A DNA stretch of 64,000 nucleotides from an uncultured Anaerolineales bacterium (lineage in GTDB: Bacteria > Chloroflexota > Anaerolineae > UBA7937 > B3-Chlor): contig CAYGAW010000186.1 of NCBI GenBank assembly GCA_964347945.1, forward strand, positions 13,865 through 77,864. Reading direction: 5' to 3'. The position numbers and the translations under genes were made by a program. The notes beneath the pieces are model-generated. The model was not told the origin of the DNA. It searched no databases and worked only from the letters and a program-made list of their open reading frames with translations. Numbering within the stretch: position 1 is the stretch's first letter; the number at the start of each line of letters is the position of its first letter. Of the stretch, positions 1 through 64,000 are shown piece by piece.

Positions 1-222
1 GCGCCCATTTCTATCTCCGTCAAACAGGCAGCCCAGGGGATGATCAAGAAGGGACAGGCCATCAGCGAAGGCTTGCTGAATATGGTGGAGATGGCTTTCC
101 GGGCTTATGACCCCTGCATGGGGTGCGCTACCCATACCTTGCCGGGACGGATGCCTCTGGAGGTGAGGATCTTGAACGATGGAGGCGAGGTGGTGCAGCG
201 CTTGAGTCAATTCATGAACTGA
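1..222 (+). CDS. [NiFe]-hydrogenase large subunit, C-terminal fragment (5' end outside window)
   Basis: Frame 1 is open from the window edge. It ends ...AFRAYDPCMGCATH plus a 28-aa tail. DPCxxCxxH is the C-terminal Ni-Fe ligand motif, cleaved after His by the maturation protease encoded next. The RAYDPCxxCxTH context resembles cytosolic group 3 enzymes (weak inference). Confidence 0.85.
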   Translation, partial: APISISVKQAAQGMIKKGQAISEGLLNMVEMAFRAYDPCMGCATHTLPGRMPLEVRILNDGGEVVQRLSQFMN

Positions 223-293
223 CTGAGGCCTCTCTGGAGTCACGACAAGGCTCTCTAGGTTGTGGGCAAACGCGGTCATCTTCGCGTCAGGGG

Positions 294-863
294 ATGCTCC
301 GCCGTGATCGGCAAGGCGGGAGAACATCGTTGAAGACGCTAGTCTTAGGGCTCGGCAATTCCATGTTGACCGACGATGCGGTCGGCTTCGCTGTTGTCGA
401 GGAGGTGAGAAAGCGGCTTGACAGTGCCGACGTTAGCGTGAGTACGGCTAGCGTGGGAGGGTTGAGCCTGCTGGAACTCATGGTGGGCTACGACAGCGTT
501 ATCATCGTTGACGCGATTCGCACCGGTCGGCGCGAGCCAGGTGCAATCCGTCGCCTTTCGCCTGACATGTTTCACGGGAGCGTGCGCGCTGCCTCGACAC
601 ACGACATCAGTCTGGCTACCGCGCTGGAGCTGGGTGATCAATTGGGCATGGATATCCCGAAACAAATCGTGATTCTTGGGATCGAGGCTGCGGATGTAGA
701 CACCTTCGGGGTACAGCTAACTCCTGCGGTAGCAAGGGCGGTGCCAGGAGCCGTGGACTGGGTTCTGAAGGAGCTTGCGACACAAGGCGATGGTAGTTCT
801 GCACCAGGGAGGATTGAGAACGGCCCTTCACCTTCAGAGCCTGCGATAGCTTTGGCGGACTAG
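294..863 (+). CDS. hydrogenase maturation endopeptidase (HyaD/HoxW family)
   Basis: LVLGLGNSMLTDDAVG ... VIIVDAI ... STHDISLATALELG are typical of this family, and the gene lies directly after the large subunit. ATG 294 is chosen because the ORF-track start at 123 overlaps the hydrogenase gene. Confidence 0.85.
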   Translation: MLRRDRQGGRTSLKTLVLGLGNSMLTDDAVGFAVVEEVRKRLDSADVSVSTASVGGLSLLELMVGYDSVIIVDAIRTGRREPGAIRRLSPDMFHGSVRAASTHDISLATALELGDQLGMDIPKQIVILGIEAADVDTFGVQLTPAVARAVPGAVDWVLKELATQGDGSSAPGRIENGPSPSEPAIALAD

Positions 864-869
864 TGAAGA

Positions 870-893
870 GAAGACGGGAGACGCCCTGTCTTC
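870..893. terminator. hairpin between convergent genes (possible bidirectional terminator)
   Basis: GAAGACGGG-agacg-CCCTGTCTTC imperfect stem between the stop at 863 (+) and the stop at 919 (-). No strong U tract. Confidence 0.3.
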
Positions 894-918
894 CGGTGGA
901 CTGCTGCGGGCGACACGG

Positions 919-1962
919 CTATTCTTGCCGTTGAACAACCTCTAGGAAGACCTCAACAACCTCAGGATCGAACTGCTTGCCCGCTTCTCGCCGCAGATGC
1001 GCTAGCACTTCTTCCCGGTCTATGGGAGGGCGGTATGGACGAGGCGAGGTCATGGCATCGAAGACGTCGGCCACACAGATGATCCTGGCCCCCAGTGGTA
1101 TCTGGTCACCCTTCAGGCCCTCAGGATATCCGGTTCCGTCGTAGTTTTCGTGTACATGCTTTATATAGGTGATTATATCCTGAAGAGGAGTGATGGGTTC
1201 CAAGATGCTAGCGGCGACCAGTGGATGTGACCTTATTTGCTTCCCCTCTTCCTCGGTTAGCCGGCCAGGCTTGTTTAGAACGCTCGTCTTGGTGCCTAGC
1301 TTGCCAATGTCGTGAAGGAGCGCAGCCAGGCGGATGTCTTCCACCTCCTTGTCCGGTAGGGAGAACTCCCCAGCAATGGCGATGGCATGGGCGGAAACCC
1401 GTCTGGAATGACCCTCTGTGTACTCGTCTTTGGCCTGCAACGTGAGGACTATACTCTCGATGGCACTGATAAAGAGTCGCTGCAACTCCTCATTCGCCTC
1501 CGCCAGCTCCCTGGTCCTCTCCTCTACCTTTCTCTCCAGATTCCTGTGGTATTGTTTCCTCTCTTGTAACAGACGGCGGTTCTCCAGAGCCCTTTGGACG
1601 CTGATGAGCACCTCTTCAAGGTGAAAGGGCTTGACCACGTAGTCAAACGCTCCCCCCTTCATAGCCTCGACAGCTACTTCTCTGTTATCGACGGCAGTCA
1701 CCATGATCACTGCTACGTCGTCGTCGTATTCCTTGATGCGTTTCAGCAACTCGATGCCGTCCATACCAGGCATCCTTATGTCGCACAAGGCGACGCCGCA
1801 AGGAAGTTGCGCCAGCTTTTCCAGAGCCTCGCCACCAGTCTCCGCCGTGACACAGGAATAGCCCATCTGGGACAGGTATCGCTCCAGGATGGAGTGGACC
1901 AATGGCTCGTCGTCTACCACCAGGACTCTGTCGTTCGCTTGCTGGTTCGCGTCGCTGCTCAT
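919..1962 (-). CDS. response regulator with HD-GYP output domain
   Basis: N-terminal receiver (VLVVDDEP ... CDIRMPGMDG) and C-terminal HD-GYP (HDIGK, HENYDGTGYPEGL). Confidence 0.9.
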   Translation of the reverse strand: MSSDANQQANDRVLVVDDEPLVHSILERYLSQMGYSCVTAETGGEALEKLAQLPCGVALCDIRMPGMDGIELLKRIKEYDDDVAVIMVTAVDNREVAVEAMKGGAFDYVVKPFHLEEVLISVQRALENRRLLQERKQYHRNLERKVEERTRELAEANEELQRLFISAIESIVLTLQAKDEYTEGHSRRVSAHAIAIAGEFSLPDKEVEDIRLAALLHDIGKLGTKTSVLNKPGRLTEEEGKQIRSHPLVAASILEPITPLQDIITYIKHVHENYDGTGYPEGLKGDQIPLGARIICVADVFDAMTSPRPYRPPIDREEVLAHLRREAGKQFDPEVVEVFLEVVQRQE

Positions 1963-2003
1963 CGATCACCAGGGGAATCGTTCTATCCGTGCAGATCGCC
2001 AGT

Positions 2004-2032
2004 ATGGTACTCCAAGACTGGCATATTGTCAA
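2004..2032 (-). promoter_or_regulatory. sigma70-like promoter for the HD-GYP regulator
   Basis: On the minus strand: TTGACA (2032-2027), 17 nt, TACCAT (2009-2004). Confidence 0.45.
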
Positions 2033-2040
2033 CACTGTGA

Positions 2041-2069
2041 TTGACAACCTGTGCTGAAGGAAGTAGAAT
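2041..2069 (+). promoter_or_regulatory. sigma70-like promoter for the DUF4446 gene
   Basis: TTGACA (2041-2046), 17 nt, TAGAAT (2064-2069). Confidence 0.5.
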
Positions 2070-2116
2070 GCGCAACATGCTGTCGGACAGCCTACGAGCA
2101 GTGAGGTAGAGGAGAA

Positions 2117-2614
2117 GTGGAAACTCTGTTAGTGATCTACCAGAAGTATGGTCTTCAATTGTGGTGCCTTCTGCTCCTGCTAATCATCGCCATGGGCTTG
2201 TGGCTGGTGCTGGTGTATAGACAGATCCAAAGGCTGCGCCACCGGTACGCGGCGTTGGTGACCAGCGGTGACGGAAAGGAGCTGGGAGAGCTGCTCAACA
2301 TGTATGTGGAGCAGATGGGTCTCGCAGCCTCCAAAGCCGATCAGCTCACAGAGACATCGGAGGAGCTGGGGAAGAGACTGACGAGCAGTATACGAAGGTT
2401 GGGCCTGGTGCGTTTCAACGCCTTCGAAGGCACAGGCGGTGAACAGAGTTTCGCGCTGGCTCTCCTTGATGATGGGGGCAATGGCGTGGTTCTCAGTTCC
2501 CTCCAAGGACGTACGGAAAGCCGCCTCTACGCCAAGCGCGTGAGGGAGTGGGATTCAACCCACAGCCTCTCGGTCGAGGAGCAGGACGCCATAGGCCAGG
2601 CCCGCCAGAGCTAG
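2117..2614 (+). CDS. DUF4446 family membrane-anchored protein
   Basis: N-terminal TM helix, then LGLVRFNAFEGTGGEQSFALALLDDGGNGVVLSSLQGRTESRLYAK, which matches my recollection of the DUF4446 core. Confidence 0.75.
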   Translation: METLLVIYQKYGLQLWCLLLLLIIAMGLWLVLVYRQIQRLRHRYAALVTSGDGKELGELLNMYVEQMGLAASKADQLTETSEELGKRLTSSIRRLGLVRFNAFEGTGGEQSFALALLDDGGNGVVLSSLQGRTESRLYAKRVREWDSTHSLSVEEQDAIGQARQS

Positions 2615-2615
2615 G

Positions 2616-2644
2616 TTGACAGGGAGCCTCAGCTGTAGTATATT
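2616..2644 (+). promoter_or_regulatory. sigma70-like promoter for the M23 peptidase/bactofilin pair
   Basis: TTGACA (2616-2621), 17 nt, TATATT (2639-2644). Confidence 0.55.
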
Positions 2645-2755
2645 CTACGTTAATTTGTGTCGCCCGCGTGGATATCTGCGTGGAGACACTTGGGCCGACG
2701 ACGAGGAGACCTTGGCGTACTCGGCCGTAAATCAGATTGAAGGAGATGGTTCGTA

Positions 2756-3775
2756 GTGGCGCGGAAGAGAGAGACGCATTCTCTCACTCTGATGATCGTG
2801 CCTCATTCTCAGCGTCCTCCTTTGAGCTTTCGCATACCCCTGTGGGTCATCCCGACTACGATTGTCCTCGTGTTGGTGCTGGTATTTGGCTTCGCCTATC
2901 TCGCCGCGAACAATCGGAGCCTTAGTGCGCAAGTGAGCGAGTTGCACCGGGAGCAGGCGGTGTACCAAGCGCGGGATCGGGAAATGCGGCTGACCATCCT
3001 GGCACAGCAAGAGGAGGTCACGAGTCTGTCTGAGGCCGTGGACAGATTCAGAGTGGGTATGCTGGAGGTGGAGAATCTCTCTCGCCAGATACGACGGCTC
3101 ATAGGTCTGGAGGACGTGGTGATCACGGCCACGGCCACAGTGGCCCCGACCTCGTATCACATGGGAGGAGGCCAGGGGGGTTCGGAGCCCGGTGATTACA
3201 GCATGTCGCTGGCGCTCGAAGCAGGCAGGGGAGTTGAGGCGATGCAGGCGGTGCTCCCTGAGAGCACACAGGAGTTGAATCTGTTGCTAGATGCCTTGAC
3301 TGCGAGAGTGGAGAGGATCGCTCCAGAGAAGCGGGATGATCCTGAGGAACTGGAGCGTCAGTTGCGGCTTCTAGCCGCTGCGCCGAAGCTGTGGCCGATG
3401 GAGGGAGAGATCAGCTCGGGGTTCGGGTATCGAGTGATCCCTTCCGCAGGCTACCTGGAGTTTCACCAAGGACTAGACATTGGTGCCTGGTATGGTACCT
3501 CAGTACGGGCCACGAAGGCCGGAAAGGTCGTCTTCGCTGGTTGGAGGCCGGGCCTTGGGTGGACCATCGTGCTGGAGCACGAGCTGGGCTTCTCCACTGT
3601 TTACGGTCACAACTCGTGGTACTTCGTGGATCCAGGAGACGTGGTGGAGGAGGGGCAGAAGATTGCTCTATCCGGCGACTCAGGCAGGAGTACGGGTCCT
3701 CATCTGCATTATGAAATACGCCTCAACGACGTTCCAAAGGATCCCTTAATCTACCTGAGTTTGAACGAGCATTGA
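2756..3775 (+). CDS. M23 family metallopeptidase (membrane anchored, coiled-coil linker)
   Basis: HQGLDIGAWYGTSVRATKAGKVVFAG ... GHNS ... GDSGRSTGPHLHYEIR (HxxxD / HxH LytM-type motifs). GTG start 11 nt after GGAG. ATG 2792 is an alternative start. Confidence 0.9.
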   Translation: MARKRETHSLTLMIVPHSQRPPLSFRIPLWVIPTTIVLVLVLVFGFAYLAANNRSLSAQVSELHREQAVYQARDREMRLTILAQQEEVTSLSEAVDRFRVGMLEVENLSRQIRRLIGLEDVVITATATVAPTSYHMGGGQGGSEPGDYSMSLALEAGRGVEAMQAVLPESTQELNLLLDALTARVERIAPEKRDDPEELERQLRLLAAAPKLWPMEGEISSGFGYRVIPSAGYLEFHQGLDIGAWYGTSVRATKAGKVVFAGWRPGLGWTIVLEHELGFSTVYGHNSWYFVDPGDVVEEGQKIALSGDSGRSTGPHLHYEIRLNDVPKDPLIYLSLNEH

Positions 3776-3833
3776 TCACCTCGGATGATTTGTGAGTGAT
3801 GGTTGTCACCCAACGGCTAAGGAGGGTTAGACT

Positions 3834-4277
3834 TTGGTCGATGTGATAGATAGTCCAGCCAGCGATAGAATTGAGAATGTTATCGGGCCCACCGCCACCT
3901 TCATCGGCGAACTAAAATGCGATGGAGGGGTGCGCGTAGACGGAGTCTTCCAGGGGACCCTGGAGACTATGGGCAACATCATCATCGGTGAAACGGCTAA
4001 GGTAGCAGCTGACATCGTAGGCCGCAACATCTCGATATCGGGAGCAGTGAAGGGTAACATCAACGCAATGGGGCGGCTGGAGATACTGTCCACAGGCATC
4101 GTGTGGGGCGACATAGAAGTTGCGTCGTTCCTGATAGATGAGGGAGGGGTCTTCAGCGGCAGGAGCGAGATGCCGGTGGAGTTCGAGCCGCTGCTGCTAG
4201 CTGGCGAGAAGGAACCGCAGAGGCTCACAGAAGGCCGAGATGACGAGCATGAAGGCGAGGACGTCGCCATTACTTGA
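3834..4277 (+). CDS. bactofilin (polymer-forming cytoskeletal protein)
   Basis: Repetitive beta-helix pattern GELKCDGGVRVDGVFQGTLETMGNIIIGETAKVAADIVGRNISISGAVKGNINAMGRLEI. TTG start 8 nt after AAGGAGGG. Confidence 0.85.
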   Translation: MVDVIDSPASDRIENVIGPTATFIGELKCDGGVRVDGVFQGTLETMGNIIIGETAKVAADIVGRNISISGAVKGNINAMGRLEILSTGIVWGDIEVASFLIDEGGVFSGRSEMPVEFEPLLLAGEKEPQRLTEGRDDEHEGEDVAIT

Positions 4278-4296
4278 GGGCGAAAGTTTGAGGGTG

Positions 4297-4327
4297 AAGG
4301 GCCAGCCCGATGTGGCTGGCCCTTTTT
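4297..4327 (+). terminator. rho-independent terminator after bactofilin
   Basis: AAGGGCCAGCC-cgatgt-GGCTGGCCCTT followed by TTTG. Confidence 0.6.
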
Positions 4328-4337
4328 GCTACTTCCG

Positions 4338-5018
4338 TCAGCATTCGTTGGCGATGCGCTGCAGGCCGTCGGGGTCCAGAATCTCTATCCTTTTGCGGCC
4401 GGTTTCCAGCAGCCCGTCGGCCTTGAACCTGCTCAATGTCTGAGTGGTGGTCTCTCGATGTGTGCCGATGTCGTCAGCCAGATTCTGATGGGTCAGTCCT
4501 CTGATCGTGGTGCCCTGCTCTCTCATGAGGCGGAGCAAGAGGGAGGCTAGTCTGCCGGCGACTGTCTTAAAGGCCATGTCCTCCAACCGCGCCTCGACTT
4601 CCAGAAGGCGTCTGCTAATCACTTCGAGAATGCGTAGCGCCACCCGAGGCTTCTCAAGGAGCAACTCTTCCAGATCAGCGCGGTCCATCTTGCATACCGC
4701 GCACTGTTCAGTCGCTTCGGCGAAGCTATCGTACATCCCTTGCCCTATCAGTGACATCTCGCCAAAGATGGTGCCTGGACCCAGAGTGTTGGTCACGATC
4801 TTTCTTCCATCGGGGGAGATGCGGTACAGCTGCACCTTGCCTTCTTTGAGGATGAACAGGGCCTCTCCAGCATCCTCGGGAGCATAGAAGATCTTGCCAG
4901 CGGCACAGGGGATCGTGGTGATGGAGCTTTCAAGGGCTTCGAGTTCCTGGTCGGTCAGATCCTGAAAGATGTCCACCGTCTTCAAGTATCCGACCTTCGT
5001 TCTCACACTCAAGGGCAT
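4338..5018 (-). CDS. Crp/Fnr family transcriptional regulator
   Basis: cNMP-binding fold (FILKEGKVQLYRISPDGRK...GPGTIFGE) plus C-terminal HTH (THQNLADDIGTHRETTTQTLSRFKADGLL). No FNR-type N-terminal Cys cluster. Confidence 0.9.
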   Translation of the reverse strand: MPLSVRTKVGYLKTVDIFQDLTDQELEALESSITTIPCAAGKIFYAPEDAGEALFILKEGKVQLYRISPDGRKIVTNTLGPGTIFGEMSLIGQGMYDSFAEATEQCAVCKMDRADLEELLLEKPRVALRILEVISRRLLEVEARLEDMAFKTVAGRLASLLLRLMREQGTTIRGLTHQNLADDIGTHRETTTQTLSRFKADGLLETGRKRIEILDPDGLQRIANEC

Positions 5019-5222
5019 GCTCTGCGCTCCTCCCCCCGCTTGTGCGTGGCATCCACAGACCGGCGAGGCGCATCAGATTATACATAGTTTCCGCGACGGC
5101 AAGCAAGATATGCCGGAACTGCAAGCTTGCTGGTTCTGACCTGGGACAGGTCCGGTTGCGGACTGCCTGGCAGACCAGCTATAATCCTGCGTGAAAATCA
5201 GTCCCAAAGGAGACCCGATACG

Positions 5223-6065
5223 ATGGACCCCGTAGCCTTCAGACTGCCTATTCTGGGCATACCGATATACTGGTATGGCATCATAGTTGTGTCTTGCATA
5301 CTGATCGGCTCCTATGTGGCGTCTCTTGAGGCCAGGAGACGGGGACAGAACCCTGATCACATATGGAATGGGCTGATTCTGGTCATCGTCTTTGGGCTGG
5401 TAGGTGCGCGCCTGTACCATGTCATATCCAGCCCCCAGGGTCTGGTTCGCGGTTTCGAATACTACCGTCAACATCCGGTCGAGATTTTCATGATCTGGCA
5501 GGGGGGCCTGGGGCTGTTCGGTATGGTGGCTGGAGGCGTACTGGCCATATTCCTGTATGCCTGGTGGCAGAAGCTGGATTTCCTGGTGTGGTTGGATATC
5601 GCAGCACCCGCGCTCTCTCTAGGACAGGCCATCGGGCGGTGGGGGAACTTCTTCAACCAGGAGTTGTATGGGTACCCCACGACTGTGCCCTGGGGAATCC
5701 CTATCGGCTTGCCATATCGGCTTCCACAGTTTGTCAACCTGCCCGAGACGACGCGCTTCCACCCTACCTTTCTCTATGAATCGATCTGGAACTTCCTGGT
5801 GTTTCTAATACTGATGATCGTACCACGGCGCTACGAGGATCGCTTGCTGAAAGGCGACGTATTCTTGTTGTGGTGCATCCTCTATCCACTAGGCCGGATC
5901 CTTGTAGAATTCCAACGCCCGGACGCGTGGATGCTGGGACCCATCGCCGCGGCGCAGGCCGTGTCTCTTGGCGCCATCATCATCGCTGCCTCGATAATGG
6001 TCTACCGTCATCGGTTTCGGAAGCCAGCTCTGGAGCGAGAGACTGTGGCTAGTGAAGTCGAGTGA
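5223..6065 (+). CDS. lgt: prolipoprotein diacylglyceryl transferase
   Basis: IPIYWYGIIV..., GARLYHV, GGLGLFG, GQAIGRWGNFFNQELYG are Lgt signature stretches. ATG 5223 is chosen over the upstream ORF-track start. Confidence 0.9.
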   Translation: MDPVAFRLPILGIPIYWYGIIVVSCILIGSYVASLEARRRGQNPDHIWNGLILVIVFGLVGARLYHVISSPQGLVRGFEYYRQHPVEIFMIWQGGLGLFGMVAGGVLAIFLYAWWQKLDFLVWLDIAAPALSLGQAIGRWGNFFNQELYGYPTTVPWGIPIGLPYRLPQFVNLPETTRFHPTFLYESIWNFLVFLILMIVPRRYEDRLLKGDVFLLWCILYPLGRILVEFQRPDAWMLGPIAAAQAVSLGAIIIAASIMVYRHRFRKPALERETVASEVE

Positions 6066-6149
6066 ACCCTTGGGTCCTCGACAGCAGGTCGCACAGGGTG
6101 CGGGTCGCAGGCTTGCTCCTAGCTGCCGCTGCCTGAAGAGGGGAACAGG

Positions 6150-8129
6150 TTGTTCGGACCGACATTGAAGAAGATAGAGGAACGATTGTCCGGCCACATA
6201 GCCAAAGGTTATGTGGCCGATATAGTTCATCATCATCGTATTCAGGCTAGTCCCGGGTTTCGTCGCGCAGCCGAGTACTGCCAGGAGCGTTTTCGGGAAT
6301 ATGGGCTGGAGGCGGAACTCCTCGGCTTCCCCGCCAGGGAAGGGATGACTTGGTGGGCAATGCCCATGTTTCAAGAGTGGGAGGCCACCGAAGGCCTACT
6401 TCACCTCGTAGAGCCACAGGAAGCCGCCAGAAAGCTGGCTGACTATGGCGAACTGAGGATGAGTCTCATTCAACGCAGTGAGTCCTTCGACGGGGAAGCC
6501 GAAGTGGTGTTGTTGGAGGACGGCGAAGAGTGGGACGAGTATGAGGGGCTGGATCTGAAGGGCAAGGTGGTGCTGACCAGAGGTGACAAGGATCGCGTGC
6601 ACTATCTGGCTGTAGAGAAACACGGTGCGGCGGGCATCATCTTCGACGGGATGAAGGAACTGACCGGGCTACGTCACACCATGGATCTCCCTGATGCTCT
6701 ACAGTACACCTCTTTCTGGTGGTACGGAGGGGAGAGGAAGTGCTTTGGCTTCGTCCTGTCGCCAAAGGAGGGATCGCGCTTGCGCTCCCTGATCAAGCAG
6801 AGGGAACGGGAGGGGAAGCCGCCGGTCAGGGTACGGGCCAAGGTGACCAGCAGGTCTTGGGATGGCGAATTGAACGTGGTATCGGCTGTGATCCACGGCC
6901 GGACTGACGACGAAGTGGTTGTGGTCGCCCATCTATGTCATCCCCAGTGGTCGGCCAACGACAACGCCTCCGGGGCAGCCACAGTTCTGGAAGTGGCTCG
7001 CACGCTTCAAGGGTTGATCTCGGAGGGCCGACTGGACAAGCCGCATCGAGGCATCAGATTTCTCCTGGTGCCGGAGATCTATGGCACTCAGGCCTACCTC
7101 GCGAGCCGCGAGGATGAGATCCCTCGCATGATCACAGGTCTCAACCTGGACATGGTGGGCGAGAATCAGGATCTGTGTGGCAGTTCTCTGCTGGTGGAGC
7201 GCCTGCCCGGGCCCGCGGCCAGTTTCGGGGATGATCTGGTGGAGAGCTTGTTGGAGGAGATGATCGGGGAAACTGGTAGCTTCTCAGGGCTGGGGAGCTA
7301 CGCCACCTTCAGACATGCAGTCACACCATTCTCTGGCGGGAGTGACCACTACATCCTATCCGATCCCAGCGTGGGTATTCCGTGCCCCATGATCATCCAG
7401 TGGCCGGACAAGTTCTACCACACGAGTACGGATACGCTGGACAAGGTGGATCCGACCATGCTGGCACGGGTGGGGACCATCGCCGCGACCTATGCGTGTT
7501 TCTTGGCCAACGCGGGCGATAGAGAGGTCGCTTGGCTGGGACAGGAGATGGTTTCCCGTTTCAAGACGCGCGTTCTGGCCGTGATCCGGGAAGGGGTCAA
7601 GTCGGCCATGGTTGGCGAGGACTCACCGCGGGACAGAGAGTTGATGTACAAACGGGTGCGCTTCCTGGCGGAGCGCCACCACGCAGCTCTGAACTCACTA
7701 CGACGCCTCGCTGAAGTCGATGTGACTACTTGGCAGAAGGAAGCCCTGGCCTTCGCCGAAGCAGAGCTTGCGAGGGTTGAGGAGCTGATCCCCCACCCTC
7801 GTGGCAGGCCGCCCCAAGGTACCGCAGAAAGAGAAGCTGGTCAAATGGTTCCGCGTCGGCTCCATCGAGGCCCCCTCGACCTGAAGGACTATCTGAACAG
7901 GATGAACGAGGAGGATTGGGAGGCTTGGTGGCGCATCTACAAGGAACGCCCAGAGGCCACCTGGCTATACCCGCCCTTACTCCTGTACTGGGCCGACGGA
8001 CAGCGAAATGTGCAGGAAATCAGCGATCTGATACAGCTGGAGACGGGGAAGAGGGTGACGGAGATACTGGTCACTTTCTGTCGAATCTGGGAGCACCTGG
8101 GACTGCTTGAGCTTCAGCGTGCGAGCTAA
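6150..8129 (+). CDS. M28-like aminopeptidase-domain protein (DUF4910-like)
   Basis: VVVAHLCHPQWSANDNASGAATVLEVARTL and GGSDHYILSDPSVGIP resemble M28/DUF4910 metal-binding segments. TTG start. Confidence 0.75.
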   Translation: MFGPTLKKIEERLSGHIAKGYVADIVHHHRIQASPGFRRAAEYCQERFREYGLEAELLGFPAREGMTWWAMPMFQEWEATEGLLHLVEPQEAARKLADYGELRMSLIQRSESFDGEAEVVLLEDGEEWDEYEGLDLKGKVVLTRGDKDRVHYLAVEKHGAAGIIFDGMKELTGLRHTMDLPDALQYTSFWWYGGERKCFGFVLSPKEGSRLRSLIKQREREGKPPVRVRAKVTSRSWDGELNVVSAVIHGRTDDEVVVVAHLCHPQWSANDNASGAATVLEVARTLQGLISEGRLDKPHRGIRFLLVPEIYGTQAYLASREDEIPRMITGLNLDMVGENQDLCGSSLLVERLPGPAASFGDDLVESLLEEMIGETGSFSGLGSYATFRHAVTPFSGGSDHYILSDPSVGIPCPMIIQWPDKFYHTSTDTLDKVDPTMLARVGTIAATYACFLANAGDREVAWLGQEMVSRFKTRVLAVIREGVKSAMVGEDSPRDRELMYKRVRFLAERHHAALNSLRRLAEVDVTTWQKEALAFAEAELARVEELIPHPRGRPPQGTAEREAGQMVPRRLHRGPLDLKDYLNRMNEEDWEAWWRIYKERPEATWLYPPLLLYWADGQRNVQEISDLIQLETGKRVTEILVTFCRIWEHLGLLELQRAS

Positions 8130-8144
8130 TAACCGGTCGACGAA

Positions 8145-9515
8145 TCAAAGCGGCAGCGTGAGGGAGAAGGTAGCTCCCCTGCCAGCCTCGCTCTCGGCCC
8201 AGACCCTCCCCGCGTGCGCTTCCACGAGTTGCTTGACGATGGTGAGGCCCAAGCCAGCGCCCCCCGTCGCTCGCGCACGTGCTTTGTCCCCTCGGTAGAA
8301 GCGCTCGAAGACTAACGACAGTTCCTCGTCGCTCAACCCTGGGCCCTGATCGGTGACATCGACCTGCACAGTCCCTTCCTGTTCCCTGGCCTTCACAGTG
8401 ACGGTGCAGCCCTCTGGGCTGTGTCGTAGGGCGTTGTCCAGCAAGTTGAACAAAACCTGGCCGATACGCTGAGGGTCCACGCTGACCAAGGGCAGATCAT
8501 CGGGCAGGTCCTTGACGATGGGCAGGTTGTCCCTCTCGGCTTGCGGACTCACACTCCTCACTGTGCGCTCGATCAGCGCTCCCAGATCTGTGGACTCCGG
8601 TTCGATTCTCAGCTGACCGGCTTCGGCTAACGCCAATTCCTGCAAGTCATCCACCAACCGAGACAGAAGCACGGTTTCCTTGTGGATGGAGGCGATGTTC
8701 TCGTTTGACGGCTCGAATACTCCATCTAGGATGCCTTCCAGGTTGCCGCGCATCACGGACAACGGGGTGCGCAGTTCATGAGCTATGTCGGCGACCATCT
8801 TCTGGCGCAGCTTCTCAGCTCGATCTAGGCTCTCCGCCATGTCGTCGAATGCGTGGCCCAGCTGGCCAAGTTCGTCCCCAGACCTGATGTCCACTCGTTG
8901 ACTCAGGTCGCCACCCGCGATAGCCTGCGCAGCGGCGGTTAGTTTGCGCAGTGGGCCCGTCAACTGCCAGGTGACGAAGAGCCCGAGGGCGATGGCTACG
9001 GCACAAGCAAGGATAGCAACCGGGACGATGATCAAGCTCACTTGCCTCAGAAACGCTTCTTCGGGTTCGCTGAAGCTCCGCAGCTGAGGGTTGCGCAGCA
9101 GGAAGCCGACGCTATCCCCTTCGACCTCGATGGGCGTGGCCGTGGCCAGTTCGTCTGGCGAGAGTTGGCGTCCAATCTCGCCTGCAGGTGATCCGGCTAT
9201 GACGACCCCATTTTGGTCGGCTAACTGGAAGGACCACGGTCGACCGGGAACTGGACCCATCCCGTGGCCCATGGGGCCGCGCAGCCAGAAGAATCGTAGG
9301 TCCAAGTCCTCCCAGCTGCCTTCGCTAGCATAATAGGTGGTCAGAGCCACGGCTAGGTCGTCCCTCTCGGCCGCTCGGTTGGTCTGGACGAGCCTGCGAA
9401 AGCTGTTCGCCGTCACCAGGCTGGGTATGAGAATTGACAAGCCGACCGCTATCAACGTGACGAGGACGAGAGCGGCTGTCAGTTTGAACCAAAGACTCCT
9501 TACCAGACTACTCAT
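8145..9515 (-). CDS. sensor histidine kinase (TM-periplasmic-TM-HAMP-HisKA-HATPase)
   Basis: H-box ADIAHELRTPLSVMRGNLE, plus N and G boxes (LLDNALRHSP, DQGPGL, GGAGLGLTIVK). Overlaps the upstream regulator gene by 8 nt. Confidence 0.9.
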   Translation of the reverse strand: MSSLVRSLWFKLTAALVLVTLIAVGLSILIPSLVTANSFRRLVQTNRAAERDDLAVALTTYYASEGSWEDLDLRFFWLRGPMGHGMGPVPGRPWSFQLADQNGVVIAGSPAGEIGRQLSPDELATATPIEVEGDSVGFLLRNPQLRSFSEPEEAFLRQVSLIIVPVAILACAVAIALGLFVTWQLTGPLRKLTAAAQAIAGGDLSQRVDIRSGDELGQLGHAFDDMAESLDRAEKLRQKMVADIAHELRTPLSVMRGNLEGILDGVFEPSNENIASIHKETVLLSRLVDDLQELALAEAGQLRIEPESTDLGALIERTVRSVSPQAERDNLPIVKDLPDDLPLVSVDPQRIGQVLFNLLDNALRHSPEGCTVTVKAREQEGTVQVDVTDQGPGLSDEELSLVFERFYRGDKARARATGGAGLGLTIVKQLVEAHAGRVWAESEAGRGATFSLTLPL

Positions 9516-10185
9516 CGAACTTGTAGCCTACTCCATACACAGTCTTGATGCGTTGTGGATTCCCGGGGTCAGCTTCGATCTTCTTGCGCAGATTCTTGAT
9601 GTGGACATCTATGGTTCTCTCGTAGCCATCGTAGGCGTATCCCTGGGTCTGCTCCAGAAGCTGAGAGCGCGTGAAGGCCCTCCCTGGATCTCCCATGAGC
9701 GTCGCCAGCAGATCGAACTCCGTCGGCGTTAGTTCGATGGGTTTGTCTCCAACTGTTACCGCATGTCGAGAGATATCCACCGTGATGTCGCCCCGAGAGA
9801 TCCTTTCGGGCTCAGGAGGCAAACCCTGGACTCGACGCAGTACGGCTCGCACTCGTGCTACCAACTCGCGGGGCGAAAAGGGCTTGGTCACATAGTCGTC
9901 GGCGCCGAGTTCCAATCCGACCAGCTTGTCGCTTTCCTCCACGCGTGCCGTCAACATGACGATGGGCACGTCGGATTCTTTGTGCAACGCCCGGCACACG
10001 TCCCATCCGTCCATCTCGGGTAGCATCAGATCAAGAACCACCAAGTCGGGCTTCTCGTGGCGCGCGATCTGCATGGCCTTCTTTCCGTCGTAGGCCACCA
10101 CGACCTGAAAGCCGTCTCGCTCCAGATAGGCCCGCACGACCTTCACGATGCCGGGATCGTCATCTACTACCAGTACCTTCCTCAT
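9508..10185 (-). CDS. OmpR-family response regulator
   Basis: MRKVLVVDDDP...DLVVLDLMLPEMDG receiver and winged-helix C-terminus (LTPTEFDLL...VYGVGYKF). Confidence 0.9.
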   Translation of the reverse strand: MRKVLVVDDDPGIVKVVRAYLERDGFQVVVAYDGKKAMQIARHEKPDLVVLDLMLPEMDGWDVCRALHKESDVPIVMLTARVEESDKLVGLELGADDYVTKPFSPRELVARVRAVLRRVQGLPPEPERISRGDITVDISRHAVTVGDKPIELTPTEFDLLATLMGDPGRAFTRSQLLEQTQGYAYDGYERTIDVHIKNLRKKIEADPGNPQRIKTVYGVGYKFDE

Positions 10186-10232
10186 GGACTGTCTCCCGTG
10201 AACCGCTCGCATCCCGGATCCGGATCAGAGTA

Positions 10233-10261
10233 ATCATACTGTACGGTGGAGCGTATGTCAA
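10233..10261 (-). promoter_or_regulatory. sigma70-like promoter for the OmpR/HK operon
   Basis: On the minus strand: TTGACA (10261-10256), 17 nt, TATGAT (10238-10233). Confidence 0.5.
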
Positions 10262-10310
10262 CGCTTCCGTGGCCCGTCCGAGATACCGCTTGGGCGAGCA
10301 AGGGCGTTTA

Positions 10311-11516
10311 TCACGGTCGCCACGAGATCACCCTTTCGTTGACGCCACTGTATTGGATCTCCAGGGATTCCGTAACATTGTCGAGTATCTCCGCCTGGCT
10401 GCTGCCGTCGGCGTCCATGACGTAGAACTCCCATTCGCCCCCTCGGTCCGACAGGAAGACGATTTGCTCACCGTCGAGGCTCCACGCCGGCGACACGTTG
10501 TTTGGCCGTGGTTTCACGTAGGCCGAACTGCTGGTCAATGGGTGACGATCGCTGCCATCGGCGTTCATGATGTAGATCTCCCAATGGTCGTGCTGCCAGT
10601 GCATGAAGGCGATGCGAGTACCGTCCGGAGACCACACCGGGAAGTGGTCATGCACATTGTTGGTCAACACGGTGTTGTTGGGGCCTTCTACCGTGGTCAA
10701 ACACAACCCGTGGAGCTCGGACGGAATTGCGCCGCTATCACCTCCATCATAGACTAGCCATTCTCCGTCGGCAGACCAGGTGGGGGAGTAGGAAAAGCGG
10801 TCATTGTAAGGTTGGTGAAGGTACCCATCAGCCACGTCCACAACTCCCATATGCGACTCGCTCTGAGGCTGGGGGGGAATCGTTCTACAATCGTCCCCCA
10901 TGCACATCTTCTTGGGCGCCGTCAAGCCCTCTGTCTCGAAGTAGAAGGCTATCTGGGTCCCATTGGGAGACCAGACGGGTGCTCGGGCCACATTGGAACT
11001 GAACAATAACCTCTCGCCGGTGCCGTCGGCACTGATGACATAGACGCCCCATGGAGTTGTCCAGCGTACGAAGGTTATCTGGGCCCCATCCGGGGACCAA
11101 CTGGGGTCCATCCCACTTGTCAGGCGCGTGAGGCCGCTGCCGTCGGCGTTCACCGTGTAGATGTCGCCGCCGCTGGCCACCTGGAATACGAAACGACCTT
11201 CCAGTTCATTTGTCGGTGATTGCTCAGGTGTCGGTGTTGATTCAGCGGGCATCTGCGTTGCGGCAACCTCCGCTGTGCTGCTTGGCGCCGGAGTGTCCGT
11301 AGGCTCCACAGCCTCGGGTGCCGGTGTTCTCGTCGGCGACGTAGGAATGGCCGTTGACTCAGGGGTCGGGGTAGCTGTGGCCGTCTCTTCCAAGACTGCC
11401 GGTGGAGGCGTGGGGGCGTGCGTGTCCGCTGCCTCTGGCACCCCAGCCTCTCCACAGCCGCACAACAGTACTATGAGCAGGGCAAGCAGCAAGGTCCTCT
11501 TCATCATCAATTGCAT
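10311..11516 (-). CDS. lipoprotein with PT-rich linker and TolB-like PD40 beta-propeller repeats
   Basis: Lipobox LLCGCG. Repeated SPDG/SADG...I.F... PD40-type blades (WSPDGAQITF, WSPNGTQIAF, WSADGEWLVY, WSPDGTRIAF, WSLDGEQIVF). Confidence 0.8.
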   Translation of the reverse strand: MQLMMKRTLLLALLIVLLCGCGEAGVPEAADTHAPTPPPAVLEETATATPTPESTAIPTSPTRTPAPEAVEPTDTPAPSSTAEVAATQMPAESTPTPEQSPTNELEGRFVFQVASGGDIYTVNADGSGLTRLTSGMDPSWSPDGAQITFVRWTTPWGVYVISADGTGERLLFSSNVARAPVWSPNGTQIAFYFETEGLTAPKKMCMGDDCRTIPPQPQSESHMGVVDVADGYLHQPYNDRFSYSPTWSADGEWLVYDGGDSGAIPSELHGLCLTTVEGPNNTVLTNNVHDHFPVWSPDGTRIAFMHWQHDHWEIYIMNADGSDRHPLTSSSAYVKPRPNNVSPAWSLDGEQIVFLSDRGGEWEFYVMDADGSSQAEILDNVTESLEIQYSGVNERVISWRP

Positions 11517-11629
11517 CCTCTACACTATGGTGCACTGGAACCGCGCAGCCGCGAGCTGATCAACTGGCACGAATCTCGTTTCGCCCGATTGTCTATCCCG
11601 CAATCAACCATTGTCTGGCCACCGATCGA

Positions 11630-12925
11630 TCACGATTCAGCTGCCCGCATCTCGAGAAGTTCGATGACGTGGTCCGTGAAGGCTCTGCCAAAGCCCATGC
11701 CCATTTCACCCCGCTCGGCCATGACGGTAGCCCGCTCCTCTGGACTGAGATTGCCGAAGCCGCCGGGCCCTATGCCCGGTGGGCCCTCTCCGACCTCCCG
11801 TTCCAGCGTGGCCAGAGCCTGTATCGTCGGCGCTCCCTCCATCTCCACCAGAACGGGATCTACGCGCACTACGTGGCCAGCGAATACCTCATCGGGCAGG
11901 GCGTCGAAGATCACCTCCACCTCATAGCCGACGGCGATCAAATCCAGGTCGGTCTCGTCCAGGTAGAGCTCCACCAGTGGCTGAGAGAGGTCAGCTAGAG
12001 TGACCATGGCGCCAGTGCCCACCATCTCCCCTGTTGAAGCAGCCACTACGGTAACGGTGCCCGAGAAAGGCGCGGTGAGGACCATCTCCTCCAGCTGCTT
12101 CTGGGCGGAGGTCAGGTTGTTACGCGCCTGCTCCACGTTCAATTGGGCTGTTTCCAAGTCCTCGGCCGTCGCTCCATTCAGCAGGGAATTGAGGTTTGAC
12201 TGAGCCTGAGCGACGCTGGCCTGTGCGGCAGCGATCTGCTCCTCAGTGGCACTAGCCATCGCCATGTCGTGGTTGGCCTTGGCCTTGTCATAGGCCGCAG
12301 TGGCCGACCATAGATCCATGGCCTGAGAGGATGAGGCGGCATCGGGCCGCCAGGAGACCTTGTCGTAGGCTGCCTGGGCCTGCTGTAGTTCTTTCTCAGC
12401 CGTAGCCAGGTCGGCTTGGGCGATGATGATCTCCTCTGCCGAAGGACCGTTGAGAAGGTCTTCCAGTGCCTCTTGCGCACTGGTCAATTGAAACTGGGCC
12501 GCCGCCAACTCCGCCGCATCCGGCGTCCCGGTCAGTTCAGCCAGCTGAAGCTCGGCCAGCCGTAGGTTGATCTCGGCCTCGGTCACCTGGGATTGGGCAT
12601 CAGCGTCATTTAGGCGGGCAAGCACATCACCTGCTTGTATCTGATCTCCCACTTCGACCAGCACTTCGGCCAGACGACCGCCGCTGCTGAAGCTCAGATC
12701 CACCTCAGTACTGGGGATCAGAGTGCCGGTGCCGCCGGCGACCACAATCAGGTTGCCCCGGCGCACCGTGGCCGTCTGGATCGTCTCCTCTCCGTCGACC
12801 GTCTCCGCCTGCGCGTACTGTCCATAGTAGTACCAGCCGCCCCCTATGGCCACAAGCGCGACGACGGTAAGAACGGTAACGATAACCACACGCCTGTCTC
12901 TGAACAAAGAGCTCAGACTACTCAT
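11630..12925 (-). CDS. HlyD-family membrane-fusion (periplasmic adaptor) protein
   Basis: N-terminal TM, a biotinyl-lipoyl-like segment (GRLAEVLVEVGDQIQAGDVLARL), a long coiled-coil with repeated AQ/AE heptads, and a beta-barrel segment. Confidence 0.8.
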   Translation of the reverse strand: MSSLSSLFRDRRVVIVTVLTVVALVAIGGGWYYYGQYAQAETVDGEETIQTATVRRGNLIVVAGGTGTLIPSTEVDLSFSSGGRLAEVLVEVGDQIQAGDVLARLNDADAQSQVTEAEINLRLAELQLAELTGTPDAAELAAAQFQLTSAQEALEDLLNGPSAEEIIIAQADLATAEKELQQAQAAYDKVSWRPDAASSSQAMDLWSATAAYDKAKANHDMAMASATEEQIAAAQASVAQAQSNLNSLLNGATAEDLETAQLNVEQARNNLTSAQKQLEEMVLTAPFSGTVTVVAASTGEMVGTGAMVTLADLSQPLVELYLDETDLDLIAVGYEVEVIFDALPDEVFAGHVVRVDPVLVEMEGAPTIQALATLEREVGEGPPGIGPGGFGNLSPEERATVMAERGEMGMGFGRAFTDHVIELLEMRAAES

Positions 12926-13554
12926 CCATCACCCTCCTATTCCCTGCCCGTGGGGAGAATCAATCCTTTTCCAATAGGAAGCGTACCATGAGACTATGAA
13001 GGAACTGTTAAGGGACTATGAAGATGGGAGGTGAGTCAATCTTCCTCCCGTGGCCTGTTCCACAACACCAAATGTGCGGAGCCATGTCTAGGATGACCTA
13101 AGAAGGTAGAGAACCACAAGGGGCCAGACTGCGGTTTGGCTTCTTGTTCGTAGCGGGTGCTCAAGCTGATGATCTAGACCGTCAGCGCCCTCGGAGATTG
13201 GCATGCGATTACTGGTGCTAGGAGAAACCAGTCGGGTATCCAGACCTGTGCCAGCGGTGCCCGTCACGGTCCTGGGGCGCAGATTGACACACTGCAAGAC
13301 CGTTGCCCAGGGTTGCCAGACGATGCTACAATGCTCTTGAGGCCTTGGTGTTGCAGACACCCCGAGTTGTTATGACTTCTGAAACATTCTCCTCCAAAAC
13401 GACCGCGAAGCTCGAATTCCAGTGGCACACCTGCCGGTGGGTAACGCAATTGAGGCACTAGGAGTGGAATGGGAGTTTCGCTGGGTTTATTTCTTGCTCG
13501 ACAAGCGCTGTCCTACCGTGCCCTGATGGCATGGGAACGAGGAGGGGTATCTCA

Positions 13555-14736
13555 ATGAGAATCTTGGTCTTGGGTAGTGGGCTCATGGGGCCAGCGGCGG
13601 CGTTCAACGCCATGTCGGACCCTGACGTACCAGGGGTGACTCTGTGTGATATTGATCAGCGGCAGTTGGATGCTGCGCAGGCGAAGCTCCGGAGCATGGA
13701 CGGGGGTGAGAAACTGACCACCGTAGCACTTGACTTGAACGATCAATTGGCGGCCACCCGGCTGATGGCAGATTTCGACGCCATCGTCAGTGCTCTGCCT
13801 AGGGTGGCCATTCCTTTGGGTATCCAGGCGGCCGTGGCTGCCAACACGCCCCTGGTGGACCTGGGTCACCCCGCTCAAACAGAACGTGTGGGTTTGAAGC
13901 GACAGGTGGAGGCTGCAGGCGGGCTGGTCATCCTGGGTTGTGGTGTGGAGCCAGGCCTGACCGAGATCATGGCTCGCTATCTGGCGGAGAAGCTGGACCG
14001 GGTGGACGAACTGCACATCAAGTGTGGTGGCATTCCGGAGAACCCTGCCCCGCCCCTGGGCTACAAAATCGTCTTTGGCGGACGTCAGCTGCCGTTGAGG
14101 GAGAGCGACGCACATGTCGTTGAAAGCGGTGAACTCAAGCCCGTGCCTCGCTACTCTGGCGTGGAAACGGTGTTCTTCCCCGGCGTAGGTGAGTGCGAGG
14201 CTTGGCATGAGGGCTTCATGCCTTGGTTGCTCGACCTGGACTCTTTGAAGGGCCTGAAGCTCGGCACGCAGAAGACTTGTCGCTGGCCCGGGTACGCCGC
14301 CAAAGTGACGGTGCTCAAAGAGATGGGGCTACTCAGCGAAGAGCCTGTCGAGGTGGACGGCGTTCAGGTTGCACCCAAGAGGCTGGTCGATGCGTTGCTG
14401 TACCCCCGCGTCAAGCTGGAGGAAGGCGAGCGAGACATCACCCTCTTCCGCGTGGAGGCAACAGGCGAGAAGAACGGGGGTCTGCGCCGGTACAGGATCG
14501 AGATGGTGGATCGCTACGACGACGTACTCGGCTTCACATCGATGGCCCGCACTACGGCGTTCACTGCGGCCATTGTCGCTCGCATGATCGCGCGCGGCGG
14601 GCACGAGGCCAAAGGGATGCTGACTCCAGAGCAGCTCATCACCGGTCCGCTGTTCTACAGGCTGCTGGCCGAGTTGGCCGCCGTCAACGTTCGCTTCGAG
14701 ATGACGACAGAGAAGGTTGAAGATCTGAGCCCCTGA
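13555..14736 (+). CDS. saccharopine dehydrogenase family NAD(P)-binding protein
   Basis: MRILVLGSGLMGPAAAFN Rossmann start, GCGVEPGLTEIMA, and overall Sacchrp_dh architecture. Confidence 0.85.
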   Translation: MRILVLGSGLMGPAAAFNAMSDPDVPGVTLCDIDQRQLDAAQAKLRSMDGGEKLTTVALDLNDQLAATRLMADFDAIVSALPRVAIPLGIQAAVAANTPLVDLGHPAQTERVGLKRQVEAAGGLVILGCGVEPGLTEIMARYLAEKLDRVDELHIKCGGIPENPAPPLGYKIVFGGRQLPLRESDAHVVESGELKPVPRYSGVETVFFPGVGECEAWHEGFMPWLLDLDSLKGLKLGTQKTCRWPGYAAKVTVLKEMGLLSEEPVEVDGVQVAPKRLVDALLYPRVKLEEGERDITLFRVEATGEKNGGLRRYRIEMVDRYDDVLGFTSMARTTAFTAAIVARMIARGGHEAKGMLTPEQLITGPLFYRLLAELAAVNVRFEMTTEKVEDLSP

Positions 14737-15014
14737 TCCCGTTGCTCGCCCTCTCTGATGATCTTGAGCTCCACCGTGTCGCCGACGACGGTTTCGCTCC
14801 CCAGGTACACAGTTAGCCCTTGCGAGTTGGCCACGCTTTGGCCACTGATGGGTACGATTATGTCTCCGTCCGCTGGCACACGGTAGTTGCCGGCCCATAC
14901 GACACGACCGCCGCCCAATATGCCAGCCTTCCATCGCGGTCGTGCATGCGCGGGCAGCCTGCGCAAATGGTGTGGGGAGGAGCGCTCAAGCACTCCTCCC
15001 AACTCACGGTTCAT
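14655..15014 (-). pseudogene. PDZ-domain-only ORF resembling the C-terminus of an HtrA-type protease (possible relic)
   Basis: AGILGGGRVVWAGNYRVPADGDIIVPISGQSVANSQGLTVYLGSETVVGDTVELKIIREGE looks like an HtrA PDZ. No protease domain lies upstream. The last ~27 codons overlap the convergent gene end at 14736. Confidence 0.3.
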
Positions 15015-15053
15015 GGCTCTCCTCCTTCCACGCGGTCAGCGCGTGCTACGCGG

Positions 15054-15527
15054 TCACTCGGTTGGGAAGGGAGCTCTGCCGAATCCGCGGCCCATACCGA
15101 AGCCTTGCCCGCCGGGGAAGAACCCCTGCTCGAGCCCCTCAAGGAGCCAGCCGGCCTGCTCCTGGCTGAGGTTGCCGTCCTCGACGGCCTGCTGGATCCG
15201 CTGTTGCATGGCTTCGGCCCGGGCGGCATGCATGGCATCTTGCAGCACTTCCGTGTCGATGCCCTGCTCCTCGGCGACCTGGGTCAGACTCTTGCCGGCA
15301 TCATGCAGGTCGGTGAAGAGCCCTTGAGGAGTCACGCCGAGGGCGTCGGCCGCGGCGTCGAAGACTGTCCACATGCCACCGCCCCACCCGAAGCCACAGG
15401 GCTCACCGGTCTCGGGGTCGATCTCCTGAGCGAAGACAAGTGTACCTCCCACCAGGCCCACCAGCAGTAGCGCCGTCAACGCTCCGCTGGACAGCACCAA
15501 GAGCCTCTTCTTGCTCACCTGATTCAC
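15054..15527 (-). CDS. small TM-anchored/secreted protein with Gly-rich C-terminus (paralogue A)
   Basis: Signal/anchor LLVLSSGALTALLLVGLVGG. Helical core LTPQGLFTDLHDAGKSLTQVAEEQGID...LSQEQAGWLLEGLEQGFF, then GGQGFGMGRGFG. About 75% DNA identity by eye to the neighbour at 15879-16421. Confidence 0.7.
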   Translation of the reverse strand: MNQVSKKRLLVLSSGALTALLLVGLVGGTLVFAQEIDPETGEPCGFGWGGGMWTVFDAAADALGVTPQGLFTDLHDAGKSLTQVAEEQGIDTEVLQDAMHAARAEAMQQRIQQAVEDGNLSQEQAGWLLEGLEQGFFPGGQGFGMGRGFGRAPFPTE

Positions 15528-15878
15528 CTCCTTTCTGCCTAGATTTGGATTGGGTTTTCACCAACCCGCCCTAATGCTAGCAGAGGGATATGATCAGGTT
15601 GTTAAGATGCTATGGGGGTTCCATGTGGATGATGATGCAGCGCTCTGCATACTCAGGGTGACTTGCCCGACACGTCCGTCGAGGTGGGACGACATAGCAA
15701 CGCTGACAACTTCCCCTCGCTGCTTCGCGAGTCCCTACCGTGAGCGAGTGCTCCAAAGACGGTTGAAGGGCGTGCAATGACAAGGAGGGACAGATTGCGG
15801 TCTGTCCCTCCTGTTCCTATTGGGCGCTAAGGCTGATCCGTGCGTGAATTGCCGGCGCGCCCGCAGATTGATGCACTC

Positions 15879-16421
15879 TTAATGTTCTTGGGGAGTGCCC
15901 CCTCCGAACCGGCCCCAGGGCCCGAAACCACCACGGCCGAGGCCGAAATGTCCGCCGCGTCCCATGCCTCGCCCACCGCGGAAGAATCCCTGGTCAAGCC
16001 CCTCAAGGAGCCAGGCGGCCTGCTCTTGAGTCAGCTTCCCATCCTCGACGGCTTGCTCGATGGCTTCCCGCATGGCCTCGCCGCGAGCGGCACCGACGGC
16101 ATCTTGCACCACTTCGATATCGATCCCCTTCTCCTCGGCGATTTCGGTCACTGTCTTGCCGGCATCATGTAGCTCGGTGAAGAGCCCCTGGGGGGTGAGA
16201 CCCAGAGCCTCGGCCACCGTGTCGAACATTGTCCATGAGCGACCACCCCAGCCGAAGCCGAGCCAGCCGCGATCGCCACAGGGCCACGTAGGCTCACCCT
16301 CCTCAGCGGAGACGGGGATCGCTCCCCAGAGAACCCCACCGACGAGGCCGCCCAGGATGACCACCGCGGCAAACGAGGCAGCCATTCCGCCGACGATCCA
16401 CCATTTCTTTGACGACTTCAA
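15879..16421 (-). CDS. small TM-anchored/secreted protein with Gly-rich C-terminus (paralogue B)
   Basis: Same architecture as 15054-15527 (LTPQGLFTELHDAGKTVTEIAEEKGID...LTQEQAAWLLEGLDQGFF, GRGMGRGGHFGLGRGGFG). Confidence 0.7.
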   Translation of the reverse strand: MKSSKKWWIVGGMAASFAAVVILGGLVGGVLWGAIPVSAEEGEPTWPCGDRGWLGFGWGGRSWTMFDTVAEALGLTPQGLFTELHDAGKTVTEIAEEKGIDIEVVQDAVGAARGEAMREAIEQAVEDGKLTQEQAAWLLEGLDQGFFRGGRGMGRGGHFGLGRGGFGPWGRFGGGTPQEH

Positions 16422-16779
16422 AGCTTTTCACCTCTCTTTCCGCGTACAGACTAGCTGGCTGTTCTGCCAGCGTACTCCAACTATAGGGCGAGGGTGTGAA
16501 GAACTCGTGAAGGAACTATGTGGATTTGGTGGAGATTTACCAGCGGAGGCTCCTGGCATATGTTCTCTGGTCAGGCTGGTCGCCGCCTGGGGCAAACAAG
16601 GCGTGAGAGGTGAAGAGCGAGTGAATGGGGCCACGGAGGTTGATGGTCAGCGGGAGCAAGGAATGGCGCCAGTGTTCACTTGTCTGCGATGCGAACAGCG
16701 AAGCAGAGCGGTGGACAGTTGGATCTTCTTTGGCGAACGGTGAGTTGCGGGCCGCTGAGCCGATTTCTATGGCAGCAGT

Positions 16780-18162
16780 TCAGCTCTTCTTGCGCTTCTT
16801 GGTGCGCCGCCTGTTGGCCAGCTGAGAACCGTGGTAGCCAGGCGCCAGAATGGCACAGACGGTGCACCGGGAGACGTCCAGCATTCGTGAAGCTACGTAA
16901 GGGTCGATCTCCTCGATAGTCTTCCGCGTGGTGATGACAGTGGGCAGCCTCCGTGCACCCCGGTAGTTGAGGATTTGATGCAGCTTCTCCTGCGCCCAGG
17001 GGGTCGCGCTCTCGGTCCCCAGTTCGTCCAGGATCAGTAGCGGAGCGCTGCGCACAGTTTCGAAGAGTTGATCATAGGTGACGGGGCTCTCGGGCCTATA
17101 GGTCGCTCGCAGGTGGTCGAGAAGCTCCGGTACTTCCTTGAACACAACCGGCTGTCCATTGTTCATGCAGTTGTTGGCGATGGCAGCTGCCAAGTGGGTC
17201 TTACCACAACCGTGCTCCCCCATGAACACTAGCCAGTCTTGAGGGTCATTGGCGAACTCCTTGGCCGTGGTCAGTGCCTCCTTCAGATTCTGTTGCTCCT
17301 CTCTCGGCAACTCAGGCCGCGGCTTGAAGTTCTCGAAGGTCTTATCGGCATAGAGATGCAGGCTGGTAAGCTTACGCGAGTAGCCGCTGCCGCGGAAGTC
17401 GGGAGTCACGATCCTGTATATCTGGCACAACTCGGGATCGGCCATGCGTGACTGCAACCGTGGATCTATCTCTTCCAACACACGATTGCTGGTGATCACG
17501 GTTGGTAGCCTGGCGTTGTACCGGTAGTTGAAAAGTTGATACAGTTTCTCTTGAGCCCAGGGAGTTGTCTGCTGCGTCCCGAGGTCGTCGAGTACAAGCA
17601 GGGGAGCGGTGAGGATGGCCTCGAACCGCTGGTCGTAGCTGACCGTGCTCCTAGGACTGTAGGTGGCTCGCAGATGATCGAGGAGGTCGGGCACCACGAC
17701 GAAGAGAGTCGGGTGTCCCCGCTCAAGGCAGTAGTTGGCAATGGCCGCCGCCAGGTGGCTTTTTCCGCCACCGTACCCGCCTAGCAGTACCAGCCATCCT
17801 TGAGGATTCTCGGCGAACTCCCGCGCCCTGCGGTATGCCTGCTTGAGGGTCTGTGCCTCGTGAGGAGCGAGGCCGAACCCGTCCACACGGAAGTTGTCGA
17901 ACGTCATCCTTGAGAGAAAGCCCAGATTGCTGGCCTGCCGCAGGTCCTCCAGCTGCTTTTCTGCTATGTCCTCGAGCTTGCACTGGCAGGGGATAGCACG
18001 CCCAAAATCGGGATCGCCGGGCGGCACGTCGCGTCGTAGATAGCCGGCACCGCCGCAAATAGGGCAGGCTTCCTCAGATTCAGTACTTGACGTAGTCCTT
18101 GTACTTGCCTTTGATATACCTGTATCTGTCTTCTTCAGAATCTCGTCCAGCTTTTCCATCAT
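16780..18162 (-). CDS. tandem double DnaC/DnaI-type AAA+ helicase-loader fusion with N-terminal Cys4 motif
   Basis: Two complete loader ATPase modules. Module 1: GGYGGGKSHLAAAIANY...LLVLDDLG...LPTVITSN. Module 2: GEHGCGKTHLAAAIANN...LLILDELG...LPTVITT. N-terminal CPICGGAGYL...PCQC. The start is uncertain: ATG 18162 overlaps the upstream gene by ~83 nt, and the ORF-track start is 18252. Confidence 0.85.
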   Translation of the reverse strand: MMEKLDEILKKTDTGISKASTRTTSSTESEEACPICGGAGYLRRDVPPGDPDFGRAIPCQCKLEDIAEKQLEDLRQASNLGFLSRMTFDNFRVDGFGLAPHEAQTLKQAYRRAREFAENPQGWLVLLGGYGGGKSHLAAAIANYCLERGHPTLFVVVPDLLDHLRATYSPRSTVSYDQRFEAILTAPLLVLDDLGTQQTTPWAQEKLYQLFNYRYNARLPTVITSNRVLEEIDPRLQSRMADPELCQIYRIVTPDFRGSGYSRKLTSLHLYADKTFENFKPRPELPREEQQNLKEALTTAKEFANDPQDWLVFMGEHGCGKTHLAAAIANNCMNNGQPVVFKEVPELLDHLRATYRPESPVTYDQLFETVRSAPLLILDELGTESATPWAQEKLHQILNYRGARRLPTVITTRKTIEEIDPYVASRMLDVSRCTVCAILAPGYHGSQLANRRRTKKRKKS

Positions 18163-18793
18163 CCTTGCCTTCGGTGGCCCATCGCTCCAAGATGGCACGG
18201 ATGTAGCTCCACTTTCGTACGTTCTGCTCCACGGCGATCTTGAACGCTTCATCGATCCACGCAGCAGGGTATGTGTCCTCTGCCTCCTGGAGTTCCTCGG
18301 CGATCATAGGCTGCAGGGTACCGATATTCTGCTCGTAGAGGACGAAGATGTTGGGCCGCTCCACTTCCACCGCGGGTTCTTCGAGAATAGTGGATTCCGC
18401 CAACTGCAATTCTCCGCTGCGAACCCTGTCCACCGCGTGGCGCCCGTGTTCTGTGTTGAGGAAGTACCAATCCTGCTTCTCTCCATCATTGGCACGGGTT
18501 GCGACGTGGAGGAGCGTCCCCCTGATCACTGCGCGCTCCAGTCCCTCGGCCAGCGCTTGCTCTGGTGACTGCCCTGGCGTCTTCACCCCGCGCAGTAGCA
18601 CAGAGTCGTGAAGGAGTTCTTCCCCACTCACGCAGCGTGGGTACCCCTTCATGCGATACAAGAGCCAGATGACGTGGAGGGTCACCTTCAGTTCTGGCAT
18701 GCTGTCTATTTGGGGCAGCAGTTCGCTGAAGAAGAGATCAGGTACAGACGTAAACCGGACCTTGCCAGCGGGGAAACCGACGAAACTCTTCAT
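18080..18793 (-). CDS. DnaD-domain replication initiation/primosome protein
   Basis: C-terminal DnaB_2/DnaD-like segment YPAAWIDEAFKIAVEQNVRKWSYIRAILERWATEG. ATG 18793 follows the dnaB stop (TAA-A-ATG), with GGAGGAG upstream. Confidence 0.8.
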   Translation of the reverse strand: MKSFVGFPAGKVRFTSVPDLFFSELLPQIDSMPELKVTLHVIWLLYRMKGYPRCVSGEELLHDSVLLRGVKTPGQSPEQALAEGLERAVIRGTLLHVATRANDGEKQDWYFLNTEHGRHAVDRVRSGELQLAESTILEEPAVEVERPNIFVLYEQNIGTLQPMIAEELQEAEDTYPAAWIDEAFKIAVEQNVRKWSYIRAILERWATEGKDDGKAGRDSEEDRYRYIKGKYKDYVKY

Positions 18794-18794
18794 T

Positions 18795-20153
18795 TTACAC
18801 AACCATCTCTTCGGGGACAGGCTCGAGATTGGCGAATCTCGCTTGCTCTTTCATAAACCGGAGGCTCACTTGCCCCGTCGGCCCGTTGCGGTGCTTGGCC
18901 ACCATGATATCGGCAATGTTAGGCTTGAAGGAGTCCTCTACGTACATCTCCTCGCGGTAGATGAACATTACCACGTCGGCGTCCTGTTCGATGGAGCCGC
19001 TTTCCCTGAGGTCGGAGAGAACGGGTCGCTTGTCGGCACGAGATTCCACTGCTCGCGAGAGTTGCGAGCAGGCTAACACGGGCACGTGCAACTCGCTGGC
19101 CAGGGACTTGAGCTGCCGAGAGATGTAGGAGACCTCCTGCACGCGGTTCTCCATCCTCACCCCGGCTTGCATCAATTGCAGATAGTCCACGATGAGCAGG
19201 TCCATGGGATGCTCCGCCTGAAGACGCCGGGCTTTGGCTCGCAGTTCCATGGGGGCTATCGCAGGGGTGTCGTCGATATAGATGGAGGTCTCGGAGAGTT
19301 CGCCCATGGCCCTGGCTATCCTGGCCAGCTCTTCCTCATTGATGTCTCCTGTCCTGAGGCGCTGGGACTCGACCCCAGTGCCGCCAGATACCAGGCGCTG
19401 GAGCACCTGTTGAGCTGGCATCTCCAGGCTGAACAGGGTAATACATCGTCCGTGCCTGCGAGCAGCGTAGTCAGCTATGGTCAGGGCGAGGCTGGTCTTG
19501 CCAGTGCCCGGACGCCCGGCGACGATAATCAGGTCAGCGGGCTGGAAACCCCCGAGGAGCCTGTCAAGATCGACGAAGCCCGATGGTACTCCGATCGTCT
19601 CTCCCCGATGCTGGTAGAGGTATTCGATGCGGTCGTAGTAGTCGCCGAGAAGTGCCCGCAGGGGCACAAGTTCCCGCTCCACCCGCCGCTGCCCTACCCC
19701 GAGGATGAGTTGCTCTGCCTGGTCCAGGATCCTGTCCTCATCATCGGCTCTTTCGTATGCCATGCTGGATATCTCGCCCGCAGCGCTGATGAGGCGGCGA
19801 AGCATGGCTGTGCGCTCCACGATGCGCCCGTAGTGCTGCACGTGAACCGATGTCGGCACGGCGTTGATCAGCGAAGTCAAATACCCGGGGCCACCAACCT
19901 GCTCCAGCTGCCCGCGCCGGTCCAATTCATCACACAGGGTGACGAAATCTGCCGGGAAGCGACGCTCGTGAAGCTCGACAATGGCTTTGTAGATCAGGCC
20001 GTGGGTTTCGCGGTAGAAGTCTTCGGGGCGGAGAAAAGAGGTGACTTTGAGGATGGCTTCAGGGTCAATCAGCAGGCTACCCAGGACCGATTGCTCAGCC
20101 TCTATGTTCTGAGGAGGTAACCTGGCTGCCGTCACCCTGTCATTCCTCCTCAA
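18795..20153 (-). CDS. dnaB: replicative DNA helicase
   Basis: [16 protein letters not shown], Walker [26 protein letters not shown] and the like are DnaB family motifs. Confidence 0.95.
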
Positions 20154-20640
20154 GATCGTCCATATCCAGGGTGTCTACGAAGTCTCGGAAAACGGACAGC
20201 TTCTCCTCTTCCTCTCTGGGGAGGTCGGCGTCCTCTTTGGAGGGGACGATTGCAGCCCTGTCCATCACATCGGGCGCAACGTAGATGGGTACGCCGACCC
20301 GCACTGCAAGGGCGATGGCGTCACTGGGACGAGAATCTATCTCAACTTTGCGTCCGTTCTGTTCGACCACGATTTGAGCGTAGAAGGTGTCGTTCCTTAG
20401 GTCGTTCACTTGGATGTGGGAGACGGAGGCATCCATGTGATCGATGACCGCCTTCAAGAGATCGTGGGTCAAAGGCCGTGTCATCTCCACGTTCTGCAGG
20501 CCGATGGTTATGGCATCAGCCTCGAAGGGTCCTATCCAGATGGGCAGATACCGTTCCTGATCGTCCTCTTTCAGCACCACGACGCGATGCTGGGATAGCA
20601 TGCTAACCTTTACACTATCAACGTTCACTCTGATCATCAA
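20140..20640 (-). CDS. bifunctional nuclease (BFN/DUF151) family protein
   Basis: [25 protein letters not shown]...TRPLTHDLL...DTFYAQIVV...[21 protein letters not shown]. Confidence 0.85.
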
Positions 20641-20666
20641 GAAGCCTCCTTCCCTTGCTGGTTCTC

Positions 20667-20695
20667 ATTATACCACAAGGGTTGTCGGGACACAA
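20667..20695 (-). promoter_or_regulatory. possible promoter for the nuclease-dnaB operon
   Basis: On the minus strand: TTGTGT (20695-20690), 17 nt, TATAAT (20672-20667), with a TGg extended -10. Confidence 0.35.
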
Positions 20696-20830
20696 GGAAG
20701 AGCCGTAGAGGCGACCGGGGAACGTTGCCACGTTCTCGACATTGCCAATCCCGGACTCTGGGCGCGCCAGGGAAGAGGCCGCTGAGCACGTACGTACTCC
20801 CTTCAGAGGAGTGGATCCGCTCGTACAGTG

Positions 20831-23293
20831 CTACTCGACCACGATACTCACCAAACGACCGGGCACGTATATGGTCTTCTTGACCCTCTTGCCCCCCAAC
20901 CGTCGCTGGATAGGCTCGCGGCTCAGCGCCAGCTCTTTCGCTTCCTCCTCGCTGATGGTCACCGGAACCTCCACCTTGTCCCGTACCTTGCCGTTGACCT
21001 GGATGATCAAGGTGAAGACCTCCTCGGCCGCCAGATCCTCATCCCACTTGGGCCAGGACTGACGGTGGATGCTGCTGCCGTCCCCTACTTCAGTCCACAA
21101 CTCTTCTGCAACGTGCGGGGCGATGGGCGCTAGCAGCAGCAACAGCGTCCTCACTCCTTCCTCCAACGCAGGGGTCACCCCGTGCGCCTCCTTGTGCGCG
21201 ACCAGGGCGTTGCACAGTTCCATGCAGGCGCTGACCGCGGTATTGAAATGGAAGCGCTCGATGTCGTCGGTCACTTTCCTGATCGTCTGGTGGGTCTTGC
21301 GGCGCACTTGCCTCTCCGCCTCTTCGCGAGCCTTGCGTGCGGGCGCCTCGTCCATCACCAAACGCCACACCCGCTTCAAGAAGCGGTATGACCCTTCGAT
21401 GCCCTGGTCACTCCACTCAGCATCCAACTCCGGCGGGCTCACAAAGAGGATAAACGTGCGCGCCGTATCCGCCCCGTAGGTGTTCACCATGTCGTCGATG
21501 GGCACGACGTTACCCTTCGATTTGGACATCTTCTCGACCTTCCCCGTCTTGGGGTTCAATTTGGTGATCATCCCCTGGGTGAAGAGACGGGCGAAGGGTT
21601 CGTCAATACTGGTCAATCCCATGTCCCGAAAGACCTTGGTGAAGAACCGGGAATACATCAGATGCAGGATGGCGTGCTCCACGCCCCCGGTATACTGATC
21701 CACCGGCAACCACCCGTCGGCTTTCTCCTTGCTCCAGGGTGCCTTGTCGTTGTGAGGGTCGGTGAACCGGAAGTAGTACCACGAGGAGCAGACGAAGGTA
21801 TCCATGGTATCCGTCTCCCGGTGACCGGCGGAGCCACAGCGCGGGCAGGTGGCATGCACAAACTCGGGAACGGTGGCCAGAGGCGACTCGCCCGTGCCCG
21901 TGGGGCGGAAATCCACGTCCATGGGCAGGATAACCGGCAAGTCCTCCTCAGAGACGGGCACCATGCCGCACTTCTGGCAGTAGATGATGGGAATAGGGGC
22001 TCCCCAGTACCGCTGACGGGAGATGAGCCAATCTCGCAGACGATAGTAGACCTTTCGCTCGCCTATGCCGTGCTCCTCCATGTAGTCGGCGATGCGCTCC
22101 ATCCCTTCCCTGGAGGGCAGTCCGTCGAACGATCCGGAGTTGACCATGGTCCCCTCGTCGAGGTAGGCTTCCTCCAAGTCTGTCCCATCCCAGCCCGGTG
22201 GAGCGATGACCACGGGTATAGACAGGCCGTACCGCTTGGCGAAGGCGAAGTCACGAATGTCGTGAGCGGGCACACCCATGATGGCCCCCGTGCCGTAGGT
22301 CATCATCACATAGTCGGCCACGTATATGGGCATACGCTCACCATTCATGGGATTAATGGCGAAGCTTCCGATGAATACACCCTCTTTCTCGATGTCCGCC
22401 GACATACGGTCGATCTCAGATGCTTGTCGCGCCTTCTCCACATAGGCATCGACCTCCGCCTTATGCTCAGAGGTGGTGAGCTTCCGGACCAGCGGATGCT
22501 CCGGAGCCAGCACCACAAAGGTCATACCATAGACGGTGTCTATACGGGTCGTGAAGGCACCAATCTCCTCATCATGACCCTCAATGCCCAGACAGAATTC
22601 CACGCCCGGGCTCTTGCCGATCCAGTTCTCCTGCATGACCCGAACCCGTTCAGGCCAGTGTTCCAGCAAGGCAAGATCTTCCAGTAGCTCCTCGGCGTAG
22701 TCGGTGATCCTGAAGAACCACTGCTCCAGGTCTTTCTTGGTGACGATAGTACCGCAGCGCTCGCAGCGACCACCATCGACTACCTGCTCGTTGGCCAGCA
22801 CAGTCTTGCAGGACGGGCACCAGTTGGCGGGAGACATTTTCTTGTAGGCCAGGCCGCGCTCGTACAGGTGGAGGAATATCCACTGCGTCCAGCGGTAGTA
22901 GTCGGGTAAGCAGGAGGTGACCTCTCTTGCCCAGTCGTAGCAGATACCCATTTTGTAGAGCTGCCTTTTCATATCAGCGATGTTCTGCTCGGTCCAGAGC
23001 TTGGGATGGATGTCTGCCTGCAGAGCGGCGTTCTCGGCCGGCAGGCCAAAGGCATCCCAGCCCATGGGGTTCATCACGTTGTAGGCACGCATCTTCTTGT
23101 AGCGGGCGATAAGGTCGCCGATGGTGTAATTGCGCATGTGACCCATGTGCAGGTCACCCGAGGGGTACGGGAACATAACCAGCGCGTAGAACTTCTCCCT
23201 CTTGTCGTCATCGCTGGCGTAGTACAACCTCTCACGCTCCCAATATTCCTGCCATCGGGGTTCAATGTCTTGCGGCACGTATTGCCTGCTCAC
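20831..23293 (-). CDS. leuS: leucine--tRNA ligase
   Basis: Class I HIGH ([11 protein letters not shown]) and KMSKS motifs, CP1 editing domain, 820 aa. GTG start 8 nt after GGAGG. Confidence 0.97.
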
Positions 23294-23332
23294 CTTGCAC
23301 CTCCTCTCACAGCTGCCATAGCTGAGAATATG

Positions 23333-23362
23333 AACAAAACCCCTCGCCTCAGGGGCGAAGGG
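23333..23362 (-). terminator. T-box expression-platform terminator
   Basis: On the minus strand: CCCUUCGCC-ccuga-GGCGAGGGG followed by UUUUGUU. The 5' arm overlaps the region that can pair with the T-box sequence (antiterminator). Confidence 0.8.
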
Positions 23363-23424
23363 TTTCTCCGCGGTACCACCCTGCTTGATAGAGCATCCTA
23401 GCTAGGAGAACAGGATGCCAACAA

Positions 23425-23497
<73 letters not shown>

Positions 23498-23728
23498 ACG
23501 TGGTCTATCCACTCTGTGGCATGATAACGGCTGCCGACCGACAACGACTACTCTGCGAGGGACTCCAAGTGCATCCCTGCATTCATCGCTGTGGCTCCCA
23601 GGCGAGTTCAGCCTTGTGGCACTCCCCGAGGTACCGCGCCGGGCTCCCACCCTGTCTAACGCCCAGCTCTCTGCAAGGGATGGCCTACTACTCCTGTTCT
23701 CGGCCTTTCCAGTATTATCGCGTGCCAG

Positions 23729-23800
23729 TGGAGGCAGGGGGATTCGAACCCCCGACCTCATCAGTGCGATTGATGCGCTCTCCCACTGAGCTATGCCCCC
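23729..23800 (-). tRNA. tRNA-Ala (anticodon CGC)
   Basis: Acceptor GGGGGCA/UGCCUCC with G3:U70, D-arm GCUC-AGUGGGA-GAGC, anticodon arm CAUCA-AUCGCAC-UGAUG, T-arm GGGGG-UUCGAAU-CCCCC, discriminator A. Confidence 0.95.
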
Positions 23801-23835
23801 AAGGCTGCCGGACAGATGTGAAGTTCTAAGACCTT

Positions 23836-23864
23836 AGTATATCAGAACGGTGTCCAAGAGTCAA
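23836..23864 (-). promoter_or_regulatory. strong sigma70-like promoter driving tRNA-Ala / T-box / tRNA-Ala / leuS
   Basis: On the minus strand: TTGACT (23864-23859), 17 nt, TATACT (23841-23836), about 35 nt upstream of the first tRNA. Confidence 0.6.
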
Positions 23865-23878
23865 GCCTCAGCATGACC

Positions 23879-23908
23879 TTGACATCCGCGCAACGTCAGT
23901 GGTACAAT
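23879..23908 (+). promoter_or_regulatory. sigma70-like promoter for the PadR/ECF operon
   Basis: TTGACA (23879-23884), 18 nt, TACAAT (23903-23908). Confidence 0.6.
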
Positions 23909-23962
23909 GGGGTTGACCATTCATGATGTGAATATTACGAGCGTGAATAAGACGTTTCACAG

Positions 23963-24502
23963 ATGAGCAAAGAATTGTCGCCCCAGTGGGTGCTGCTGGG
24001 ATTGCTAACGCAGAAACCGATGCATGGTTACGAACTCCACCAGTCCTTCACCTCTCCCTCACCGCTGGAGAAGGTGTGGCATCTGGGCATCAGCCAGACC
24101 TACAAGCTGCTGAAGGACTTGGAGAGCCAAGGTTATGTGGAGGTCAGCATAGAGCCCCAGGAGACTCGTCCCGACAAGAAGGTGTATCAGGTCACGCCCT
24201 CAGGAAGACAAGCCTTCTTGGACTGGCTGCAAAGCCCGGTTCAGGGCATTCGCTTGATCCGCGTAGAGTTCCTGGGGAAGCTCTTCCTGGCCCAGAGCCT
24301 GGGTCCAGAGATGGTGGAGCGGGTGACTAGCATTCAGACAGAGGCCTGTCGAGCACTACTGGCTGAGCTGAGGGAGCAGCAACCCACCGACGGGTTCGAA
24401 GAACTGGTGCTGCGCTTTCGCGCTGGGCAAGTACAGGCAGCGATCGAGTGGTTGGAATACTGCCGGAACGCCCTCGGCCGGCCGAGCGTGCAGGATGACT
24501 AG
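23963..24502 (+). CDS. PadR family transcriptional regulator
   Basis: WVLLGLLTQKPMHGYELHQ...YKLLKDLESQGYV winged-helix PadR signature plus a C-terminal dimerisation domain. Confidence 0.9.
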   Translation: MSKELSPQWVLLGLLTQKPMHGYELHQSFTSPSPLEKVWHLGISQTYKLLKDLESQGYVEVSIEPQETRPDKKVYQVTPSGRQAFLDWLQSPVQGIRLIRVEFLGKLFLAQSLGPEMVERVTSIQTEACRALLAELREQQPTDGFEELVLRFRAGQVQAAIEWLEYCRNALGRPSVQDD

Positions 24503-24508
24503 AGTGAA

Positions 24509-26008
24509 ATGATCGAGATCGAAGGCCTGACAGTTCGCTACAACTCAGCGGAACCCGCAATAGACGAGTTGTCGCTAAGGATCGAGCCAGGCGAGTTCGT
24601 GCTTCTGACGGGCCCGTCGGGCTGCGGCAAGAGCACCTTGGCTCGCTGTCTCAATGGTCTGATCCCTCATTCGTCGGAGGCCACTATGAGCGGCCGACTA
24701 ATGGTGGATGGGCTTCGGACCACGGAGCACACGGTGCCTGAGCTGGCGACGCACGTGGGACTCGTCTTCCAGAATCCAGCCACGCAACTCTTCGGATCAA
24801 CGGTTTCCGAGGAGGTGGCCTTCGGACCTCGCAATCTCGGTCTGCCGGTGGGGGAGGCGGCACAACGCTGTCGCTTCGCGCTAGAAGCCACAGGCATAGA
24901 GCACCTTGCTGACCGGGCAACCGGAACCCTCTCTCTAGGAGAGCAGCAGCGTGTGGCTATCGCCGCAGTGCTGGCTATGAGGCCCCAAGTTCTCGTGCTC
25001 GACGAGCCCACGTCGAACCTGGACCTGAAGGGGACGACAGCGGTTCTGGAGACCCTATGTCGGCTGCGAGATGAGTACGGTATGACCATCCTGATCATCG
25101 AGCATCGACTCAGCGAGTGCGGGAGGCTGGCCGACCGAATCGTCGTCATGAACCAGGGGAGGATCGTATTGGATGGACCGCCCGTGAGTGTTTTCCGTCG
25201 GAAGGAGTTCCTGTCCCACCTGGGCGTTCGTTTTCCGCGAGAGAGGAGGCACGAGTCCTGGTCTGGACGATGGTCCGAAAGAGTGGGCGAGCGCCTACCG
25301 AAGGGCGGACCACTAGTGGAGCTGCGGGACGTACGGGCGGGATACGACTCCACGATGGTGCTCAGAGACCTCAGTTTCGCTGTCTATCCAGGTGAGTTCG
25401 TGGCCTTGGTTGGAGATAATGGCGCAGGCAAGACCACAATAGCTCGCCTGGTCACGGGCTTGTTGAAGCCAGCGGGTGGTCGTGTCCTGTGGAGTGACAG
25501 CGTCCATCGGCTGCCCCTGGGACGAAGGGTAGGACTTCTCTTCCAGAATCCACTTCACCAGCTGTTCTGCGACACGGTTGAGGAGGAGATAGCCTTCGGT
25601 CCCTCTAATTTCCAGATGCTTTCGCAGAAGCGGTTGGATACGATCCTGAAAGTTGCCGGTCTGGCTGATTTGCGGCAGCGCAATCCGTATGCCCTCAGTG
25701 TGGGACAACAGCAGCGAATTGCTCTCTCGTCCATTCTCTCTATTGAGCCCGCGCTTCTGGTCCTGGACGAGCCCACCATGGGCCAGGACTGGGGCAGCCT
25801 AGGTCGGGTGATGGATTTCCTGTCAGAGTTGAACGGGCACGGCCAGGCCATCTTGCTCATCACCCATGACTACAAACTGGTCTGCCGCTATGCCCACCGG
25901 ATTCTGTCTCTGGAGGACGGGCGCGTGTCAGAGCTCATGCGTTCAAGGGAGACAGGTGTGGAGACTGAACGTATGGGGGAGACACTCTATGAAGTTCTCG
26001 GTGCGTGA
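24509..26008 (+). CDS. fused double ABC ATPase of an ECF-type transporter (EcfA1-EcfA2-like)
   Basis: Two complete ABC cassettes: GPSGCGKST...LSLGEQQRVAIA...LVLDEPTSNLD and GDNGAGKTT...LSVGQQQRIALS...LVLDEPTMGQD. Confidence 0.9.
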   Translation: MIEIEGLTVRYNSAEPAIDELSLRIEPGEFVLLTGPSGCGKSTLARCLNGLIPHSSEATMSGRLMVDGLRTTEHTVPELATHVGLVFQNPATQLFGSTVSEEVAFGPRNLGLPVGEAAQRCRFALEATGIEHLADRATGTLSLGEQQRVAIAAVLAMRPQVLVLDEPTSNLDLKGTTAVLETLCRLRDEYGMTILIIEHRLSECGRLADRIVVMNQGRIVLDGPPVSVFRRKEFLSHLGVRFPRERRHESWSGRWSERVGERLPKGGPLVELRDVRAGYDSTMVLRDLSFAVYPGEFVALVGDNGAGKTTIARLVTGLLKPAGGRVLWSDSVHRLPLGRRVGLLFQNPLHQLFCDTVEEEIAFGPSNFQMLSQKRLDTILKVAGLADLRQRNPYALSVGQQQRIALSSILSIEPALLVLDEPTMGQDWGSLGRVMDFLSELNGHGQAILLITHDYKLVCRYAHRILSLEDGRVSELMRSRETGVETERMGETLYEVLGA

Positions 26009-26588
26009 ACTGGTCTATATCGCCATCTTTGGCGCCATCTGGGGAGCTTTCGAGATGACGCTCGGTTCTTATCTGCACGTCATCTTTCCACCGTTAGCGG
26101 ACACCTTTCTGGTTGGGCTGATCATGGCCTCTCTCGGCGTGGTGGTGGCCCTCATCGGCAGGCTGTTCGTTCCCAAGAGCGGCTCGGTGCTGATGATGGG
26201 GATAGTGGCGGCGATCTTGAAGATGATAAGCATCGGCGGGGTCAAGCTGGGGCCACTGGTGGCCATCCTGGCCGAGAGCTTGTTGCTGGAGTTGGGGCTC
26301 CTTTTGTCTCGAGAGCCCACACGGGGCGCCTTCATTCTGGCGGGGGGGCTGGCGGCAACTTGGAACTTCTTCCACAAGTTCATCATGATGTGGCTCCTCT
26401 TGGGCGAGGGCGCGTACGAGGTCTATGTGCGCATGGTGCAGCAGGGGGCCTCTCTGCTGCGGATCGATGTGAGCTTCGCTCTCGTGATCATCGTCATACT
26501 TCTGCTTCTCCGCATTGCCGCCGGGGCGCTGGCGGGATTCGTGGCCTGGGACCTGGGGAGGCTGGTACGTGACCGTCTGGCAAGATAG
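25989..26588 (+). CDS. polytopic membrane protein, probable ECF substrate-capture (S) component
   Basis: About 199 aa with roughly 6 hydrophobic helices, lying between the ECF ATPase and T-component genes. ATG 25989 overlaps the upstream stop by 20 nt. No specificity can be inferred. Confidence 0.6.
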   Translation: MKFSVRELVYIAIFGAIWGAFEMTLGSYLHVIFPPLADTFLVGLIMASLGVVVALIGRLFVPKSGSVLMMGIVAAILKMISIGGVKLGPLVAILAESLLLELGLLLSREPTRGAFILAGGLAATWNFFHKFIMMWLLLGEGAYEVYVRMVQQGASLLRIDVSFALVIIVILLLLRIAAGALAGFVAWDLGRLVRDRLAR

Positions 26589-27294
26589 AGGGCTGGCACT
26601 ACAGATTCGGCGCGACATCTTCAGCTCCTTCGGATATCTAGTTTTCTTCCTCGCGGCCCTGATCATCGCCATCCTGGCTAGTGAGGCGAAGCTTGTTCTC
26701 GTCCTGGTAGCCATACTCCTGTTCACCGCTCTATTCCACAGTCAGGCTCTCAAGCTCCTTGCCACGTGGCAGCTGTGGTTCTTCGTCCTCGTCACCCTGG
26801 TGTTGAGTCCCTTTGTCATCGGTGATAAGGACATTGCTCTGTGGGGCGTCGGTCTGTCTCAGGAAGGGTTCTGGGCCGGTGTGTGGATGACTCTAAGGGC
26901 GCTCAGCATCGCCTTGGCGGCGGGCGTCTTCGCCGGCGCTGTCTCCGTTTCGCAGATGGCACAACTCTTCGAGAGAATGAGGTTGAAGGGGCTCGGTTTC
27001 GCCTTGGGGGTGGCCACCAACGTGCTGCCCACTGTGTACGAAACGATGGAGACCTCCTATCAGGCCGTGCGCTTGCGCGGTGGATTTCGCCGTGGCAGAT
27101 TGCGGACGCTGAGGTTGCTGTTGGTGGCAATCATCGCCGGGTCGCTGCGCCGTGGCGATGACATCGTCTCGGCGGCCGAGGCGCGTGCCTTTGACCCCAC
27201 GACGTCCCAGGGGCCACCGCTACGTATGACACGCGCCGACGTGGCGCTGGTGAGCATCATCTCGGTCCTTAGCCTGGCATTGGTAGTGTGCTGA
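26569..27294 (+). CDS. ECF transporter transmembrane (T) component, CbiQ/EcfT family
   Basis: Polytopic, with ...ALSIALAAGVFAGAVSVSQMAQLFERMRLKG...YQAVRLRGG (EcfT-like coupling helices with Arg motifs). GTG 26569 is chosen and the start is uncertain. Confidence 0.8.
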   Translation: MTVWQDRGLALQIRRDIFSSFGYLVFFLAALIIAILASEAKLVLVLVAILLFTALFHSQALKLLATWQLWFFVLVTLVLSPFVIGDKDIALWGVGLSQEGFWAGVWMTLRALSIALAAGVFAGAVSVSQMAQLFERMRLKGLGFALGVATNVLPTVYETMETSYQAVRLRGGFRRGRLRTLRLLLVAIIAGSLRRGDDIVSAAEARAFDPTTSQGPPLRMTRADVALVSIISVLSLALVVC

Positions 27295-27588
27295 CTTGGG
27301 GGACGCGTCTGGCGTTGCCGGGCGCGTTCTGAGTGGCACTGTAGCATATCGGGGCGCAAAGCCAATCCTGCGACGGAGAGACGCGTCGGGAGTGTTTCCC
27401 CAAACTGGCCTGTGGCAGGTTTTAGTCCAAGTGGTGCGGCACTTTAGGTCTGGCGCTACACAGTGCCGAGCAACCGCGAAGCGGGCAATCGGGCCGTCTG
27501 TCGAATATCCGTATGAAGTCAGCCTACGGCGGCGCAGGGCACCTTGGCAGGTGAGCACAAGCGTCAACGGGGAGGCTGGCAGCCGCCC

Positions 27589-27626
27589 AACACAACAAAG
27601 GAGGCGGGGCATTGAACCCCGCCTCC
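27589..27626 (-). terminator. rho-independent terminator after the SWIM gene
   Basis: On the minus strand: GGAGGCGGGG-uucaaug-CCCCGCCUCC followed by UUUGUUGUGUU. Confidence 0.65.
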
Positions 27627-27649
27627 CGTCAAGTCGGGTTGGCTCCGCG

Positions 27650-27907
27650 CTACAACGTCGCCGATTCCACCTCTTGAGCCACCGGTAGCATCACCCCCAG
27701 AACCCTCTCCAAAGCCATGGTGTGGCTGCACACACCACGCTGGGCGAAGAAGCCACAATCGCAATTCCATTGACCTTTCGTGTAGGATACAGCGTGCACG
27801 TTGTGATCGCCTTCGACGGTCACTTTGAAGTCATCGAATCTGATTCTCTCTGGCTCCTCAGCATACCGCTTGGCCTTCTGGATCTTGCCGATCATTCCTG
27901 AGTTCAC
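27650..27907 (-). CDS. small SWIM zinc-finger protein
   Basis: GQWNCDCGFFAQRGVCSHTMAL is a CxC...CxH SWIM signature. GTG start 7 nt after GGAGGTGA. Confidence 0.75.
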   Translation of the reverse strand: MNSGMIGKIQKAKRYAEEPERIRFDDFKVTVEGDHNVHAVSYTKGQWNCDCGFFAQRGVCSHTMALERVLGVMLPVAQEVESATL

Positions 27908-27949
27908 GCCTCACCTCCTGTCGACTGTTTTGGCCGGTTGGTCAGTCCG

Positions 27950-27985
27950 AAAAAAGAACACAGGAGCGCATCGGCCCCTGTGCTC
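27950..27985 (-). terminator. intrinsic terminator inside the 5' leader of the SWIM gene (attenuator candidate)
   Basis: On the minus strand: GAGCACAGG-12 nt-CCUGUGUUC followed by UUUUUU. It lies between the promoter (28081-28053) and the start codon (27907). Confidence 0.55.
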
Positions 27986-28052
27986 GCAGACACGACGAGT
28001 GTGAAACGATGCCTGTAGGGTCAAGATCTGTCCTCTGTCGCGATCTACAAAT

Positions 28053-28081
28053 AGTATAACCCAGTCGAGTGCATTTGTCAA
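28053..28081 (-). promoter_or_regulatory. sigma70-like promoter for the SWIM gene
   Basis: On the minus strand: TTGACA (28081-28076), 17 nt, TATACT (28058-28053). Confidence 0.55.
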
Positions 28082-28208
28082 TTCCGTAGACTCCGGGTAG
28101 CCGCTCGTTCTAGGCCTTCCTTGTCCTCCCAAAGCGGCCATGGTATGATCTCCTGAGGTTGGTCGGCTCCCCTGCGACTCGGCCTCGCCGCCAATCATGC
28201 TAGCTTGA

Positions 28209-28469
28209 GTGAGAGCCACTATGGGTACGTTGTCACCGGACACGCACCTTGACGCGGAGGCGGTGCAGATTCGACTGCTTCGCCAGATGCCTTCCTGGAG
28301 AAAGCTCTATCTTGTCAGCCAGATCACGCGGACGTGCTATGCCCTCGCCCTCAGCGGGCTGCGCGAGCGTCACCCGACGGCGACGGCAGATGAACTGCGG
28401 ATGCACCTGGCGGTGCTCGTGCTGGGTGAAGAACTGGCGGCTCAAGCATACGGGGATCTGCCGGAGTAG
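28209..28469 (+). CDS. hypothetical small protein
   Basis: ORF with helical, protein-like composition (...RKLYLVSQITRTCYALALSGLRERHPTATADELRMHLAVLVLGEELAAQAYG). No clear SD and the start is uncertain (GTG 28209 or ATG 28221). Confidence 0.4.
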   Translation: MRATMGTLSPDTHLDAEAVQIRLLRQMPSWRKLYLVSQITRTCYALALSGLRERHPTATADELRMHLAVLVLGEELAAQAYGDLPE

Positions 28470-28888
28470 CACGCAAGGAATGCAACTCCACCGAATGGAC
28501 CGTGCATACCTGTTGCGCTGGGCACGGGAGTTGAGCGTGGCCCAGCTCTTGCACCGAGCCTGTGAAGAACCGGGGTTGGAAGGCGAACGGTGACGTGGGC
28601 GCCCCGTGGGGCCAAGGCCAGAGCTGCACCTCTGGAGGTTCGTTCTTGGCTCGTCGGGCTGGGCGTCTTGCGGTGGCTGGCTCATCGTTGCCCTCTGTGC
28701 TATGATGCATGCATAAGCATCGGCCGCTGAACGTAACGACCGTCGCTCCTTGCGAGTTGAGAGCGGCGAGGTTCGAACTTTGCCTTCGGGGAGAGACCGG
28801 ACAGCTCGAACTGGTTCTACGTCTGGCGCATCTGCGCACACTCTTACACATCTGGAGAGAATAGACTTGCTATGAAGGAGAATAGATC

Positions 28889-29851
28889 GTGACTGATAGG
28901 TCTCCACCCCAACAGAGGGACCAGCCGAAAGCAGAAGCGAGCTCGAGCAGCAGGTTGCGAAGGGGGATGGCCGGGCTAAGGGACAGCACCATGGATTCTG
29001 ATTCGAGCTTTCGAACCGTGGGCGCCATTCTGCTCTTTGGCCTGGCTCCGTTGCTGGTCGGCCTGTGGCTGGCCCAGATCCTGGTGCCTCAGCCTGCGGT
29101 GGGCATCATTCGGCTCAACACGGACATCTATGCCGAGAGCGCAGACCTCGTCCTGGCTCAGATCGAAGAGGCGCGCGCGGACCCCAGCATCAAAGCTGTG
29201 GTGCTGAAGATCGACTCTCCCGGCGGCGAGGTCGCGGCGACCCAGATGCTCTATTTCGAATTGCAGACGCTGCGGCGGGAGGTGCCGGTCGTCGGTTCCA
29301 TCGACGGCGTGGCGGCCAGCGGTGCGTTCTACACGGCCATGGCCACCGACCCCATATATGCGAAACCCTCGTCGACGGTCGGCAACGTCGGTGTGTGGGG
29401 CTTCATCCCACCCGACGTGGGCGTCAACGAGGTCATCCTGAGCAGCGGCCCCTTCAAGCTCACAGCCAGCAACCGCGATGAGTTCCTGCGCTGGATCGAG
29501 GGGATTAGGCTGGAGTTCCTAGAGACCGTCTTCAGCCAACGAGGCGAGCGCATGAACGTGTCTCGGGTCGAGCTGTCCCAAGGGCTGGCCTATCAGGGGC
29601 GCGAGGCGGCGCGCCTGGGTCTCATCGATGGCCTGGGCAGCGAGAGCGAGGCCATTCGTACCGCCGCTCAACAGGCGGGGATCGCCCATTACCAGGTGAT
29701 AGACCTCCAGCAGCGCGTCATCGACGAGCTACCTGAGGAAGAGTCGGAGCTCGAACCCTGGGTGGGCGCAGCCGATCCGCTGACCGGGAAGCGAATCCTG
29801 CCACCAGGGGCCTATCTGCTGTACGATATCCAGCTGGGAGGCGCGCCATGA
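28889..29851 (+). CDS. sppA: signal peptide peptidase SppA (S49 family, 36K type)
   Basis: AVVLKIDSPGGEVAATQ...GSIDGVAASGAFYTAMATD (Ser nucleophile context) with an N-terminal TM. GTG start 10 nt after AAGGAG. Confidence 0.85.
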   Translation: MTDRSPPQQRDQPKAEASSSSRLRRGMAGLRDSTMDSDSSFRTVGAILLFGLAPLLVGLWLAQILVPQPAVGIIRLNTDIYAESADLVLAQIEEARADPSIKAVVLKIDSPGGEVAATQMLYFELQTLRREVPVVGSIDGVAASGAFYTAMATDPIYAKPSSTVGNVGVWGFIPPDVGVNEVILSSGPFKLTASNRDEFLRWIEGIRLEFLETVFSQRGERMNVSRVELSQGLAYQGREAARLGLIDGLGSESEAIRTAAQQAGIAHYQVIDLQQRVIDELPEEESELEPWVGAADPLTGKRILPPGAYLLYDIQLGGAP

Positions 29852-31797
29852 GAACCTGGACCAAAATCCTGATAGTTGGCCTCCTCTTGATTCTGCCCAT
29901 CGTCGGGCGGTGGGCGTGGTTCCATCGAGGATGGTACACTCCACCGCTCATCCCTCAGATCGACGAGACCCAGTTAGAGGTCCCGCTGCCTGAGTATCAG
30001 CCCGTCTCGGAAGAGGTGGGGGAGCGGATTGGCCGGGTGGTCATCGACCTTGCGCACGACAACAACCTGGAGGTTGACGACCTCACCCCGCTACGCGATC
30101 GCTTGGCCGCTCGCGGTGCGGCCGCCGAGACCTACGACGGGTTCACCTCCTCCCTGGAATCCCAGTTGCGCGGTGCCATCGCCCTCATAGTAGTCGCGCC
30201 CACCTTCAGCTACGCGGGGTATGAGATTGAGTCCATCCTGGATTTCGTAGAGGATGGAGGGCGGGTGCTCCTGGTGGCCGATCCCACGCGCCCCGTTCCT
30301 CTCGAGGAAGAGGAGGACATCCTGGATCTGGGCGACGTCCTCTTCCCGGAGAGCGCAATCCCTGCCATCAACAGCTTGGCCAACCCGCTGAGTGTGGTCT
30401 ATTTCAACGATTATCTCTACAACCTGGTGGACAACCAGGGCAACTATCGCAACGTCAAACTGACCACCTTCAGCGATGACCATCCCCTTACCGACGGCCT
30501 GGACACAGTGGTCTTCTTCGCCGCCCACTCGCTGCGCACCAACGGCCTATCTCTGATCAGCGGCGACGAGAACACCCTGTCCCCGCTGCGTACGGGCGAG
30601 ACAGGCCTGACCGCCGCCGCCCTGGCTGCTGACGAGAAGGTACTGGCCTTGGGCGACCTCACGGCGCTGACCGCACCTTGTCACGGTGTTGAAGACAACG
30701 ATCAGTTCCTGAGCAACATAGCTGACTGGCTGGTCGCTGCCGAGCGGGTGTGGGAACTGAGGGACTTCCCCTACCTCTTCCAGCGGCCGGTGGATCTGGT
30801 GCAGGTGTCAGGGGAGTATGTCGATCCTCGTCTCATCTCCGGGGTGGAGGTGCTGGGGGAGGTTCTCTCCCAGGCCGATCTCACTCTAAACCTGCGCGAC
30901 TCCGCCGATCCCGATAACGATGCCCTGTTGGTCGGGACCTTCGAAAACCTGGAGTTGGTCGAGGATTACCTGGACGATGCTGGGGTAACCATCACCGTGG
31001 TCGCGGAAGAGGAGCAGGAAGCCGCCACGACGACGGAGGAGGGGGAGGAGGAACTCGAGGACAAGATAGAGGTCGAGGGACTGGGCACCGTCCCCATTGA
31101 AGGGAGTACGCTCTTTGTGGTTGACCGGAGTGTCGACCGCGTGGTGGTCATCGCCCTGGGCGAGGACGGAGACGCCGCCGTCGCGGCTCTCGAGCGCCTC
31201 GCATATGGCGATTTCTCAGGCTGTGTGGATAGGGACGACGTCACCGTCTGCTCCACCGGTGAAGTGGAGGAAGGAGTAGGGCTGGATGAGGAGCGCGAGG
31301 GGCCCGAAGAGCAGGAAGAGGCACCCGAGGAAGTCGAGGAGGAGGAGTCGCCCCGCATAGGCTCCGTCTTAGAGTCGGAGTTGGCGCTGGCGGAGGGTGT
31401 GCCGTGGTTGACGGAGTTGGCCGAAGAGGACTACGATGCTACCTCCCAGGCGGGTGAGACTTATACGTATACCGTCACGCTGGGCGAGTCACGCGACGTG
31501 ATCTGGATGTACGGGTGGTGCACAACCACCGAGGAACTGTTGAGGCAGAACTGGCAGAACATTACTCTGGCCTTCACTGTGAACGGCGAAGACGTCCGCC
31601 TCGACAGATTCGCCATGTTGGAGAGTGGCTTCGAAGACCAGCACTGCCGCCTCTACTACGCGCTGGTCACCGACTGGCCGCAGGGTGAACACGAGCTCAT
31701 CACCGAGGTCACCTTCGAGACGGAGCTGGACGACGGCACTGATACCTACCCCGCGGGTACTCACTGGTACAAACACATCGTGTCGGTTGGTGGATAG
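29848..31797 (+). CDS. hypothetical TM-anchored extracytoplasmic protein with acidic linkers
   Basis: 649-aa ORF coupled to sppA by an ATGA overlap. N-terminal TM and two poly-acidic stretches (EEEQEAATTTEEGEEELED, EEREGPEEQEEAPEEVEEEE). The N-terminal part vaguely resembles DUF4350/GldG-like folds (unverified). Confidence 0.75.
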   Translation: MRTWTKILIVGLLLILPIVGRWAWFHRGWYTPPLIPQIDETQLEVPLPEYQPVSEEVGERIGRVVIDLAHDNNLEVDDLTPLRDRLAARGAAAETYDGFTSSLESQLRGAIALIVVAPTFSYAGYEIESILDFVEDGGRVLLVADPTRPVPLEEEEDILDLGDVLFPESAIPAINSLANPLSVVYFNDYLYNLVDNQGNYRNVKLTTFSDDHPLTDGLDTVVFFAAHSLRTNGLSLISGDENTLSPLRTGETGLTAAALAADEKVLALGDLTALTAPCHGVEDNDQFLSNIADWLVAAERVWELRDFPYLFQRPVDLVQVSGEYVDPRLISGVEVLGEVLSQADLTLNLRDSADPDNDALLVGTFENLELVEDYLDDAGVTITVVAEEEQEAATTTEEGEEELEDKIEVEGLGTVPIEGSTLFVVDRSVDRVVVIALGEDGDAAVAALERLAYGDFSGCVDRDDVTVCSTGEVEEGVGLDEEREGPEEQEEAPEEVEEEESPRIGSVLESELALAEGVPWLTELAEEDYDATSQAGETYTYTVTLGESRDVIWMYGWCTTTEELLRQNWQNITLAFTVNGEDVRLDRFAMLESGFEDQHCRLYYALVTDWPQGEHELITEVTFETELDDGTDTYPAGTHWYKHIVSVGG

Positions 31798-32097
31798 ATA
31801 GCACGGAAGACACCGTTCGGCCAGTCATGCTGCGGGGGATGTGGAAGCCCCGTCACGGCCGCCGAACGATTGGTCGGTGGCGCGGCGACATCCCAACGCG
31901 CCAACCTGTTGTGAGTGTGTTTGATTCTTCATATGCGCTAGTCATAGGAAGCAGGGGGAAGCATCTTTGAGTGGTAGCTTGTGGAGTGAGGCTCGTCTTG
32001 GCTATCGAGGCGGGCCTTTTGTCGTGCCATGGGCCGTTCCTGGACAGAGGCAGCCACACCGCCTGTAGGCGCAAGATGATATTGGGAGTGACCGAGC

Positions 32098-33114
32098 ATG
32101 ATTGTAGTCACGGGTGGCACAGGACACATCGGGAACGTCTTGCTCCGCGAATTGCTGTGCAGGAGTCAGACCGTGCGAGCGGTTGTGCCCTCCTGGGAGG
32201 ACAGGACACCCCTCGACGGGCTTGAGGTCGAGATCGTCGACGGCGATGTCCGCGATATTGATTCCATCAGGGCGGCCTTCCAAGGGAGCGATTTGGTCTA
32301 CCACTTGGCCGGGATTGTGGCTATCAGTGGAGGAAAGAAGGAACTGCTCCACCAGGTCAACGTGGAGGGAACGCGGAACGCGGTGCAGGCGTGTCTGGAC
32401 ACTTGCGTGCGGCGGCTGGTCTACACCAGCTCCATACATGCCATCATCGAACCGCCCCCGGGCACCATCATCGACGAAAGTCTTCCCTTCGACCCCGAAA
32501 GGACGATTGGCGACTATGCCCGCTCGAAGTCCCTGGCCACTCTGGAGGTGCTCAAAGGGGTGGAGGCTGGTCTGGATGCGGTAGTCGTGTGCCCCACCGG
32601 TGTGATAGGGCCGCATGATTACACGCCCTCAGAGATGGGGCAACTGATGATCCTGGTTGCCGAGGGGAAGCTGCCAGCCTACATCGACGGGGCCTATGAT
32701 TTCGTCGATGTGCGCGATGTGGCGCAGGGCTTGATCCTCGCTGCCGAGCGAGGACGCACAGGAGAGGCCTACATCCTTTCGGGCGAGCGGATCACTGTGC
32801 GCGACCTACTGTCCTTGATAGAAGACGCCACCGGAGGCAAGGCCCCCTCACTCAAGGTGCCCTTCGCCCTCGCTCGTGTGGGCGCGAAGTTCACCCCGCT
32901 CTACTACCGTCTGGCGAAGAGTAAGCCCCTGTTCACGGAATACTCGGTGCACGTGTTAGCCGGCGATTGTTTCACCACCTGCGAGAAGGCCTGCGACGAA
33001 TTGGGGTACTCGCCCCGCTCTCTGAGCGAATCCGTTCGCGACACCGTCCGCTGGTTTGAGGAACAGGGCAAGCTCCAGATGCACTCCAGCCCCGCAGCGA
33101 AGCAGCGGCCGTAG
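32098..33114 (+). CDS. NAD-dependent epimerase/dehydratase (extended SDR) family protein
   Basis: MIVVTGGTGHIGNVL Rossmann motif and YARSK catalytic motif. Confidence 0.9.
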   Translation: MIVVTGGTGHIGNVLLRELLCRSQTVRAVVPSWEDRTPLDGLEVEIVDGDVRDIDSIRAAFQGSDLVYHLAGIVAISGGKKELLHQVNVEGTRNAVQACLDTCVRRLVYTSSIHAIIEPPPGTIIDESLPFDPERTIGDYARSKSLATLEVLKGVEAGLDAVVVCPTGVIGPHDYTPSEMGQLMILVAEGKLPAYIDGAYDFVDVRDVAQGLILAAERGRTGEAYILSGERITVRDLLSLIEDATGGKAPSLKVPFALARVGAKFTPLYYRLAKSKPLFTEYSVHVLAGDCFTTCEKACDELGYSPRSLSESVRDTVRWFEEQGKLQMHSSPAAKQRP

Positions 33115-33364
33115 CCCGGGCGCAAGGCCGCCGACGCATAGCGCTTTCCCTCTTGTAGAAGCATCCAGTCTTACTCGGCTCCTGCGATGTCCTCGTCTCC
33201 ACGACAGTGTGGATAGACCGCGGTGGCTTGGAGATCTCCGTAAACTAGACAAGACGAGATGTCTGAAGCATGTTGCGGAACTGGCTTCAGCTGATCTCCC
33301 CGTTCGTAGCACAGGAGTCCACTCCTGCGCGACTCTGCTCCGAGCACAGCGTTCTTTGCTACAC

Positions 33365-33393
33365 TTGACAAGCGAGACACATTGTCATATACT
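33365..33393 (+). promoter_or_regulatory. sigma70-like promoter for cspA with ~170-nt 5' UTR
   Basis: TTGACA (33365-33370), 17 nt, TATACT (33388-33393). A long leader is typical of cold-shock genes. Confidence 0.6.
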
Positions 33394-33570
33394 TATTGCC
33401 GAAGGTACACATCGACTGGGCCTGTCGCAGGAGGAAGAGGCTCGTCCGTAGCTGTTTTCTTGCCCTGGACTGCGCGGCGTCGTGTGAGTGCTGAATCCGT
33501 ATAGAAGTGGGAGCTTCTTTCGGCACAGCCGCACCTTCAATCAATCCATACAGAGGAGAGTTGAACAGCT

Positions 33571-33816
33571 ATGGAAGAGGAAAGAGTCACAGGGACCGTC
33601 AAGTGGTTCAGTGAGCGCAAGGGCTACGGCTTCATCGCCCGCGAGGAGGGGAAGGACGTTTTCGTCCACTTCTCGGGCATCCGCGCTGGCGGGCCCCGTT
33701 CCCTCAACGAGGGCGACAAGGTGGAGTTCTCCATCGAGTCTGACCAGCGCGGGCCCAGGGCCGTCGATCTGGTAGTGACCGAATCGGCTCCGCGCGAGAG
33801 CTACGGCCGTTACTAG
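33571..33816 (+). CDS. cspA: cold-shock protein (CspA family) with short C-terminal extension
   Basis: [30 protein letters not shown] contains the RNP1/RNP2 motifs. Confidence 0.95.
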
Positions 33817-33844
33817 GCGCAACACAACTGAGCGCGATCCCGAG

Positions 33845-33882
33845 AGGGCCTCAGAGTGAAATAAGCACTCTGAGGCCCTTTT
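33845..33882 (+). terminator. rho-independent terminator after cspA
   Basis: AGGGCCTCAGAGTG-aaataag-CACTCTGAGGCCCT followed by TTT. Confidence 0.75.
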
Positions 33883-34183
33883 CCTGTGGACGCATCCTGC
33901 GCCGCGTCCCAGGCAGGGGAATGATGCTCTCAGGCCCCTGATCTTGTGGCCAGATTCATTCTGAGCTGCGCCCTGTGCCCCAGATATGTCGCCGTGCTGT
34001 GGATTCTCTTGTGGTACCGCAGGGACCATCTGACTTCAGCGCAGGACTGCCTCCCCCTGGGACAAGCGAGGGCTGACCAGCTCGGGCACTTCTTGACAAG
34101 CAGCATCCTTGTCACTTTATTCAGTCAATACACCCAGAACACGGATGATGCGACGATGAATCGAGTCCGTTGCTAGGGCCCGG

Positions 34184-34468
34184 GTGACGGGCACAATGGC
34201 TGGCGCAAGGCTGAAGTACGTCGTCGGGGGAGGCGTCATCCTGGTGGTCCTAGGGTGGCTCATCTTCAGCAATATCCAGGGCCCGCCCGCTCCTTGTCTG
34301 ACCGTGGAGGAGTTGTTATTTCGAGGACCGTTGGATCGCATGGTGAGAGTCTCCGTGTCACACATGACCTCCTTCATCAACGCAGGCCTTCGATCTGAAC
34401 TAGTCAACTGGCAACCAGGCATACAAAAAGCCGAAGAAGGGCGTGGGCCCTCGTTTGGCGCAGCCTGA
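34184..34468 (+). pseudogene. truncated/decayed ccmE paralogue
   Basis: The first ~55 aa (RLKYVVGGGVILVVLGWLIFSNI...LTVEELLFRGPLDRMVRVS) parallel the intact CcmE at 55836 (RLKFFIGGAVIVVVLGWLILSNI...LTVEEMLAQGPSDRMVRVS). The similarity then ends and the haem-binding C-terminus is missing. Confidence 0.5.
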
Positions 34469-35223
34469 TGAGATATCAGTGACAATTCCGCAGCAGGAGC
34501 AGCATCCTTTCTATGTGCGTAGAGACGAGGACCCTCTCCAGGTACACCCTTGGCCCTCCACCGCACGGTCCCATGTCATTGACGCATCTTTGCTCTGGCG
34601 AGTCCATATGCTCGTCGGGCTCAGCCTCTCTGAAATAGCATGGTTCCTACGTCAAAATCTGGTCTTAGAGTGCTACTAGTTGGATCCAAATGTGCCGCGC
34701 GGCCTCCGACCCGCCTACCGATAGACCTGTCTTGACGTGGTTCGAACGCACTAGTCCACAATCCTGCCCGATTCTACAACTTCCTCAGCGCGATCTCTAA
34801 TGCGGCTCTCCCGCCATTCTCTGATGACCAAGAGTGCTACCCGAGAATAGTACCTTTGTCCACGACGAAGGGGCACTATGGACCATAGACGCGGGGGAGT
34901 CAGTTGCCTATAATGGTAGAGGCTGGTCTGCCTACGCAAACTGGTTTCGGAGCCGGGAAGTGGAACGCCGTTGGACACCCGCGAGGCTTGCGGCCGCGCC
35001 TGACGGCGTGAGTGGCGGACGCCTGTCACGTGACTGACACTGTAGGCCCATGCTTCGGGGCCAGGTAGGGCCGGTCAACATCGTTGAGAATCTGATGTCT
35101 CTTTGCGGGTGAGCGCAAGGAACGAGTTCGACCAGCTGGGAGGGAGGTGCTGAGTGCAGGAAGGACTTGTCGCCAAGCTCTCAGAAAGGAGGATTCGCGT
35201 ATGCCTAAGGAGGTGATACGAAT

Positions 35224-37065
35224 ATGAGTCAATGTATCCCGAAGCGATGGAGAGTGCCGCTTGTGGGTGGCGCGCTGGTTGCGCTTGCCCTTCTCATTGG
35301 CGCGTGCGGCGCCCCAGCGCCGGAGCCCACCGCTGCACCCACGGGTGTCGCCACTGAGGCACCAGCCCCCACGGAGGCACCGACCGAGGCGCCGCCAGAG
35401 AATAATCCACCCGTTGTGCGGATAGAACTCCACAACGAGATGGAGGGGGTGGTCGACGAGGAAGGCGAACCCATTAGGGCCAGCGGTCTATCAAACGTTG
35501 GAGTGGGTACTTATGTCTTTCTCGAGGATGTGGCTTACGACCCCGACGAGGGCGACACGGTGACCACTGAGTGGGAGTTCACCCCAGCGGATGGCTCCTC
35601 GGCCGAACTGACCGAGGGCGAGTCCGCGTACTTCTTCGCCGACGTGGAAGGCAAGTACGACATCAAGCTCGTGGCGACAGATAGGAACGGCGCTTCTAGC
35701 GAGGCGGCCCTCACCGTCAATGCTGCGACCTACGTGGGTCTGGAGACCTGCGCCATGTGTCACGCTGACCAGGCTGAGGCGCAAGCGGAGACTGGCCACG
35801 CCCACATCTTCGCCGATGGAATCGACGGGATTGTCAGCGACCACTATGGAGAACGTTGCCTGGGGTGCCACACTGTCGGCCCGTGGGAAGGCGAGAACGG
35901 GGCCTTCGACGACGTGTGGGCGCAGACGGACTGGACTTTCCCTGAGACTTTGCAGGAGGGGAATTGGGACGCGTTGCAGGCGGACTATCCCGAGTTGGCG
36001 AATCTCGGCAATATCCAGTGCGAGAACTGCCATGGCCCGGGCAGCGCCCACATGGGCGACCCGGCGGGCATCGCCACGAGCCTTTCCGCGGAAACCTGTG
36101 GGTACTGCCACGATGCGCCAACCCACCACGTCAAGAACATGCAATGGGAACTCTCGGGCCATTCCGAGGAAGAGGCTCGTGCTTTCACCTATCCCATCGG
36201 CGAAGGTCGCGAGGGGTGCCAGCCGTGCCACTCTGGTGAGGCCTTCGTTGACATCGCAAATGGGATGGAGGAATTCCGCATGGGCTTTCAGACCGTTGCC
36301 TGCGCAGTATGTCACGATCCTCACAGCGCGGAGAACGAGGCCCAGTTGCGGATCTACGACACTGTCACACTACCCGATGGTACAGACGTTACGGACGCCG
36401 GTGCGTCGGCCACCTGCATGACGTGCCACAACGGTCGCAGAACTGCCGAAGAGGTCGAGGAAGACGACCCCAGCTGGCCGCACCACAGCACCGCGGCGGA
36501 GATGATCGCTGGCGTGGGTGGCTACACCTACGGAGACGAGATCGAGAACTCGCCTCACCAAGCCGTCGGGCTCGTTTGCGTGGAGTGCCACATGGCGGAG
36601 ACGCCGGGAATGGACGATGCGGGCACCCCTGACGACAGTGAGGACGACACTCCTCTGCCGGGTCACAACGAGATCGGCGAGCATACGTTCACCATGACCA
36701 GCGCGGACGGCGTGGAGTTGGTGAGTGCGTGCTCCGAGTGCCATGGTGAGATCGAGAGCTTCAACCGCGAAGCCGATGGCGACTACGACGGAGATGGCAC
36801 CGTCGAGGGCATCCGAGACGAGGTACAAGGCCTGCTGGATCTACTCCTTCAGGCGATCCAGGATGACGGCCCTGTGTGGTTAGGCCACCACCCGTATTGG
36901 GAAGAGGTGACCACGCAGGAGCAGAAGGCGGCCATCTACAACTATATGTTCGTGGCTCACGAGGGCAGTGAGGGCATTCACAACACAGCTCGTGCGGTTA
37001 TGTTGCTGCAGACTTCCTACCGGCAACTCACTGGGGAGGACGTGCCCGGGGCGGATCTCTACTAG
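35224..37065 (+). CDS. nonahaem c-type cytochrome lipoprotein with PKD-like domain
   Basis: Lipobox LLIGACG, TEAP-rich linker, PKD-like segment (DPDEGDTVTTEWEF...YDIKLVATDRNG), and 9 CXXCH motifs (CAMCH, CLGCH, CENCH, CGYCH, CQPCH, CAVCH, CMTCH, CVECH, CSECH). Confidence 0.9.
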   Translation: MSQCIPKRWRVPLVGGALVALALLIGACGAPAPEPTAAPTGVATEAPAPTEAPTEAPPENNPPVVRIELHNEMEGVVDEEGEPIRASGLSNVGVGTYVFLEDVAYDPDEGDTVTTEWEFTPADGSSAELTEGESAYFFADVEGKYDIKLVATDRNGASSEAALTVNAATYVGLETCAMCHADQAEAQAETGHAHIFADGIDGIVSDHYGERCLGCHTVGPWEGENGAFDDVWAQTDWTFPETLQEGNWDALQADYPELANLGNIQCENCHGPGSAHMGDPAGIATSLSAETCGYCHDAPTHHVKNMQWELSGHSEEEARAFTYPIGEGREGCQPCHSGEAFVDIANGMEEFRMGFQTVACAVCHDPHSAENEAQLRIYDTVTLPDGTDVTDAGASATCMTCHNGRRTAEEVEEDDPSWPHHSTAAEMIAGVGGYTYGDEIENSPHQAVGLVCVECHMAETPGMDDAGTPDDSEDDTPLPGHNEIGEHTFTMTSADGVELVSACSECHGEIESFNREADGDYDGDGTVEGIRDEVQGLLDLLLQAIQDDGPVWLGHHPYWEEVTTQEQKAAIYNYMFVAHEGSEGIHNTARAVMLLQTSYRQLTGEDVPGADLY

Positions 37066-37361
37066 ATCCTTTCGTTGGGCTCAGAGGTAGTTCCGCTTCA
37101 GCGGCCGTCACCAATAGAGCCAAGTGACGCCTACCAGCGCGCCGAGATCGGGAGGTCTCGGCGCGCAAACCTGCATGCACACTTCTGGAGGCGGTGCTCA
37201 CAGTTCCTCCCCTTCGACTGCGAACAGCTTGCGTACCACATGGTCAAGGGAGGGCACGCAGCCCTGCCTGTAGCGCGGCAGCAACAGCGACAAGAAAAGC
37301 CGTTGGCGTAGTCTTTCGCCGGTGCAGCATGCAGAAGGAGCCTGGGAGAGCAATCTCTCTT

Positions 37362-37405
37362 TGTTGGGGCGCAAGGTGCGCTCAATCCTGAGCTGCGCCC
37401 CAACA
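37362..37405. repeat. 12-bp perfect inverted repeat (hairpin) just upstream of the molybdopterin-subunit gene
   Basis: TGTTGGGGCGCA-20 nt-TGCGCCCCAACA. No U tract. Confidence 0.5.
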
Positions 37406-37452
37406 GGGGTATGATCACACGGAAGTATGTAAACCGGGACGGAGAACCACCT

Positions 37453-39843
37453 ATGAAGAAAGTCAGCAGACGCGCCTTCCTGAAGACCCTGGGGGCACTT
37501 ACCGCAGTCGGGGCTCTGGCCCGCTGTAGTGCGAGAGACCTGGTCTCGAATGCACTGCCTGGTGCCGTGGCACAGCAATTGCCGCCCCCACAGAATGAAA
37601 GGTGGGTGCGAAGTGTCTGCCAGCTATGTCCCGGCAACTGCGGCATCTCGGTCAGAGTCCTTGACGGACGAGCCGTGAAGATCGAAGGCAATCCGCTTCA
37701 TCCCATCAATCAGGGTGCCCTTTGCCCTAAGGGGGTGGCCGGACCGCAGATCCTCTACAATCCGGATCGCATCAGGGGACCTCTGAGAAGAGCGGGGGAC
37801 AGCTGGGAAAGCATATCGTGGAATGAAGCGGTTGATCTCGTCGTAGACAAGCTAGCAGAAATCCGGGACACAGGCAAGCCTCACACCGCCGTCTTCATGC
37901 ATGACGGCAGGCGAGGCCCCATGAGCGACCTCATCGCCAGATTCTGTCAGGCTTTTGGCACGCCCAACAACGTGGCAACCGATCACGTTAGGGCCGACGG
38001 CACTCCGCTGGCTCACTATTCGACGCTAGGCTGGAAGGACCACGCCGGCTATGACTGGGAGAACGTGAACTACCTTCTCTGCTTTGGCGGGTCGTTTCTG
38101 GAAGCCTGGCAACCGACGGTCAGACAACTCTGGGCCTACAGTCATATGCGCCGGGGACGGCCTGGTACCAGATCCCGGATAGTCCAGATTGAGCCGCGCT
38201 TGTCCGTCGCGGCGGCCAAGGCCGACGAGTGGATCCCCATCGTGCCGGGCACTGAAGGAGCTTTGGCCCTGGGGATCGCTCATGTGATTGTGGACCACGA
38301 ACTGTATGACAAGGGATTCGTCGAAGATCACACGCTTGGCTTTGAGGACTGGACGGACGAAGCCGGAGAGGAGCACCTTGGTTTTCGCACCCTGGTGTTG
38401 CGCGACTATCCGGTCGATGAGGTGGCTCGCATAACCGGAGTCTCCGCCAGCACCATCCGTCAACTGGCACGAGACTTCGTCGCGAGCAAGCCGGCCGTGG
38501 CCGCGGGAGACGCGAGCGAACACACCAATGGGCTGTTCAGCCAAATGGCGATTCAGTCCCTCAATGCCCTCGTGGGGAGCATCGGCGTGCCAGGGGGGAT
38601 GATAAGACAGCGCGACGTCCCGTTCGCGCCCTGGCCAGACCTGGTTCAAGATGACGTCGCCACCGCGGGTGTGGCTATGACCCGGCTCGACCGGGCCGAC
38701 ACCAGCGAATGGCCGCTCGCGGACAGCGCCTATCAGGCTTTCCCTGAGGCCGCTATGAATGGCGATCCCTACGAGGTGGGCATCCTCTTCTTGTACCAAG
38801 CGAATCCCCTCTATACTGGTCCCAGCGTCAGAGCCTTCAGGGAATCCTTCGACAGGATCCCGTTCATCGTCAGCTTCTCCCCCTTCCTGGACGAGAGCAC
38901 ACAGCAGGCGGACCTGATCCTGCCCGATTGCACTTATCTGGAGAAGTGGCTTTATTCTCCCATCGAGCCCAGCCTGGGGTATCCCGTGCTGGGGTTGGTG
39001 CAACCAGTCGTGGGCCCTCTTCACGAGACGGTGAACACGGGCGATGTCCTCCTTGAGATTGCTCGCAGGCTAGGCAGTACGATGGCCGCATCCTTCCCCT
39101 GGGCGGGCTTCACGGAGTTGATGCAGTTTAGGCTAAGAGGCGTTTTCGAAAGCGGACGGGGCCTAATGGTGCGAGGAACCTTCGAGGAGTTCTGGGATGA
39201 ACTGAGAGCCAGAGGGGTCTGGTATGATCCACCATATGAGTTTGAGCAATGGGAGCGGCTGTTTACCACCCCATCCGGACGGTTTGAGTTCTATTCTCAG
39301 CACCTGAGGGCCAAGTTGGAAACCCTGACCGAGCATGACCGCCAAGAGCTGGAAACGGTCTTGGACGATCTACGGCTCCAAGCTCGCGGGGACGAGCTGG
39401 TCATGCCGCACCACGAGCCTGCTCGGTACGTTGGCGACGAAGAGGAATACCCCTTCCACCTCAATGTCTATGAGTTGATGGCCTACTCTCAAGGAGGTGG
39501 GGCAAACTCGCCCTGGATGCAGGAACTATTCGGCTTGCACATCAAAGAGATGTGGGACAGCTGGATAGAACTCCATCCTCAGACGGCTCGAGAACTAGGC
39601 ATCTCCGACAGGGATGAGGTGTGGGTGGAGTCGCCAGTCGGCAGGATCAAGACCAAAGCCCGGCTCTACCCTGGCGCCATGCCCAACGTGGTGAACATGC
39701 CTCTGGGGCAGGGGCATTCAGCTCTTGGCCGGTGGGCAAAGGAGAGTGGCGCCAATCCCTATCAGATAATCGCGGATGAGTCGGACTTGTTAACTGGCCA
39801 ACCGGCCAGGCTGGCCACTCGAGTGAAAGTGTACAAGGTGTGA
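37453..39843 (+). CDS. Tat-exported molybdopterin-oxidoreductase-family subunit A1 (lacks the conserved Cys at the putative Mo-ligand position)
   Basis: Twin-arginine signal SRRAFLKTLG, FS0 motif CQLCPGNCG...CPKG, and molybdopterin-family blocks (VQIEPRLSVAAAKADEWIPIVPGTEGAL). Paralogous to 48603-51002. Confidence 0.9.
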   Translation: MKKVSRRAFLKTLGALTAVGALARCSARDLVSNALPGAVAQQLPPPQNERWVRSVCQLCPGNCGISVRVLDGRAVKIEGNPLHPINQGALCPKGVAGPQILYNPDRIRGPLRRAGDSWESISWNEAVDLVVDKLAEIRDTGKPHTAVFMHDGRRGPMSDLIARFCQAFGTPNNVATDHVRADGTPLAHYSTLGWKDHAGYDWENVNYLLCFGGSFLEAWQPTVRQLWAYSHMRRGRPGTRSRIVQIEPRLSVAAAKADEWIPIVPGTEGALALGIAHVIVDHELYDKGFVEDHTLGFEDWTDEAGEEHLGFRTLVLRDYPVDEVARITGVSASTIRQLARDFVASKPAVAAGDASEHTNGLFSQMAIQSLNALVGSIGVPGGMIRQRDVPFAPWPDLVQDDVATAGVAMTRLDRADTSEWPLADSAYQAFPEAAMNGDPYEVGILFLYQANPLYTGPSVRAFRESFDRIPFIVSFSPFLDESTQQADLILPDCTYLEKWLYSPIEPSLGYPVLGLVQPVVGPLHETVNTGDVLLEIARRLGSTMAASFPWAGFTELMQFRLRGVFESGRGLMVRGTFEEFWDELRARGVWYDPPYEFEQWERLFTTPSGRFEFYSQHLRAKLETLTEHDRQELETVLDDLRLQARGDELVMPHHEPARYVGDEEEYPFHLNVYELMAYSQGGGANSPWMQELFGLHIKEMWDSWIELHPQTARELGISDRDEVWVESPVGRIKTKARLYPGAMPNVVNMPLGQGHSALGRWAKESGANPYQIIADESDLLTGQPARLATRVKVYKV

Positions 39844-39867
39844 AGCGTCACGAGGTTGGAGGTTCCG

Positions 39868-40560
39868 ATGCCACGATGGGGAATGGCTATTGATCTGGAC
39901 AAGTGTGTAGGCTGTCAGGCTTGCAGCATGGCCTGCCGGGCTGAGAACAACGTGCCTTTCGCTGGCCCGGACGAAGCTCGCCTGGGACGACCCATTTTCT
40001 GGCACAAGGTAACAACCGAGGTAGAGGGTGAGTACCCGCACGTTCGGGCCCAGTTTGTCCCCCAGCCCTGCATGCACTGTGACGACCCTCCCTGCGTCGA
40101 GGTCTGCCCGGTCGGAGCCACTTATGCCACCGATGAAGGAGTGGTGGTCGTGGACTACGATGTCTGTATCGGATGCAGATATTGCGCTACGGCCTGTCCC
40201 TACGGTGCCCGAGCATTCAACTGGTACGAGCCACGATGGCCTGCGCCGTACAACCAGTATCTGAACCCCGACGTTCCGTTGCGTCCTAAGGGTGTGGTAG
40301 AGAAGTGCACTTTCTGTAGCCATCGTTTGCAGCGGGCCAAGCAAGACGCAGCCGCCCAAGAACGTGAATTGACGGACCCGGATCTGGTGTTGCTTCCTGC
40401 CTGCAACCAGATCTGCCCAGCCAAGGCTCGCTACTTTGGAGACCTGGAGGATCCGCAAAGTACGGTGTCGCGGCTGGCACGCAACCCGCGCGCTTTCCGC
40501 TTGCTCGAGGACTTAGGAACGGAGCCCATGGTCTACTACCTGGCAGAGGAGAAGAGTTAG
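39868..40560 (+). CDS. four-cluster [4Fe-4S] ferredoxin subunit (PsrB/NrfC/QrcC-like)
   Basis: CVGCQACSMAC..., CMHCDDPPCVEVCP, CIGCRYCATACP, CTFC...C..ICP cluster motifs. Confidence 0.9.
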   Translation: MPRWGMAIDLDKCVGCQACSMACRAENNVPFAGPDEARLGRPIFWHKVTTEVEGEYPHVRAQFVPQPCMHCDDPPCVEVCPVGATYATDEGVVVVDYDVCIGCRYCATACPYGARAFNWYEPRWPAPYNQYLNPDVPLRPKGVVEKCTFCSHRLQRAKQDAAAQERELTDPDLVLLPACNQICPAKARYFGDLEDPQSTVSRLARNPRAFRLLEDLGTEPMVYYLAEEKS

Positions 40561-41835
40561 ATGGAGGACATGGAGTCCGGCAAATACACCGCGTTGTTCA
40601 AGCCGCTGGTACATACGGGTAGAGGCTTCTATCCCGTGGCGGTCATCCTTGTGCTCATCATTGCCTGGGGAGTCGAAGCCTACGCCCGCCAGCTCACCCA
40701 TGGGCTTGGTGTGACTGGCCTGAATGAGCCAGTCTTCTGGGGAATGTACATCAGCAACACCGTCTTCTTCATCGCCATCAGCTACGGTGGCACTCTCACC
40801 TCCGCAATCCTGCGCATCCTTAACGCGGAGTGGCGAAAGCCCATCACAAGAGCCGCGGAGACAATAACTGTCTGTGCTCTGATAGTCGGGTCACTGAATA
40901 TCATCATTGACATGGGAAGGCCGGACAGGATTCCCTTACTCCTCATGCGGGGGCGTCTGCAATCGCCAATATTGTGGGACTTCTACGCCATCAGCCTTTA
41001 CTTGCTTTGTAGTGTCATATACCTCTACCTCCCGCTCATACCGGACTTGGCCATCTTGCGCGACAAGTATCCAAGTAGAAGGCGGCTGTACAGCTTCTTG
41101 ACCCTGGGCTGGACTGGCAGCGAGAAACAGAAGAGAAGACTGGACACTGCGATTGGTGTCATGGCCCTGCTGATGATTCCCATCGCTATCTCGGTACACA
41201 CGGTCTTGGCCTGGCTCTTTTCGATGACCATTCAGCCCATGTGGCATAGCACTCTCTTTGGCCCATACTTCGTAATGGGTGCAGTCTACAGTGGCATCGC
41301 CACGCTGATCATAGCCTTGGCTATCCTCAGGCGCGCATTGCGCTTGGAGAAGTATCTCAAGCCGGTCCATTTCAACAACCTCGGACTGTTGCTTCTCGTT
41401 CTGACATTCGTCTGGTTCTACTTCACTGCGGCTGAGTACCTGACCACCTACTACGGTAACGAACCTGCCCACATGGCCGTCTTCAACGCAAAGTTCAGTG
41501 GAGAGTTCGCGCCACTCTTCTGGCTCCAGGTGCTATTGTGCCTGGTGGTTCCCGTCGGCATCCTGGTTCCTCGCCGCACACGAACCATAGCCGGAACTGT
41601 CATCGCTGGTGTGGCTGTCAACATCGGCATGTGGCTGGAACGCGTCCTCATCGTGGTGCCCACGTTGACTCACCCCAGGACTCCTTACGGCTGGGAGATA
41701 CTCTATCGTCCAAGTGTGGTGGAGTGGGCGATAATGGCCGCATCTGCTGCTGCCATCGTACTCATGTTCATGTTCTTCACCAAGCTGTTCCCTATAGTCT
41801 CCATCTGGGAGATGGAGGAGGAGGCCGAGAAATGA
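40561..41835 (+). CDS. NrfD-family integral membrane quinone-interacting subunit (424 aa)
   Basis: Polytopic. Conserved with its paralogue at 46580-47899 (GVTGLN.P.FWG.YI.N.VFFI..S.GGTL.SAILRI..AEWR.P.TR.AE). Its size fits 10-TM members (QrcD/ActC/DsrP type). Confidence 0.9.
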   Translation: MEDMESGKYTALFKPLVHTGRGFYPVAVILVLIIAWGVEAYARQLTHGLGVTGLNEPVFWGMYISNTVFFIAISYGGTLTSAILRILNAEWRKPITRAAETITVCALIVGSLNIIIDMGRPDRIPLLLMRGRLQSPILWDFYAISLYLLCSVIYLYLPLIPDLAILRDKYPSRRRLYSFLTLGWTGSEKQKRRLDTAIGVMALLMIPIAISVHTVLAWLFSMTIQPMWHSTLFGPYFVMGAVYSGIATLIIALAILRRALRLEKYLKPVHFNNLGLLLLVLTFVWFYFTAAEYLTTYYGNEPAHMAVFNAKFSGEFAPLFWLQVLLCLVVPVGILVPRRTRTIAGTVIAGVAVNIGMWLERVLIVVPTLTHPRTPYGWEILYRPSVVEWAIMAASAAAIVLMFMFFTKLFPIVSIWEMEEEAEK

Positions 41836-42908
41836 AACGTCACGCTCTCTGTCTCAGCGCTCCCATACTGCTGGCCCTGGCTCTTGTCATCGCATTTCTC
41901 GGAGCCACCTCTGTCAGAGCTCAACCCCCGGTCCCCCATCCGGTGGAGAAGGGTGGGGCCTCGTTTGAAGACTGTCTGGGCTGCCACCGCGCAGGCATGG
42001 GTGACGCGCCCGTACCTGCCGACCATCGGCCCTATGACAATGAGACTTGCGCTGCTTGCCACGGTGCCGCCCGGCTTCAGCCTCCCAGTATCCCTCACCC
42101 GGAGGACACGGAGGGCACTCCGTATGAGAACTGCGTGGGCTGCCATAGTGCGGGGCTGGGTGACGCGCCTATCATGCCGGACGATCACCAAGAGCATGAG
42201 AACGATGATTGCGCTGTCTGCCATGGCGCCGAAGTCCTTGAGGGTCCTGTCATTCCGCACCCCGAAGAGAGGCAAGGTACGCCCTTCGAGGATTGCGTGT
42301 TCTGCCACAGCTCAGGACTTGTGAACGCACCTCTGATGCCCACCGACCATCAAGCGCATGACAACGAGGACTGCGGCCTTTGCCACGCGACCGCCGGCCT
42401 TGCGCCTCCCAGCATCCCCCACGTCCGTGAGCGGACTTGCGCGGATTGCCACCGGACGGGCGCGTACGGGGCGCCTCTCCTGCCCGCCGATCATCAGGCA
42501 CATGGTGATGAGGATTGTTTCCATTGCCACTCCACCACCGGGCTTTCGGCCCCTGTCGCCCCACCTCAGATGGAGGGACGCCGGGATTGCCTGTCGTGTC
42601 ACCACGACCCCCCGCCTGAAGGAGTACTAGCACCGGTGAGTTCCGACCACGACCACTCTGTGTACACTAGTGACACCTGCCTTAGTTGCCACAGACTCGC
42701 CTCTGAGACGGGCCTCATCGAGTCACCCACCAACCAGACGCCGGAGTGGCCCTCTGAAACCCCGACGGGCGAGGTTTCTTCGCTCTCCGCCCAGCTGAAA
42801 CTGGATGAAGACAACGGTGCGAGGGACGCTCTCATCCGGCGGTGGGCTACGATCATCGGCGTATCGGCGATCTGTGTGATCGTGTTCACGGTGCTCAGGA
42901 GAACCTAG
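41832..42908 (+). CDS. decahaem c-type cytochrome, five tandem di-haem modules, C-terminal TM anchor
   Basis: ATGA overlap with the NrfD gene, signal peptide, 10 CXXCH motifs arranged as 5 x (PHP.E....C..CH...G.APxxPxDH......C..CH), and a C-terminal hydrophobic helix. Confidence 0.9.
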   Translation: MKRHALCLSAPILLALALVIAFLGATSVRAQPPVPHPVEKGGASFEDCLGCHRAGMGDAPVPADHRPYDNETCAACHGAARLQPPSIPHPEDTEGTPYENCVGCHSAGLGDAPIMPDDHQEHENDDCAVCHGAEVLEGPVIPHPEERQGTPFEDCVFCHSSGLVNAPLMPTDHQAHDNEDCGLCHATAGLAPPSIPHVRERTCADCHRTGAYGAPLLPADHQAHGDEDCFHCHSTTGLSAPVAPPQMEGRRDCLSCHHDPPPEGVLAPVSSDHDHSVYTSDTCLSCHRLASETGLIESPTNQTPEWPSETPTGEVSSLSAQLKLDEDNGARDALIRRWATIIGVSAICVIVFTVLRRT

Positions 42909-43090
42909 GGCAAGAGGTTCAGTAGTCTGAATTCGCTGATGCGGACTTGCAGTCTCAGGTCTTCTGATCGCGGCGTGCTTGCCCAAGAAAGCGTCATTGT
43001 CGCCGGCTGTTGGGGTTGTCGCGGTCCGCATAGCCCCTCCAGACCTTTGAGCCCACATCAATCCTGATGCCTTTCGTGGGACATTATGCA

Positions 43091-43145
43091 AACCGTGAGT
43101 GCGAGGCCTCTGTTGAAAGACCCCTCTCCCTCGAGCCTCACGGTT
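43091..43145. terminator. long hairpin in the convergent gap between the two cytochrome clusters
   Basis: AACCGTGAG..CGAGG-22 nt-CCTCG..CTCACGGTT. The flanks are only weakly U-rich. Confidence 0.3.
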
Positions 43146-43222
43146 GCTTGCTGGCTCCTGAGACCGCCCAAGTGTGATGAACGGATGCGCCTCAACCTGT
43201 GGTGACGGCGCTACCTTGGGGG

Positions 43223-44230
43223 CTAGTCTCCAGGCTCATGACACAGCACGCAGACCTCATTGGCTCGGTCCGCGTGGTCCGCAGGGAACTGCGGTGCGCC
43301 GCCAACCCCGGCCTCATGACACGCCCTACAGTCCGTGCGGTTCTGTAGCGGATGCGGCACCACGGGTGCCATGGCCTCAGCGGGGGCAGTCTCCTCTGGC
43401 ACGACCACAGCATGGCAGACCCGGCAGACCTCATTGGCTCGGTCAGTGTGATCGGCAGGAAACTGGGGTGCCTCCCCAACTCCAGTCTCGTGGCAAAGCC
43501 GACAGTCGGCGCGGTTCTCCACCGGGTGCGGCACCTCAGGGGCTATGGTCTCGGCGCGGGGAGTCTCCTCTGGCTCCGACACAGCGTGGCAGACTTGGCA
43601 GACCTCATTAGCTCGGTCCGCGTGGTCAGGTGGGAACTGAGGAGCGTCGCCTACTCCAGTCTCGTGGCAGAGTCGGCAGTCGGTACGATCCTCCAAGGGA
43701 TGCGGCACTTGAGAGGGCATCTCGCCCAGCACCGGCGTTTCTTCAGGAACCGAGATGCCAGGGGCGGCCAGGTGACACGTCTGACAGATGTCCACGGGCA
43801 GCCCCCTGTGATTCTCCGGGATGCGAGGGGCATAGGCGATTCCCACCTTGTGGCACATCAGGCATTCCTCGCGGCCCACTAGATCATGCGTAATGTCTGG
43901 TGGGGCGAGGGTGGAAGGAACTGGCTCTGGAAGCAGTGCATGGCACGTCGAGCACAGCTCCGCCGGTCCCTCATGATCACTGTCCGCAGGCATGGGAGGT
44001 GCTTCTACGGCTCCGACGGGATGACACAGAAGGCAATCCCTCCGCGCGCCCTCCACGTCGTGAGGGATAGGAGGCGGCACCTCAGTCAACAGCGGCACAG
44101 TGGTCGGCGGTGGAGAGGCCGCTGGTGGCTGAGGCATCAGGGCCTCCCCCATCGTGGGCAAGCAGCCGGCTGAACCCAAGGCCAGTGACAACACAAGTAA
44201 GCCCCGTGCTATGCAGCGCGCCCTCCTCAC
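43223..44230 (-). CDS. decahaem c-type cytochrome lipoprotein, five tandem di-haem modules
   Basis: GTG 44230 (GTGA overlap with the upstream stop, GGAGGTGA SD), lipobox LALGSAGC, and 10 CXXCH motifs. The last three modules are near-identical. Confidence 0.85.
   Translation of the reverse strand: MRRARCIARGLLVLSLALGSAGCLPTMGEALMPQPPAASPPPTTVPLLTEVPPPIPHDVEGARRDCLLCHPVGAVEAPPMPADSDHEGPAELCSTCHALLPEPVPSTLAPPDITHDLVGREECLMCHKVGIAYAPRIPENHRGLPVDICQTCHLAAPGISVPEETPVLGEMPSQVPHPLEDRTDCRLCHETGVGDAPQFPPDHADRANEVCQVCHAVSEPEETPRAETIAPEVPHPVENRADCRLCHETGVGEAPQFPADHTDRANEVCRVCHAVVVPEETAPAEAMAPVVPHPLQNRTDCRACHEAGVGGAPQFPADHADRANEVCVLCHEPGD
43226..43745 (-). repeat. intragenic tandem repeat, 174-bp (58-aa) period, about 3 copies
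   Basis: The string cagacctcatt(g/a)gctcggtc recurs at about 43251, 43425 and 43599. The protein modules are VPHPLEDRTDCRLCHETGVGDAPQFPPDHADRANEVCQVCH, VPHPVENRADCRLCHETGVGEAPQFPADHTDRANEVCRVCH and VPHPLQNRTDCRACHEAGVGGAPQFPADHADRANEVCVLCH. Confidence 0.8.
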
Positions 44231-45549
44231 GAGTTCACCTCCTCGCGTCTCCGCTGGATCAGAATCACTCCCATTAAAGCCGCTATTGCCACCAGCGCTC
44301 CCCCAAGCCAGGCCCACGGAATTCCTCCCAGACCTGGCGGCTCGATTGGGGGTTGAGTGGGAATGGGAATCGGTGTGGGCACCGGCGTAGGCGGCAGCGC
44401 TGGCGTGACCGTCGGGACCGGGGTTGATGGCACCACCTCCAAGCCGAGCACCTGTGCTGCCCATTCCGGGGTCTTATCAATGTGACAGAGATTGCAGGCG
44501 TTAGGCATGGCCTGTTGTCCCCCATAGCGGATGGTGGTCACCGGGTCCGGGCCCCAGAAGGTGTGGCTGTGAATGTCAAAGTTGTACTCGGCTGTTGACG
44601 CCTCGGCCAGAGCGGGCATGTGGCAATCAGTGCAGAAAGCGCTCTGGGTCTGCATGTAGGGCACGTGGGCCTTCAGGTCTCGCTTCTCCTCATGGCAGAT
44701 GAGGCAGCGATGATTGCCGACCCATCGGGTCTGATGAGCCGTTTCCCCGCGGCTATGGGACACATGACAAAAGACGCAGCTCACGCCGGCCTCGTGGGGG
44801 CTCTTCTTCCAGTCGAGATACTCTTGATGGTGGGCCTTAGAGGAACCATCGGGCCAGAAATGCTCCTCGTCCGTGGCGGCTATGAAGGCATCGTCCAGCT
44901 TGAGTGGGCCGCCGGGCTGGAAGTCAATGGGAAACTCATAGACACCCGTGGGATCCGTGCCTCTGCTGTGGCATTGGCCGCAGATCTCGGTCTGGGCCTG
45001 GAACTCCTCCAAGGCTGGGTTGACGATCGCGGCCCGCTCTCCGGCCAGCGCCACGTGCTCGCTGCCCGGTCCGTGGCAAGCCTCGCACTGCACTCCAGCT
45101 TCGGCCCATGTTTCGGTCTCGGCGTCAAAGCCCGTCGTGTGGCAGCCTGCGCAGTAGCGCGAGTATGGTCGATCCAACCAGTCTTCCGGGTGGTAAGGCA
45201 CCCACTCGCCGGGAGACACGTTCCACTGGGAAGGCAGCACGTACAACTCCCCATCGACTTCGGTCAGGTAGCGCTGGCTAAACTGGCCGCCCACGACGTA
45301 CTCCACGTCATCGCCACTGAAAGTGAGGTCGGGATCGCTAGAGGTGAAGTCACCCACAATAGTCTCCTCGTTCGCAGGGCGGAGCATCTTGGCGTGCCAG
45401 GTCTGTTGGAATGACCCATGCTTGGCTCCGTGACACGGGGCGCACGTGTCTGACCCGACGTACACCGGCCCCTGCGCCGTGGCCGTCGCGAAGGTCAGCA
45501 GGACGGGGATAACCGCTATGAGGCCAACAACTACCACTACCTTCTTCAT
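44227..45549 (-). CDS. octahaem c-type cytochrome with PT-rich linker and C-terminal TM anchor
   Basis: Signal peptide MKKVVVVVGLIAVIPVLL..ATAQG and 8 CXXCH motifs (CAPCH, CAGCH, CEACH, CGQCH, CVFCH, CLICH, CTDCH, CNLCH). The start ATG overlaps the upstream stop (TGATG). Confidence 0.9.
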   Translation of the reverse strand: MKKVVVVVGLIAVIPVLLTFATATAQGPVYVGSDTCAPCHGAKHGSFQQTWHAKMLRPANEETIVGDFTSSDPDLTFSGDDVEYVVGGQFSQRYLTEVDGELYVLPSQWNVSPGEWVPYHPEDWLDRPYSRYCAGCHTTGFDAETETWAEAGVQCEACHGPGSEHVALAGERAAIVNPALEEFQAQTEICGQCHSRGTDPTGVYEFPIDFQPGGPLKLDDAFIAATDEEHFWPDGSSKAHHQEYLDWKKSPHEAGVSCVFCHVSHSRGETAHQTRWVGNHRCLICHEEKRDLKAHVPYMQTQSAFCTDCHMPALAEASTAEYNFDIHSHTFWGPDPVTTIRYGGQQAMPNACNLCHIDKTPEWAAQVLGLEVVPSTPVPTVTPALPPTPVPTPIPIPTQPPIEPPGLGGIPWAWLGGALVAIAALMGVILIQRRREEVNS

Positions 45550-46529
45550 CAATCCTCCTCGGCGAGCGAGTTGCCCCCGAAAAGCGCTTTGCAGGTCGGG
45601 CACAGGCCTAGTCTCTGTCGAACCCCTTCATTGACGGCAGCCATTCTTTCCTGTAGCTTGTCCACTAGCACAGCGGACACTGTGGGCTCACCGCACCGTG
45701 GGCAGATGACCAGGGGTGAGTTCACAAGAACCACGCGCCCACCTTCGAAGCGAGCTGAGCGCTCCACTATCACTGCCTGCTCAGGACACCATTGCTGGCA
45801 GGCAGCACAGCCATCACAAACTTCGACGCGAAAGACAAGCTGCATTTCGCCCCTGTCCCGGGTCAGTCTCAAGGCCCCGGGTAAACAAACTCGGGCGCAG
45901 AGCCCGCACAGCGTGCACTCTGGGCCAAGAGCCACGGTCCATCCATCGCTGTCGCCAATCGAGCTTGGTGCTGACGCCCGCAGCCAACTCCTAAGCTCGG
46001 CCATGTCTTCCGCTACTTGCTCCCAGGCTCGCTGCGCCAGGCCTGCGTAGAAGGGATGGGCTTCGCCAGCGAGCAATCTCTTGCAGAAGCTGGGCAGCCA
46101 GCGCCCGAGGTGTTCCCGCAAGAACGATTCCTCCTGGCGCAGGTAGGCCTCTGCCCTGTCCACATCGTTCTCCTCCCATGCCTCGGCTTCCTTCCTGGCT
46201 AGATACGACATGAACTCCAGCTCCACAGCCACATGGTCCGGCAGCAACTGATCTTCTGGGCCCAGTCCCTCCTCCGCATAGCGCTCGCGGACTGCCAGAG
46301 TGCACTCGCCCATCACCTGGCCCTCGCGGTAGACGGACTCGCAGGGATGAGCTACCGGCCTACCTGGCCCGACGAAGAGGCGGGTGTACTCGGCCTCCAG
46401 CCCTTCCTCAGGCCCGGCAAGACCCTGAGCTAGGCTCGCGTAACTTCGGCTACGAGCCCGCGCTGTACTGACGTCCATGCTGTTCTTCGGATACGAGAGA
46501 TACTCTACTGATAGCTGTTCCCCCGTCAT
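45549..46529 (-). CDS. TorD/DmsD-like chaperone domain fused to a 2x[4Fe-4S] ferredoxin and a Cys4 ribbon
   Basis: N-terminal YASLAQGL..P...L..EYTRLFVGPG...HPCESVY...PDHVAVELEFMSYL (TorD family), then CTLCGLCARVCLP and CDGCAACQQWCP, then CPRCG...CPTC. Confidence 0.8.
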   Translation of the reverse strand: MTGEQLSVEYLSYPKNSMDVSTARARSRSYASLAQGLAGPEEGLEAEYTRLFVGPGRPVAHPCESVYREGQVMGECTLAVRERYAEEGLGPEDQLLPDHVAVELEFMSYLARKEAEAWEENDVDRAEAYLRQEESFLREHLGRWLPSFCKRLLAGEAHPFYAGLAQRAWEQVAEDMAELRSWLRASAPSSIGDSDGWTVALGPECTLCGLCARVCLPGALRLTRDRGEMQLVFRVEVCDGCAACQQWCPEQAVIVERSARFEGGRVVLVNSPLVICPRCGEPTVSAVLVDKLQERMAAVNEGVRQRLGLCPTCKALFGGNSLAEED

Positions 46530-46579
46530 TCCTCAACCTGTCCCAGCAAGGGCAGAGGAAGCGCTGTGCCGATCAGATT

Positions 46580-47899
46580 TCAGGGTGATGACACCTCTGC
46601 AGTCTTTCGCTCTTGGGCAGCGGATGGCGCGGGTGCCTCCTCTTTCAATTCCCAAATAGCCACTACTGGGAACAGTTTGGCGAACAGGGTGTACAGAAGT
46701 ATGAAGCCTGCGAAACAAGCCGCGGTAACCGACCACTCGATCCACGTGGGCCCATAGACCCCCCACTCGTAGGGCAATCGCGGCCGGGACAAGGAAGGCA
46801 CGATCACCGTGTAGCGCTCCAGCCACATGCCCAGGTTGATGGAGAGCCCAGCCAGCGTCACCCCGAAGATGGTACGAGTTCGCCGCCAGGCCAGGATAGG
46901 CAACGGTAAGAGGAAGCAGAAGAAGAACATGGCGAAGAAAGCCCAGCTGAACTCCTCTCGGAACTTAGCAAAGAAAACGGCCATGTGGGCCGGCTCAGAT
47001 CCATAGATGGTGGTCAGGACTTCAGCGAAGGTGAAGTAGAACCAGGCAATGGCCAATGCCGCCAGGAACTGACCCAGATAGTTGAAGTGTCGAGCTGTGA
47101 TGTAACTCTGCAGGCCCAGCACTCGCCGCAGAACGGCTGCCACTACACCAACCGCGGCCACTCCCGAGAAGATGGCACCCACCAGGAAGTATGGCCCGAT
47201 GATCGCAGTGTGCCAACCTGGGACGATGGTCATGCCGAAGATCCAGGAGACCACGGTATGGACAGTAACCACCAACAGCGACAAGAAGATCGCAAACCAG
47301 CCCATGATACTCTCTAGCCGGTGATACTGGGCCTCCGTTCCCTTCCAACCCAGCGCCAGCACCTGATACAACCGTCGTCGCCAGGCAGGCGCCTGGGGAT
47401 ACCGATCCCGCAACATAGCGACGTCCGGGATCAAAGCTATGTAAAAGAAAACGACGCTGGAGATCAGATAGGCGCCCACCGCGGTTACGTCCCACAGGAT
47501 AGGCGACTGGAAACGGGAATGTAGCACCACCTGCCACAGGCGGTCTATGCGGCCTAGGTCAATGAGAATACTGCCAGCGCCAAAAGGCAACGCAAAAACC
47601 GTCACTGCCTCAGCCAGGCGAGTGAAAGGCCGTCGCCACTCGGCCCCCAAGATGCGCAGAATGGCTGAGATAAGGGTGCCCGCGTGGCTGAGGCCGATGA
47701 AGAACACGAAATTGGTGATGTACACCCCCCAGAAGATGGGGCGATTGAGCCCTGTGACGCCCAGCCCCAGCTGCAACTGCCCGAGATAGGCAAAGACGCC
47801 CCACCCGATGACAGCGAGCAAGAAGGCGATCAAGACATAGAACCTCCGACCCGTCTTCTCCAGCGGGCTAAACAACACCTCGTGTTCGTTACCCTCCAT
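46580..47899 (-). CDS. NrfD-family integral membrane subunit (439 aa), paralogue of 40561-41835
   Basis: See the conserved blocks listed for 40561-41835. The start codon directly abuts the FeS subunit stop. Confidence 0.9.
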   Translation of the reverse strand: MEGNEHEVLFSPLEKTGRRFYVLIAFLLAVIGWGVFAYLGQLQLGLGVTGLNRPIFWGVYITNFVFFIGLSHAGTLISAILRILGAEWRRPFTRLAEAVTVFALPFGAGSILIDLGRIDRLWQVVLHSRFQSPILWDVTAVGAYLISSVVFFYIALIPDVAMLRDRYPQAPAWRRRLYQVLALGWKGTEAQYHRLESIMGWFAIFLSLLVVTVHTVVSWIFGMTIVPGWHTAIIGPYFLVGAIFSGVAAVGVVAAVLRRVLGLQSYITARHFNYLGQFLAALAIAWFYFTFAEVLTTIYGSEPAHMAVFFAKFREEFSWAFFAMFFFCFLLPLPILAWRRTRTIFGVTLAGLSINLGMWLERYTVIVPSLSRPRLPYEWGVYGPTWIEWSVTAACFAGFILLYTLFAKLFPVVAIWELKEEAPAPSAAQERKTAEVSSP

Positions 47900-48544
47900 C
47901 TACAAGCCCTCCTTCAGATAGAACACGCGTGGCTCTGTACCCAGGTCCTCGAGTAGGCGAACAGCCCGAGGACTACGAGCCAACTGCGACACCTCACTGG
48001 CGGGGTCGTCCAGGTCACCAAAGTAGCGAGCCCCAGTCGGGCAAGCCTGGTTGCACGCTGGGATGGGCAGACCCTCATCCAGGCGATGGACACAGAAAGT
48101 GCACTTTTCCACTATGCCTCTTGGCCGCAGCGGGACGTCAGGGTTCTGATAGCGGTCCATGCCCTCCGGCCATTCTCCGTCATACCACGTGAAATAGCGG
48201 ACTCCGTAAGGGCAGGCCACCGTACAGTAGCGGCATCCTATGCATCGCTCATAGCGCTGCAGCACCAACCCGTCCTCCTCCCGCTTGTAGGTCGCCCCCA
48301 CAGGGCACACCTTTACACAGGGTGGGTTCTCACAATGGAAGCACGGTCGGGGAATGATACTGGCGTCCACATGAGGATACTCCCCTTCAATGTCGAAAAG
48401 GACCTCGTTCCAGAAAATGGCGCGGCCCAACTCCGCCTCGTCGGGACCAATGAAGGGCACGTTGTTCTCCGCCCGACACGCCGCAGTGCAGGATTGACAG
48501 CCGATGCACTTGTCCAAATCGATCACCATCGCCCACTGTGGCAT
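47900..48544 (-). CDS. four-cluster [4Fe-4S] ferredoxin subunit, paralogue of 39868-40560
   Basis: MPQWAMVIDLDKCIGCQSCTAAC..., CFHCENPPCVKVCP, CIGCRYCTVACP, CTFC...CNQACP. Confidence 0.9.
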   Translation of the reverse strand: MPQWAMVIDLDKCIGCQSCTAACRAENNVPFIGPDEAELGRAIFWNEVLFDIEGEYPHVDASIIPRPCFHCENPPCVKVCPVGATYKREEDGLVLQRYERCIGCRYCTVACPYGVRYFTWYDGEWPEGMDRYQNPDVPLRPRGIVEKCTFCVHRLDEGLPIPACNQACPTGARYFGDLDDPASEVSQLARSPRAVRLLEDLGTEPRVFYLKEGL

Positions 48545-48602
48545 CATACCCTCCAAGGACCGACGTCACGACAGGTAGAAGAAGGTCTGTCAAGTCGGTC
48601 CG

Positions 48603-51002
48603 CTATGCCTTGTCTATCCTCACCATCGTCGCGAAGGGCGCCAACGCGCCGGTCAGCGGGGTAGTCTGATTGGCGATCAGCCAGTTGGGATTGACACCCC
48701 GATTCTCGGACCATCGGCCATAGGCTCTGTGGCCCAGCTCGAACGGTATGTTAACCACGTCGGGACGGGCACCTGAGTATAGCACAGCCCGTACTTTGAT
48801 CCTCTCTCCAAGCGGCGATTCCACCCACACCCAGTCATCGTCGGCGATGCCCAGAGCCCGAGCCACGCCAGGGTTGATCTCCACCCAAGAATCCCATTTG
48901 CGGTTGACGTGTAACCCCAGCATCTCCTGCAAATGAGGTAAGTTGGCCCCGCGCCCCTCGGCATGAGCCATGAGCTTGTAGGTGTTGAGAAAGAACGGAT
49001 ACCCCTTGTGGTCGCCCACCGTCTCGGGCGGCTCGTAGTGTGGCAGGTACACCTCGTCACCCCGAGCTTGCACCCCTAACTCATCCAATACTCTCTCTAG
49101 GTCACCGTTGGCGACCCTCGCCAATTCGTCCCTCAAAGTTTGCGAGTAAAACTCGAACCTTCCCGATGGCGTGGCCAGCACCCGCTCCCAGTCGCCAAGG
49201 CGATAGGACGCGTCGGACCAGACGCTCCGCCGCGCGAATTCCTCCCAGAAGAACTCGAACTCAGTAGCAGTTATGTCTCCCTGCTCGGATAGCCAAAGGC
49301 CACTAGTCCGGTACTGCACCACCTCGGCGAAGCTGCCCCACGGAAAGGATTCAGACACCGGCTCTCCCAACCTCCGAGCCAACTCCAAGAGCACATCTCC
49401 AGTGTGCCGCGTGTCGAACAACGGAGCTACTACCGGTAGCCCCAAGCCCACCACTGGATAGCCCAGACTGGGGGGCGGCTCCACGTCCTGCAACCGCTCC
49501 AGATAAGTGTGGTCGGGAAGGATCAGATCCGCGTGGGCAGTACTGTCGTCCAGAAAAGGCGAGAAGCTCACTATGAAGGGCACCTTCTCAATGGCCTCGT
49601 GAAAGCGAGCTACCTCTGCACTGGAAAAGAGGGGGTTCGTGTAGTATAGAAGCAGAGCGTTGACCGGATACGGGTCATCACTCGCAATGCTGTCCGGCAG
49701 CTGTTGATAGACGCCGCAGGCGAGAGGATAACGGCGTGTGCCAGCAAAATCAATCCGAGATTGGGCGCGTCCCTCCTCGGATACAGGATCCGGGGCGAGG
49801 TCGGGCCATGGCAGGAAGGGCGCATCCCTCTGGGTCAGCACCCCTCCAGAAACGTCGATGGATCCAACCAAGGCGTTGAGGCCGTGCACGGCCATCTGAT
49901 TGAACAAGCCGTTGCTCCACATGCTGATGCCCCGGTCGCCAATGGCCACCGCCGGCCTGGTCGCAGCGAACTCGCGAGCAATGCGAGTGATCGTCTCGGC
50001 TGGCACTCCGGTGATGGCCTCTACTTGGGAGGGAGCGTAGTCCCGTAGCACGAGCGTCTTGAAGCCCATATGCTGGGCACCATCCTCGTCGGTCCAGTCC
50101 TCGAAGCCAAGAGTGTGCTGCGTCACAAAGCCCTCATCATACAACTCTTCATTGATGATAACGTAGGCTATGCACAACGCCAGGGCACCATCCGTACCGG
50201 GTCGAATGGGTACCCACTCGTCAGCCTTGGCCGCGGTGATGGAGAAACGGGTGTCCACCTGGACCATTCGAAGCCGCTCGTGGGCTCGGCCCCGGCGCAT
50301 GTACCCGTAGGCCTTTGCGTTGCGCACGGTGGGCCGCCATGCTTCCAAGAAAGAGGCGCCGAAAGACAGGAGGTACCTCGTGCGCTCCCAGTCGTAGCCC
50401 AGGAAGCTCCGCTGACCCTGGCTCAGCCAATGAGCCATCTCCACGGTCGAAGCGCAGATGCTGTTGTGCGTAATACGGTTAGGGGTGCCATACGCGTCGC
50501 AGAAGCGAGAAATCAGGCCTTCCATCTGTCCGAGGACACGGCCGGTCATAAGGACCATGGTGTGGGAGTCCCCGCGGTCACGCAATTCGCCCAACCTGCT
50601 CGCCACCTCTTCGATGGCCTCGTCCCAACTGATTGATTCCCACCGCCCGTCGCCTCGGTTCCCCACCCGACGCAGCGGGCCCTGGGTGCGGTCGGGATCG
50701 TAAAGCACCTGCAAGCCAGCCTGTGCCTTGGGGCAGATCTTGCCGTTGTTGAGGGGATGCAGGGGATTGCCTTCGATCTTGACCGCCCGGCCATCCACCA
50801 CCCTCACCAAGAGGCCACAGCCAGCCTGACATTGCTGACAGATAGTGGACCGCCAGGCCTCTTGACGATCCTGTGCAGCTCCCTGTTCCTCACGAGTCAA
50901 AGCGCGCAGTATGGTCGCTTTGGCTGCTGCCTGGTAGACAGCGACCGCCGCGGTACCTGCCCCCGCCACCTTGAGAAAAGCCCGTCTGCTAAGTTTCGTC
51001 AC
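48603..51002 (-). CDS. Tat-exported molybdopterin oxidoreductase catalytic subunit A2 (Cys ligand context retained)
   Basis: GTG start, twin-arginine signal SRRAFLKVAG, FS0 motif CQQCQAGCG...CPKA, and GTPNRITHNSICAST (H-x-S-x-C as in polysulfide/thiosulfate-reductase-type enzymes). Confidence 0.9.
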   Translation of the reverse strand: MTKLSRRAFLKVAGAGTAAVAVYQAAAKATILRALTREEQGAAQDRQEAWRSTICQQCQAGCGLLVRVVDGRAVKIEGNPLHPLNNGKICPKAQAGLQVLYDPDRTQGPLRRVGNRGDGRWESISWDEAIEEVASRLGELRDRGDSHTMVLMTGRVLGQMEGLISRFCDAYGTPNRITHNSICASTVEMAHWLSQGQRSFLGYDWERTRYLLSFGASFLEAWRPTVRNAKAYGYMRRGRAHERLRMVQVDTRFSITAAKADEWVPIRPGTDGALALCIAYVIINEELYDEGFVTQHTLGFEDWTDEDGAQHMGFKTLVLRDYAPSQVEAITGVPAETITRIAREFAATRPAVAIGDRGISMWSNGLFNQMAVHGLNALVGSIDVSGGVLTQRDAPFLPWPDLAPDPVSEEGRAQSRIDFAGTRRYPLACGVYQQLPDSIASDDPYPVNALLLYYTNPLFSSAEVARFHEAIEKVPFIVSFSPFLDDSTAHADLILPDHTYLERLQDVEPPPSLGYPVVGLGLPVVAPLFDTRHTGDVLLELARRLGEPVSESFPWGSFAEVVQYRTSGLWLSEQGDITATEFEFFWEEFARRSVWSDASYRLGDWERVLATPSGRFEFYSQTLRDELARVANGDLERVLDELGVQARGDEVYLPHYEPPETVGDHKGYPFFLNTYKLMAHAEGRGANLPHLQEMLGLHVNRKWDSWVEINPGVARALGIADDDWVWVESPLGERIKVRAVLYSGARPDVVNIPFELGHRAYGRWSENRGVNPNWLIANQTTPLTGALAPFATMVRIDKA

Positions 51003-51052
51003 TTTTCCTCAGTTCCCTTCATGCCTTGTTGTGCTTGCCTCACACACGCTAC

Positions 51053-51061
51053 AGTATACCA
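51053..51061 (-). promoter_or_regulatory. possible extended -10 promoter element for the A2 operon
   Basis: On the minus strand: TGgTATACT about 45 nt upstream of the GTG start. No good -35. Confidence 0.3.
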
Positions 51062-51235
51062 CGCATCTCCGTGCAGTTCCACAATGGTGTCACAGTCTTT
51101 GTACACTTACCCCAGTAACGGACGAACCCTTCTGTTCAGACCTTTGTTACGATATCTCCACACGCGCATGGCACCGAATCTCACAGACCCAGTTTTCCTG
51201 ACCGACCGGTTGGAACGTCCAAGGGAACCGCCAGG

Positions 51236-51311
51236 CAAAAAAGAAACGGGCCGCTGGGATCTCAGTTCTGAGGAGCACGCTGCTTCAGGTTTCCGATCCC
51301 ATCGCCCGCTG
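51236..51311 (-). terminator. possible terminator separating the regulatory genes from the A2 operon
   Basis: On the minus strand: CAGCGGGCGAUGGGAUC-31 nt-GAUCCCAGCGGCCCG (imperfect) followed by UUUCUUUUUUG. Confidence 0.35.
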
Positions 51312-51613
51312 ACGGACGTTCGGAGCCAACGGGGCAACGTCCTTGGGTTCCTGAATTGGAGAAGGCTCATAGAGTGAAACCTAGAGGCTATTCGCTGCTG
51401 AAGATGATGCCCTCACCCCCCTTTTGAAACCGCTCAGCCACACACCAACGGTGGAAGCAGGGCAGGCTCATCCGCGTGACGGCAGTGCCCGAGACCTAGC
51501 CCACCGCCTTGGAATGACGTAGGTCAAGATCGACGCCTGGCTTGCCTCCTGACGATCCTCATGGCGCTCGGTGGCTACGCACTCGAGGAAGCAAGTCTGA
51601 GTTCTTAGGAAAC

Positions 51614-51748
51614 CTACAAATGGTGACTGCGATCATCTGCTGATGACGGCCAGGCCACCCACTCATCGGTCAGTCTAGTCCTCCACATCGCATACGCGAT
51701 GAATGCAAACAAGCCGCCAAGTCCCATGATCGCTTCCAAGGACAGCAT
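51614..51748 (-). CDS. possible 44-aa single-TM peptide
   Basis: GGAGTGAGGG-aa-ATG then MLSLEAIMGLGGLFAFIAYAMWRTRLTDEWVAWPSSADDRSHHL. Below the ORF-track size cut-off. Supported only by the SD and a hydrophobic helix. Confidence 0.25.
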   Translation of the reverse strand: MLSLEAIMGLGGLFAFIAYAMWRTRLTDEWVAWPSSADDRSHHL

Positions 51749-51965
51749 TTCCCTCACTCCTCTCACTGCAAGAGATCTGTCGACTGGCAATTGTCCAACA
51801 CCCTTGAGAAGACCGGCACCGAGCCACCCACTGGGTGCGGAATGCCGTCAACGGTTGGAAAGACACCCGGTACTATGCTGTTGGGCACCTTCCTACGTGA
51901 TGGTCCAACGGCGGTCCCGACAACCGTGTCCACGGCCAACTTCGAGAGACGGCGTATGATTCTCC

Positions 51966-52340
51966 TCACAGCTCTGATATTACTTCCAGTAGATCTTCAG
52001 CCTTCCTCACCTGCCTTTGGTGGCCATAATAGATGTCGATCTCGTTCTCGCCCAGGCTTAGGCCGACGACTGTGCTTCCAGGGCTTTCTCGTACGACGTG
52101 AGAGAGAACGTTGTCGATCGGCACGCCCTCTTCCCCTCTCTCCATGACTACTACATCGGGCTTCAACTTCTTGATGCTCTCCAAGCCGCTCTGTTCCTCG
52201 CTCTCAATACCCACAATCTCTATCTCCTCTCGCCCGCGGAGTAGAGTGCTCAAGCCCCGAGCGAAGAGCACGTGCCTGCAAAGCACAAGAGTCCGACGCT
52301 TCTGCAACTCATCCGCCTTAGCGGTGGGATCAGACGCCAA
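51966..52340 (-). CDS. stand-alone degenerate (pseudo-)receiver domain protein
   Basis: Aligns by eye with the receiver of the adjacent NarL-type regulator, but DD is replaced by CR (LVLCRHVLF) and the phospho-Asp by Glu (DVVVMERG). No output domain. TTG start. Confidence 0.65.
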   Translation of the reverse strand: MASDPTAKADELQKRRTLVLCRHVLFARGLSTLLRGREEIEIVGIESEEQSGLESIKKLKPDVVVMERGEEGVPIDNVLSHVVRESPGSTVVGLSLGENEIDIYYGHQRQVRKAEDLLEVISEL

Positions 52341-52405
52341 CGACGCTTATCTCCATTATAGGCGTCGGGTCAGTCCGGTGTCTATCGTTCATCCTGCCCC
52401 TTACT

Positions 52406-52437
52406 CCAAAGCAAAGGAGCTATCCTCGGATAGCTCC
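52406..52437 (-). terminator. rho-independent terminator after the HK/RR operon
   Basis: On the minus strand: GGAGCUAUCC-ga-GGAUAGCUCC followed by UUUGCUUUGG. Confidence 0.6.
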
Positions 52438-52504
52438 AATCTGATCAGATGCCCTTTTCTCTGATTCGAGAGGCCTAGTTGCTCATAGTTCCACCATACT
52501 AGTA

Positions 52505-53173
52505 CTACTTCCCGGTTCTTTCGACCAGGCCCTCTCGCACTGCGTAGGCTGCTGCCTGGGCCCGGTTTCTGAGGTGAAGCTTGGCCAGGATGTTACGCAA
52601 GTGGTTCTTCACGGTACTCTCGGCCACGCAAAGGGTGTCAGCGATTTCCTTGTTGGTCTGCCCCTTCACTATCAACTCCAGCACCTCTATCTCGCGCGGC
52701 GTCAATCTTCCGGTCGGACCGCCAGCCCCTGCCCGCACATCTGCCAGAGAACTGAACTCTCTCAAGATTTTGGCCGCCATCAGAGGAGAAAGAGGGGCCT
52801 CTCCTCGGAACACCCCTCGACAGAGGCGATAAAGCTCCTCGGGCTCCAGGTCCTTCAGCAGGTAACCATCGGCCCCGCTCCTTATGGCATCGAACAGATC
52901 ACTGTCCCGCTCCGATACAGTGAGCATTACAATCTTGACGTAGGGCATCTCGTCTTTGATGATGCCCGTCGCCTGGCGGCCACTCATCCCCTGCATGACG
53001 ATATCCATTAGAATAAGGTCAGGCATTAGCTCCCTAGCCTTCTCGAGAGCTTCCTGTCCATCCCCAGCCTCTCCCACGACGTCCATATCCGGCTGTGCGG
53101 CAAGCAGGTTCGCAATCCCCTTGCGGAACAAGATATGATCGTCGACAAGAAGCACGCGGATAGGCTCCATCAT
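52505..53173 (-). CDS. NarL/LuxR-family response regulator
   Basis: IRVLLVDDH...DLILMDIVMQGMSG receiver and C-terminal LuxR HTH (LTPREIEVLELIVKGQTNKEIADTLCVAESTVKNHLRNI). ATGA overlap with the kinase gene. Confidence 0.92.
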   Translation of the reverse strand: MMEPIRVLLVDDHILFRKGIANLLAAQPDMDVVGEAGDGQEALEKARELMPDLILMDIVMQGMSGRQATGIIKDEMPYVKIVMLTVSERDSDLFDAIRSGADGYLLKDLEPEELYRLCRGVFRGEAPLSPLMAAKILREFSSLADVRAGAGGPTGRLTPREIEVLELIVKGQTNKEIADTLCVAESTVKNHLRNILAKLHLRNRAQAAAYAVREGLVERTGK

Positions 53174-55626
53174 CCCCTCCTGTCCTCCACAGGAACAGTG
53201 GCAATCACCCTCGTTCCCTCACCGGGGCGAGAATGGATCTCCAATGTCCCGTTGAGGCTTTCAGCCCGCTCCCTCATGATGTTCAGGCCAAAGTGGCGTC
53301 CGCTGTGTCCTCCTATCTCTTCGACGTCGAACCCTCGCCCGTTGTCTTCTATGACCATTGTGACTTGATGAGCACGCTTCCCCAGTCTGACCACGATGGC
53401 TGTGGCCTGGGAGTGCTTCCTGACATTGGACAGAGCCTCTTGAGCAATGCGAATCAGTTGTACTGCCTGAACGGCAGCAGGCGTGATCTCCGCCTCCTGC
53501 TCCACCACCAGACGAGTCTCGACACGGTTCTGCAAGCCGAATTCCTCCAAGTAGGCCTCCAGGCTACTAATGAAGTCTGCGCCCTCGAAGACCGCCGATC
53601 TAAGGTCGGCGATGGCCTCCCTGGCGTCGACGTAGGCCTCTTCTGTCGTTTTGACCATGTCGACCAGAATCTGCTCGGCCTCCGCCACCTCTCCTTTCAA
53701 TAGGTGTTCACCAGCGACCTTGAGCCGCAGTCTCAGATACCCGAGGGTCTGCGCGAGACCATCGTGCATCTCCCGAGCTAGCCTTTCTCTTTCCTCCAGG
53801 ATAGCCACACCCTGTACCTCACTGTACAGCGCCGCGTTCTCAAGGGCAATAGCCGCTTGTGCGGCCACACCCTGGAGAAGTTGGGCATCTTCTTTCGTGA
53901 ACAGCCGATTGCCCGCTTTGCGTTCCAGACCCACAGCGCCCACGATTTCGCCGTGAGAGGATATGGGCGTCGTCAAGAGGCTTCCCTCCAGGCTCTCATC
54001 CCCGCCACGGAGCAGCCCAGACACCTTGTGAGACAATTCCTCAGAAGGTATCCCATACACGGCTTGACTTTGCTCGTCGTCACTGGAAGCGGCTGTGATC
54101 ACTATGCCGCCTCCTGCCTGTGCCCCCCTGGCCGCTTGGGTCACCAGTTCCTGCAGCAGGGGTTCACTATGTAGATGACCACTGATCACGCCGGTGATCT
54201 CGTAGAGCAGCTCCAAGTGCCTTGTCCTCTCCCTTACCTCCTGCTCCATCTCACTGTATAGCTGGGCATTCTGCACCGCCACTCCCAGTTGCTTTCCAAT
54301 GGCATCTAGCAGTTCCAGATCCTGGGCCTGAAAGTGACTGGGCTCCTTGTGGTGAAGCGCCATCACTCCTAGAGTCTTCTCTCTGGAGGTCAGGGGCACC
54401 GCAACAGTGGACAAGTACCCTCCTTGTTGGCAGACTGTTCTCGATAGGCGAGGGTCGGAGCTGGTGTCAGCGCTCATCATCGCTTGGCCTGACCGCGCTA
54501 CAACCCCACACAGGCACTGGTCGATACGTATGTGCCTATCTTCCTCGGCGAATTCAGGCTGTTGACCGTAGTGGCTCCGCAACGACATTGCGCCTTCCGA
54601 ACCATCGAGCAGCCAGATTTCCCCTGCATCCAGCCCCATCAGATCCAGCACCTTCTTCAGTCCAGTCCGTAGCATCTCATCCACGTCTAGGGATCGGCTG
54701 ACCGTGCCGGCCACTGTGTTCAACGTGAGAAGCCGCCGGGTCTGCTTCTGCAGTTGTTTGGTCCTCTCGGACACCTCCTTTTGGAGCTTCGCCTTCTCCT
54801 TCAAACCCTCAGCCATGTCATTGAAAGCCGCCGCCAACTCCGCAAGTTCGTCCTCGCTGGTGACGGGAGCTCTTTGATTCAAGTCACCCTTGGCGAAAAG
54901 ACGTATGGTGTCCACCATGGACTCGACCTTGTTGACCACAGTCTTGCTGATCATGAAGTTGACGGCCAACACCACCGCCACCGTCATCCCCAAGGAAAGC
55001 ACCATGTTGTCCCTCAGATCTGTGGCTAGCACGCTGTCCACACGGGCCATTGAGAGATCGGTGATCAAGATCCCGAGTATGGAGGCTCCGCTATCATGGC
55101 AAGCATGGCACTGTTCCGCGTTCGCAATGGGGTTTACGTTGCGGAGGAATCGGCCACCCGTCTCCGTGGTGAAGAGCACGCTCTGATTGCGGTTCTCCGT
55201 CTGCTGTCGATGACAGAGTTGGCAGGTAGGGTCACCCAGTTCCAATACCTCTCCCGTCCTCTGCCCCTGAAAGGAGGCCTTGATCTCCCCTGGCTTGTCG
55301 ATCAGCATGACTTCCGTGATATCCTCTTGAGTCGCCGCGATCTCATCCACGGCGTACTGGATGCTCTCAAGATCGTGGGTCATCATAGCTCGCACCAGGC
55401 TACTCTCGATGACTTCCCCCACCTGAGTGGCTGACCTCTCCAGGTCGTTGGACAGCGCTTGGCGACGCTGCAAGAACTGCAGTATCGAGAAGAGACCCGC
55501 GATCAACATCACCGGCACGACTATCCCTACGGTGATCTTGGCCTTAAGGCTTCTGCTGAATCGTTCTCTCGGCATATGTCCGGCCGGCAACAGCAGCGCC
55601 ACTGAAGGAGATAACTGGCGCCGCAA
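53170..55626 (-). CDS. sensor histidine kinase: extracytoplasmic domain with two CXXCH motifs, HAMP, 2 GAF-like regions, HisKA_3, HATPase
   Basis: TM1, about 160-aa loop with CQLCH (55224-55210) and CHACH (55110-55096), TM2, HAMP (FAKGDLNQR...DELAELAAAFNDMAE), H-box REMHDGLAQTL, and G-box. The start is either 55626 or ATG 55575. Confidence 0.9.
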   Translation of the reverse strand: MRRQLSPSVALLLPAGHMPRERFSRSLKAKITVGIVVPVMLIAGLFSILQFLQRRQALSNDLERSATQVGEVIESSLVRAMMTHDLESIQYAVDEIAATQEDITEVMLIDKPGEIKASFQGQRTGEVLELGDPTCQLCHRQQTENRNQSVLFTTETGGRFLRNVNPIANAEQCHACHDSGASILGILITDLSMARVDSVLATDLRDNMVLSLGMTVAVVLAVNFMISKTVVNKVESMVDTIRLFAKGDLNQRAPVTSEDELAELAAAFNDMAEGLKEKAKLQKEVSERTKQLQKQTRRLLTLNTVAGTVSRSLDVDEMLRTGLKKVLDLMGLDAGEIWLLDGSEGAMSLRSHYGQQPEFAEEDRHIRIDQCLCGVVARSGQAMMSADTSSDPRLSRTVCQQGGYLSTVAVPLTSREKTLGVMALHHKEPSHFQAQDLELLDAIGKQLGVAVQNAQLYSEMEQEVRERTRHLELLYEITGVISGHLHSEPLLQELVTQAARGAQAGGGIVITAASSDDEQSQAVYGIPSEELSHKVSGLLRGGDESLEGSLLTTPISSHGEIVGAVGLERKAGNRLFTKEDAQLLQGVAAQAAIALENAALYSEVQGVAILEERERLAREMHDGLAQTLGYLRLRLKVAGEHLLKGEVAEAEQILVDMVKTTEEAYVDAREAIADLRSAVFEGADFISSLEAYLEEFGLQNRVETRLVVEQEAEITPAAVQAVQLIRIAQEALSNVRKHSQATAIVVRLGKRAHQVTMVIEDNGRGFDVEEIGGHSGRHFGLNIMRERAESLNGTLEIHSRPGEGTRVIATVPVEDRRG

Positions 55627-55763
55627 CCCGTCTTCACTTCAATTGTGCCATAGGTAGCCAAGGATGTCAAGCTTCCCTGTGCAGAACAACGCGCGCTGAT
55701 TCATTCGCTATTCCGAACCACCGTTTGGCACGGATGCGGACGGTTGCCTCATTGAGAGAGCGT

Positions 55764-55792
55764 TTGACAACCACCTTCCCTGCCAGTATACT
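55764..55792 (+). promoter_or_regulatory. sigma70-like promoter for the ccm operon
   Basis: TTGACA (55764-55769), 17 nt, TATACT (55787-55792). Confidence 0.6.
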
Positions 55793-55835
55793 TTAGGAAT
55801 ATACTCGACTAATGCTCTCAAACCGTGGAGGATAA

Positions 55836-56264
55836 ATGAGTGAATCGGTGTCGAGTTCTGAGTTCTCGACCAAGCGCTTGATGACTGGAGGCCGACTGAA
55901 GTTCTTCATCGGGGGAGCCGTCATTGTCGTAGTGCTTGGATGGCTCATTCTCAGCAATATCGGAGCCGCCAGCGCTCATTATCTGACCGTGGAGGAGATG
56001 TTGGCTCAAGGACCGTCGGACCGAATGGTTAGAGTCTCGGGCCTGGTGGTCGCCGAGACGATTGATTGGGATCCTCAGGAGTTGGTTCTTCGATTCGAAA
56101 TCGCCGATGACGGGGGAAGCCTGCCTGTAGTGTATCACGGTGTCCGTCCCGATATGTTCCAGGATGGAACTCAGGCAGTGGTAGAAGGGAAGTACACGTC
56201 CAGCAATGTCTTCGAGGCGAGCACCTTGCTCCTCAAGTGCCCCTCCAAGTACGTCGAAAAGTAG
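55836..56264 (+). CDS. ccmE: cytochrome c maturation haem chaperone CcmE, Cys-type (CXXXY) variant
   Basis: N-terminal TM, OB-fold core (MVRVSGLVVAETI...LRFEIAD...VVYHGVRPDMFQDGTQAVVEGKY), and C-terminal LLLKCPSKY in place of the canonical HDENY/HxxxY. Confidence 0.9.
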   Translation: MSESVSSSEFSTKRLMTGGRLKFFIGGAVIVVVLGWLILSNIGAASAHYLTVEEMLAQGPSDRMVRVSGLVVAETIDWDPQELVLRFEIADDGGSLPVVYHGVRPDMFQDGTQAVVEGKYTSSNVFEASTLLLKCPSKYVEK

Positions 56265-56298
56265 CCCACTCATACCCCTTCTTCGCTAGGAAACAACA

Positions 56299-58278
56299 AT
56301 GTCTGATGTCGGCTATGGGATCATAGTCTTGTGCCTTGTCGTCTCCTCGTACGGCGCGATAGCCTCCTTCGTGGGGGCCCGTCGCCGCTCCCGTCGGTGG
56401 CTGCAAAGCGCGAAGAATGCCCTCTTGGTGACGATGGTCCTGGTCACCTTTGCGGCAGCAGTGCTCTTCTATCTGCTGCTCGCTCACGATTTCCAGGTAG
56501 CCTACGTCTACCGCTACACGAGCACACACCTTCCACTCATCTACACAATCTCCGCGTTCTGGGCGGGAGAGGCAGGCTCCTGGCTCCTTTGGCTCTGGTT
56601 CCTCGCCATCTTGACGGTGATAGCTGTGCGATACAGTGACAGGTGGGGGAAGCTCGGACCGTACGTCTTGGCCACGCTGGCCGTCAGTGAGGCTTTCTTC
56701 GCCATGGTCTTGATCCTCATAAGCAATCCGTTCGAGACCATGGCGTTCAGGCCAGCCGAGGGAGTGGGCATGCTGCCCCTGCTCGAGAATCCAGGCATGG
56801 TCGTTCATCCGCCGATCCTCTTCCTTGGCTACGCCGGCTACACTGTCCCCTTCGCTTTCGCCCTGGCCGCCCTGATCAGCGGTGAACTGACTGGCGATTG
56901 GATAAGAGCCGTCAGGCCTTGGAACCTCTTTGCCTGGCTCTCTCTGGGAATCGGGATCATCATTGGAGCGTGGTGGGCGTACGTGGAACTCGGCTGGGGC
57001 GGCTACTGGGCCTGGGACCCTGTAGAGAACGCTTCCCTCATCCCGTGGCTGACCGGCACCGCCTTCTTGCACTCAGCGATGATGGAGGAAAGGCGAGGCA
57101 TGCACAAGGTGTGGAACATCGTACTAGCCACGCTTTCCTTCGTCTTGTGCCTGTTTGCGACCCTTGTGACCAGAGGTGGCATCATCGTCTCCGATCTCCA
57201 TGGCTTTTCGCGCAGTCTTCAGCCCATCGCCTATCTTCTGCTAGGCCTCATAGCAATCATCTTGGGGGTTACCTCCTACCTTATGTACCGGCGACGCCAC
57301 CAGCTAAGAGGGGATAGGGACATGGAGAGCCCCGTCTCGCGGGAGGGCGCGTTCCTCCTCATCAACGTGCTCCTATGCGGTATGGCGCTCATAGTCTTCA
57401 TAGGCACCACGTATCCCACCTTCGCCCAGGCCTTTCGGGGGATTCAGGTCAGCCTCGATGCCTCCTTCTTCAATCGAGCTACCGGCCCCCTCGCCCTGGC
57501 GCTCATCTGCCTGATGGGCATCTGTCCAGTGATCGCGTGGCGCCGGCTGAGCCGCGACAACCGGCGCACCCTTCTTCCCGGAGCCATCGGAGGTCTTGTC
57601 GTCGCCGCTGGACTGTTCTTGTTTGGGGTGAGTGATCTGCTCCCGCTCATCTCTGCTGCCGTCAGCACCTTCGTTGTCGTGTCGCTGCTGTCGATCTTGG
57701 CACGCGACCTGATGGCTCGGCGCCGCTCAACGGGAGAGGCTTATCCACGCGCCCTACTTACTCTGCTCTCCAGGGCTCACCGCCGTTATGGAGCCTATCT
57801 GGTGCATTTTGGCATCGTGCTGATCACGATTGGAGTCACGGGCACGATGACCTACAAGAGTGAGCAATTCATTGCATTGAAGCCCGGTGGGTCCACAACC
57901 ATCGCAGGGTATGAGCTTCGATACCAAGACTACTCCGTTGAGACGCTGAACCCAGAGCCTGAAACGTATCAAAGCAGAGTACGCTTCGCCACCACTTTGG
58001 ACGTGTATTTGAGCGACTCCAAGGTAGCAACCCTTGTGCCACAGAAGAACTACCACTATGCCCTGGAAAACCCCTGGGTTACGGAAGTGGCTATACGCAG
58101 CAACTTGAAGGAAGACCTCTACGTGATCCTGGCTAGCTTGGATGAGGATGGCCTGGCCGCCTTTCAGATAGTGATTAACCCTCTGGTCAGTTGGCTCTGG
58201 ATCGGCGGCGGCGTCCTGCTTGCTGGCACAGTCATAGCCGCTTGGCCAAGAAGGCGACGGCGGACTGAGGAGAGGTAG
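56299..58278 (+). CDS. ccmF: cytochrome c haem lyase subunit CcmF
   Basis: WWD-type motif WGGYWAWDPVENASLIPWL. 659-aa polytopic protein. Confidence 0.92.
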   Translation: MSDVGYGIIVLCLVVSSYGAIASFVGARRRSRRWLQSAKNALLVTMVLVTFAAAVLFYLLLAHDFQVAYVYRYTSTHLPLIYTISAFWAGEAGSWLLWLWFLAILTVIAVRYSDRWGKLGPYVLATLAVSEAFFAMVLILISNPFETMAFRPAEGVGMLPLLENPGMVVHPPILFLGYAGYTVPFAFALAALISGELTGDWIRAVRPWNLFAWLSLGIGIIIGAWWAYVELGWGGYWAWDPVENASLIPWLTGTAFLHSAMMEERRGMHKVWNIVLATLSFVLCLFATLVTRGGIIVSDLHGFSRSLQPIAYLLLGLIAIILGVTSYLMYRRRHQLRGDRDMESPVSREGAFLLINVLLCGMALIVFIGTTYPTFAQAFRGIQVSLDASFFNRATGPLALALICLMGICPVIAWRRLSRDNRRTLLPGAIGGLVVAAGLFLFGVSDLLPLISAAVSTFVVVSLLSILARDLMARRRSTGEAYPRALLTLLSRAHRRYGAYLVHFGIVLITIGVTGTMTYKSEQFIALKPGGSTTIAGYELRYQDYSVETLNPEPETYQSRVRFATTLDVYLSDSKVATLVPQKNYHYALENPWVTEVAIRSNLKEDLYVILASLDEDGLAAFQIVINPLVSWLWIGGGVLLAGTVIAAWPRRRRRTEER

Positions 58279-58279
58279 A

Positions 58280-59287
58280 ATGCGTGTCAGGTTGATCACC
58301 TTCACAGCTGTCCTCCTTCTGTTGAGCACCACGACTGCCGTTTGGGCCCAAGGGTCGGGTGTGATCGAGGGCCAAGTGTTTGACGGTACGTCAGATGGCG
58401 GACCGCTTGAAGGGCTACGTGTAACGCTCTGGGCCTACGAAGGCCCGGAGCCGCAGACCTCCTTCGAGACGACAACCGACGAAGAAGGGAAATTCCGCTT
58501 CGAAGGCCTCGAGACGGAAGGGTTTGCCTATCAGTTCGAAGTCGAGTATATGGGAGTACAGTACCCCAGTGAGGCAATGGTGTTTCCCGAAGGGGAGAAT
58601 CTCATCTCCATACCCTTCAGCGTCTTTGAATCAACCACCGGTGACGAAGATCTGTCGTTGGAACGAGCCCATCTGATCGTCAGTTTTGAGCCGGGGACCA
58701 TTCGAGTGCAGGAAGTGCAGATCTTCTTGAACGCTGGGAACAAGACATATGTCGGCCCAACACGGGAAGAAGGAGGGGCAACTGCGTACTTCACGCTGCC
58801 CCAGGGTGCTTCCGAGGTGCAACTCATGGGCGGCCTGATGGAGTGCTGCGTAGTGGAGACCGACACAGGATTTGCCTCCACTCAACCTATCTTTCCCGGC
58901 TCGAAGCAGTTTGTCTTCGGTTACGGATTGCAGCACGAGTCTACGACCTATGAGCTTCTTCGACAGATGGTCTACCCCACTGGCTCCATGGACGTTCTGG
59001 TCGCCGATGTGGGGGTGGGCGTAACCGCGCCCGGACTAGTCGAGGGCGAGCGTCTCTCTCGTGAAGGCGGTGATTATCTGCACCTGACCGCACAGAACTT
59101 GACTCCGGCTGATGACGTCGTGATCCAATTCACCAACCTCCCCGTGGGGGCTGCGCCCGAGCCACAAGCGTCCCCCGCGATGCCTTCTCCGCTCCTCACC
59201 TGGGCAGTACTGGCGGTCGCCCTCCTGGGCGTCATCATCGCTCTCGCTTACCCCTTCCTCAAGACAAGCCGAGAGGGGAAAGGGTAG
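58280..59287 (+). CDS. secreted, C-terminally TM-anchored protein with CarboxypepD_reg-like N-terminal domain, embedded in the ccm operon
   Basis: Signal peptide, GVIEGQVFDG...LRVTLWAY...TTDEEGKFRFEGL (carboxypeptidase-regulatory-like beta-sandwich), a vicinal Cys pair (MECCVVE), and a C-terminal TM. Tightly packed between ccmF and ccmA. Confidence 0.75.
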   Translation: MRVRLITFTAVLLLLSTTTAVWAQGSGVIEGQVFDGTSDGGPLEGLRVTLWAYEGPEPQTSFETTTDEEGKFRFEGLETEGFAYQFEVEYMGVQYPSEAMVFPEGENLISIPFSVFESTTGDEDLSLERAHLIVSFEPGTIRVQEVQIFLNAGNKTYVGPTREEGGATAYFTLPQGASEVQLMGGLMECCVVETDTGFASTQPIFPGSKQFVFGYGLQHESTTYELLRQMVYPTGSMDVLVADVGVGVTAPGLVEGERLSREGGDYLHLTAQNLTPADDVVIQFTNLPVGAAPEPQASPAMPSPLLTWAVLAVALLGVIIALAYPFLKTSREGKG

Positions 59288-60013
59288 ATGATCCAGGTCC
59301 AGAGCTTGGTAAAGTCATTTGGCCACACCTATGCCCTGCGAGACGTCCATCTAGAGGTACCGGAGGGCCAGTTCCTGACCATTGTGGGCCCCAACGGCGC
59401 TGGCAAGACGACTCTGCTGCGTATTCTGGCGACGTTGCTCAAACCCACCAGCGGCCTGGTGCGAATTGACGGCCTTGATCCAGGTTCGGCCAGCGCCGAG
59501 ATACGGCGGCGCATAGGCTTCGTTTCCCATCAATCCCTGACCTACTCCAAGCTGACAGTGGAAGAGAACCTCACCTTCTATGGCAGGATCTACGATGTAC
59601 CCGCTCTCAAAGAGCGGGTGGAGACGCTCCTGAGTCTGGTGGGGCTCGAAGCACGCCGCCACGACCCAGCCCGCGCGCTGTCTCGGGGCATGAGGCAACG
59701 CCTCTCCATTGCCCGAGCCATCGTCCATGAACCGTCACTCATGCTCCTGGATGAGCCCTATACCGGCCTCGATCAGCAAGCTGCCGAGATGCTACGACAT
59801 CTGCTCCAGACCGTTACCAGCGAGTCCCGAACGGTGATCATGACCACTCACAACCTGCAGAGGGCCGTGGACCTGTGCGATACCGCAGTTATCCTGGCGA
59901 AGGGCAGTGTCGTCTATCAGGCCAAAGGTGCCTCTCTGACCTTGGACGACCTCAGGCAAGCCTACTGGCATCATGTGGGAGACGGATCAATACAGGAGGC
60001 ACCCACCACATGA
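59288..60013 (+). CDS. ccmA: haem exporter ATP-binding protein CcmA
   Basis: ABC cassette ([32 protein letters not shown]) directly upstream of ccmB and ccmC. Confidence 0.9.
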
Positions 60014-60681
60014 GGCTCTGGAGCAAGGTGTTAGCTATCGTCTGGAAGGACGTCCTGGCAGAACTGCGCACCAGAGAGATGTTCAGTTCAATGCTGGTCT
60101 TCGCCCTGCTGGTCATCGTCATCTTCAACTTCAGCTTTGAGTTGCGAGTGGAGAATGTAGCGCTGGTGGCGCCGGGAGTCCTCTGGGTGACCTTTGCTTT
60201 CGCCAGCACCCTGGAGTTGAACCGCTCCATGGCCATGGAGACGGAGAACGATTGCCTGGACGGACTATTCCTGGCCCCGATGGACCGTGGTGTCATCTAC
60301 TTCGGCAAGATGCTCGGCAACCTCATCTTTATCTCCGCCATCGAAGCTATCATGCTGCCCATATTCTCCGTTCTCTTCAACCTCAACCTGATCCAACTCC
60401 CCCTGCTGCTCACCATCTTCCTGGGCACCATTGGCTTCGCTGCAGTCGGTACGCTTCTGGCGGCCATGGCAGTCAACACCCGGGCGCGAGAGGTGATGCT
60501 GCCTGTTCTCCTCTTTCCCGTCATCCTGCCCGTGGTCATCGCCGCAGCCAAGGTCACCGGAGGCATCATCGACGGCGTGCCCTTGGCCGAGTTGGCCTAC
60601 TGGTTGAGGTTTCTCGTGGCCTTCGACATCATCTTCCTAGTGGTCTCCTACCTGACCTTCGACTTCGTTGTCCAGGGGTGA
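60010..60681 (+). CDS. ccmB: haem exporter membrane protein CcmB
   Basis: ATGA overlap with ccmA. About 6-TM protein with an E.E.DCLDGL motif region typical of CcmB. Confidence 0.85.
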   Translation: MRLWSKVLAIVWKDVLAELRTREMFSSMLVFALLVIVIFNFSFELRVENVALVAPGVLWVTFAFASTLELNRSMAMETENDCLDGLFLAPMDRGVIYFGKMLGNLIFISAIEAIMLPIFSVLFNLNLIQLPLLLTIFLGTIGFAAVGTLLAAMAVNTRAREVMLPVLLFPVILPVVIAAAKVTGGIIDGVPLAELAYWLRFLVAFDIIFLVVSYLTFDFVVQG

Positions 60682-60709
60682 CCGCAGCCATACGAAAGGA
60701 GTCTCGACG

Positions 60710-61408
60710 ATGGGTAGAAAGTTCAGGGTGGAAGATCTGCTGACCTGGCTGAGCGGGTTGAGCATGATCGCGGCACTCTATCTGGTGTTCTTATACGCAC
60801 CGACGGAGGCCACCATGGGGCACGTGCAGAGGATCTTCTACTTCCATGTTTCCTCGGCATGGGTAGGCTTCTTCGCCTTCTTCGTCACGCTGGTGGCCGG
60901 CATAGTCTACCTCCGTACGGGGAGCCGGAACTGGGACATCGTGGCCCTGTCCTCGGTGGAGATTGGACTTACTTTCACGACCATGGCCGTGATCACAGGG
61001 TCCATCTGGGCCAAGGCTACCTGGAACGCCTGGTGGCCCTGGCAGCAAGAACTTCGCCTGGTCCTGGTCTCAGTCCTCTTGCTCCTGTACTTAGCGTACC
61101 TGATGCTGAGGGCTTTCATTGAGGGGGAAGAGCGCAAGGCCCGTTTCGCTGCGGTGTACGGTATTGTGGCCTTTGCCAGCGTCCCCTTCACCTTCATGTC
61201 AATCCGATGGTGGCAGGGACTTCACCCCGTGGTCTTCGAGAGAGAAGGCATGAACTTAACGCCGGCCATGCTGGCCACCTTTCTCTTCTGCCTCCTGGCC
61301 TTCACGATCCTCTACTTCACATTGCTGATCCATCGCATCCGCTTAGGAAGACTCGCGGACCAAGTAGAGGGCCTGCAAGAGAAGCTCCGTCCTGGAGAAG
61401 GGGGATAG
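60710..61408 (+). CDS. ccmC: haem exporter/haem-handling protein CcmC
   Basis: Trp-rich loop WAKATWNAWWPWQQELRL (WWD family) and conserved His residues in the flanking loops. AAAGGAG SD 8 nt upstream. Confidence 0.88.
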   Translation: MGRKFRVEDLLTWLSGLSMIAALYLVFLYAPTEATMGHVQRIFYFHVSSAWVGFFAFFVTLVAGIVYLRTGSRNWDIVALSSVEIGLTFTTMAVITGSIWAKATWNAWWPWQQELRLVLVSVLLLLYLAYLMLRAFIEGEERKARFAAVYGIVAFASVPFTFMSIRWWQGLHPVVFEREGMNLTPAMLATFLFCLLAFTILYFTLLIHRIRLGRLADQVEGLQEKLRPGEGG

Positions 61409-61409
61409 T

Positions 61410-61541
61410 ATGTGGTACCTTTTTGCGGCTTATGCCGTGTTCTGGGCCGTGACCTTCGCCTACGTGTTCACGATCGCTTCGAGGCAGAAGAGACTCGAAC
61501 GCGAAATCGACGCGCTGAGAAGATCACTCAAGACGGAGTAG
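61410..61541 (+). CDS. ccmD: probable CcmD (small single-TM haem exporter protein)
   Basis: 43-aa ORF starting 2 nt after the ccmC stop: MWYLFAAYAVFWAVTFAYVFTIASRQKRLEREIDALRRSLKTE. This is a TM helix plus a basic tail, like CcmD. Below the ORF-track cut-off. Confidence 0.55.
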   Translation: MWYLFAAYAVFWAVTFAYVFTIASRQKRLEREIDALRRSLKTE

Positions 61542-61975
61542 TCCTACCGACCTGCGACCCAGAATCCGCTCGACGGAACAGCAGTCCCGGACTCCTGAAT
61601 GCTGCCTCGCCAGTCAGAGTCACATCCCCGATAAGTTTGGCCTGTGGATCCAAGGCCCAGTTCCTGAGGAAGTTGCGCGCCGATCAGTAGAAACAGGGAG
61701 TGGCGAGAATCAGCCTTACCTCCACGGGATCTGTCAGCTCGGCTCTGGCAATCAATCGCGCCCCTCCCGGAATGACTTTCCTCCTCTCGCCATCGTCGAT
61801 TCCTGTTTCTTGAGCGTCATGAGGTTGAATCTCGATCAGCGCCTCACAATACGTCGCGGCCGGGTTACAAGCGCCTCACGTCATCTCGCCACCGCGCCAG
61901 TGGTAAATGACTCTCCCAATGGCCAACATCAGCTGGTACTTGCCGTCGAGCAGTTGCTCCGTTCCACTGATCCAT

Positions 61976-62004
61976 TTGACAGGCGCCGACAGCTGCAGTA
62001 CAAT
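61976..62004 (+). promoter_or_regulatory. sigma70-like promoter for the cooFS leader
   Basis: TTGACA (61976-61981), 17 nt, TACAAT (61999-62004). Confidence 0.6.
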
Positions 62005-62120
62005 TGCTCCGACTCCAGCACCTTTCATCCGATGGTCTGGCATTCGACTGGATGATCAGTCGATTCTCGCAAGGTTGGAGTGTGAGAGAGAGGTGAAGAA
62101 TGTGAAAGCCAGCCAGAACC

Positions 62121-62162
62121 GACCCTTCTGCGAAGGCGGGATGTCGCAGTCGGGTCTTTTTT
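62121..62162 (+). terminator. intrinsic terminator inside the cooFS leader (attenuator candidate)
   Basis: GACCCttCTGCGA-aggcgggatg-TCGCAGtcGGGTC (5 + 6 bp with a 2x2 internal loop) followed by TTTTTT. It ends 36 nt before the cooF ATG. Confidence 0.65.
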
Positions 62163-62198
62163 GCTGCTCCCGCCGACCCACCGAGGAGGTGATTTCTC

Positions 62199-62819
62199 AT
62201 GAAATCAGTGTTTATCAACCCCGAACGCTGCATAGGTTGCAAGCACTGCGAAATAGCCTGTGCGGTCGAGCACTCCCAGAGCAAGAACCTCTACCGGGCA
62301 GTGTTCGAGGAACCTCTGCCGCGACCGCTCATTCACGTTGAACCCGGCCTCTGCCTGAACTCTTCGTTCCCCAACAAGTGTCGCCATTGCGATCCGGCTC
62401 CGTGCATGCAGGTCTGCCCGACTGGTGCCATCTCGCGCAGTGAGGACCTCTCGGAGATAGTTCTGGTTGATGGCAACAAGTGCATCCTCTGCGGAATGTG
62501 CGCTATGGTCTGCCCCTTCGACGTGGTTACCTACGGACGCACCTGGACGGTGAGGCTCCGGAAGGATGTCGCCATCAAGTGCGACCACTGCATCGATCGC
62601 CAGCGCGAAGGGAGGATCCCAGCCTGCGCTGAGGCCTGCAAAGTAGGGGCCTTGCAGTTCGGGGAGGTCAACGAATTGGTGAAACAAGCCCGCACGCGTC
62701 TCTCGGAGGCTGTTTCCATCGCGGTCGGCGAGGTTGAAGCCGAGATGGTCCAGCTCCCCGCACTCTTCGAGGCCTGGCGCGGGTGGGGCGAGATCGTCGA
62801 CCAGCTGAAGAAGCGATAG
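62199..62819 (+). CDS. cooF: CooF-like multi-[4Fe-4S] electron-transfer protein
   Basis: CIGCKHCEIAC, CRHCDPAPCMQVCP, CILCGMCAMVCP, CDHC...CAEACK. Immediately upstream of cooS. Confidence 0.85.
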   Translation: MKSVFINPERCIGCKHCEIACAVEHSQSKNLYRAVFEEPLPRPLIHVEPGLCLNSSFPNKCRHCDPAPCMQVCPTGAISRSEDLSEIVLVDGNKCILCGMCAMVCPFDVVTYGRTWTVRLRKDVAIKCDHCIDRQREGRIPACAEACKVGALQFGEVNELVKQARTRLSEAVSIAVGEVEAEMVQLPALFEAWRGWGEIVDQLKKR

Positions 62820-62836
62820 CCAAGGGAGGAAATCTG

Positions 62837-64000
62837 ATGACCGCGAAGACCAGTGACACGGGTCTTGACGAGTTGACCATCAACAAAGATACACAGGAGA
62901 TGCTCCTCCGGGCACAGGAGGAGCACATCATGACCGTCTGGGATCGCCTGGAGGCTCAGGAGCCCCAGTGCGGCTACTGTGCCCTGGGACTGAGCTGCCG
63001 CAACTGCGCCATGGGTCCTTGTCGGGTTGACCCCTTCGGTGAGGGTCCGCAAAAAGGTGTTTGTGGTGCTGACGCGGACATTATCGTCGCCCGCAACCTG
63101 GCCCGAACCATCGCCGCTGGTGCCGCTTCCCACTCGGACCACGGAAGGGACATCCTGGAACTCCTGTATCACATCGGCGCCGGTGAAACGACTGCGTACC
63201 AAGTAACCGAAGCCGAGAAGTTGAAGCGACTGGCTGGCGAGTACGGGATCGACGTGAAGGGGAAGGAACCCAACGAGATAGCCAAGGACCTGGCTTGGGA
63301 GATGATGGAGGACTTTGGCACTCGTAAGGGCCAGCTGACCTTCGTGAATCGCGTCCCAGAACCCCGGCAAGCTATCTGGGAGAAACTGGGCATCACACCC
63401 CGGGGCATTGACCGGGAGAACGTGGAAGCGCTGCACCGCACGCACATGGGTGTGGATAACGACTACGTCAATATCCTGCTTCACGGCCTGCGGACCGGAC
63501 TCTCCGATGGCTGGGGTGGCTCCATGATTGCCACGGAGCTCTCCGACGTGCTCTTTGGCACTCCGCAGCCCCTCAGTTCCAGGATGAATCTGGGGGCGCT
63601 TGAGGTTGACCAAGTGAACATCGCCCTGCACGGCCACAACCCGATGCTCTCTGACGTCATCGTTCGAGCCGCTCAAGACCCCGAACTGCTCAAACTTGCC
63701 GAGGAGAAGGGAGCGAAGGGCATTAATCTGGTGGGACTGTGCTGCACTGGCAACGAATTGCTGATGCGCCGAAACGTACCAATGGCCGGTAGTAACCTGA
63801 TGCAAGAACTGGTGATCATGACCGGCGCATTGGATGCGATGGTAGTGGACTACCAGTGCATCATGCCGGCCGTGACCGATGTGGCTAGATGCTACCATAC
63901 CGAGGTGATTTCCACCTTCGACAAAGCCAAGTTCCCAGATGCAACACACGTCCCCTTCGACCCCAAACGAGGAATGGAGATCGGTAGGGAAATCGTGGGC
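62837..64000 (+). CDS. cooS: anaerobic Ni-dependent carbon monoxide dehydrogenase catalytic subunit (3' end outside window)
   Basis: My translation from ATG 62837 (AGGGAGGA SD) gives ...CGYCALGLSCRNCAMGPCRV...GVCGADADIIVARNLARTIAAGAASHSDHGRD. These are the B/D-cluster Cys motifs and conserved segments of CooS/AcsA. The frame is open to the window end and is absent from the ORF track because there is no stop. Confidence 0.92.
   Translation, partial: MTAKTSDTGLDELTINKDTQEMLLRAQEEHIMTVWDRLEAQEPQCGYCALGLSCRNCAMGPCRVDPFGEGPQKGVCGADADIIVARNLARTIAAGAASHSDHGRDILELLYHIGAGETTAYQVTEAEKLKRLAGEYGIDVKGKEPNEIAKDLAWEMMEDFGTRKGQLTFVNRVPEPRQAIWEKLGITPRGIDRENVEALHRTHMGVDNDYVNILLHGLRTGLSDGWGGSMIATELSDVLFGTPQPLSSRMNLGALEVDQVNIALHGHNPMLSDVIVRAAQDPELLKLAEEKGAKGINLVGLCCTGNELLMRRNVPMAGSNLMQELVIMTGALDAMVVDYQCIMPAVTDVARCYHTEVISTFDKAKFPDATHVPFDPKRGMEIGREIVG

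Follow-up and report, generated by a model that had tools for sequence, protein, structure and literature searches.

Two convergent molybdopterin-fold, ferredoxin and NrfD modules with four multihaem cytochromes in an uncultured Anaerolineales bacterium: candidate electron conduits from the quinone pool to the cell surface

Gene content and layout of the locus

The locus lies in a 64,000-nucleotide stretch of DNA from an uncultured Anaerolineales bacterium (contig CAYGAW010000186.1, positions 13,865 to 77,864 of the forward strand), referred to below as the window. It consists of 11 open reading frames in two convergent clusters (Table 1). The initial annotation had described two paralogous modules associated with four cytochromes containing 37 CXXCH motifs, and this description is borne out. 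All 11 frames are present at the coordinates and on the strands listed, none is interrupted, the motifs add up to 37 (9+10+10+8), and the paralogues are 35-62% identical (A1/A2, 54%; B1/B2, 62%; C1/C2, 52%; the two decahaem cytochromes, 35%). The converging ends are separated by 314 bp (42909-43222), in agreement with the earlier figure of about 315 bp. No further multihaem frame was found in the window, the sole other CXXCH-bearing frame of which is a histidine kinase with 2 motifs. A ccm haem-maturation operon adjoins the locus; quinone biosynthesis genes were not found within the window.

Genes abut or overlap by 1-4 bp at 40560/40561, 41832-41835 (C1 and cyt10a, 4 bp), 44227-44230 (cyt8 and cyt10b, 4 bp), 45549 and 47899/47900, as is expected of operons. 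The end of cyt9 coincides with a terminator-like hairpin at 37053-37069, and this gene may therefore form its own transcription unit. An alternative ATG of A1 is present at 37411.

Table 1. Genes of the two convergent clusters (positions are those of the window)
Gene	Position	Strand	Product
cyt9	35224..37065	+	613 aa, 9 CXXCH, lipoprotein
A1	37453..39843	+	796 aa, predicted Tat-exported, Mo-bisPGD-enzyme fold
B1	39868..40560	+	230 aa, ferredoxin subunit, four [4Fe-4S] motifs
C1	40561..41835	+	424 aa, ActC-type NrfD membrane subunit
cyt10a	41832..42908	+	358 aa, decahaem, TM-anchored
cyt10b	43223..44230	-	335 aa, decahaem, weak lipobox
cyt8	44227..45549	-	440 aa, octahaem, OcwA-like
TorD-ferredoxin fusion	45549..46529	-	Nitrate_red_del and 2x[4Fe-4S] ferredoxin domain
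C2	46580..47899	-	439 aa, ActC-type NrfD membrane subunit
B2	47900..48544	-	214 aa, four-[4Fe-4S] ferredoxin subunit
A2	48603..51002	-	799 aa, predicted Tat-exported, Mo-bisPGD-type subunit

Subunits of the two modules

Both C subunits match the Pfam family NrfD, and the hydropathy profile of C1 indicates about 10 transmembrane (TM) helices. Their nearest solved relatives are ActC subunits of alternative complex III, ACIII (6F0K_C for C1, E 1.1e-59; 6BTM_C for C2, E 1.2e-67), and PsrC was not detected among the solved relatives at E<0.01. Out of 23 residues of the ActC quinol site and proton channel (list taken from PMC8076601), C1 retains 18, including the pair equivalent to E394/R395, and C2 retains 19. 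The N-side proton half-channel of the ActC/QrcD type is conserved at 12 of 13 positions in C1 and at all 13 in C2. Judged by sequence, C1 and C2 are of the ACIII type and not of the PsrC type, as the initial annotation had suggested.

The B subunits match Fer4_11. The 16 cysteines of B1 make up four full [4Fe-4S] motifs. Neither B1 nor B2 has a signal peptide, and B1 is therefore presumably exported together with A1. Among solved structures, B1 is nearest to the C-terminal domain of ActB (6F0K_B, E 1.7e-55), with ArrB (E 1.4e-43) and PsrB ranking behind it, while B2 is about equally close to ActB (E 4.1e-50) and ArrB (E 2.8e-49). An ActB-like insertion is present in B1 and missing from B2. B1 reaches 270 bits with the QrcC model, the cut-off of which is 400. 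Both B subunits have four [4Fe-4S] motifs, whereas ActB and QrcC have a [3Fe-4S] cluster instead; the sequence is CIGCRYC in B1 and CIGTRYC in ActB. B1 and B2 retain the tyrosine that QrcC requires between its cluster cysteines (PMC13059093).

The Pfam scan, which covered A1, found Molybdop_Fe4S4, Molybdopterin and Molydop_binding, with a TAT_signal match short of the cut-off. A twin-arginine motif, SRRAFLK, is found at the start of both A1 and A2. The nearest solved relative of A1 is ArrA (6CZ7, E 1.5e-88), which A2 matches with E 3.3e-99. The AF2 model of A1 (pLDDT 88.5, TM score 0.85 to ArrA) has a complete ArrA-like fold, and the FS0 motif is intact in both proteins (Cys4 in A1). All NCBIfam scores are under the cut-offs (ArrA 1600, QrcB 440 and PhsA 694 bits), being 321, 309 and 287 bits for A1 and 401, 301 and 370 bits for A2, respectively. 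The (R/K)GRY motif of ArrA and the XGRGWG motif of ArxA are absent, and A2 has TGRV where ArrA has (R/K)GRY (PMC6549141). By these scores and motifs, A1 and A2 belong to no named family, and neither falls inside a characterised clade in the HMM placement proposed in the initial annotation.

The two proteins differ at the Mo-ligand position. It is Cys in A2 (codon TGC, 50454-50456), within a canonical H-x3-C motif and aligned with the Cys of the ArrA HSSVC motif, and Arg in A1 (codon AGG, 37990-37992), where the motif His is gone as well. Four orthologues (P0002-P0005) share the Arg. A1 also has a PGTD to PGTE change, as do the QrcB and Geobacter ActB1 references and many family members without the ligand; in the canonical ActB1 reference, this position is Ile. 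Of 43 columns that are conserved among Arr, Arx, Psr and Phs enzymes and the Cys-bearing members of the A1/A2 family, A2 retains 42 and A1 retains 35. Invariant family columns are kept at 117 of 130 positions in A1 and at 100-126 of 130 (77-97%) in ligand-less members, with a single outlier at 80 (62%). Like the corresponding subunits of Qrc and ACIII, A1 probably has no catalytic function and acts as an Fe-S and scaffold subunit. It may nevertheless have kept the pterin or catalysis, given the strong conservation over its full length, its complete ArrA-like fold and the precedent of arsenite oxidase, in which Mo has no protein ligand. A2 has probably kept the ability to bind Mo/W-bisPGD and could contribute a catalytic half-reaction with some soluble substrate.

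The fusion protein encoded next to C2 matches Nitrate_red_del (TorD family, E 3.7e-33) and Fer4_7, and reaches 68.5 bits, under the cut-off, with the NCBIfam model DMSO_red_II_cha. It is assigned by these domains to the TorD-family (NarJ/DmsD-type) chaperones, and it is expected to be cytoplasmic since it has no signal peptide. The paralogy of the A, B and C subunits pointed out in the initial annotation is real, but the difference between their functional sites had been missed: the modules are not equivalent, A2 having the ligand Cys together with the TorD-ferredoxin chaperone and A1 having Arg.

Multihaem cytochromes and conserved linkage

All four cytochromes have Sec signals and are tethered by lipid or TM anchors; none resembles ActA or QrcA. 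In cyt9, a lipobox (LIGA-C) is followed by a Pro/Thr/Ala/Glu-rich linker, a PKD domain and the haem domain. The PKD domain, noted earlier, does score above the cut-off, but by so slim a margin (K319L-like_PKD, 27.5 versus 27 bits) that it is marginal. The protein also matches Mtrc-MtrF_II-IV_dom (45.4 bits; cut-off 30) and, by sequence, OcwA (6I5B, E 1.9e-14). In cyt8, the eight haems of the earlier description are present, but a C-terminal TM anchor, located behind a signal peptide and a Pro/Thr-rich linker, had been overlooked. This protein matches OcwA (E 1.7e-21) and OmhA (6QVM, E 5.9e-11), and these two are also the only significant fold neighbours of its AF2 model, which is of moderate confidence (pLDDT 71; OcwA, E 2e-15, TM score 0.53-0.55, 437 columns). 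At E<=1e-15, its family comprises 1462 members. Sequence comparison identifies both cyt8 and cyt9 as homologues of OcwA, which is the terminal reductase in the cell wall of Thermincola. Like OmhA, OcwA is a characterised reductase at the surface of Gram-positive metal reducers (PMC6703420).

The decahaem cyt10a has an N-terminal signal peptide, five dihaem repeats and a C-terminal TM anchor. No solved sequence relative was found for it, and its homologues at E<=1e-10 number only 13, the nearest being encoded on contigs that also bear A1-type genes. In cyt10b, a signal peptide and a Pro-rich linker accompany a lipobox (LGSAG-C) weaker than that of cyt9.

The close relatives are all from MAGs. 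Linkage of cytochromes to A-B-C genes, emphasised in the initial annotation, is conserved across many phyla. Among 75 related loci with readable flanks, an adjacent same-strand multihaem cytochrome is present in 64 of 65 without the Mo-ligand Cys versus 5 of 10 with it (Fisher p = 8e-5, uncorrected for phylogeny). It is precisely in the clades with linked cytochromes that the ligand column is hypervariable (G, N, W, L, E, R, S, T). The clade with Asn in this column likewise carries TorD, and a Cys-bearing sister clade has the order A-B-C-TorD without cytochromes. The convergent two-module layout recurs in two other MAGs (L010 and L081), both with an orthologue of the TorD-ferredoxin fusion at the equivalent position; in L081, a gene of the length of cyt10b occupies the position of cyt10b.

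Proposed electron path and its alternatives

We propose, with a probability of about one half, that the paired modules are electron conduits from the quinone pool to the cell surface, A2 being possibly catalytic too; this role, already put forward in the initial annotation, fits the OcwA homology of two cytochromes and the tethering of all four. The Chloroflexota are a single-membraned (monoderm) phylum. Whereas gene content, homologies, residue states and the conservation of synteny are observations, we infer the cofactor content, subunit contacts, electron direction, energy coupling and physiological acceptor as follows. Each cluster would encode a complex located at the outside of the cytoplasmic membrane, in which the ActC-type subunit of about 10 helices would bind menaquinol/menaquinone and retain the proton half-channels of ACIII, the ferredoxin subunit would contribute four [4Fe-4S] clusters, and the Tat-exported ArrA-fold subunit would bear the FS0 cluster. 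The two multihaem cytochromes co-encoded with each module would be held on Pro-rich linkers, one by a TM helix and the other by a lipid. Electrons would pass from quinol through the Fe-S chain and the decahaem wire to the OcwA-like 8- and 9-haem cytochromes and on to an extracellular acceptor, candidates for which are Fe(III), Mn(IV), humics, an electrode or a partner cell. As in Qrc, electrons might also travel through this hardware in the opposite direction.

Alternatively, both modules could be ordinary Mo/W-bisPGD enzymes of the Psr/Phs/Arr/Srr kind, working either as quinol-dependent terminal reductases or as oxidases of a substrate. This substrate would be a soluble compound of S, As, Se or Sb, and the cytochromes would provide no more than extra points of electron entry or exit, as they do in Aio, Arx and other cytochrome-linked oxidases. 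The complete ArrA fold with FS0, the ligand, column conservation and chaperone of A2, the column retention of ligand-less relatives, the TorD of the Asn clade and the sister clade resembling a classical reductase all speak for such enzymes, and relatives have been annotated earlier as putative arsenate-type reductases or unknown reductases of the CISM (complex iron-sulfur molybdoenzyme) group (PMC3903129; PMC7327174). We nevertheless regard them as rather unlikely: the ligand site of A1 and its lost His, the hypervariability of the ligand column where cytochromes are linked, the missing Arr and Arx motifs, the equivalog scores far under their cut-offs and the ActC-type membrane subunit are at odds with this assignment, and a reductase of a soluble substrate would need fewer than 37 tethered haems.

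Inward flow, as in Qrc, would take electrons from Fe(II), a cathode, a syntrophic partner or reduced humics through the surface cytochromes and the Fe-S chain to menaquinone, and would conserve energy by drawing in cytoplasmic protons. This is a variant of the conduit rather than a separate machine, and the sequence gives no direction. We consider it improbable, since Fe(II) oxidases of the Cyc2, MtoA or Fox type are absent from the locus and since the characterised role of both OcwA and OmhA is that of a reductase (PMC6703420; PMC7829351). The nearly complete N-side half-channels are nevertheless in its favour, as are the electrogenic quinone reduction by Qrc with such an arrangement (PMC6303296; PMC13059093), the anodic and cathodic electron transfer of Ardenticatena maritima, also of the Chloroflexota (PMC5808234), and the expression of ACIII-like molybdopterin clusters in Fe(II) oxidisers, according to work cited in PMC8105010. 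Lastly, the OcwA-like cytochromes might themselves be the catalytic subunits of an NrfABCD-like quinol:oxyanion reductase of nitrite, hydroxylamine, sulfite or tetrathionate, with the A subunits in an accessory role. OcwA is a member of the NrfA/ONR/OTR structural family, and cytochromes of the OcwA family can reduce nitrite and hydroxylamine when assayed in vitro (PMC9250108; PMC6703420), so that the substrate may be a soluble one; such cytochromes are fed by NrfCD-type modules (PMC8076601, Table 1), and cyt8 has weak HMM matches to NrfH and cytochrome c552. The CXXCK motif is, however, absent from all four cytochromes, the model of cyt8 is too weak for an active-site check, and two decahaem wires and the conserved A subunits would be left unexplained, all of which makes this assignment very unlikely.

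The general idea of a quinone-to-surface conduit has been proposed for other organisms (PMC9386147, PMC3534657, PMC7327174), and the paired modules of this Anaerolineae bacterium would be a variant of that scheme. The likeness to Qrc and ACIII drawn in the initial annotation applies to the ActC-type C subunits and to the B subunits, which are nearest to ActB, but not to the cluster motifs of B, which are all of the [4Fe-4S] type, nor to the ArrA-fold A subunits, which keep the FS0 cysteines lacking in QrcB and in the canonical ActB1 reference used. The modules are thus hybrids of ActC-type C, ActB-like B and ArrA-fold A subunits. Their pairs of TM- and lipid-anchored cytochromes echo ActA and ActE of ACIII, with 18-19 haems per module versus 6 in ACIII.

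Gene content and surroundings of the locus

All eleven open reading frames that the initial annotation had assigned to two convergent clusters are present as described and uninterrupted, and the 37 CXXCH motifs counted in their four multihaem cytochromes were found again (9 + 10 + 10 + 8). Elsewhere in the 64-kb window such motifs occur only in the histidine kinase gene, which has two. The DNA is that of an Anaerolineae MAG. Each cluster encodes a molybdopterin-type subunit (A1, A2), a ferredoxin-like Fe-S subunit (B1, B2; Pfam Fer4_11) and an NrfD membrane subunit (C1, C2; Pfam NrfD). There is one NrfD gene per cluster, and the clusters contain no further genes for transmembrane (TM) proteins. 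A1 matches the Pfam families Molybdop_Fe4S4, Molybdopterin and Molydop_binding, with TAT_signal below the Pfam cut-off; A2 was assigned to the same family by NCBIfam, by the PDB search and by its identity to A1. The twin-arginine motif SRRAFLK starts both proteins. A TorD-type chaperone gene is found in cluster 2 only. The paralogy of the two modules is borne out by identities of 54% (A), 62% (B), 52% (C) and 35% (decahaem cytochromes).

The gene junctions abut or overlap by 1-4 bp, as those of operons would. Promoter and terminator scans gave counts not above those in shuffled sequence, and the claim of transcription units is therefore limited to the gene overlaps; a hairpin between the convergent cluster ends was looked for and not found. 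GC content is even across the locus and the flanks are housekeeping genes, so that horizontal transfer or a mobile element was rejected as a reading of the locus. The Rfam scan gave two tRNAs only, both far from it.

Coordinates of the features discussed
Feature	Position	Strand	Description
HycI-type protease	123-863	+	hydrogenase maturation protease at the window edge
Lgt	5127-6065	+	prolipoprotein diacylglyceryl transferase
649-aa protein	29848-31797	+	N-terminal TM segment; weak DUF4350 and ABC_transp_aux matches; long acidic Glu/Asp-rich runs
81-aa ORF	33571-33816	+	CspA-type cold-shock-like by eye; in a gene-poor 2-kb stretch before cyt9
94-aa ORF	34184-34468	+	first ~74 residues 51% identical to CcmE, then diverges
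cyt9	35224-37065	+	cluster 1, nine-haem cytochrome
A1	37453-39843	+	cluster 1, molybdopterin-type subunit
A1 ligand-position codon	37990-37992	+	AGG (Arg)
B1	39868-40560	+	cluster 1, Fe-S subunit
C1	40561-41835	+	cluster 1, NrfD subunit
cyt10a	41832-42908	+	cluster 1, decahaem cytochrome
cyt10b	43223-44230	-	cluster 2, decahaem cytochrome
cyt8	44227-45549	-	cluster 2, octahaem cytochrome
TorD-Fd	45549-46529	-	cluster 2, Nitrate_red_del (TorD-family domain) fused to a ferredoxin domain (Pfam)
C2	46580-47899	-	cluster 2, NrfD subunit
B2	47900-48544	-	cluster 2, Fe-S subunit
A2	48603-51002	-	cluster 2, molybdopterin-type subunit
124-aa ORF	51966-52340	-	receiver-domain-like by eye; no Pfam match
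Promoter match	52384-52355		sigma-70-like, 11/12; precedes the 124-aa ORF
Response regulator	52505-53173	-	LuxR-type
Histidine kinase	53170-55626	-	HAMP, 2 GAF, HisKA_3, HATPase domains
ccm operon	55836-61408	+	system I cytochrome c maturation: CcmE, CcmF, CcmA, CcmB, CcmC
CcmE	55836-56264	+
335-aa gene	58280-59287		between ccmF and ccmA; CarboxypepD_reg-like match sub-threshold

Two gene groups adjoin the locus, the operon for cytochrome c maturation and a two-component system. The sensor domain of the histidine kinase (Mcp40H-20_sensor, 28.4 bits; cut-off 27), which lies outside the cytoplasm, contains both of its CXXCH motifs, and the kinase and its regulator may form a haem-based redox sensor controlling the adjacent cytochrome clusters. 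About 960 bp without an obvious gene separate the 124-aa reading frame from A2. Shortly before cluster 1, the 94-aa reading frame resembles a truncated paralogue, or a remnant, of ccmE; the part shared with CcmE comprises the TM helix and the start of the domain. The Lgt gene fits the lipoprotein cytochromes, and, given the HycI-type protease, the DNA directly preceding the window may encode a NiFe hydrogenase.

The subunits of the two modules

The initial annotation had likened the clusters to Qrc and alternative complex III (ACIII). This resemblance fails for the A subunits, since ArrA (6CZ7) is a far better match (E 1.5e-88 for A1, 3.3e-99 for A2) than the N-terminal domain of ActB (only 1e-16 to 1e-19; 3e-17 for A1), and since the four cysteines of FS0, the Fe-S cluster of the A subunit, are all present in A1 and A2 and missing from the QrcB and canonical ActB1 reference sequences. 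The AF2 model of A1 (pLDDT 88.5) has a TM score of 0.85 to ArrA and 0.74 to PsrA. A1 and A2 are ArrA/PsrA-like, not ActB1- or QrcB-like. Neither reaches any NCBIfam equivalog cut-off: A1 and A2 score 321 and 401 for ArrA (cut-off 1600), 287 and 370 for PhsA (694) and 309 and 301 for QrcB (440). Membership was rejected for ArrA, PhsA, QrcB/C/D, DsrO/P, TtrA and DmsA, every score lying below its cut-off. The motifs near the active site of ArrA, (R/K)GRY, and of ArxA, XGRGWG (PMC6549141), are present in neither subunit; the site reads DGRR in A1 and TGRV in A2.

A neighbour-joining tree was built from 374 N-terminal columns, with the references of Leu et al. 2020 (Data Set S1B, about 400 residues each). 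The A family lies outside the Arr/Arx clade (83% bootstrap) and outside Psr/Phs (73%), and the Methanoperedenaceae 'Unk_2' protein ASW-3_00132 groups with it. Bootstrap values at the deep nodes are below 30%, and the tree therefore supports exclusion from Arr/Arx and Psr/Phs only and no precise sister group.

The two A subunits differ at the position of the Mo ligand, here called the ligand column. The ArrA motif HSSVC reads HNSIC in A2 and DHVR in A1; where enzymes of this superfamily have Cys, SeCys, Ser or Asp as ligand to Mo, A2 has Cys and A1 has Arg (Arg180). The Arg recurs in A1 orthologues of 72-84% identity from independent assemblies. Among 43 columns conserved in eight Arr, Arx, Psr and Phs enzymes and in four Cys-bearing members of the family, A2 keeps 42 and A1 35, compared with 31 in the Geobacter ActB1 reference, 28 in QrcB and 19 in canonical ActB1. 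The eight losses of A1 include the His and Cys of the motif and the Asp of PGTD. A1 is not a decayed protein, and it keeps 117 of the 130 columns invariant in Cys-bearing members. Because of these retained columns and the complete modelled fold, loss of catalysis in A1 is graded only as probable. Arsenite oxidase (Aio-type) has no protein ligand to Mo, and the missing ligand in A1 is thus no proof of a missing cofactor. The TorD chaperone, encoded by cluster 2 alone, and the high-confidence ArrA-like fold of the A1 model are indirect hints at bound Mo or W with two pyranopterin guanine dinucleotides. In module 1, A1 is probably no more than an Fe-S and scaffold subunit. Mo/W-bisPGD has probably been kept in module 2, whose A2 could add a catalytic reaction. 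The two modules are not equivalent.

For the membrane subunits the proposed kinship with ACIII rather than with PsrC was upheld. The best solved relatives of C1 and C2 are the four ACIII ActC chains (E 1e-59 and 1e-67), and PsrC (2VPW_C) was not detected at E<0.01. Both proteins have about ten hydrophobic segments, and the alignment with ActC spans 380-400 residues. When the 23 residues that Calisto and Pereira (PMC8076601) list for the quinol site and both ion half-channels of ActC were mapped via the phmmer alignment, 18 were found kept in C1 and 19 in C2. Of the N-side half-channel, 12/13 and 13/13 positions are kept, respectively, and the E394/R395 pair of ActC is present in both. C1 and C2 are, by these residues and matches, ActC-type membrane subunits.

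The Fe-S subunit B1 matches the C-terminal domain of ActB (E 1.7e-55) better than ArrB (1.4e-43), and ArrB better than PsrB; for B2, ActB and ArrB are about equal. An ActB-like insertion is found in B1 and missing from B2. The best NCBIfam match of B1 is QrcC, at 270 against a cut-off of 400. ActB and QrcC carry a [3Fe-4S] cluster in this module (PMC8076601, Table 1). Both B1 and B2, with 16 Cys, have CIGCRYC at the site of the ActB CIGTRYC, which results in four complete [4Fe-4S] motifs. The Tyr between cluster cysteines that is essential in QrcC (Y113; PMC13059093) has a conserved equivalent in both.

Of the cytochromes, cyt8 matches by sequence OcwA (6I5B, E 1.7e-21) and OmhA (6QVM, E 5.9e-11), and cyt9 matches OcwA (E 1.9e-14). 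These entries are from Thermincola potens and Carboxydothermus ferrireducens, respectively (PMC9250108); OcwA has been characterised as the terminal reductase in the cell wall of a Gram-positive electrogen (PMC6703420). The AF2 model of cyt8 (pLDDT 71) has OcwA and OmhA as its only significant fold neighbours, OcwA with E 2e-15 and a TM score of 0.53-0.55 over 437 columns. Thus, cyt8 and cyt9 are homologous to OcwA by sequence, and cyt8 also by predicted fold. In addition, cyt9 scores above the Pfam cut-off for the haem domain of MtrC/MtrF. Both decahaems are built of five dihaem repeats; no relative of cyt10a was found among the sequences of solved structures, and its homologues number only 13. 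In each module one cytochrome is TM-anchored (cyt10a, cyt8) and the other is a lipoprotein (cyt9, cyt10b); all four have signal peptides and are carried by a Pro/Thr-rich linker. Both cyt8 and cyt9 appear to be built to reach outward. The next-nearest relatives of cyt10a are distant homologues of 551-580 aa (P0126-P0130), in which multihaem repeats are fused to a NarI-type (PF02665) b-cytochrome membrane domain, a candidate quinol:haem module of a different kind.

Related loci in other genomes

The best 79 loci of a scan of species-representative genomes are all from MAGs. Their hosts are Anaerolineae, other Chloroflexota, Thermodesulfobacteriota, Methylomirabilota, Acidobacteriota, Aminicenantes, Bipolaricaulia and a Thermoplasmata archaeon. 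FS0 is retained in nearly all of them and the family is split by the ligand column: in almost all clades where multihaem genes lie alongside, the residue here is G, N, W, L, E, S, T or R. Among the 75 loci with readable flanks, a cytochrome of four or more haems on the same strand adjoins 64 of 65 Cys-less loci versus 5 of 10 Cys-bearing ones (Fisher p = 8e-5, in a test that ignores phylogeny).

The search for synteny, suggested at the outset, was rewarded: the convergent two-module layout recurs in two other MAGs. In one (L081; A1 72% identical) the decahaem, octahaem and TorD-ferredoxin genes have the same lengths as in the window; in the other (L010) A2 is 80% identical. Four further loci (L009, L011, L032, L080) have a ligand-bearing and a ligand-less module in tandem. 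L080 (6324-10347) is the closest relative (A1 84% identical). There an A1-B1-C1-decahaem operon is followed by a tandem third A-B-C set, whose 765-aa A subunit, apparently protein P0006, has Ser at the ligand column. This set replaces the convergent cluster 2, and the pairing partner therefore varies between close relatives.

A sister clade (L004, L006, L008, L014, L016, L024, L034) has the canonical ligand motif HSSIC(A/E/S)DG and the gene order A-B-C-TorD, and its operons contain no multihaem gene. It is found in Methylomirabilota, Bipolaricaulia, Anaeromyxobacter, Chloroflexota, a deltaproteobacterial MAG and a Thermoplasmata archaeon; it resembles a classical reductase and is probably a true one. 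A different array is highly conserved in Thermodesulfobacteriota/Syntrophaceae (L042, L044, L057, L058, L061, L068), where MHC4-B-C is followed by MHC5-A-B-C-MHC4-MHC4 (MHC, multihaem cytochrome), with Trp or Leu at the ligand column and no TorD nearby; the array is reminiscent of Qrc or ACIII-like complexes of deltaproteobacterial MAGs. In a Chloroflexota clade (L047, L051-L053, L056, L060, L066, L067, L071, L072, L074, L075, L079) the motif S(L/M)N(V/I)(A/E)A, with Asn at the ligand column, is strictly conserved, with an MHC4 gene upstream and, wherever the contig is long enough, TorD downstream. The conserved Asn and the chaperone suggest that the active site of this clade is unusual but functional.

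Proposed function and comparison with known systems

The best-supported mechanism, proposed from sequence comparisons, is that of a membrane-bound, outward-facing, ACIII-like menaquinol:multihaem-cytochrome oxidoreductase. The quinol-oxidising ActC-type module would feed the OcwA-like reductases, and the conduit would join the quinone pool to the cell surface. Electrons may be able to run through it in either direction, and the conserved ActC channels may couple this flow to the movement of protons. A wider reading, to which we give a probability of roughly one in four, combines two ideas. The family would be a living intermediate between catalytic Psr/Arr-type molybdoenzymes and the cofactor-less scaffolds of Qrc and ACIII, in which a proton-coupled ActC/ActB2-type quinone module still carries an FS0-bearing subunit of ArrA fold. 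The Cys-bearing, chaperone-dependent A2 and the ligand-less A1 would form an obligate pair of modules of Anaerolineae in a bidirectional circuit, where about 37 tethered haems would link the quinone pool, a Mo site acting on some substrate and the cell surface. Such a circuit would represent a new class of extracellular-electron-transfer complex in bacteria without an outer membrane.

Three other readings were weighed against this conduit. Both modules could be genuine reductases or oxidases whose substrate is a soluble compound of S, As, Se or Sb, which is unlikely although by no means negligible. That electrons flow inward through the modules, as in Qrc, appears improbable. We consider it very improbable that the OcwA-like cytochromes are themselves the catalysts, as in Nrf.

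With ArrAB(C) and PsrABC/PhsABC (6CZ7, 2VPW) the modules share the four-domain fold of A, the FS0 motif and Tat export; A2 also has the H-x3-C Mo-ligand motif, and the four [4Fe-4S] clusters of B are matched in PsrB and ArrB. Unlike these enzymes, they score at 20-55% of the HMM cut-offs, co-encode four multihaem cytochromes and have an A1 without the Cys ligand, and C is ActC-type rather than the eight-helix PsrC of PsrABC/PhsABC. The likeness to QrcABCD, the menaquinone reductase of sulfate reducers, includes the order cytochrome, MopB-like, Fe-S and NrfD subunit and A1 as a MopB-like subunit without Mo ligand. On the other hand, the QrcD HMM scores are 51 and 42 against 570, those of QrcB and QrcC are also below cut-off, and there is no homologue of the hexahaem QrcA in the clusters. 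QrcB lacks both FS0 and ligand, whereas FS0 is kept in A1 and A2 and the ligand is missing only in A1; unlike the hosts of Qrc, this bacterium is not a sulfate reducer, as far as the window shows.

The match of cyt8 to OcwA and OmhA is full length and that of cyt9 partial, and cyt8 and cyt9, too, belong to a bacterium whose phylum, Chloroflexota, is regarded as single-membraned, with no outer membrane. However, cyt8 and cyt9 are about 22% identical to OcwA/OmhA, have 8 and 9 haems, and are encoded inside operons with a molybdoenzyme-like complex; in contrast to the cell-wall or S-layer location of OcwA/OmhA, a TM helix or a lipid, with a Pro-rich linker, ties them to the cytoplasmic membrane.

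Sediments, anode biofilms and digesters contain Anaerolineae in abundance, and these bacteria have many multihaem cytochromes; we know of no quinol-oxidising entry point defined for their surface electron transfer. For the question of how Chloroflexota pass respiratory electrons to minerals, electrodes or partner cells, the locus provides a concrete candidate that is conserved: OcwA-like cytochromes wired to a quinone module of ActC type, which is probably coupled to protons. Across the 75 readable loci, loss of the Mo ligand accompanies acquisition of cytochromes while FS0 is kept; this yields a testable scheme for a possible descent of Qrc- and ACIII-type complexes from molybdoenzymes. Metagenomic surveys of S and As metabolism should not annotate such genes as polysulfide, thiosulfate or arsenate reductases.

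Alternative complex III (ActABCDEF), known from Rhodothermus, Flavobacterium and Roseiflexus (6F0K, 6BTM, 6LOD), shares with the modules the ActC-type membrane subunit of ten TM helices, an Fe-S subunit nearest to the C-terminal domain of ActB (with the ActB-like insertion in B1), the orientation to the outside of the membrane, and a pair of TM-anchored and lipid-anchored cytochromes. In ACIII the members of this pair are ActA and ActE, one anchored by a TM helix and one by lipid. No homologues of the pentahaem ActA, ActD, the monohaem ActE or ActF, the second NrfD-like subunit of ACIII, are present in the clusters, and no ACIII chain was matched by cyt10a, cyt8 or cyt9 among the sequences of solved structures. 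The modules differ from ACIII in that A and B are separate genes and not fused as the B1 and B2 domains of ActB; that A has the FS0 cysteines and ArrA-like sequence and fold, whereas the ActB B1 domain is without FS0 and Mo cofactor; that B has four [4Fe-4S] instead of one [3Fe-4S] and three [4Fe-4S] clusters; that each module has 18-19 haems instead of 6; and that module 2 has a TorD chaperone.

Several related clusters have been noted although they are uncharacterised, and the general idea is therefore known. They include an 'undescribed DMSO-reductase-family enzyme near cytochromes' in Zixibacteria and OP1 (PMC3903129), 'ACIII-like' clusters of MBNT15 proposed as quinol oxidases for Fe(III) reduction (PMC9386147), NrfCD-cytochrome modules of Melioribacter (PMC3534657), and membrane molybdopterin complexes of Pyrodictium delaneyi that are more abundant on ferrihydrite than on nitrate (PMC8105010). 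ASW-3_00132 of 'Unk_2' (PMC7327174) is visibly of the same A family, but its cluster consists of A-B-C and a chaperone with no cytochromes; the MBNT15 SHF-111 clusters differ by the presence of ActA-, ActD-, ActE- and ActF-like genes. The RBG-1/OP1 enzymes are possibly of the same kind. The convergent pair, the Cys/Arg asymmetry and the OcwA-like partners are described in none of the MBNT15, ASW-3 and RBG-1/OP1 papers. What is new in comparison with these systems is the hybrid of an ArrA-fold, FS0-bearing A, a four-[4Fe-4S] B and an ActC-type C, together with the link of ligand loss to cytochrome adjacency, the Cys/Arg asymmetry of a conserved pair and the OcwA-like, membrane-tethered cytochrome partners.
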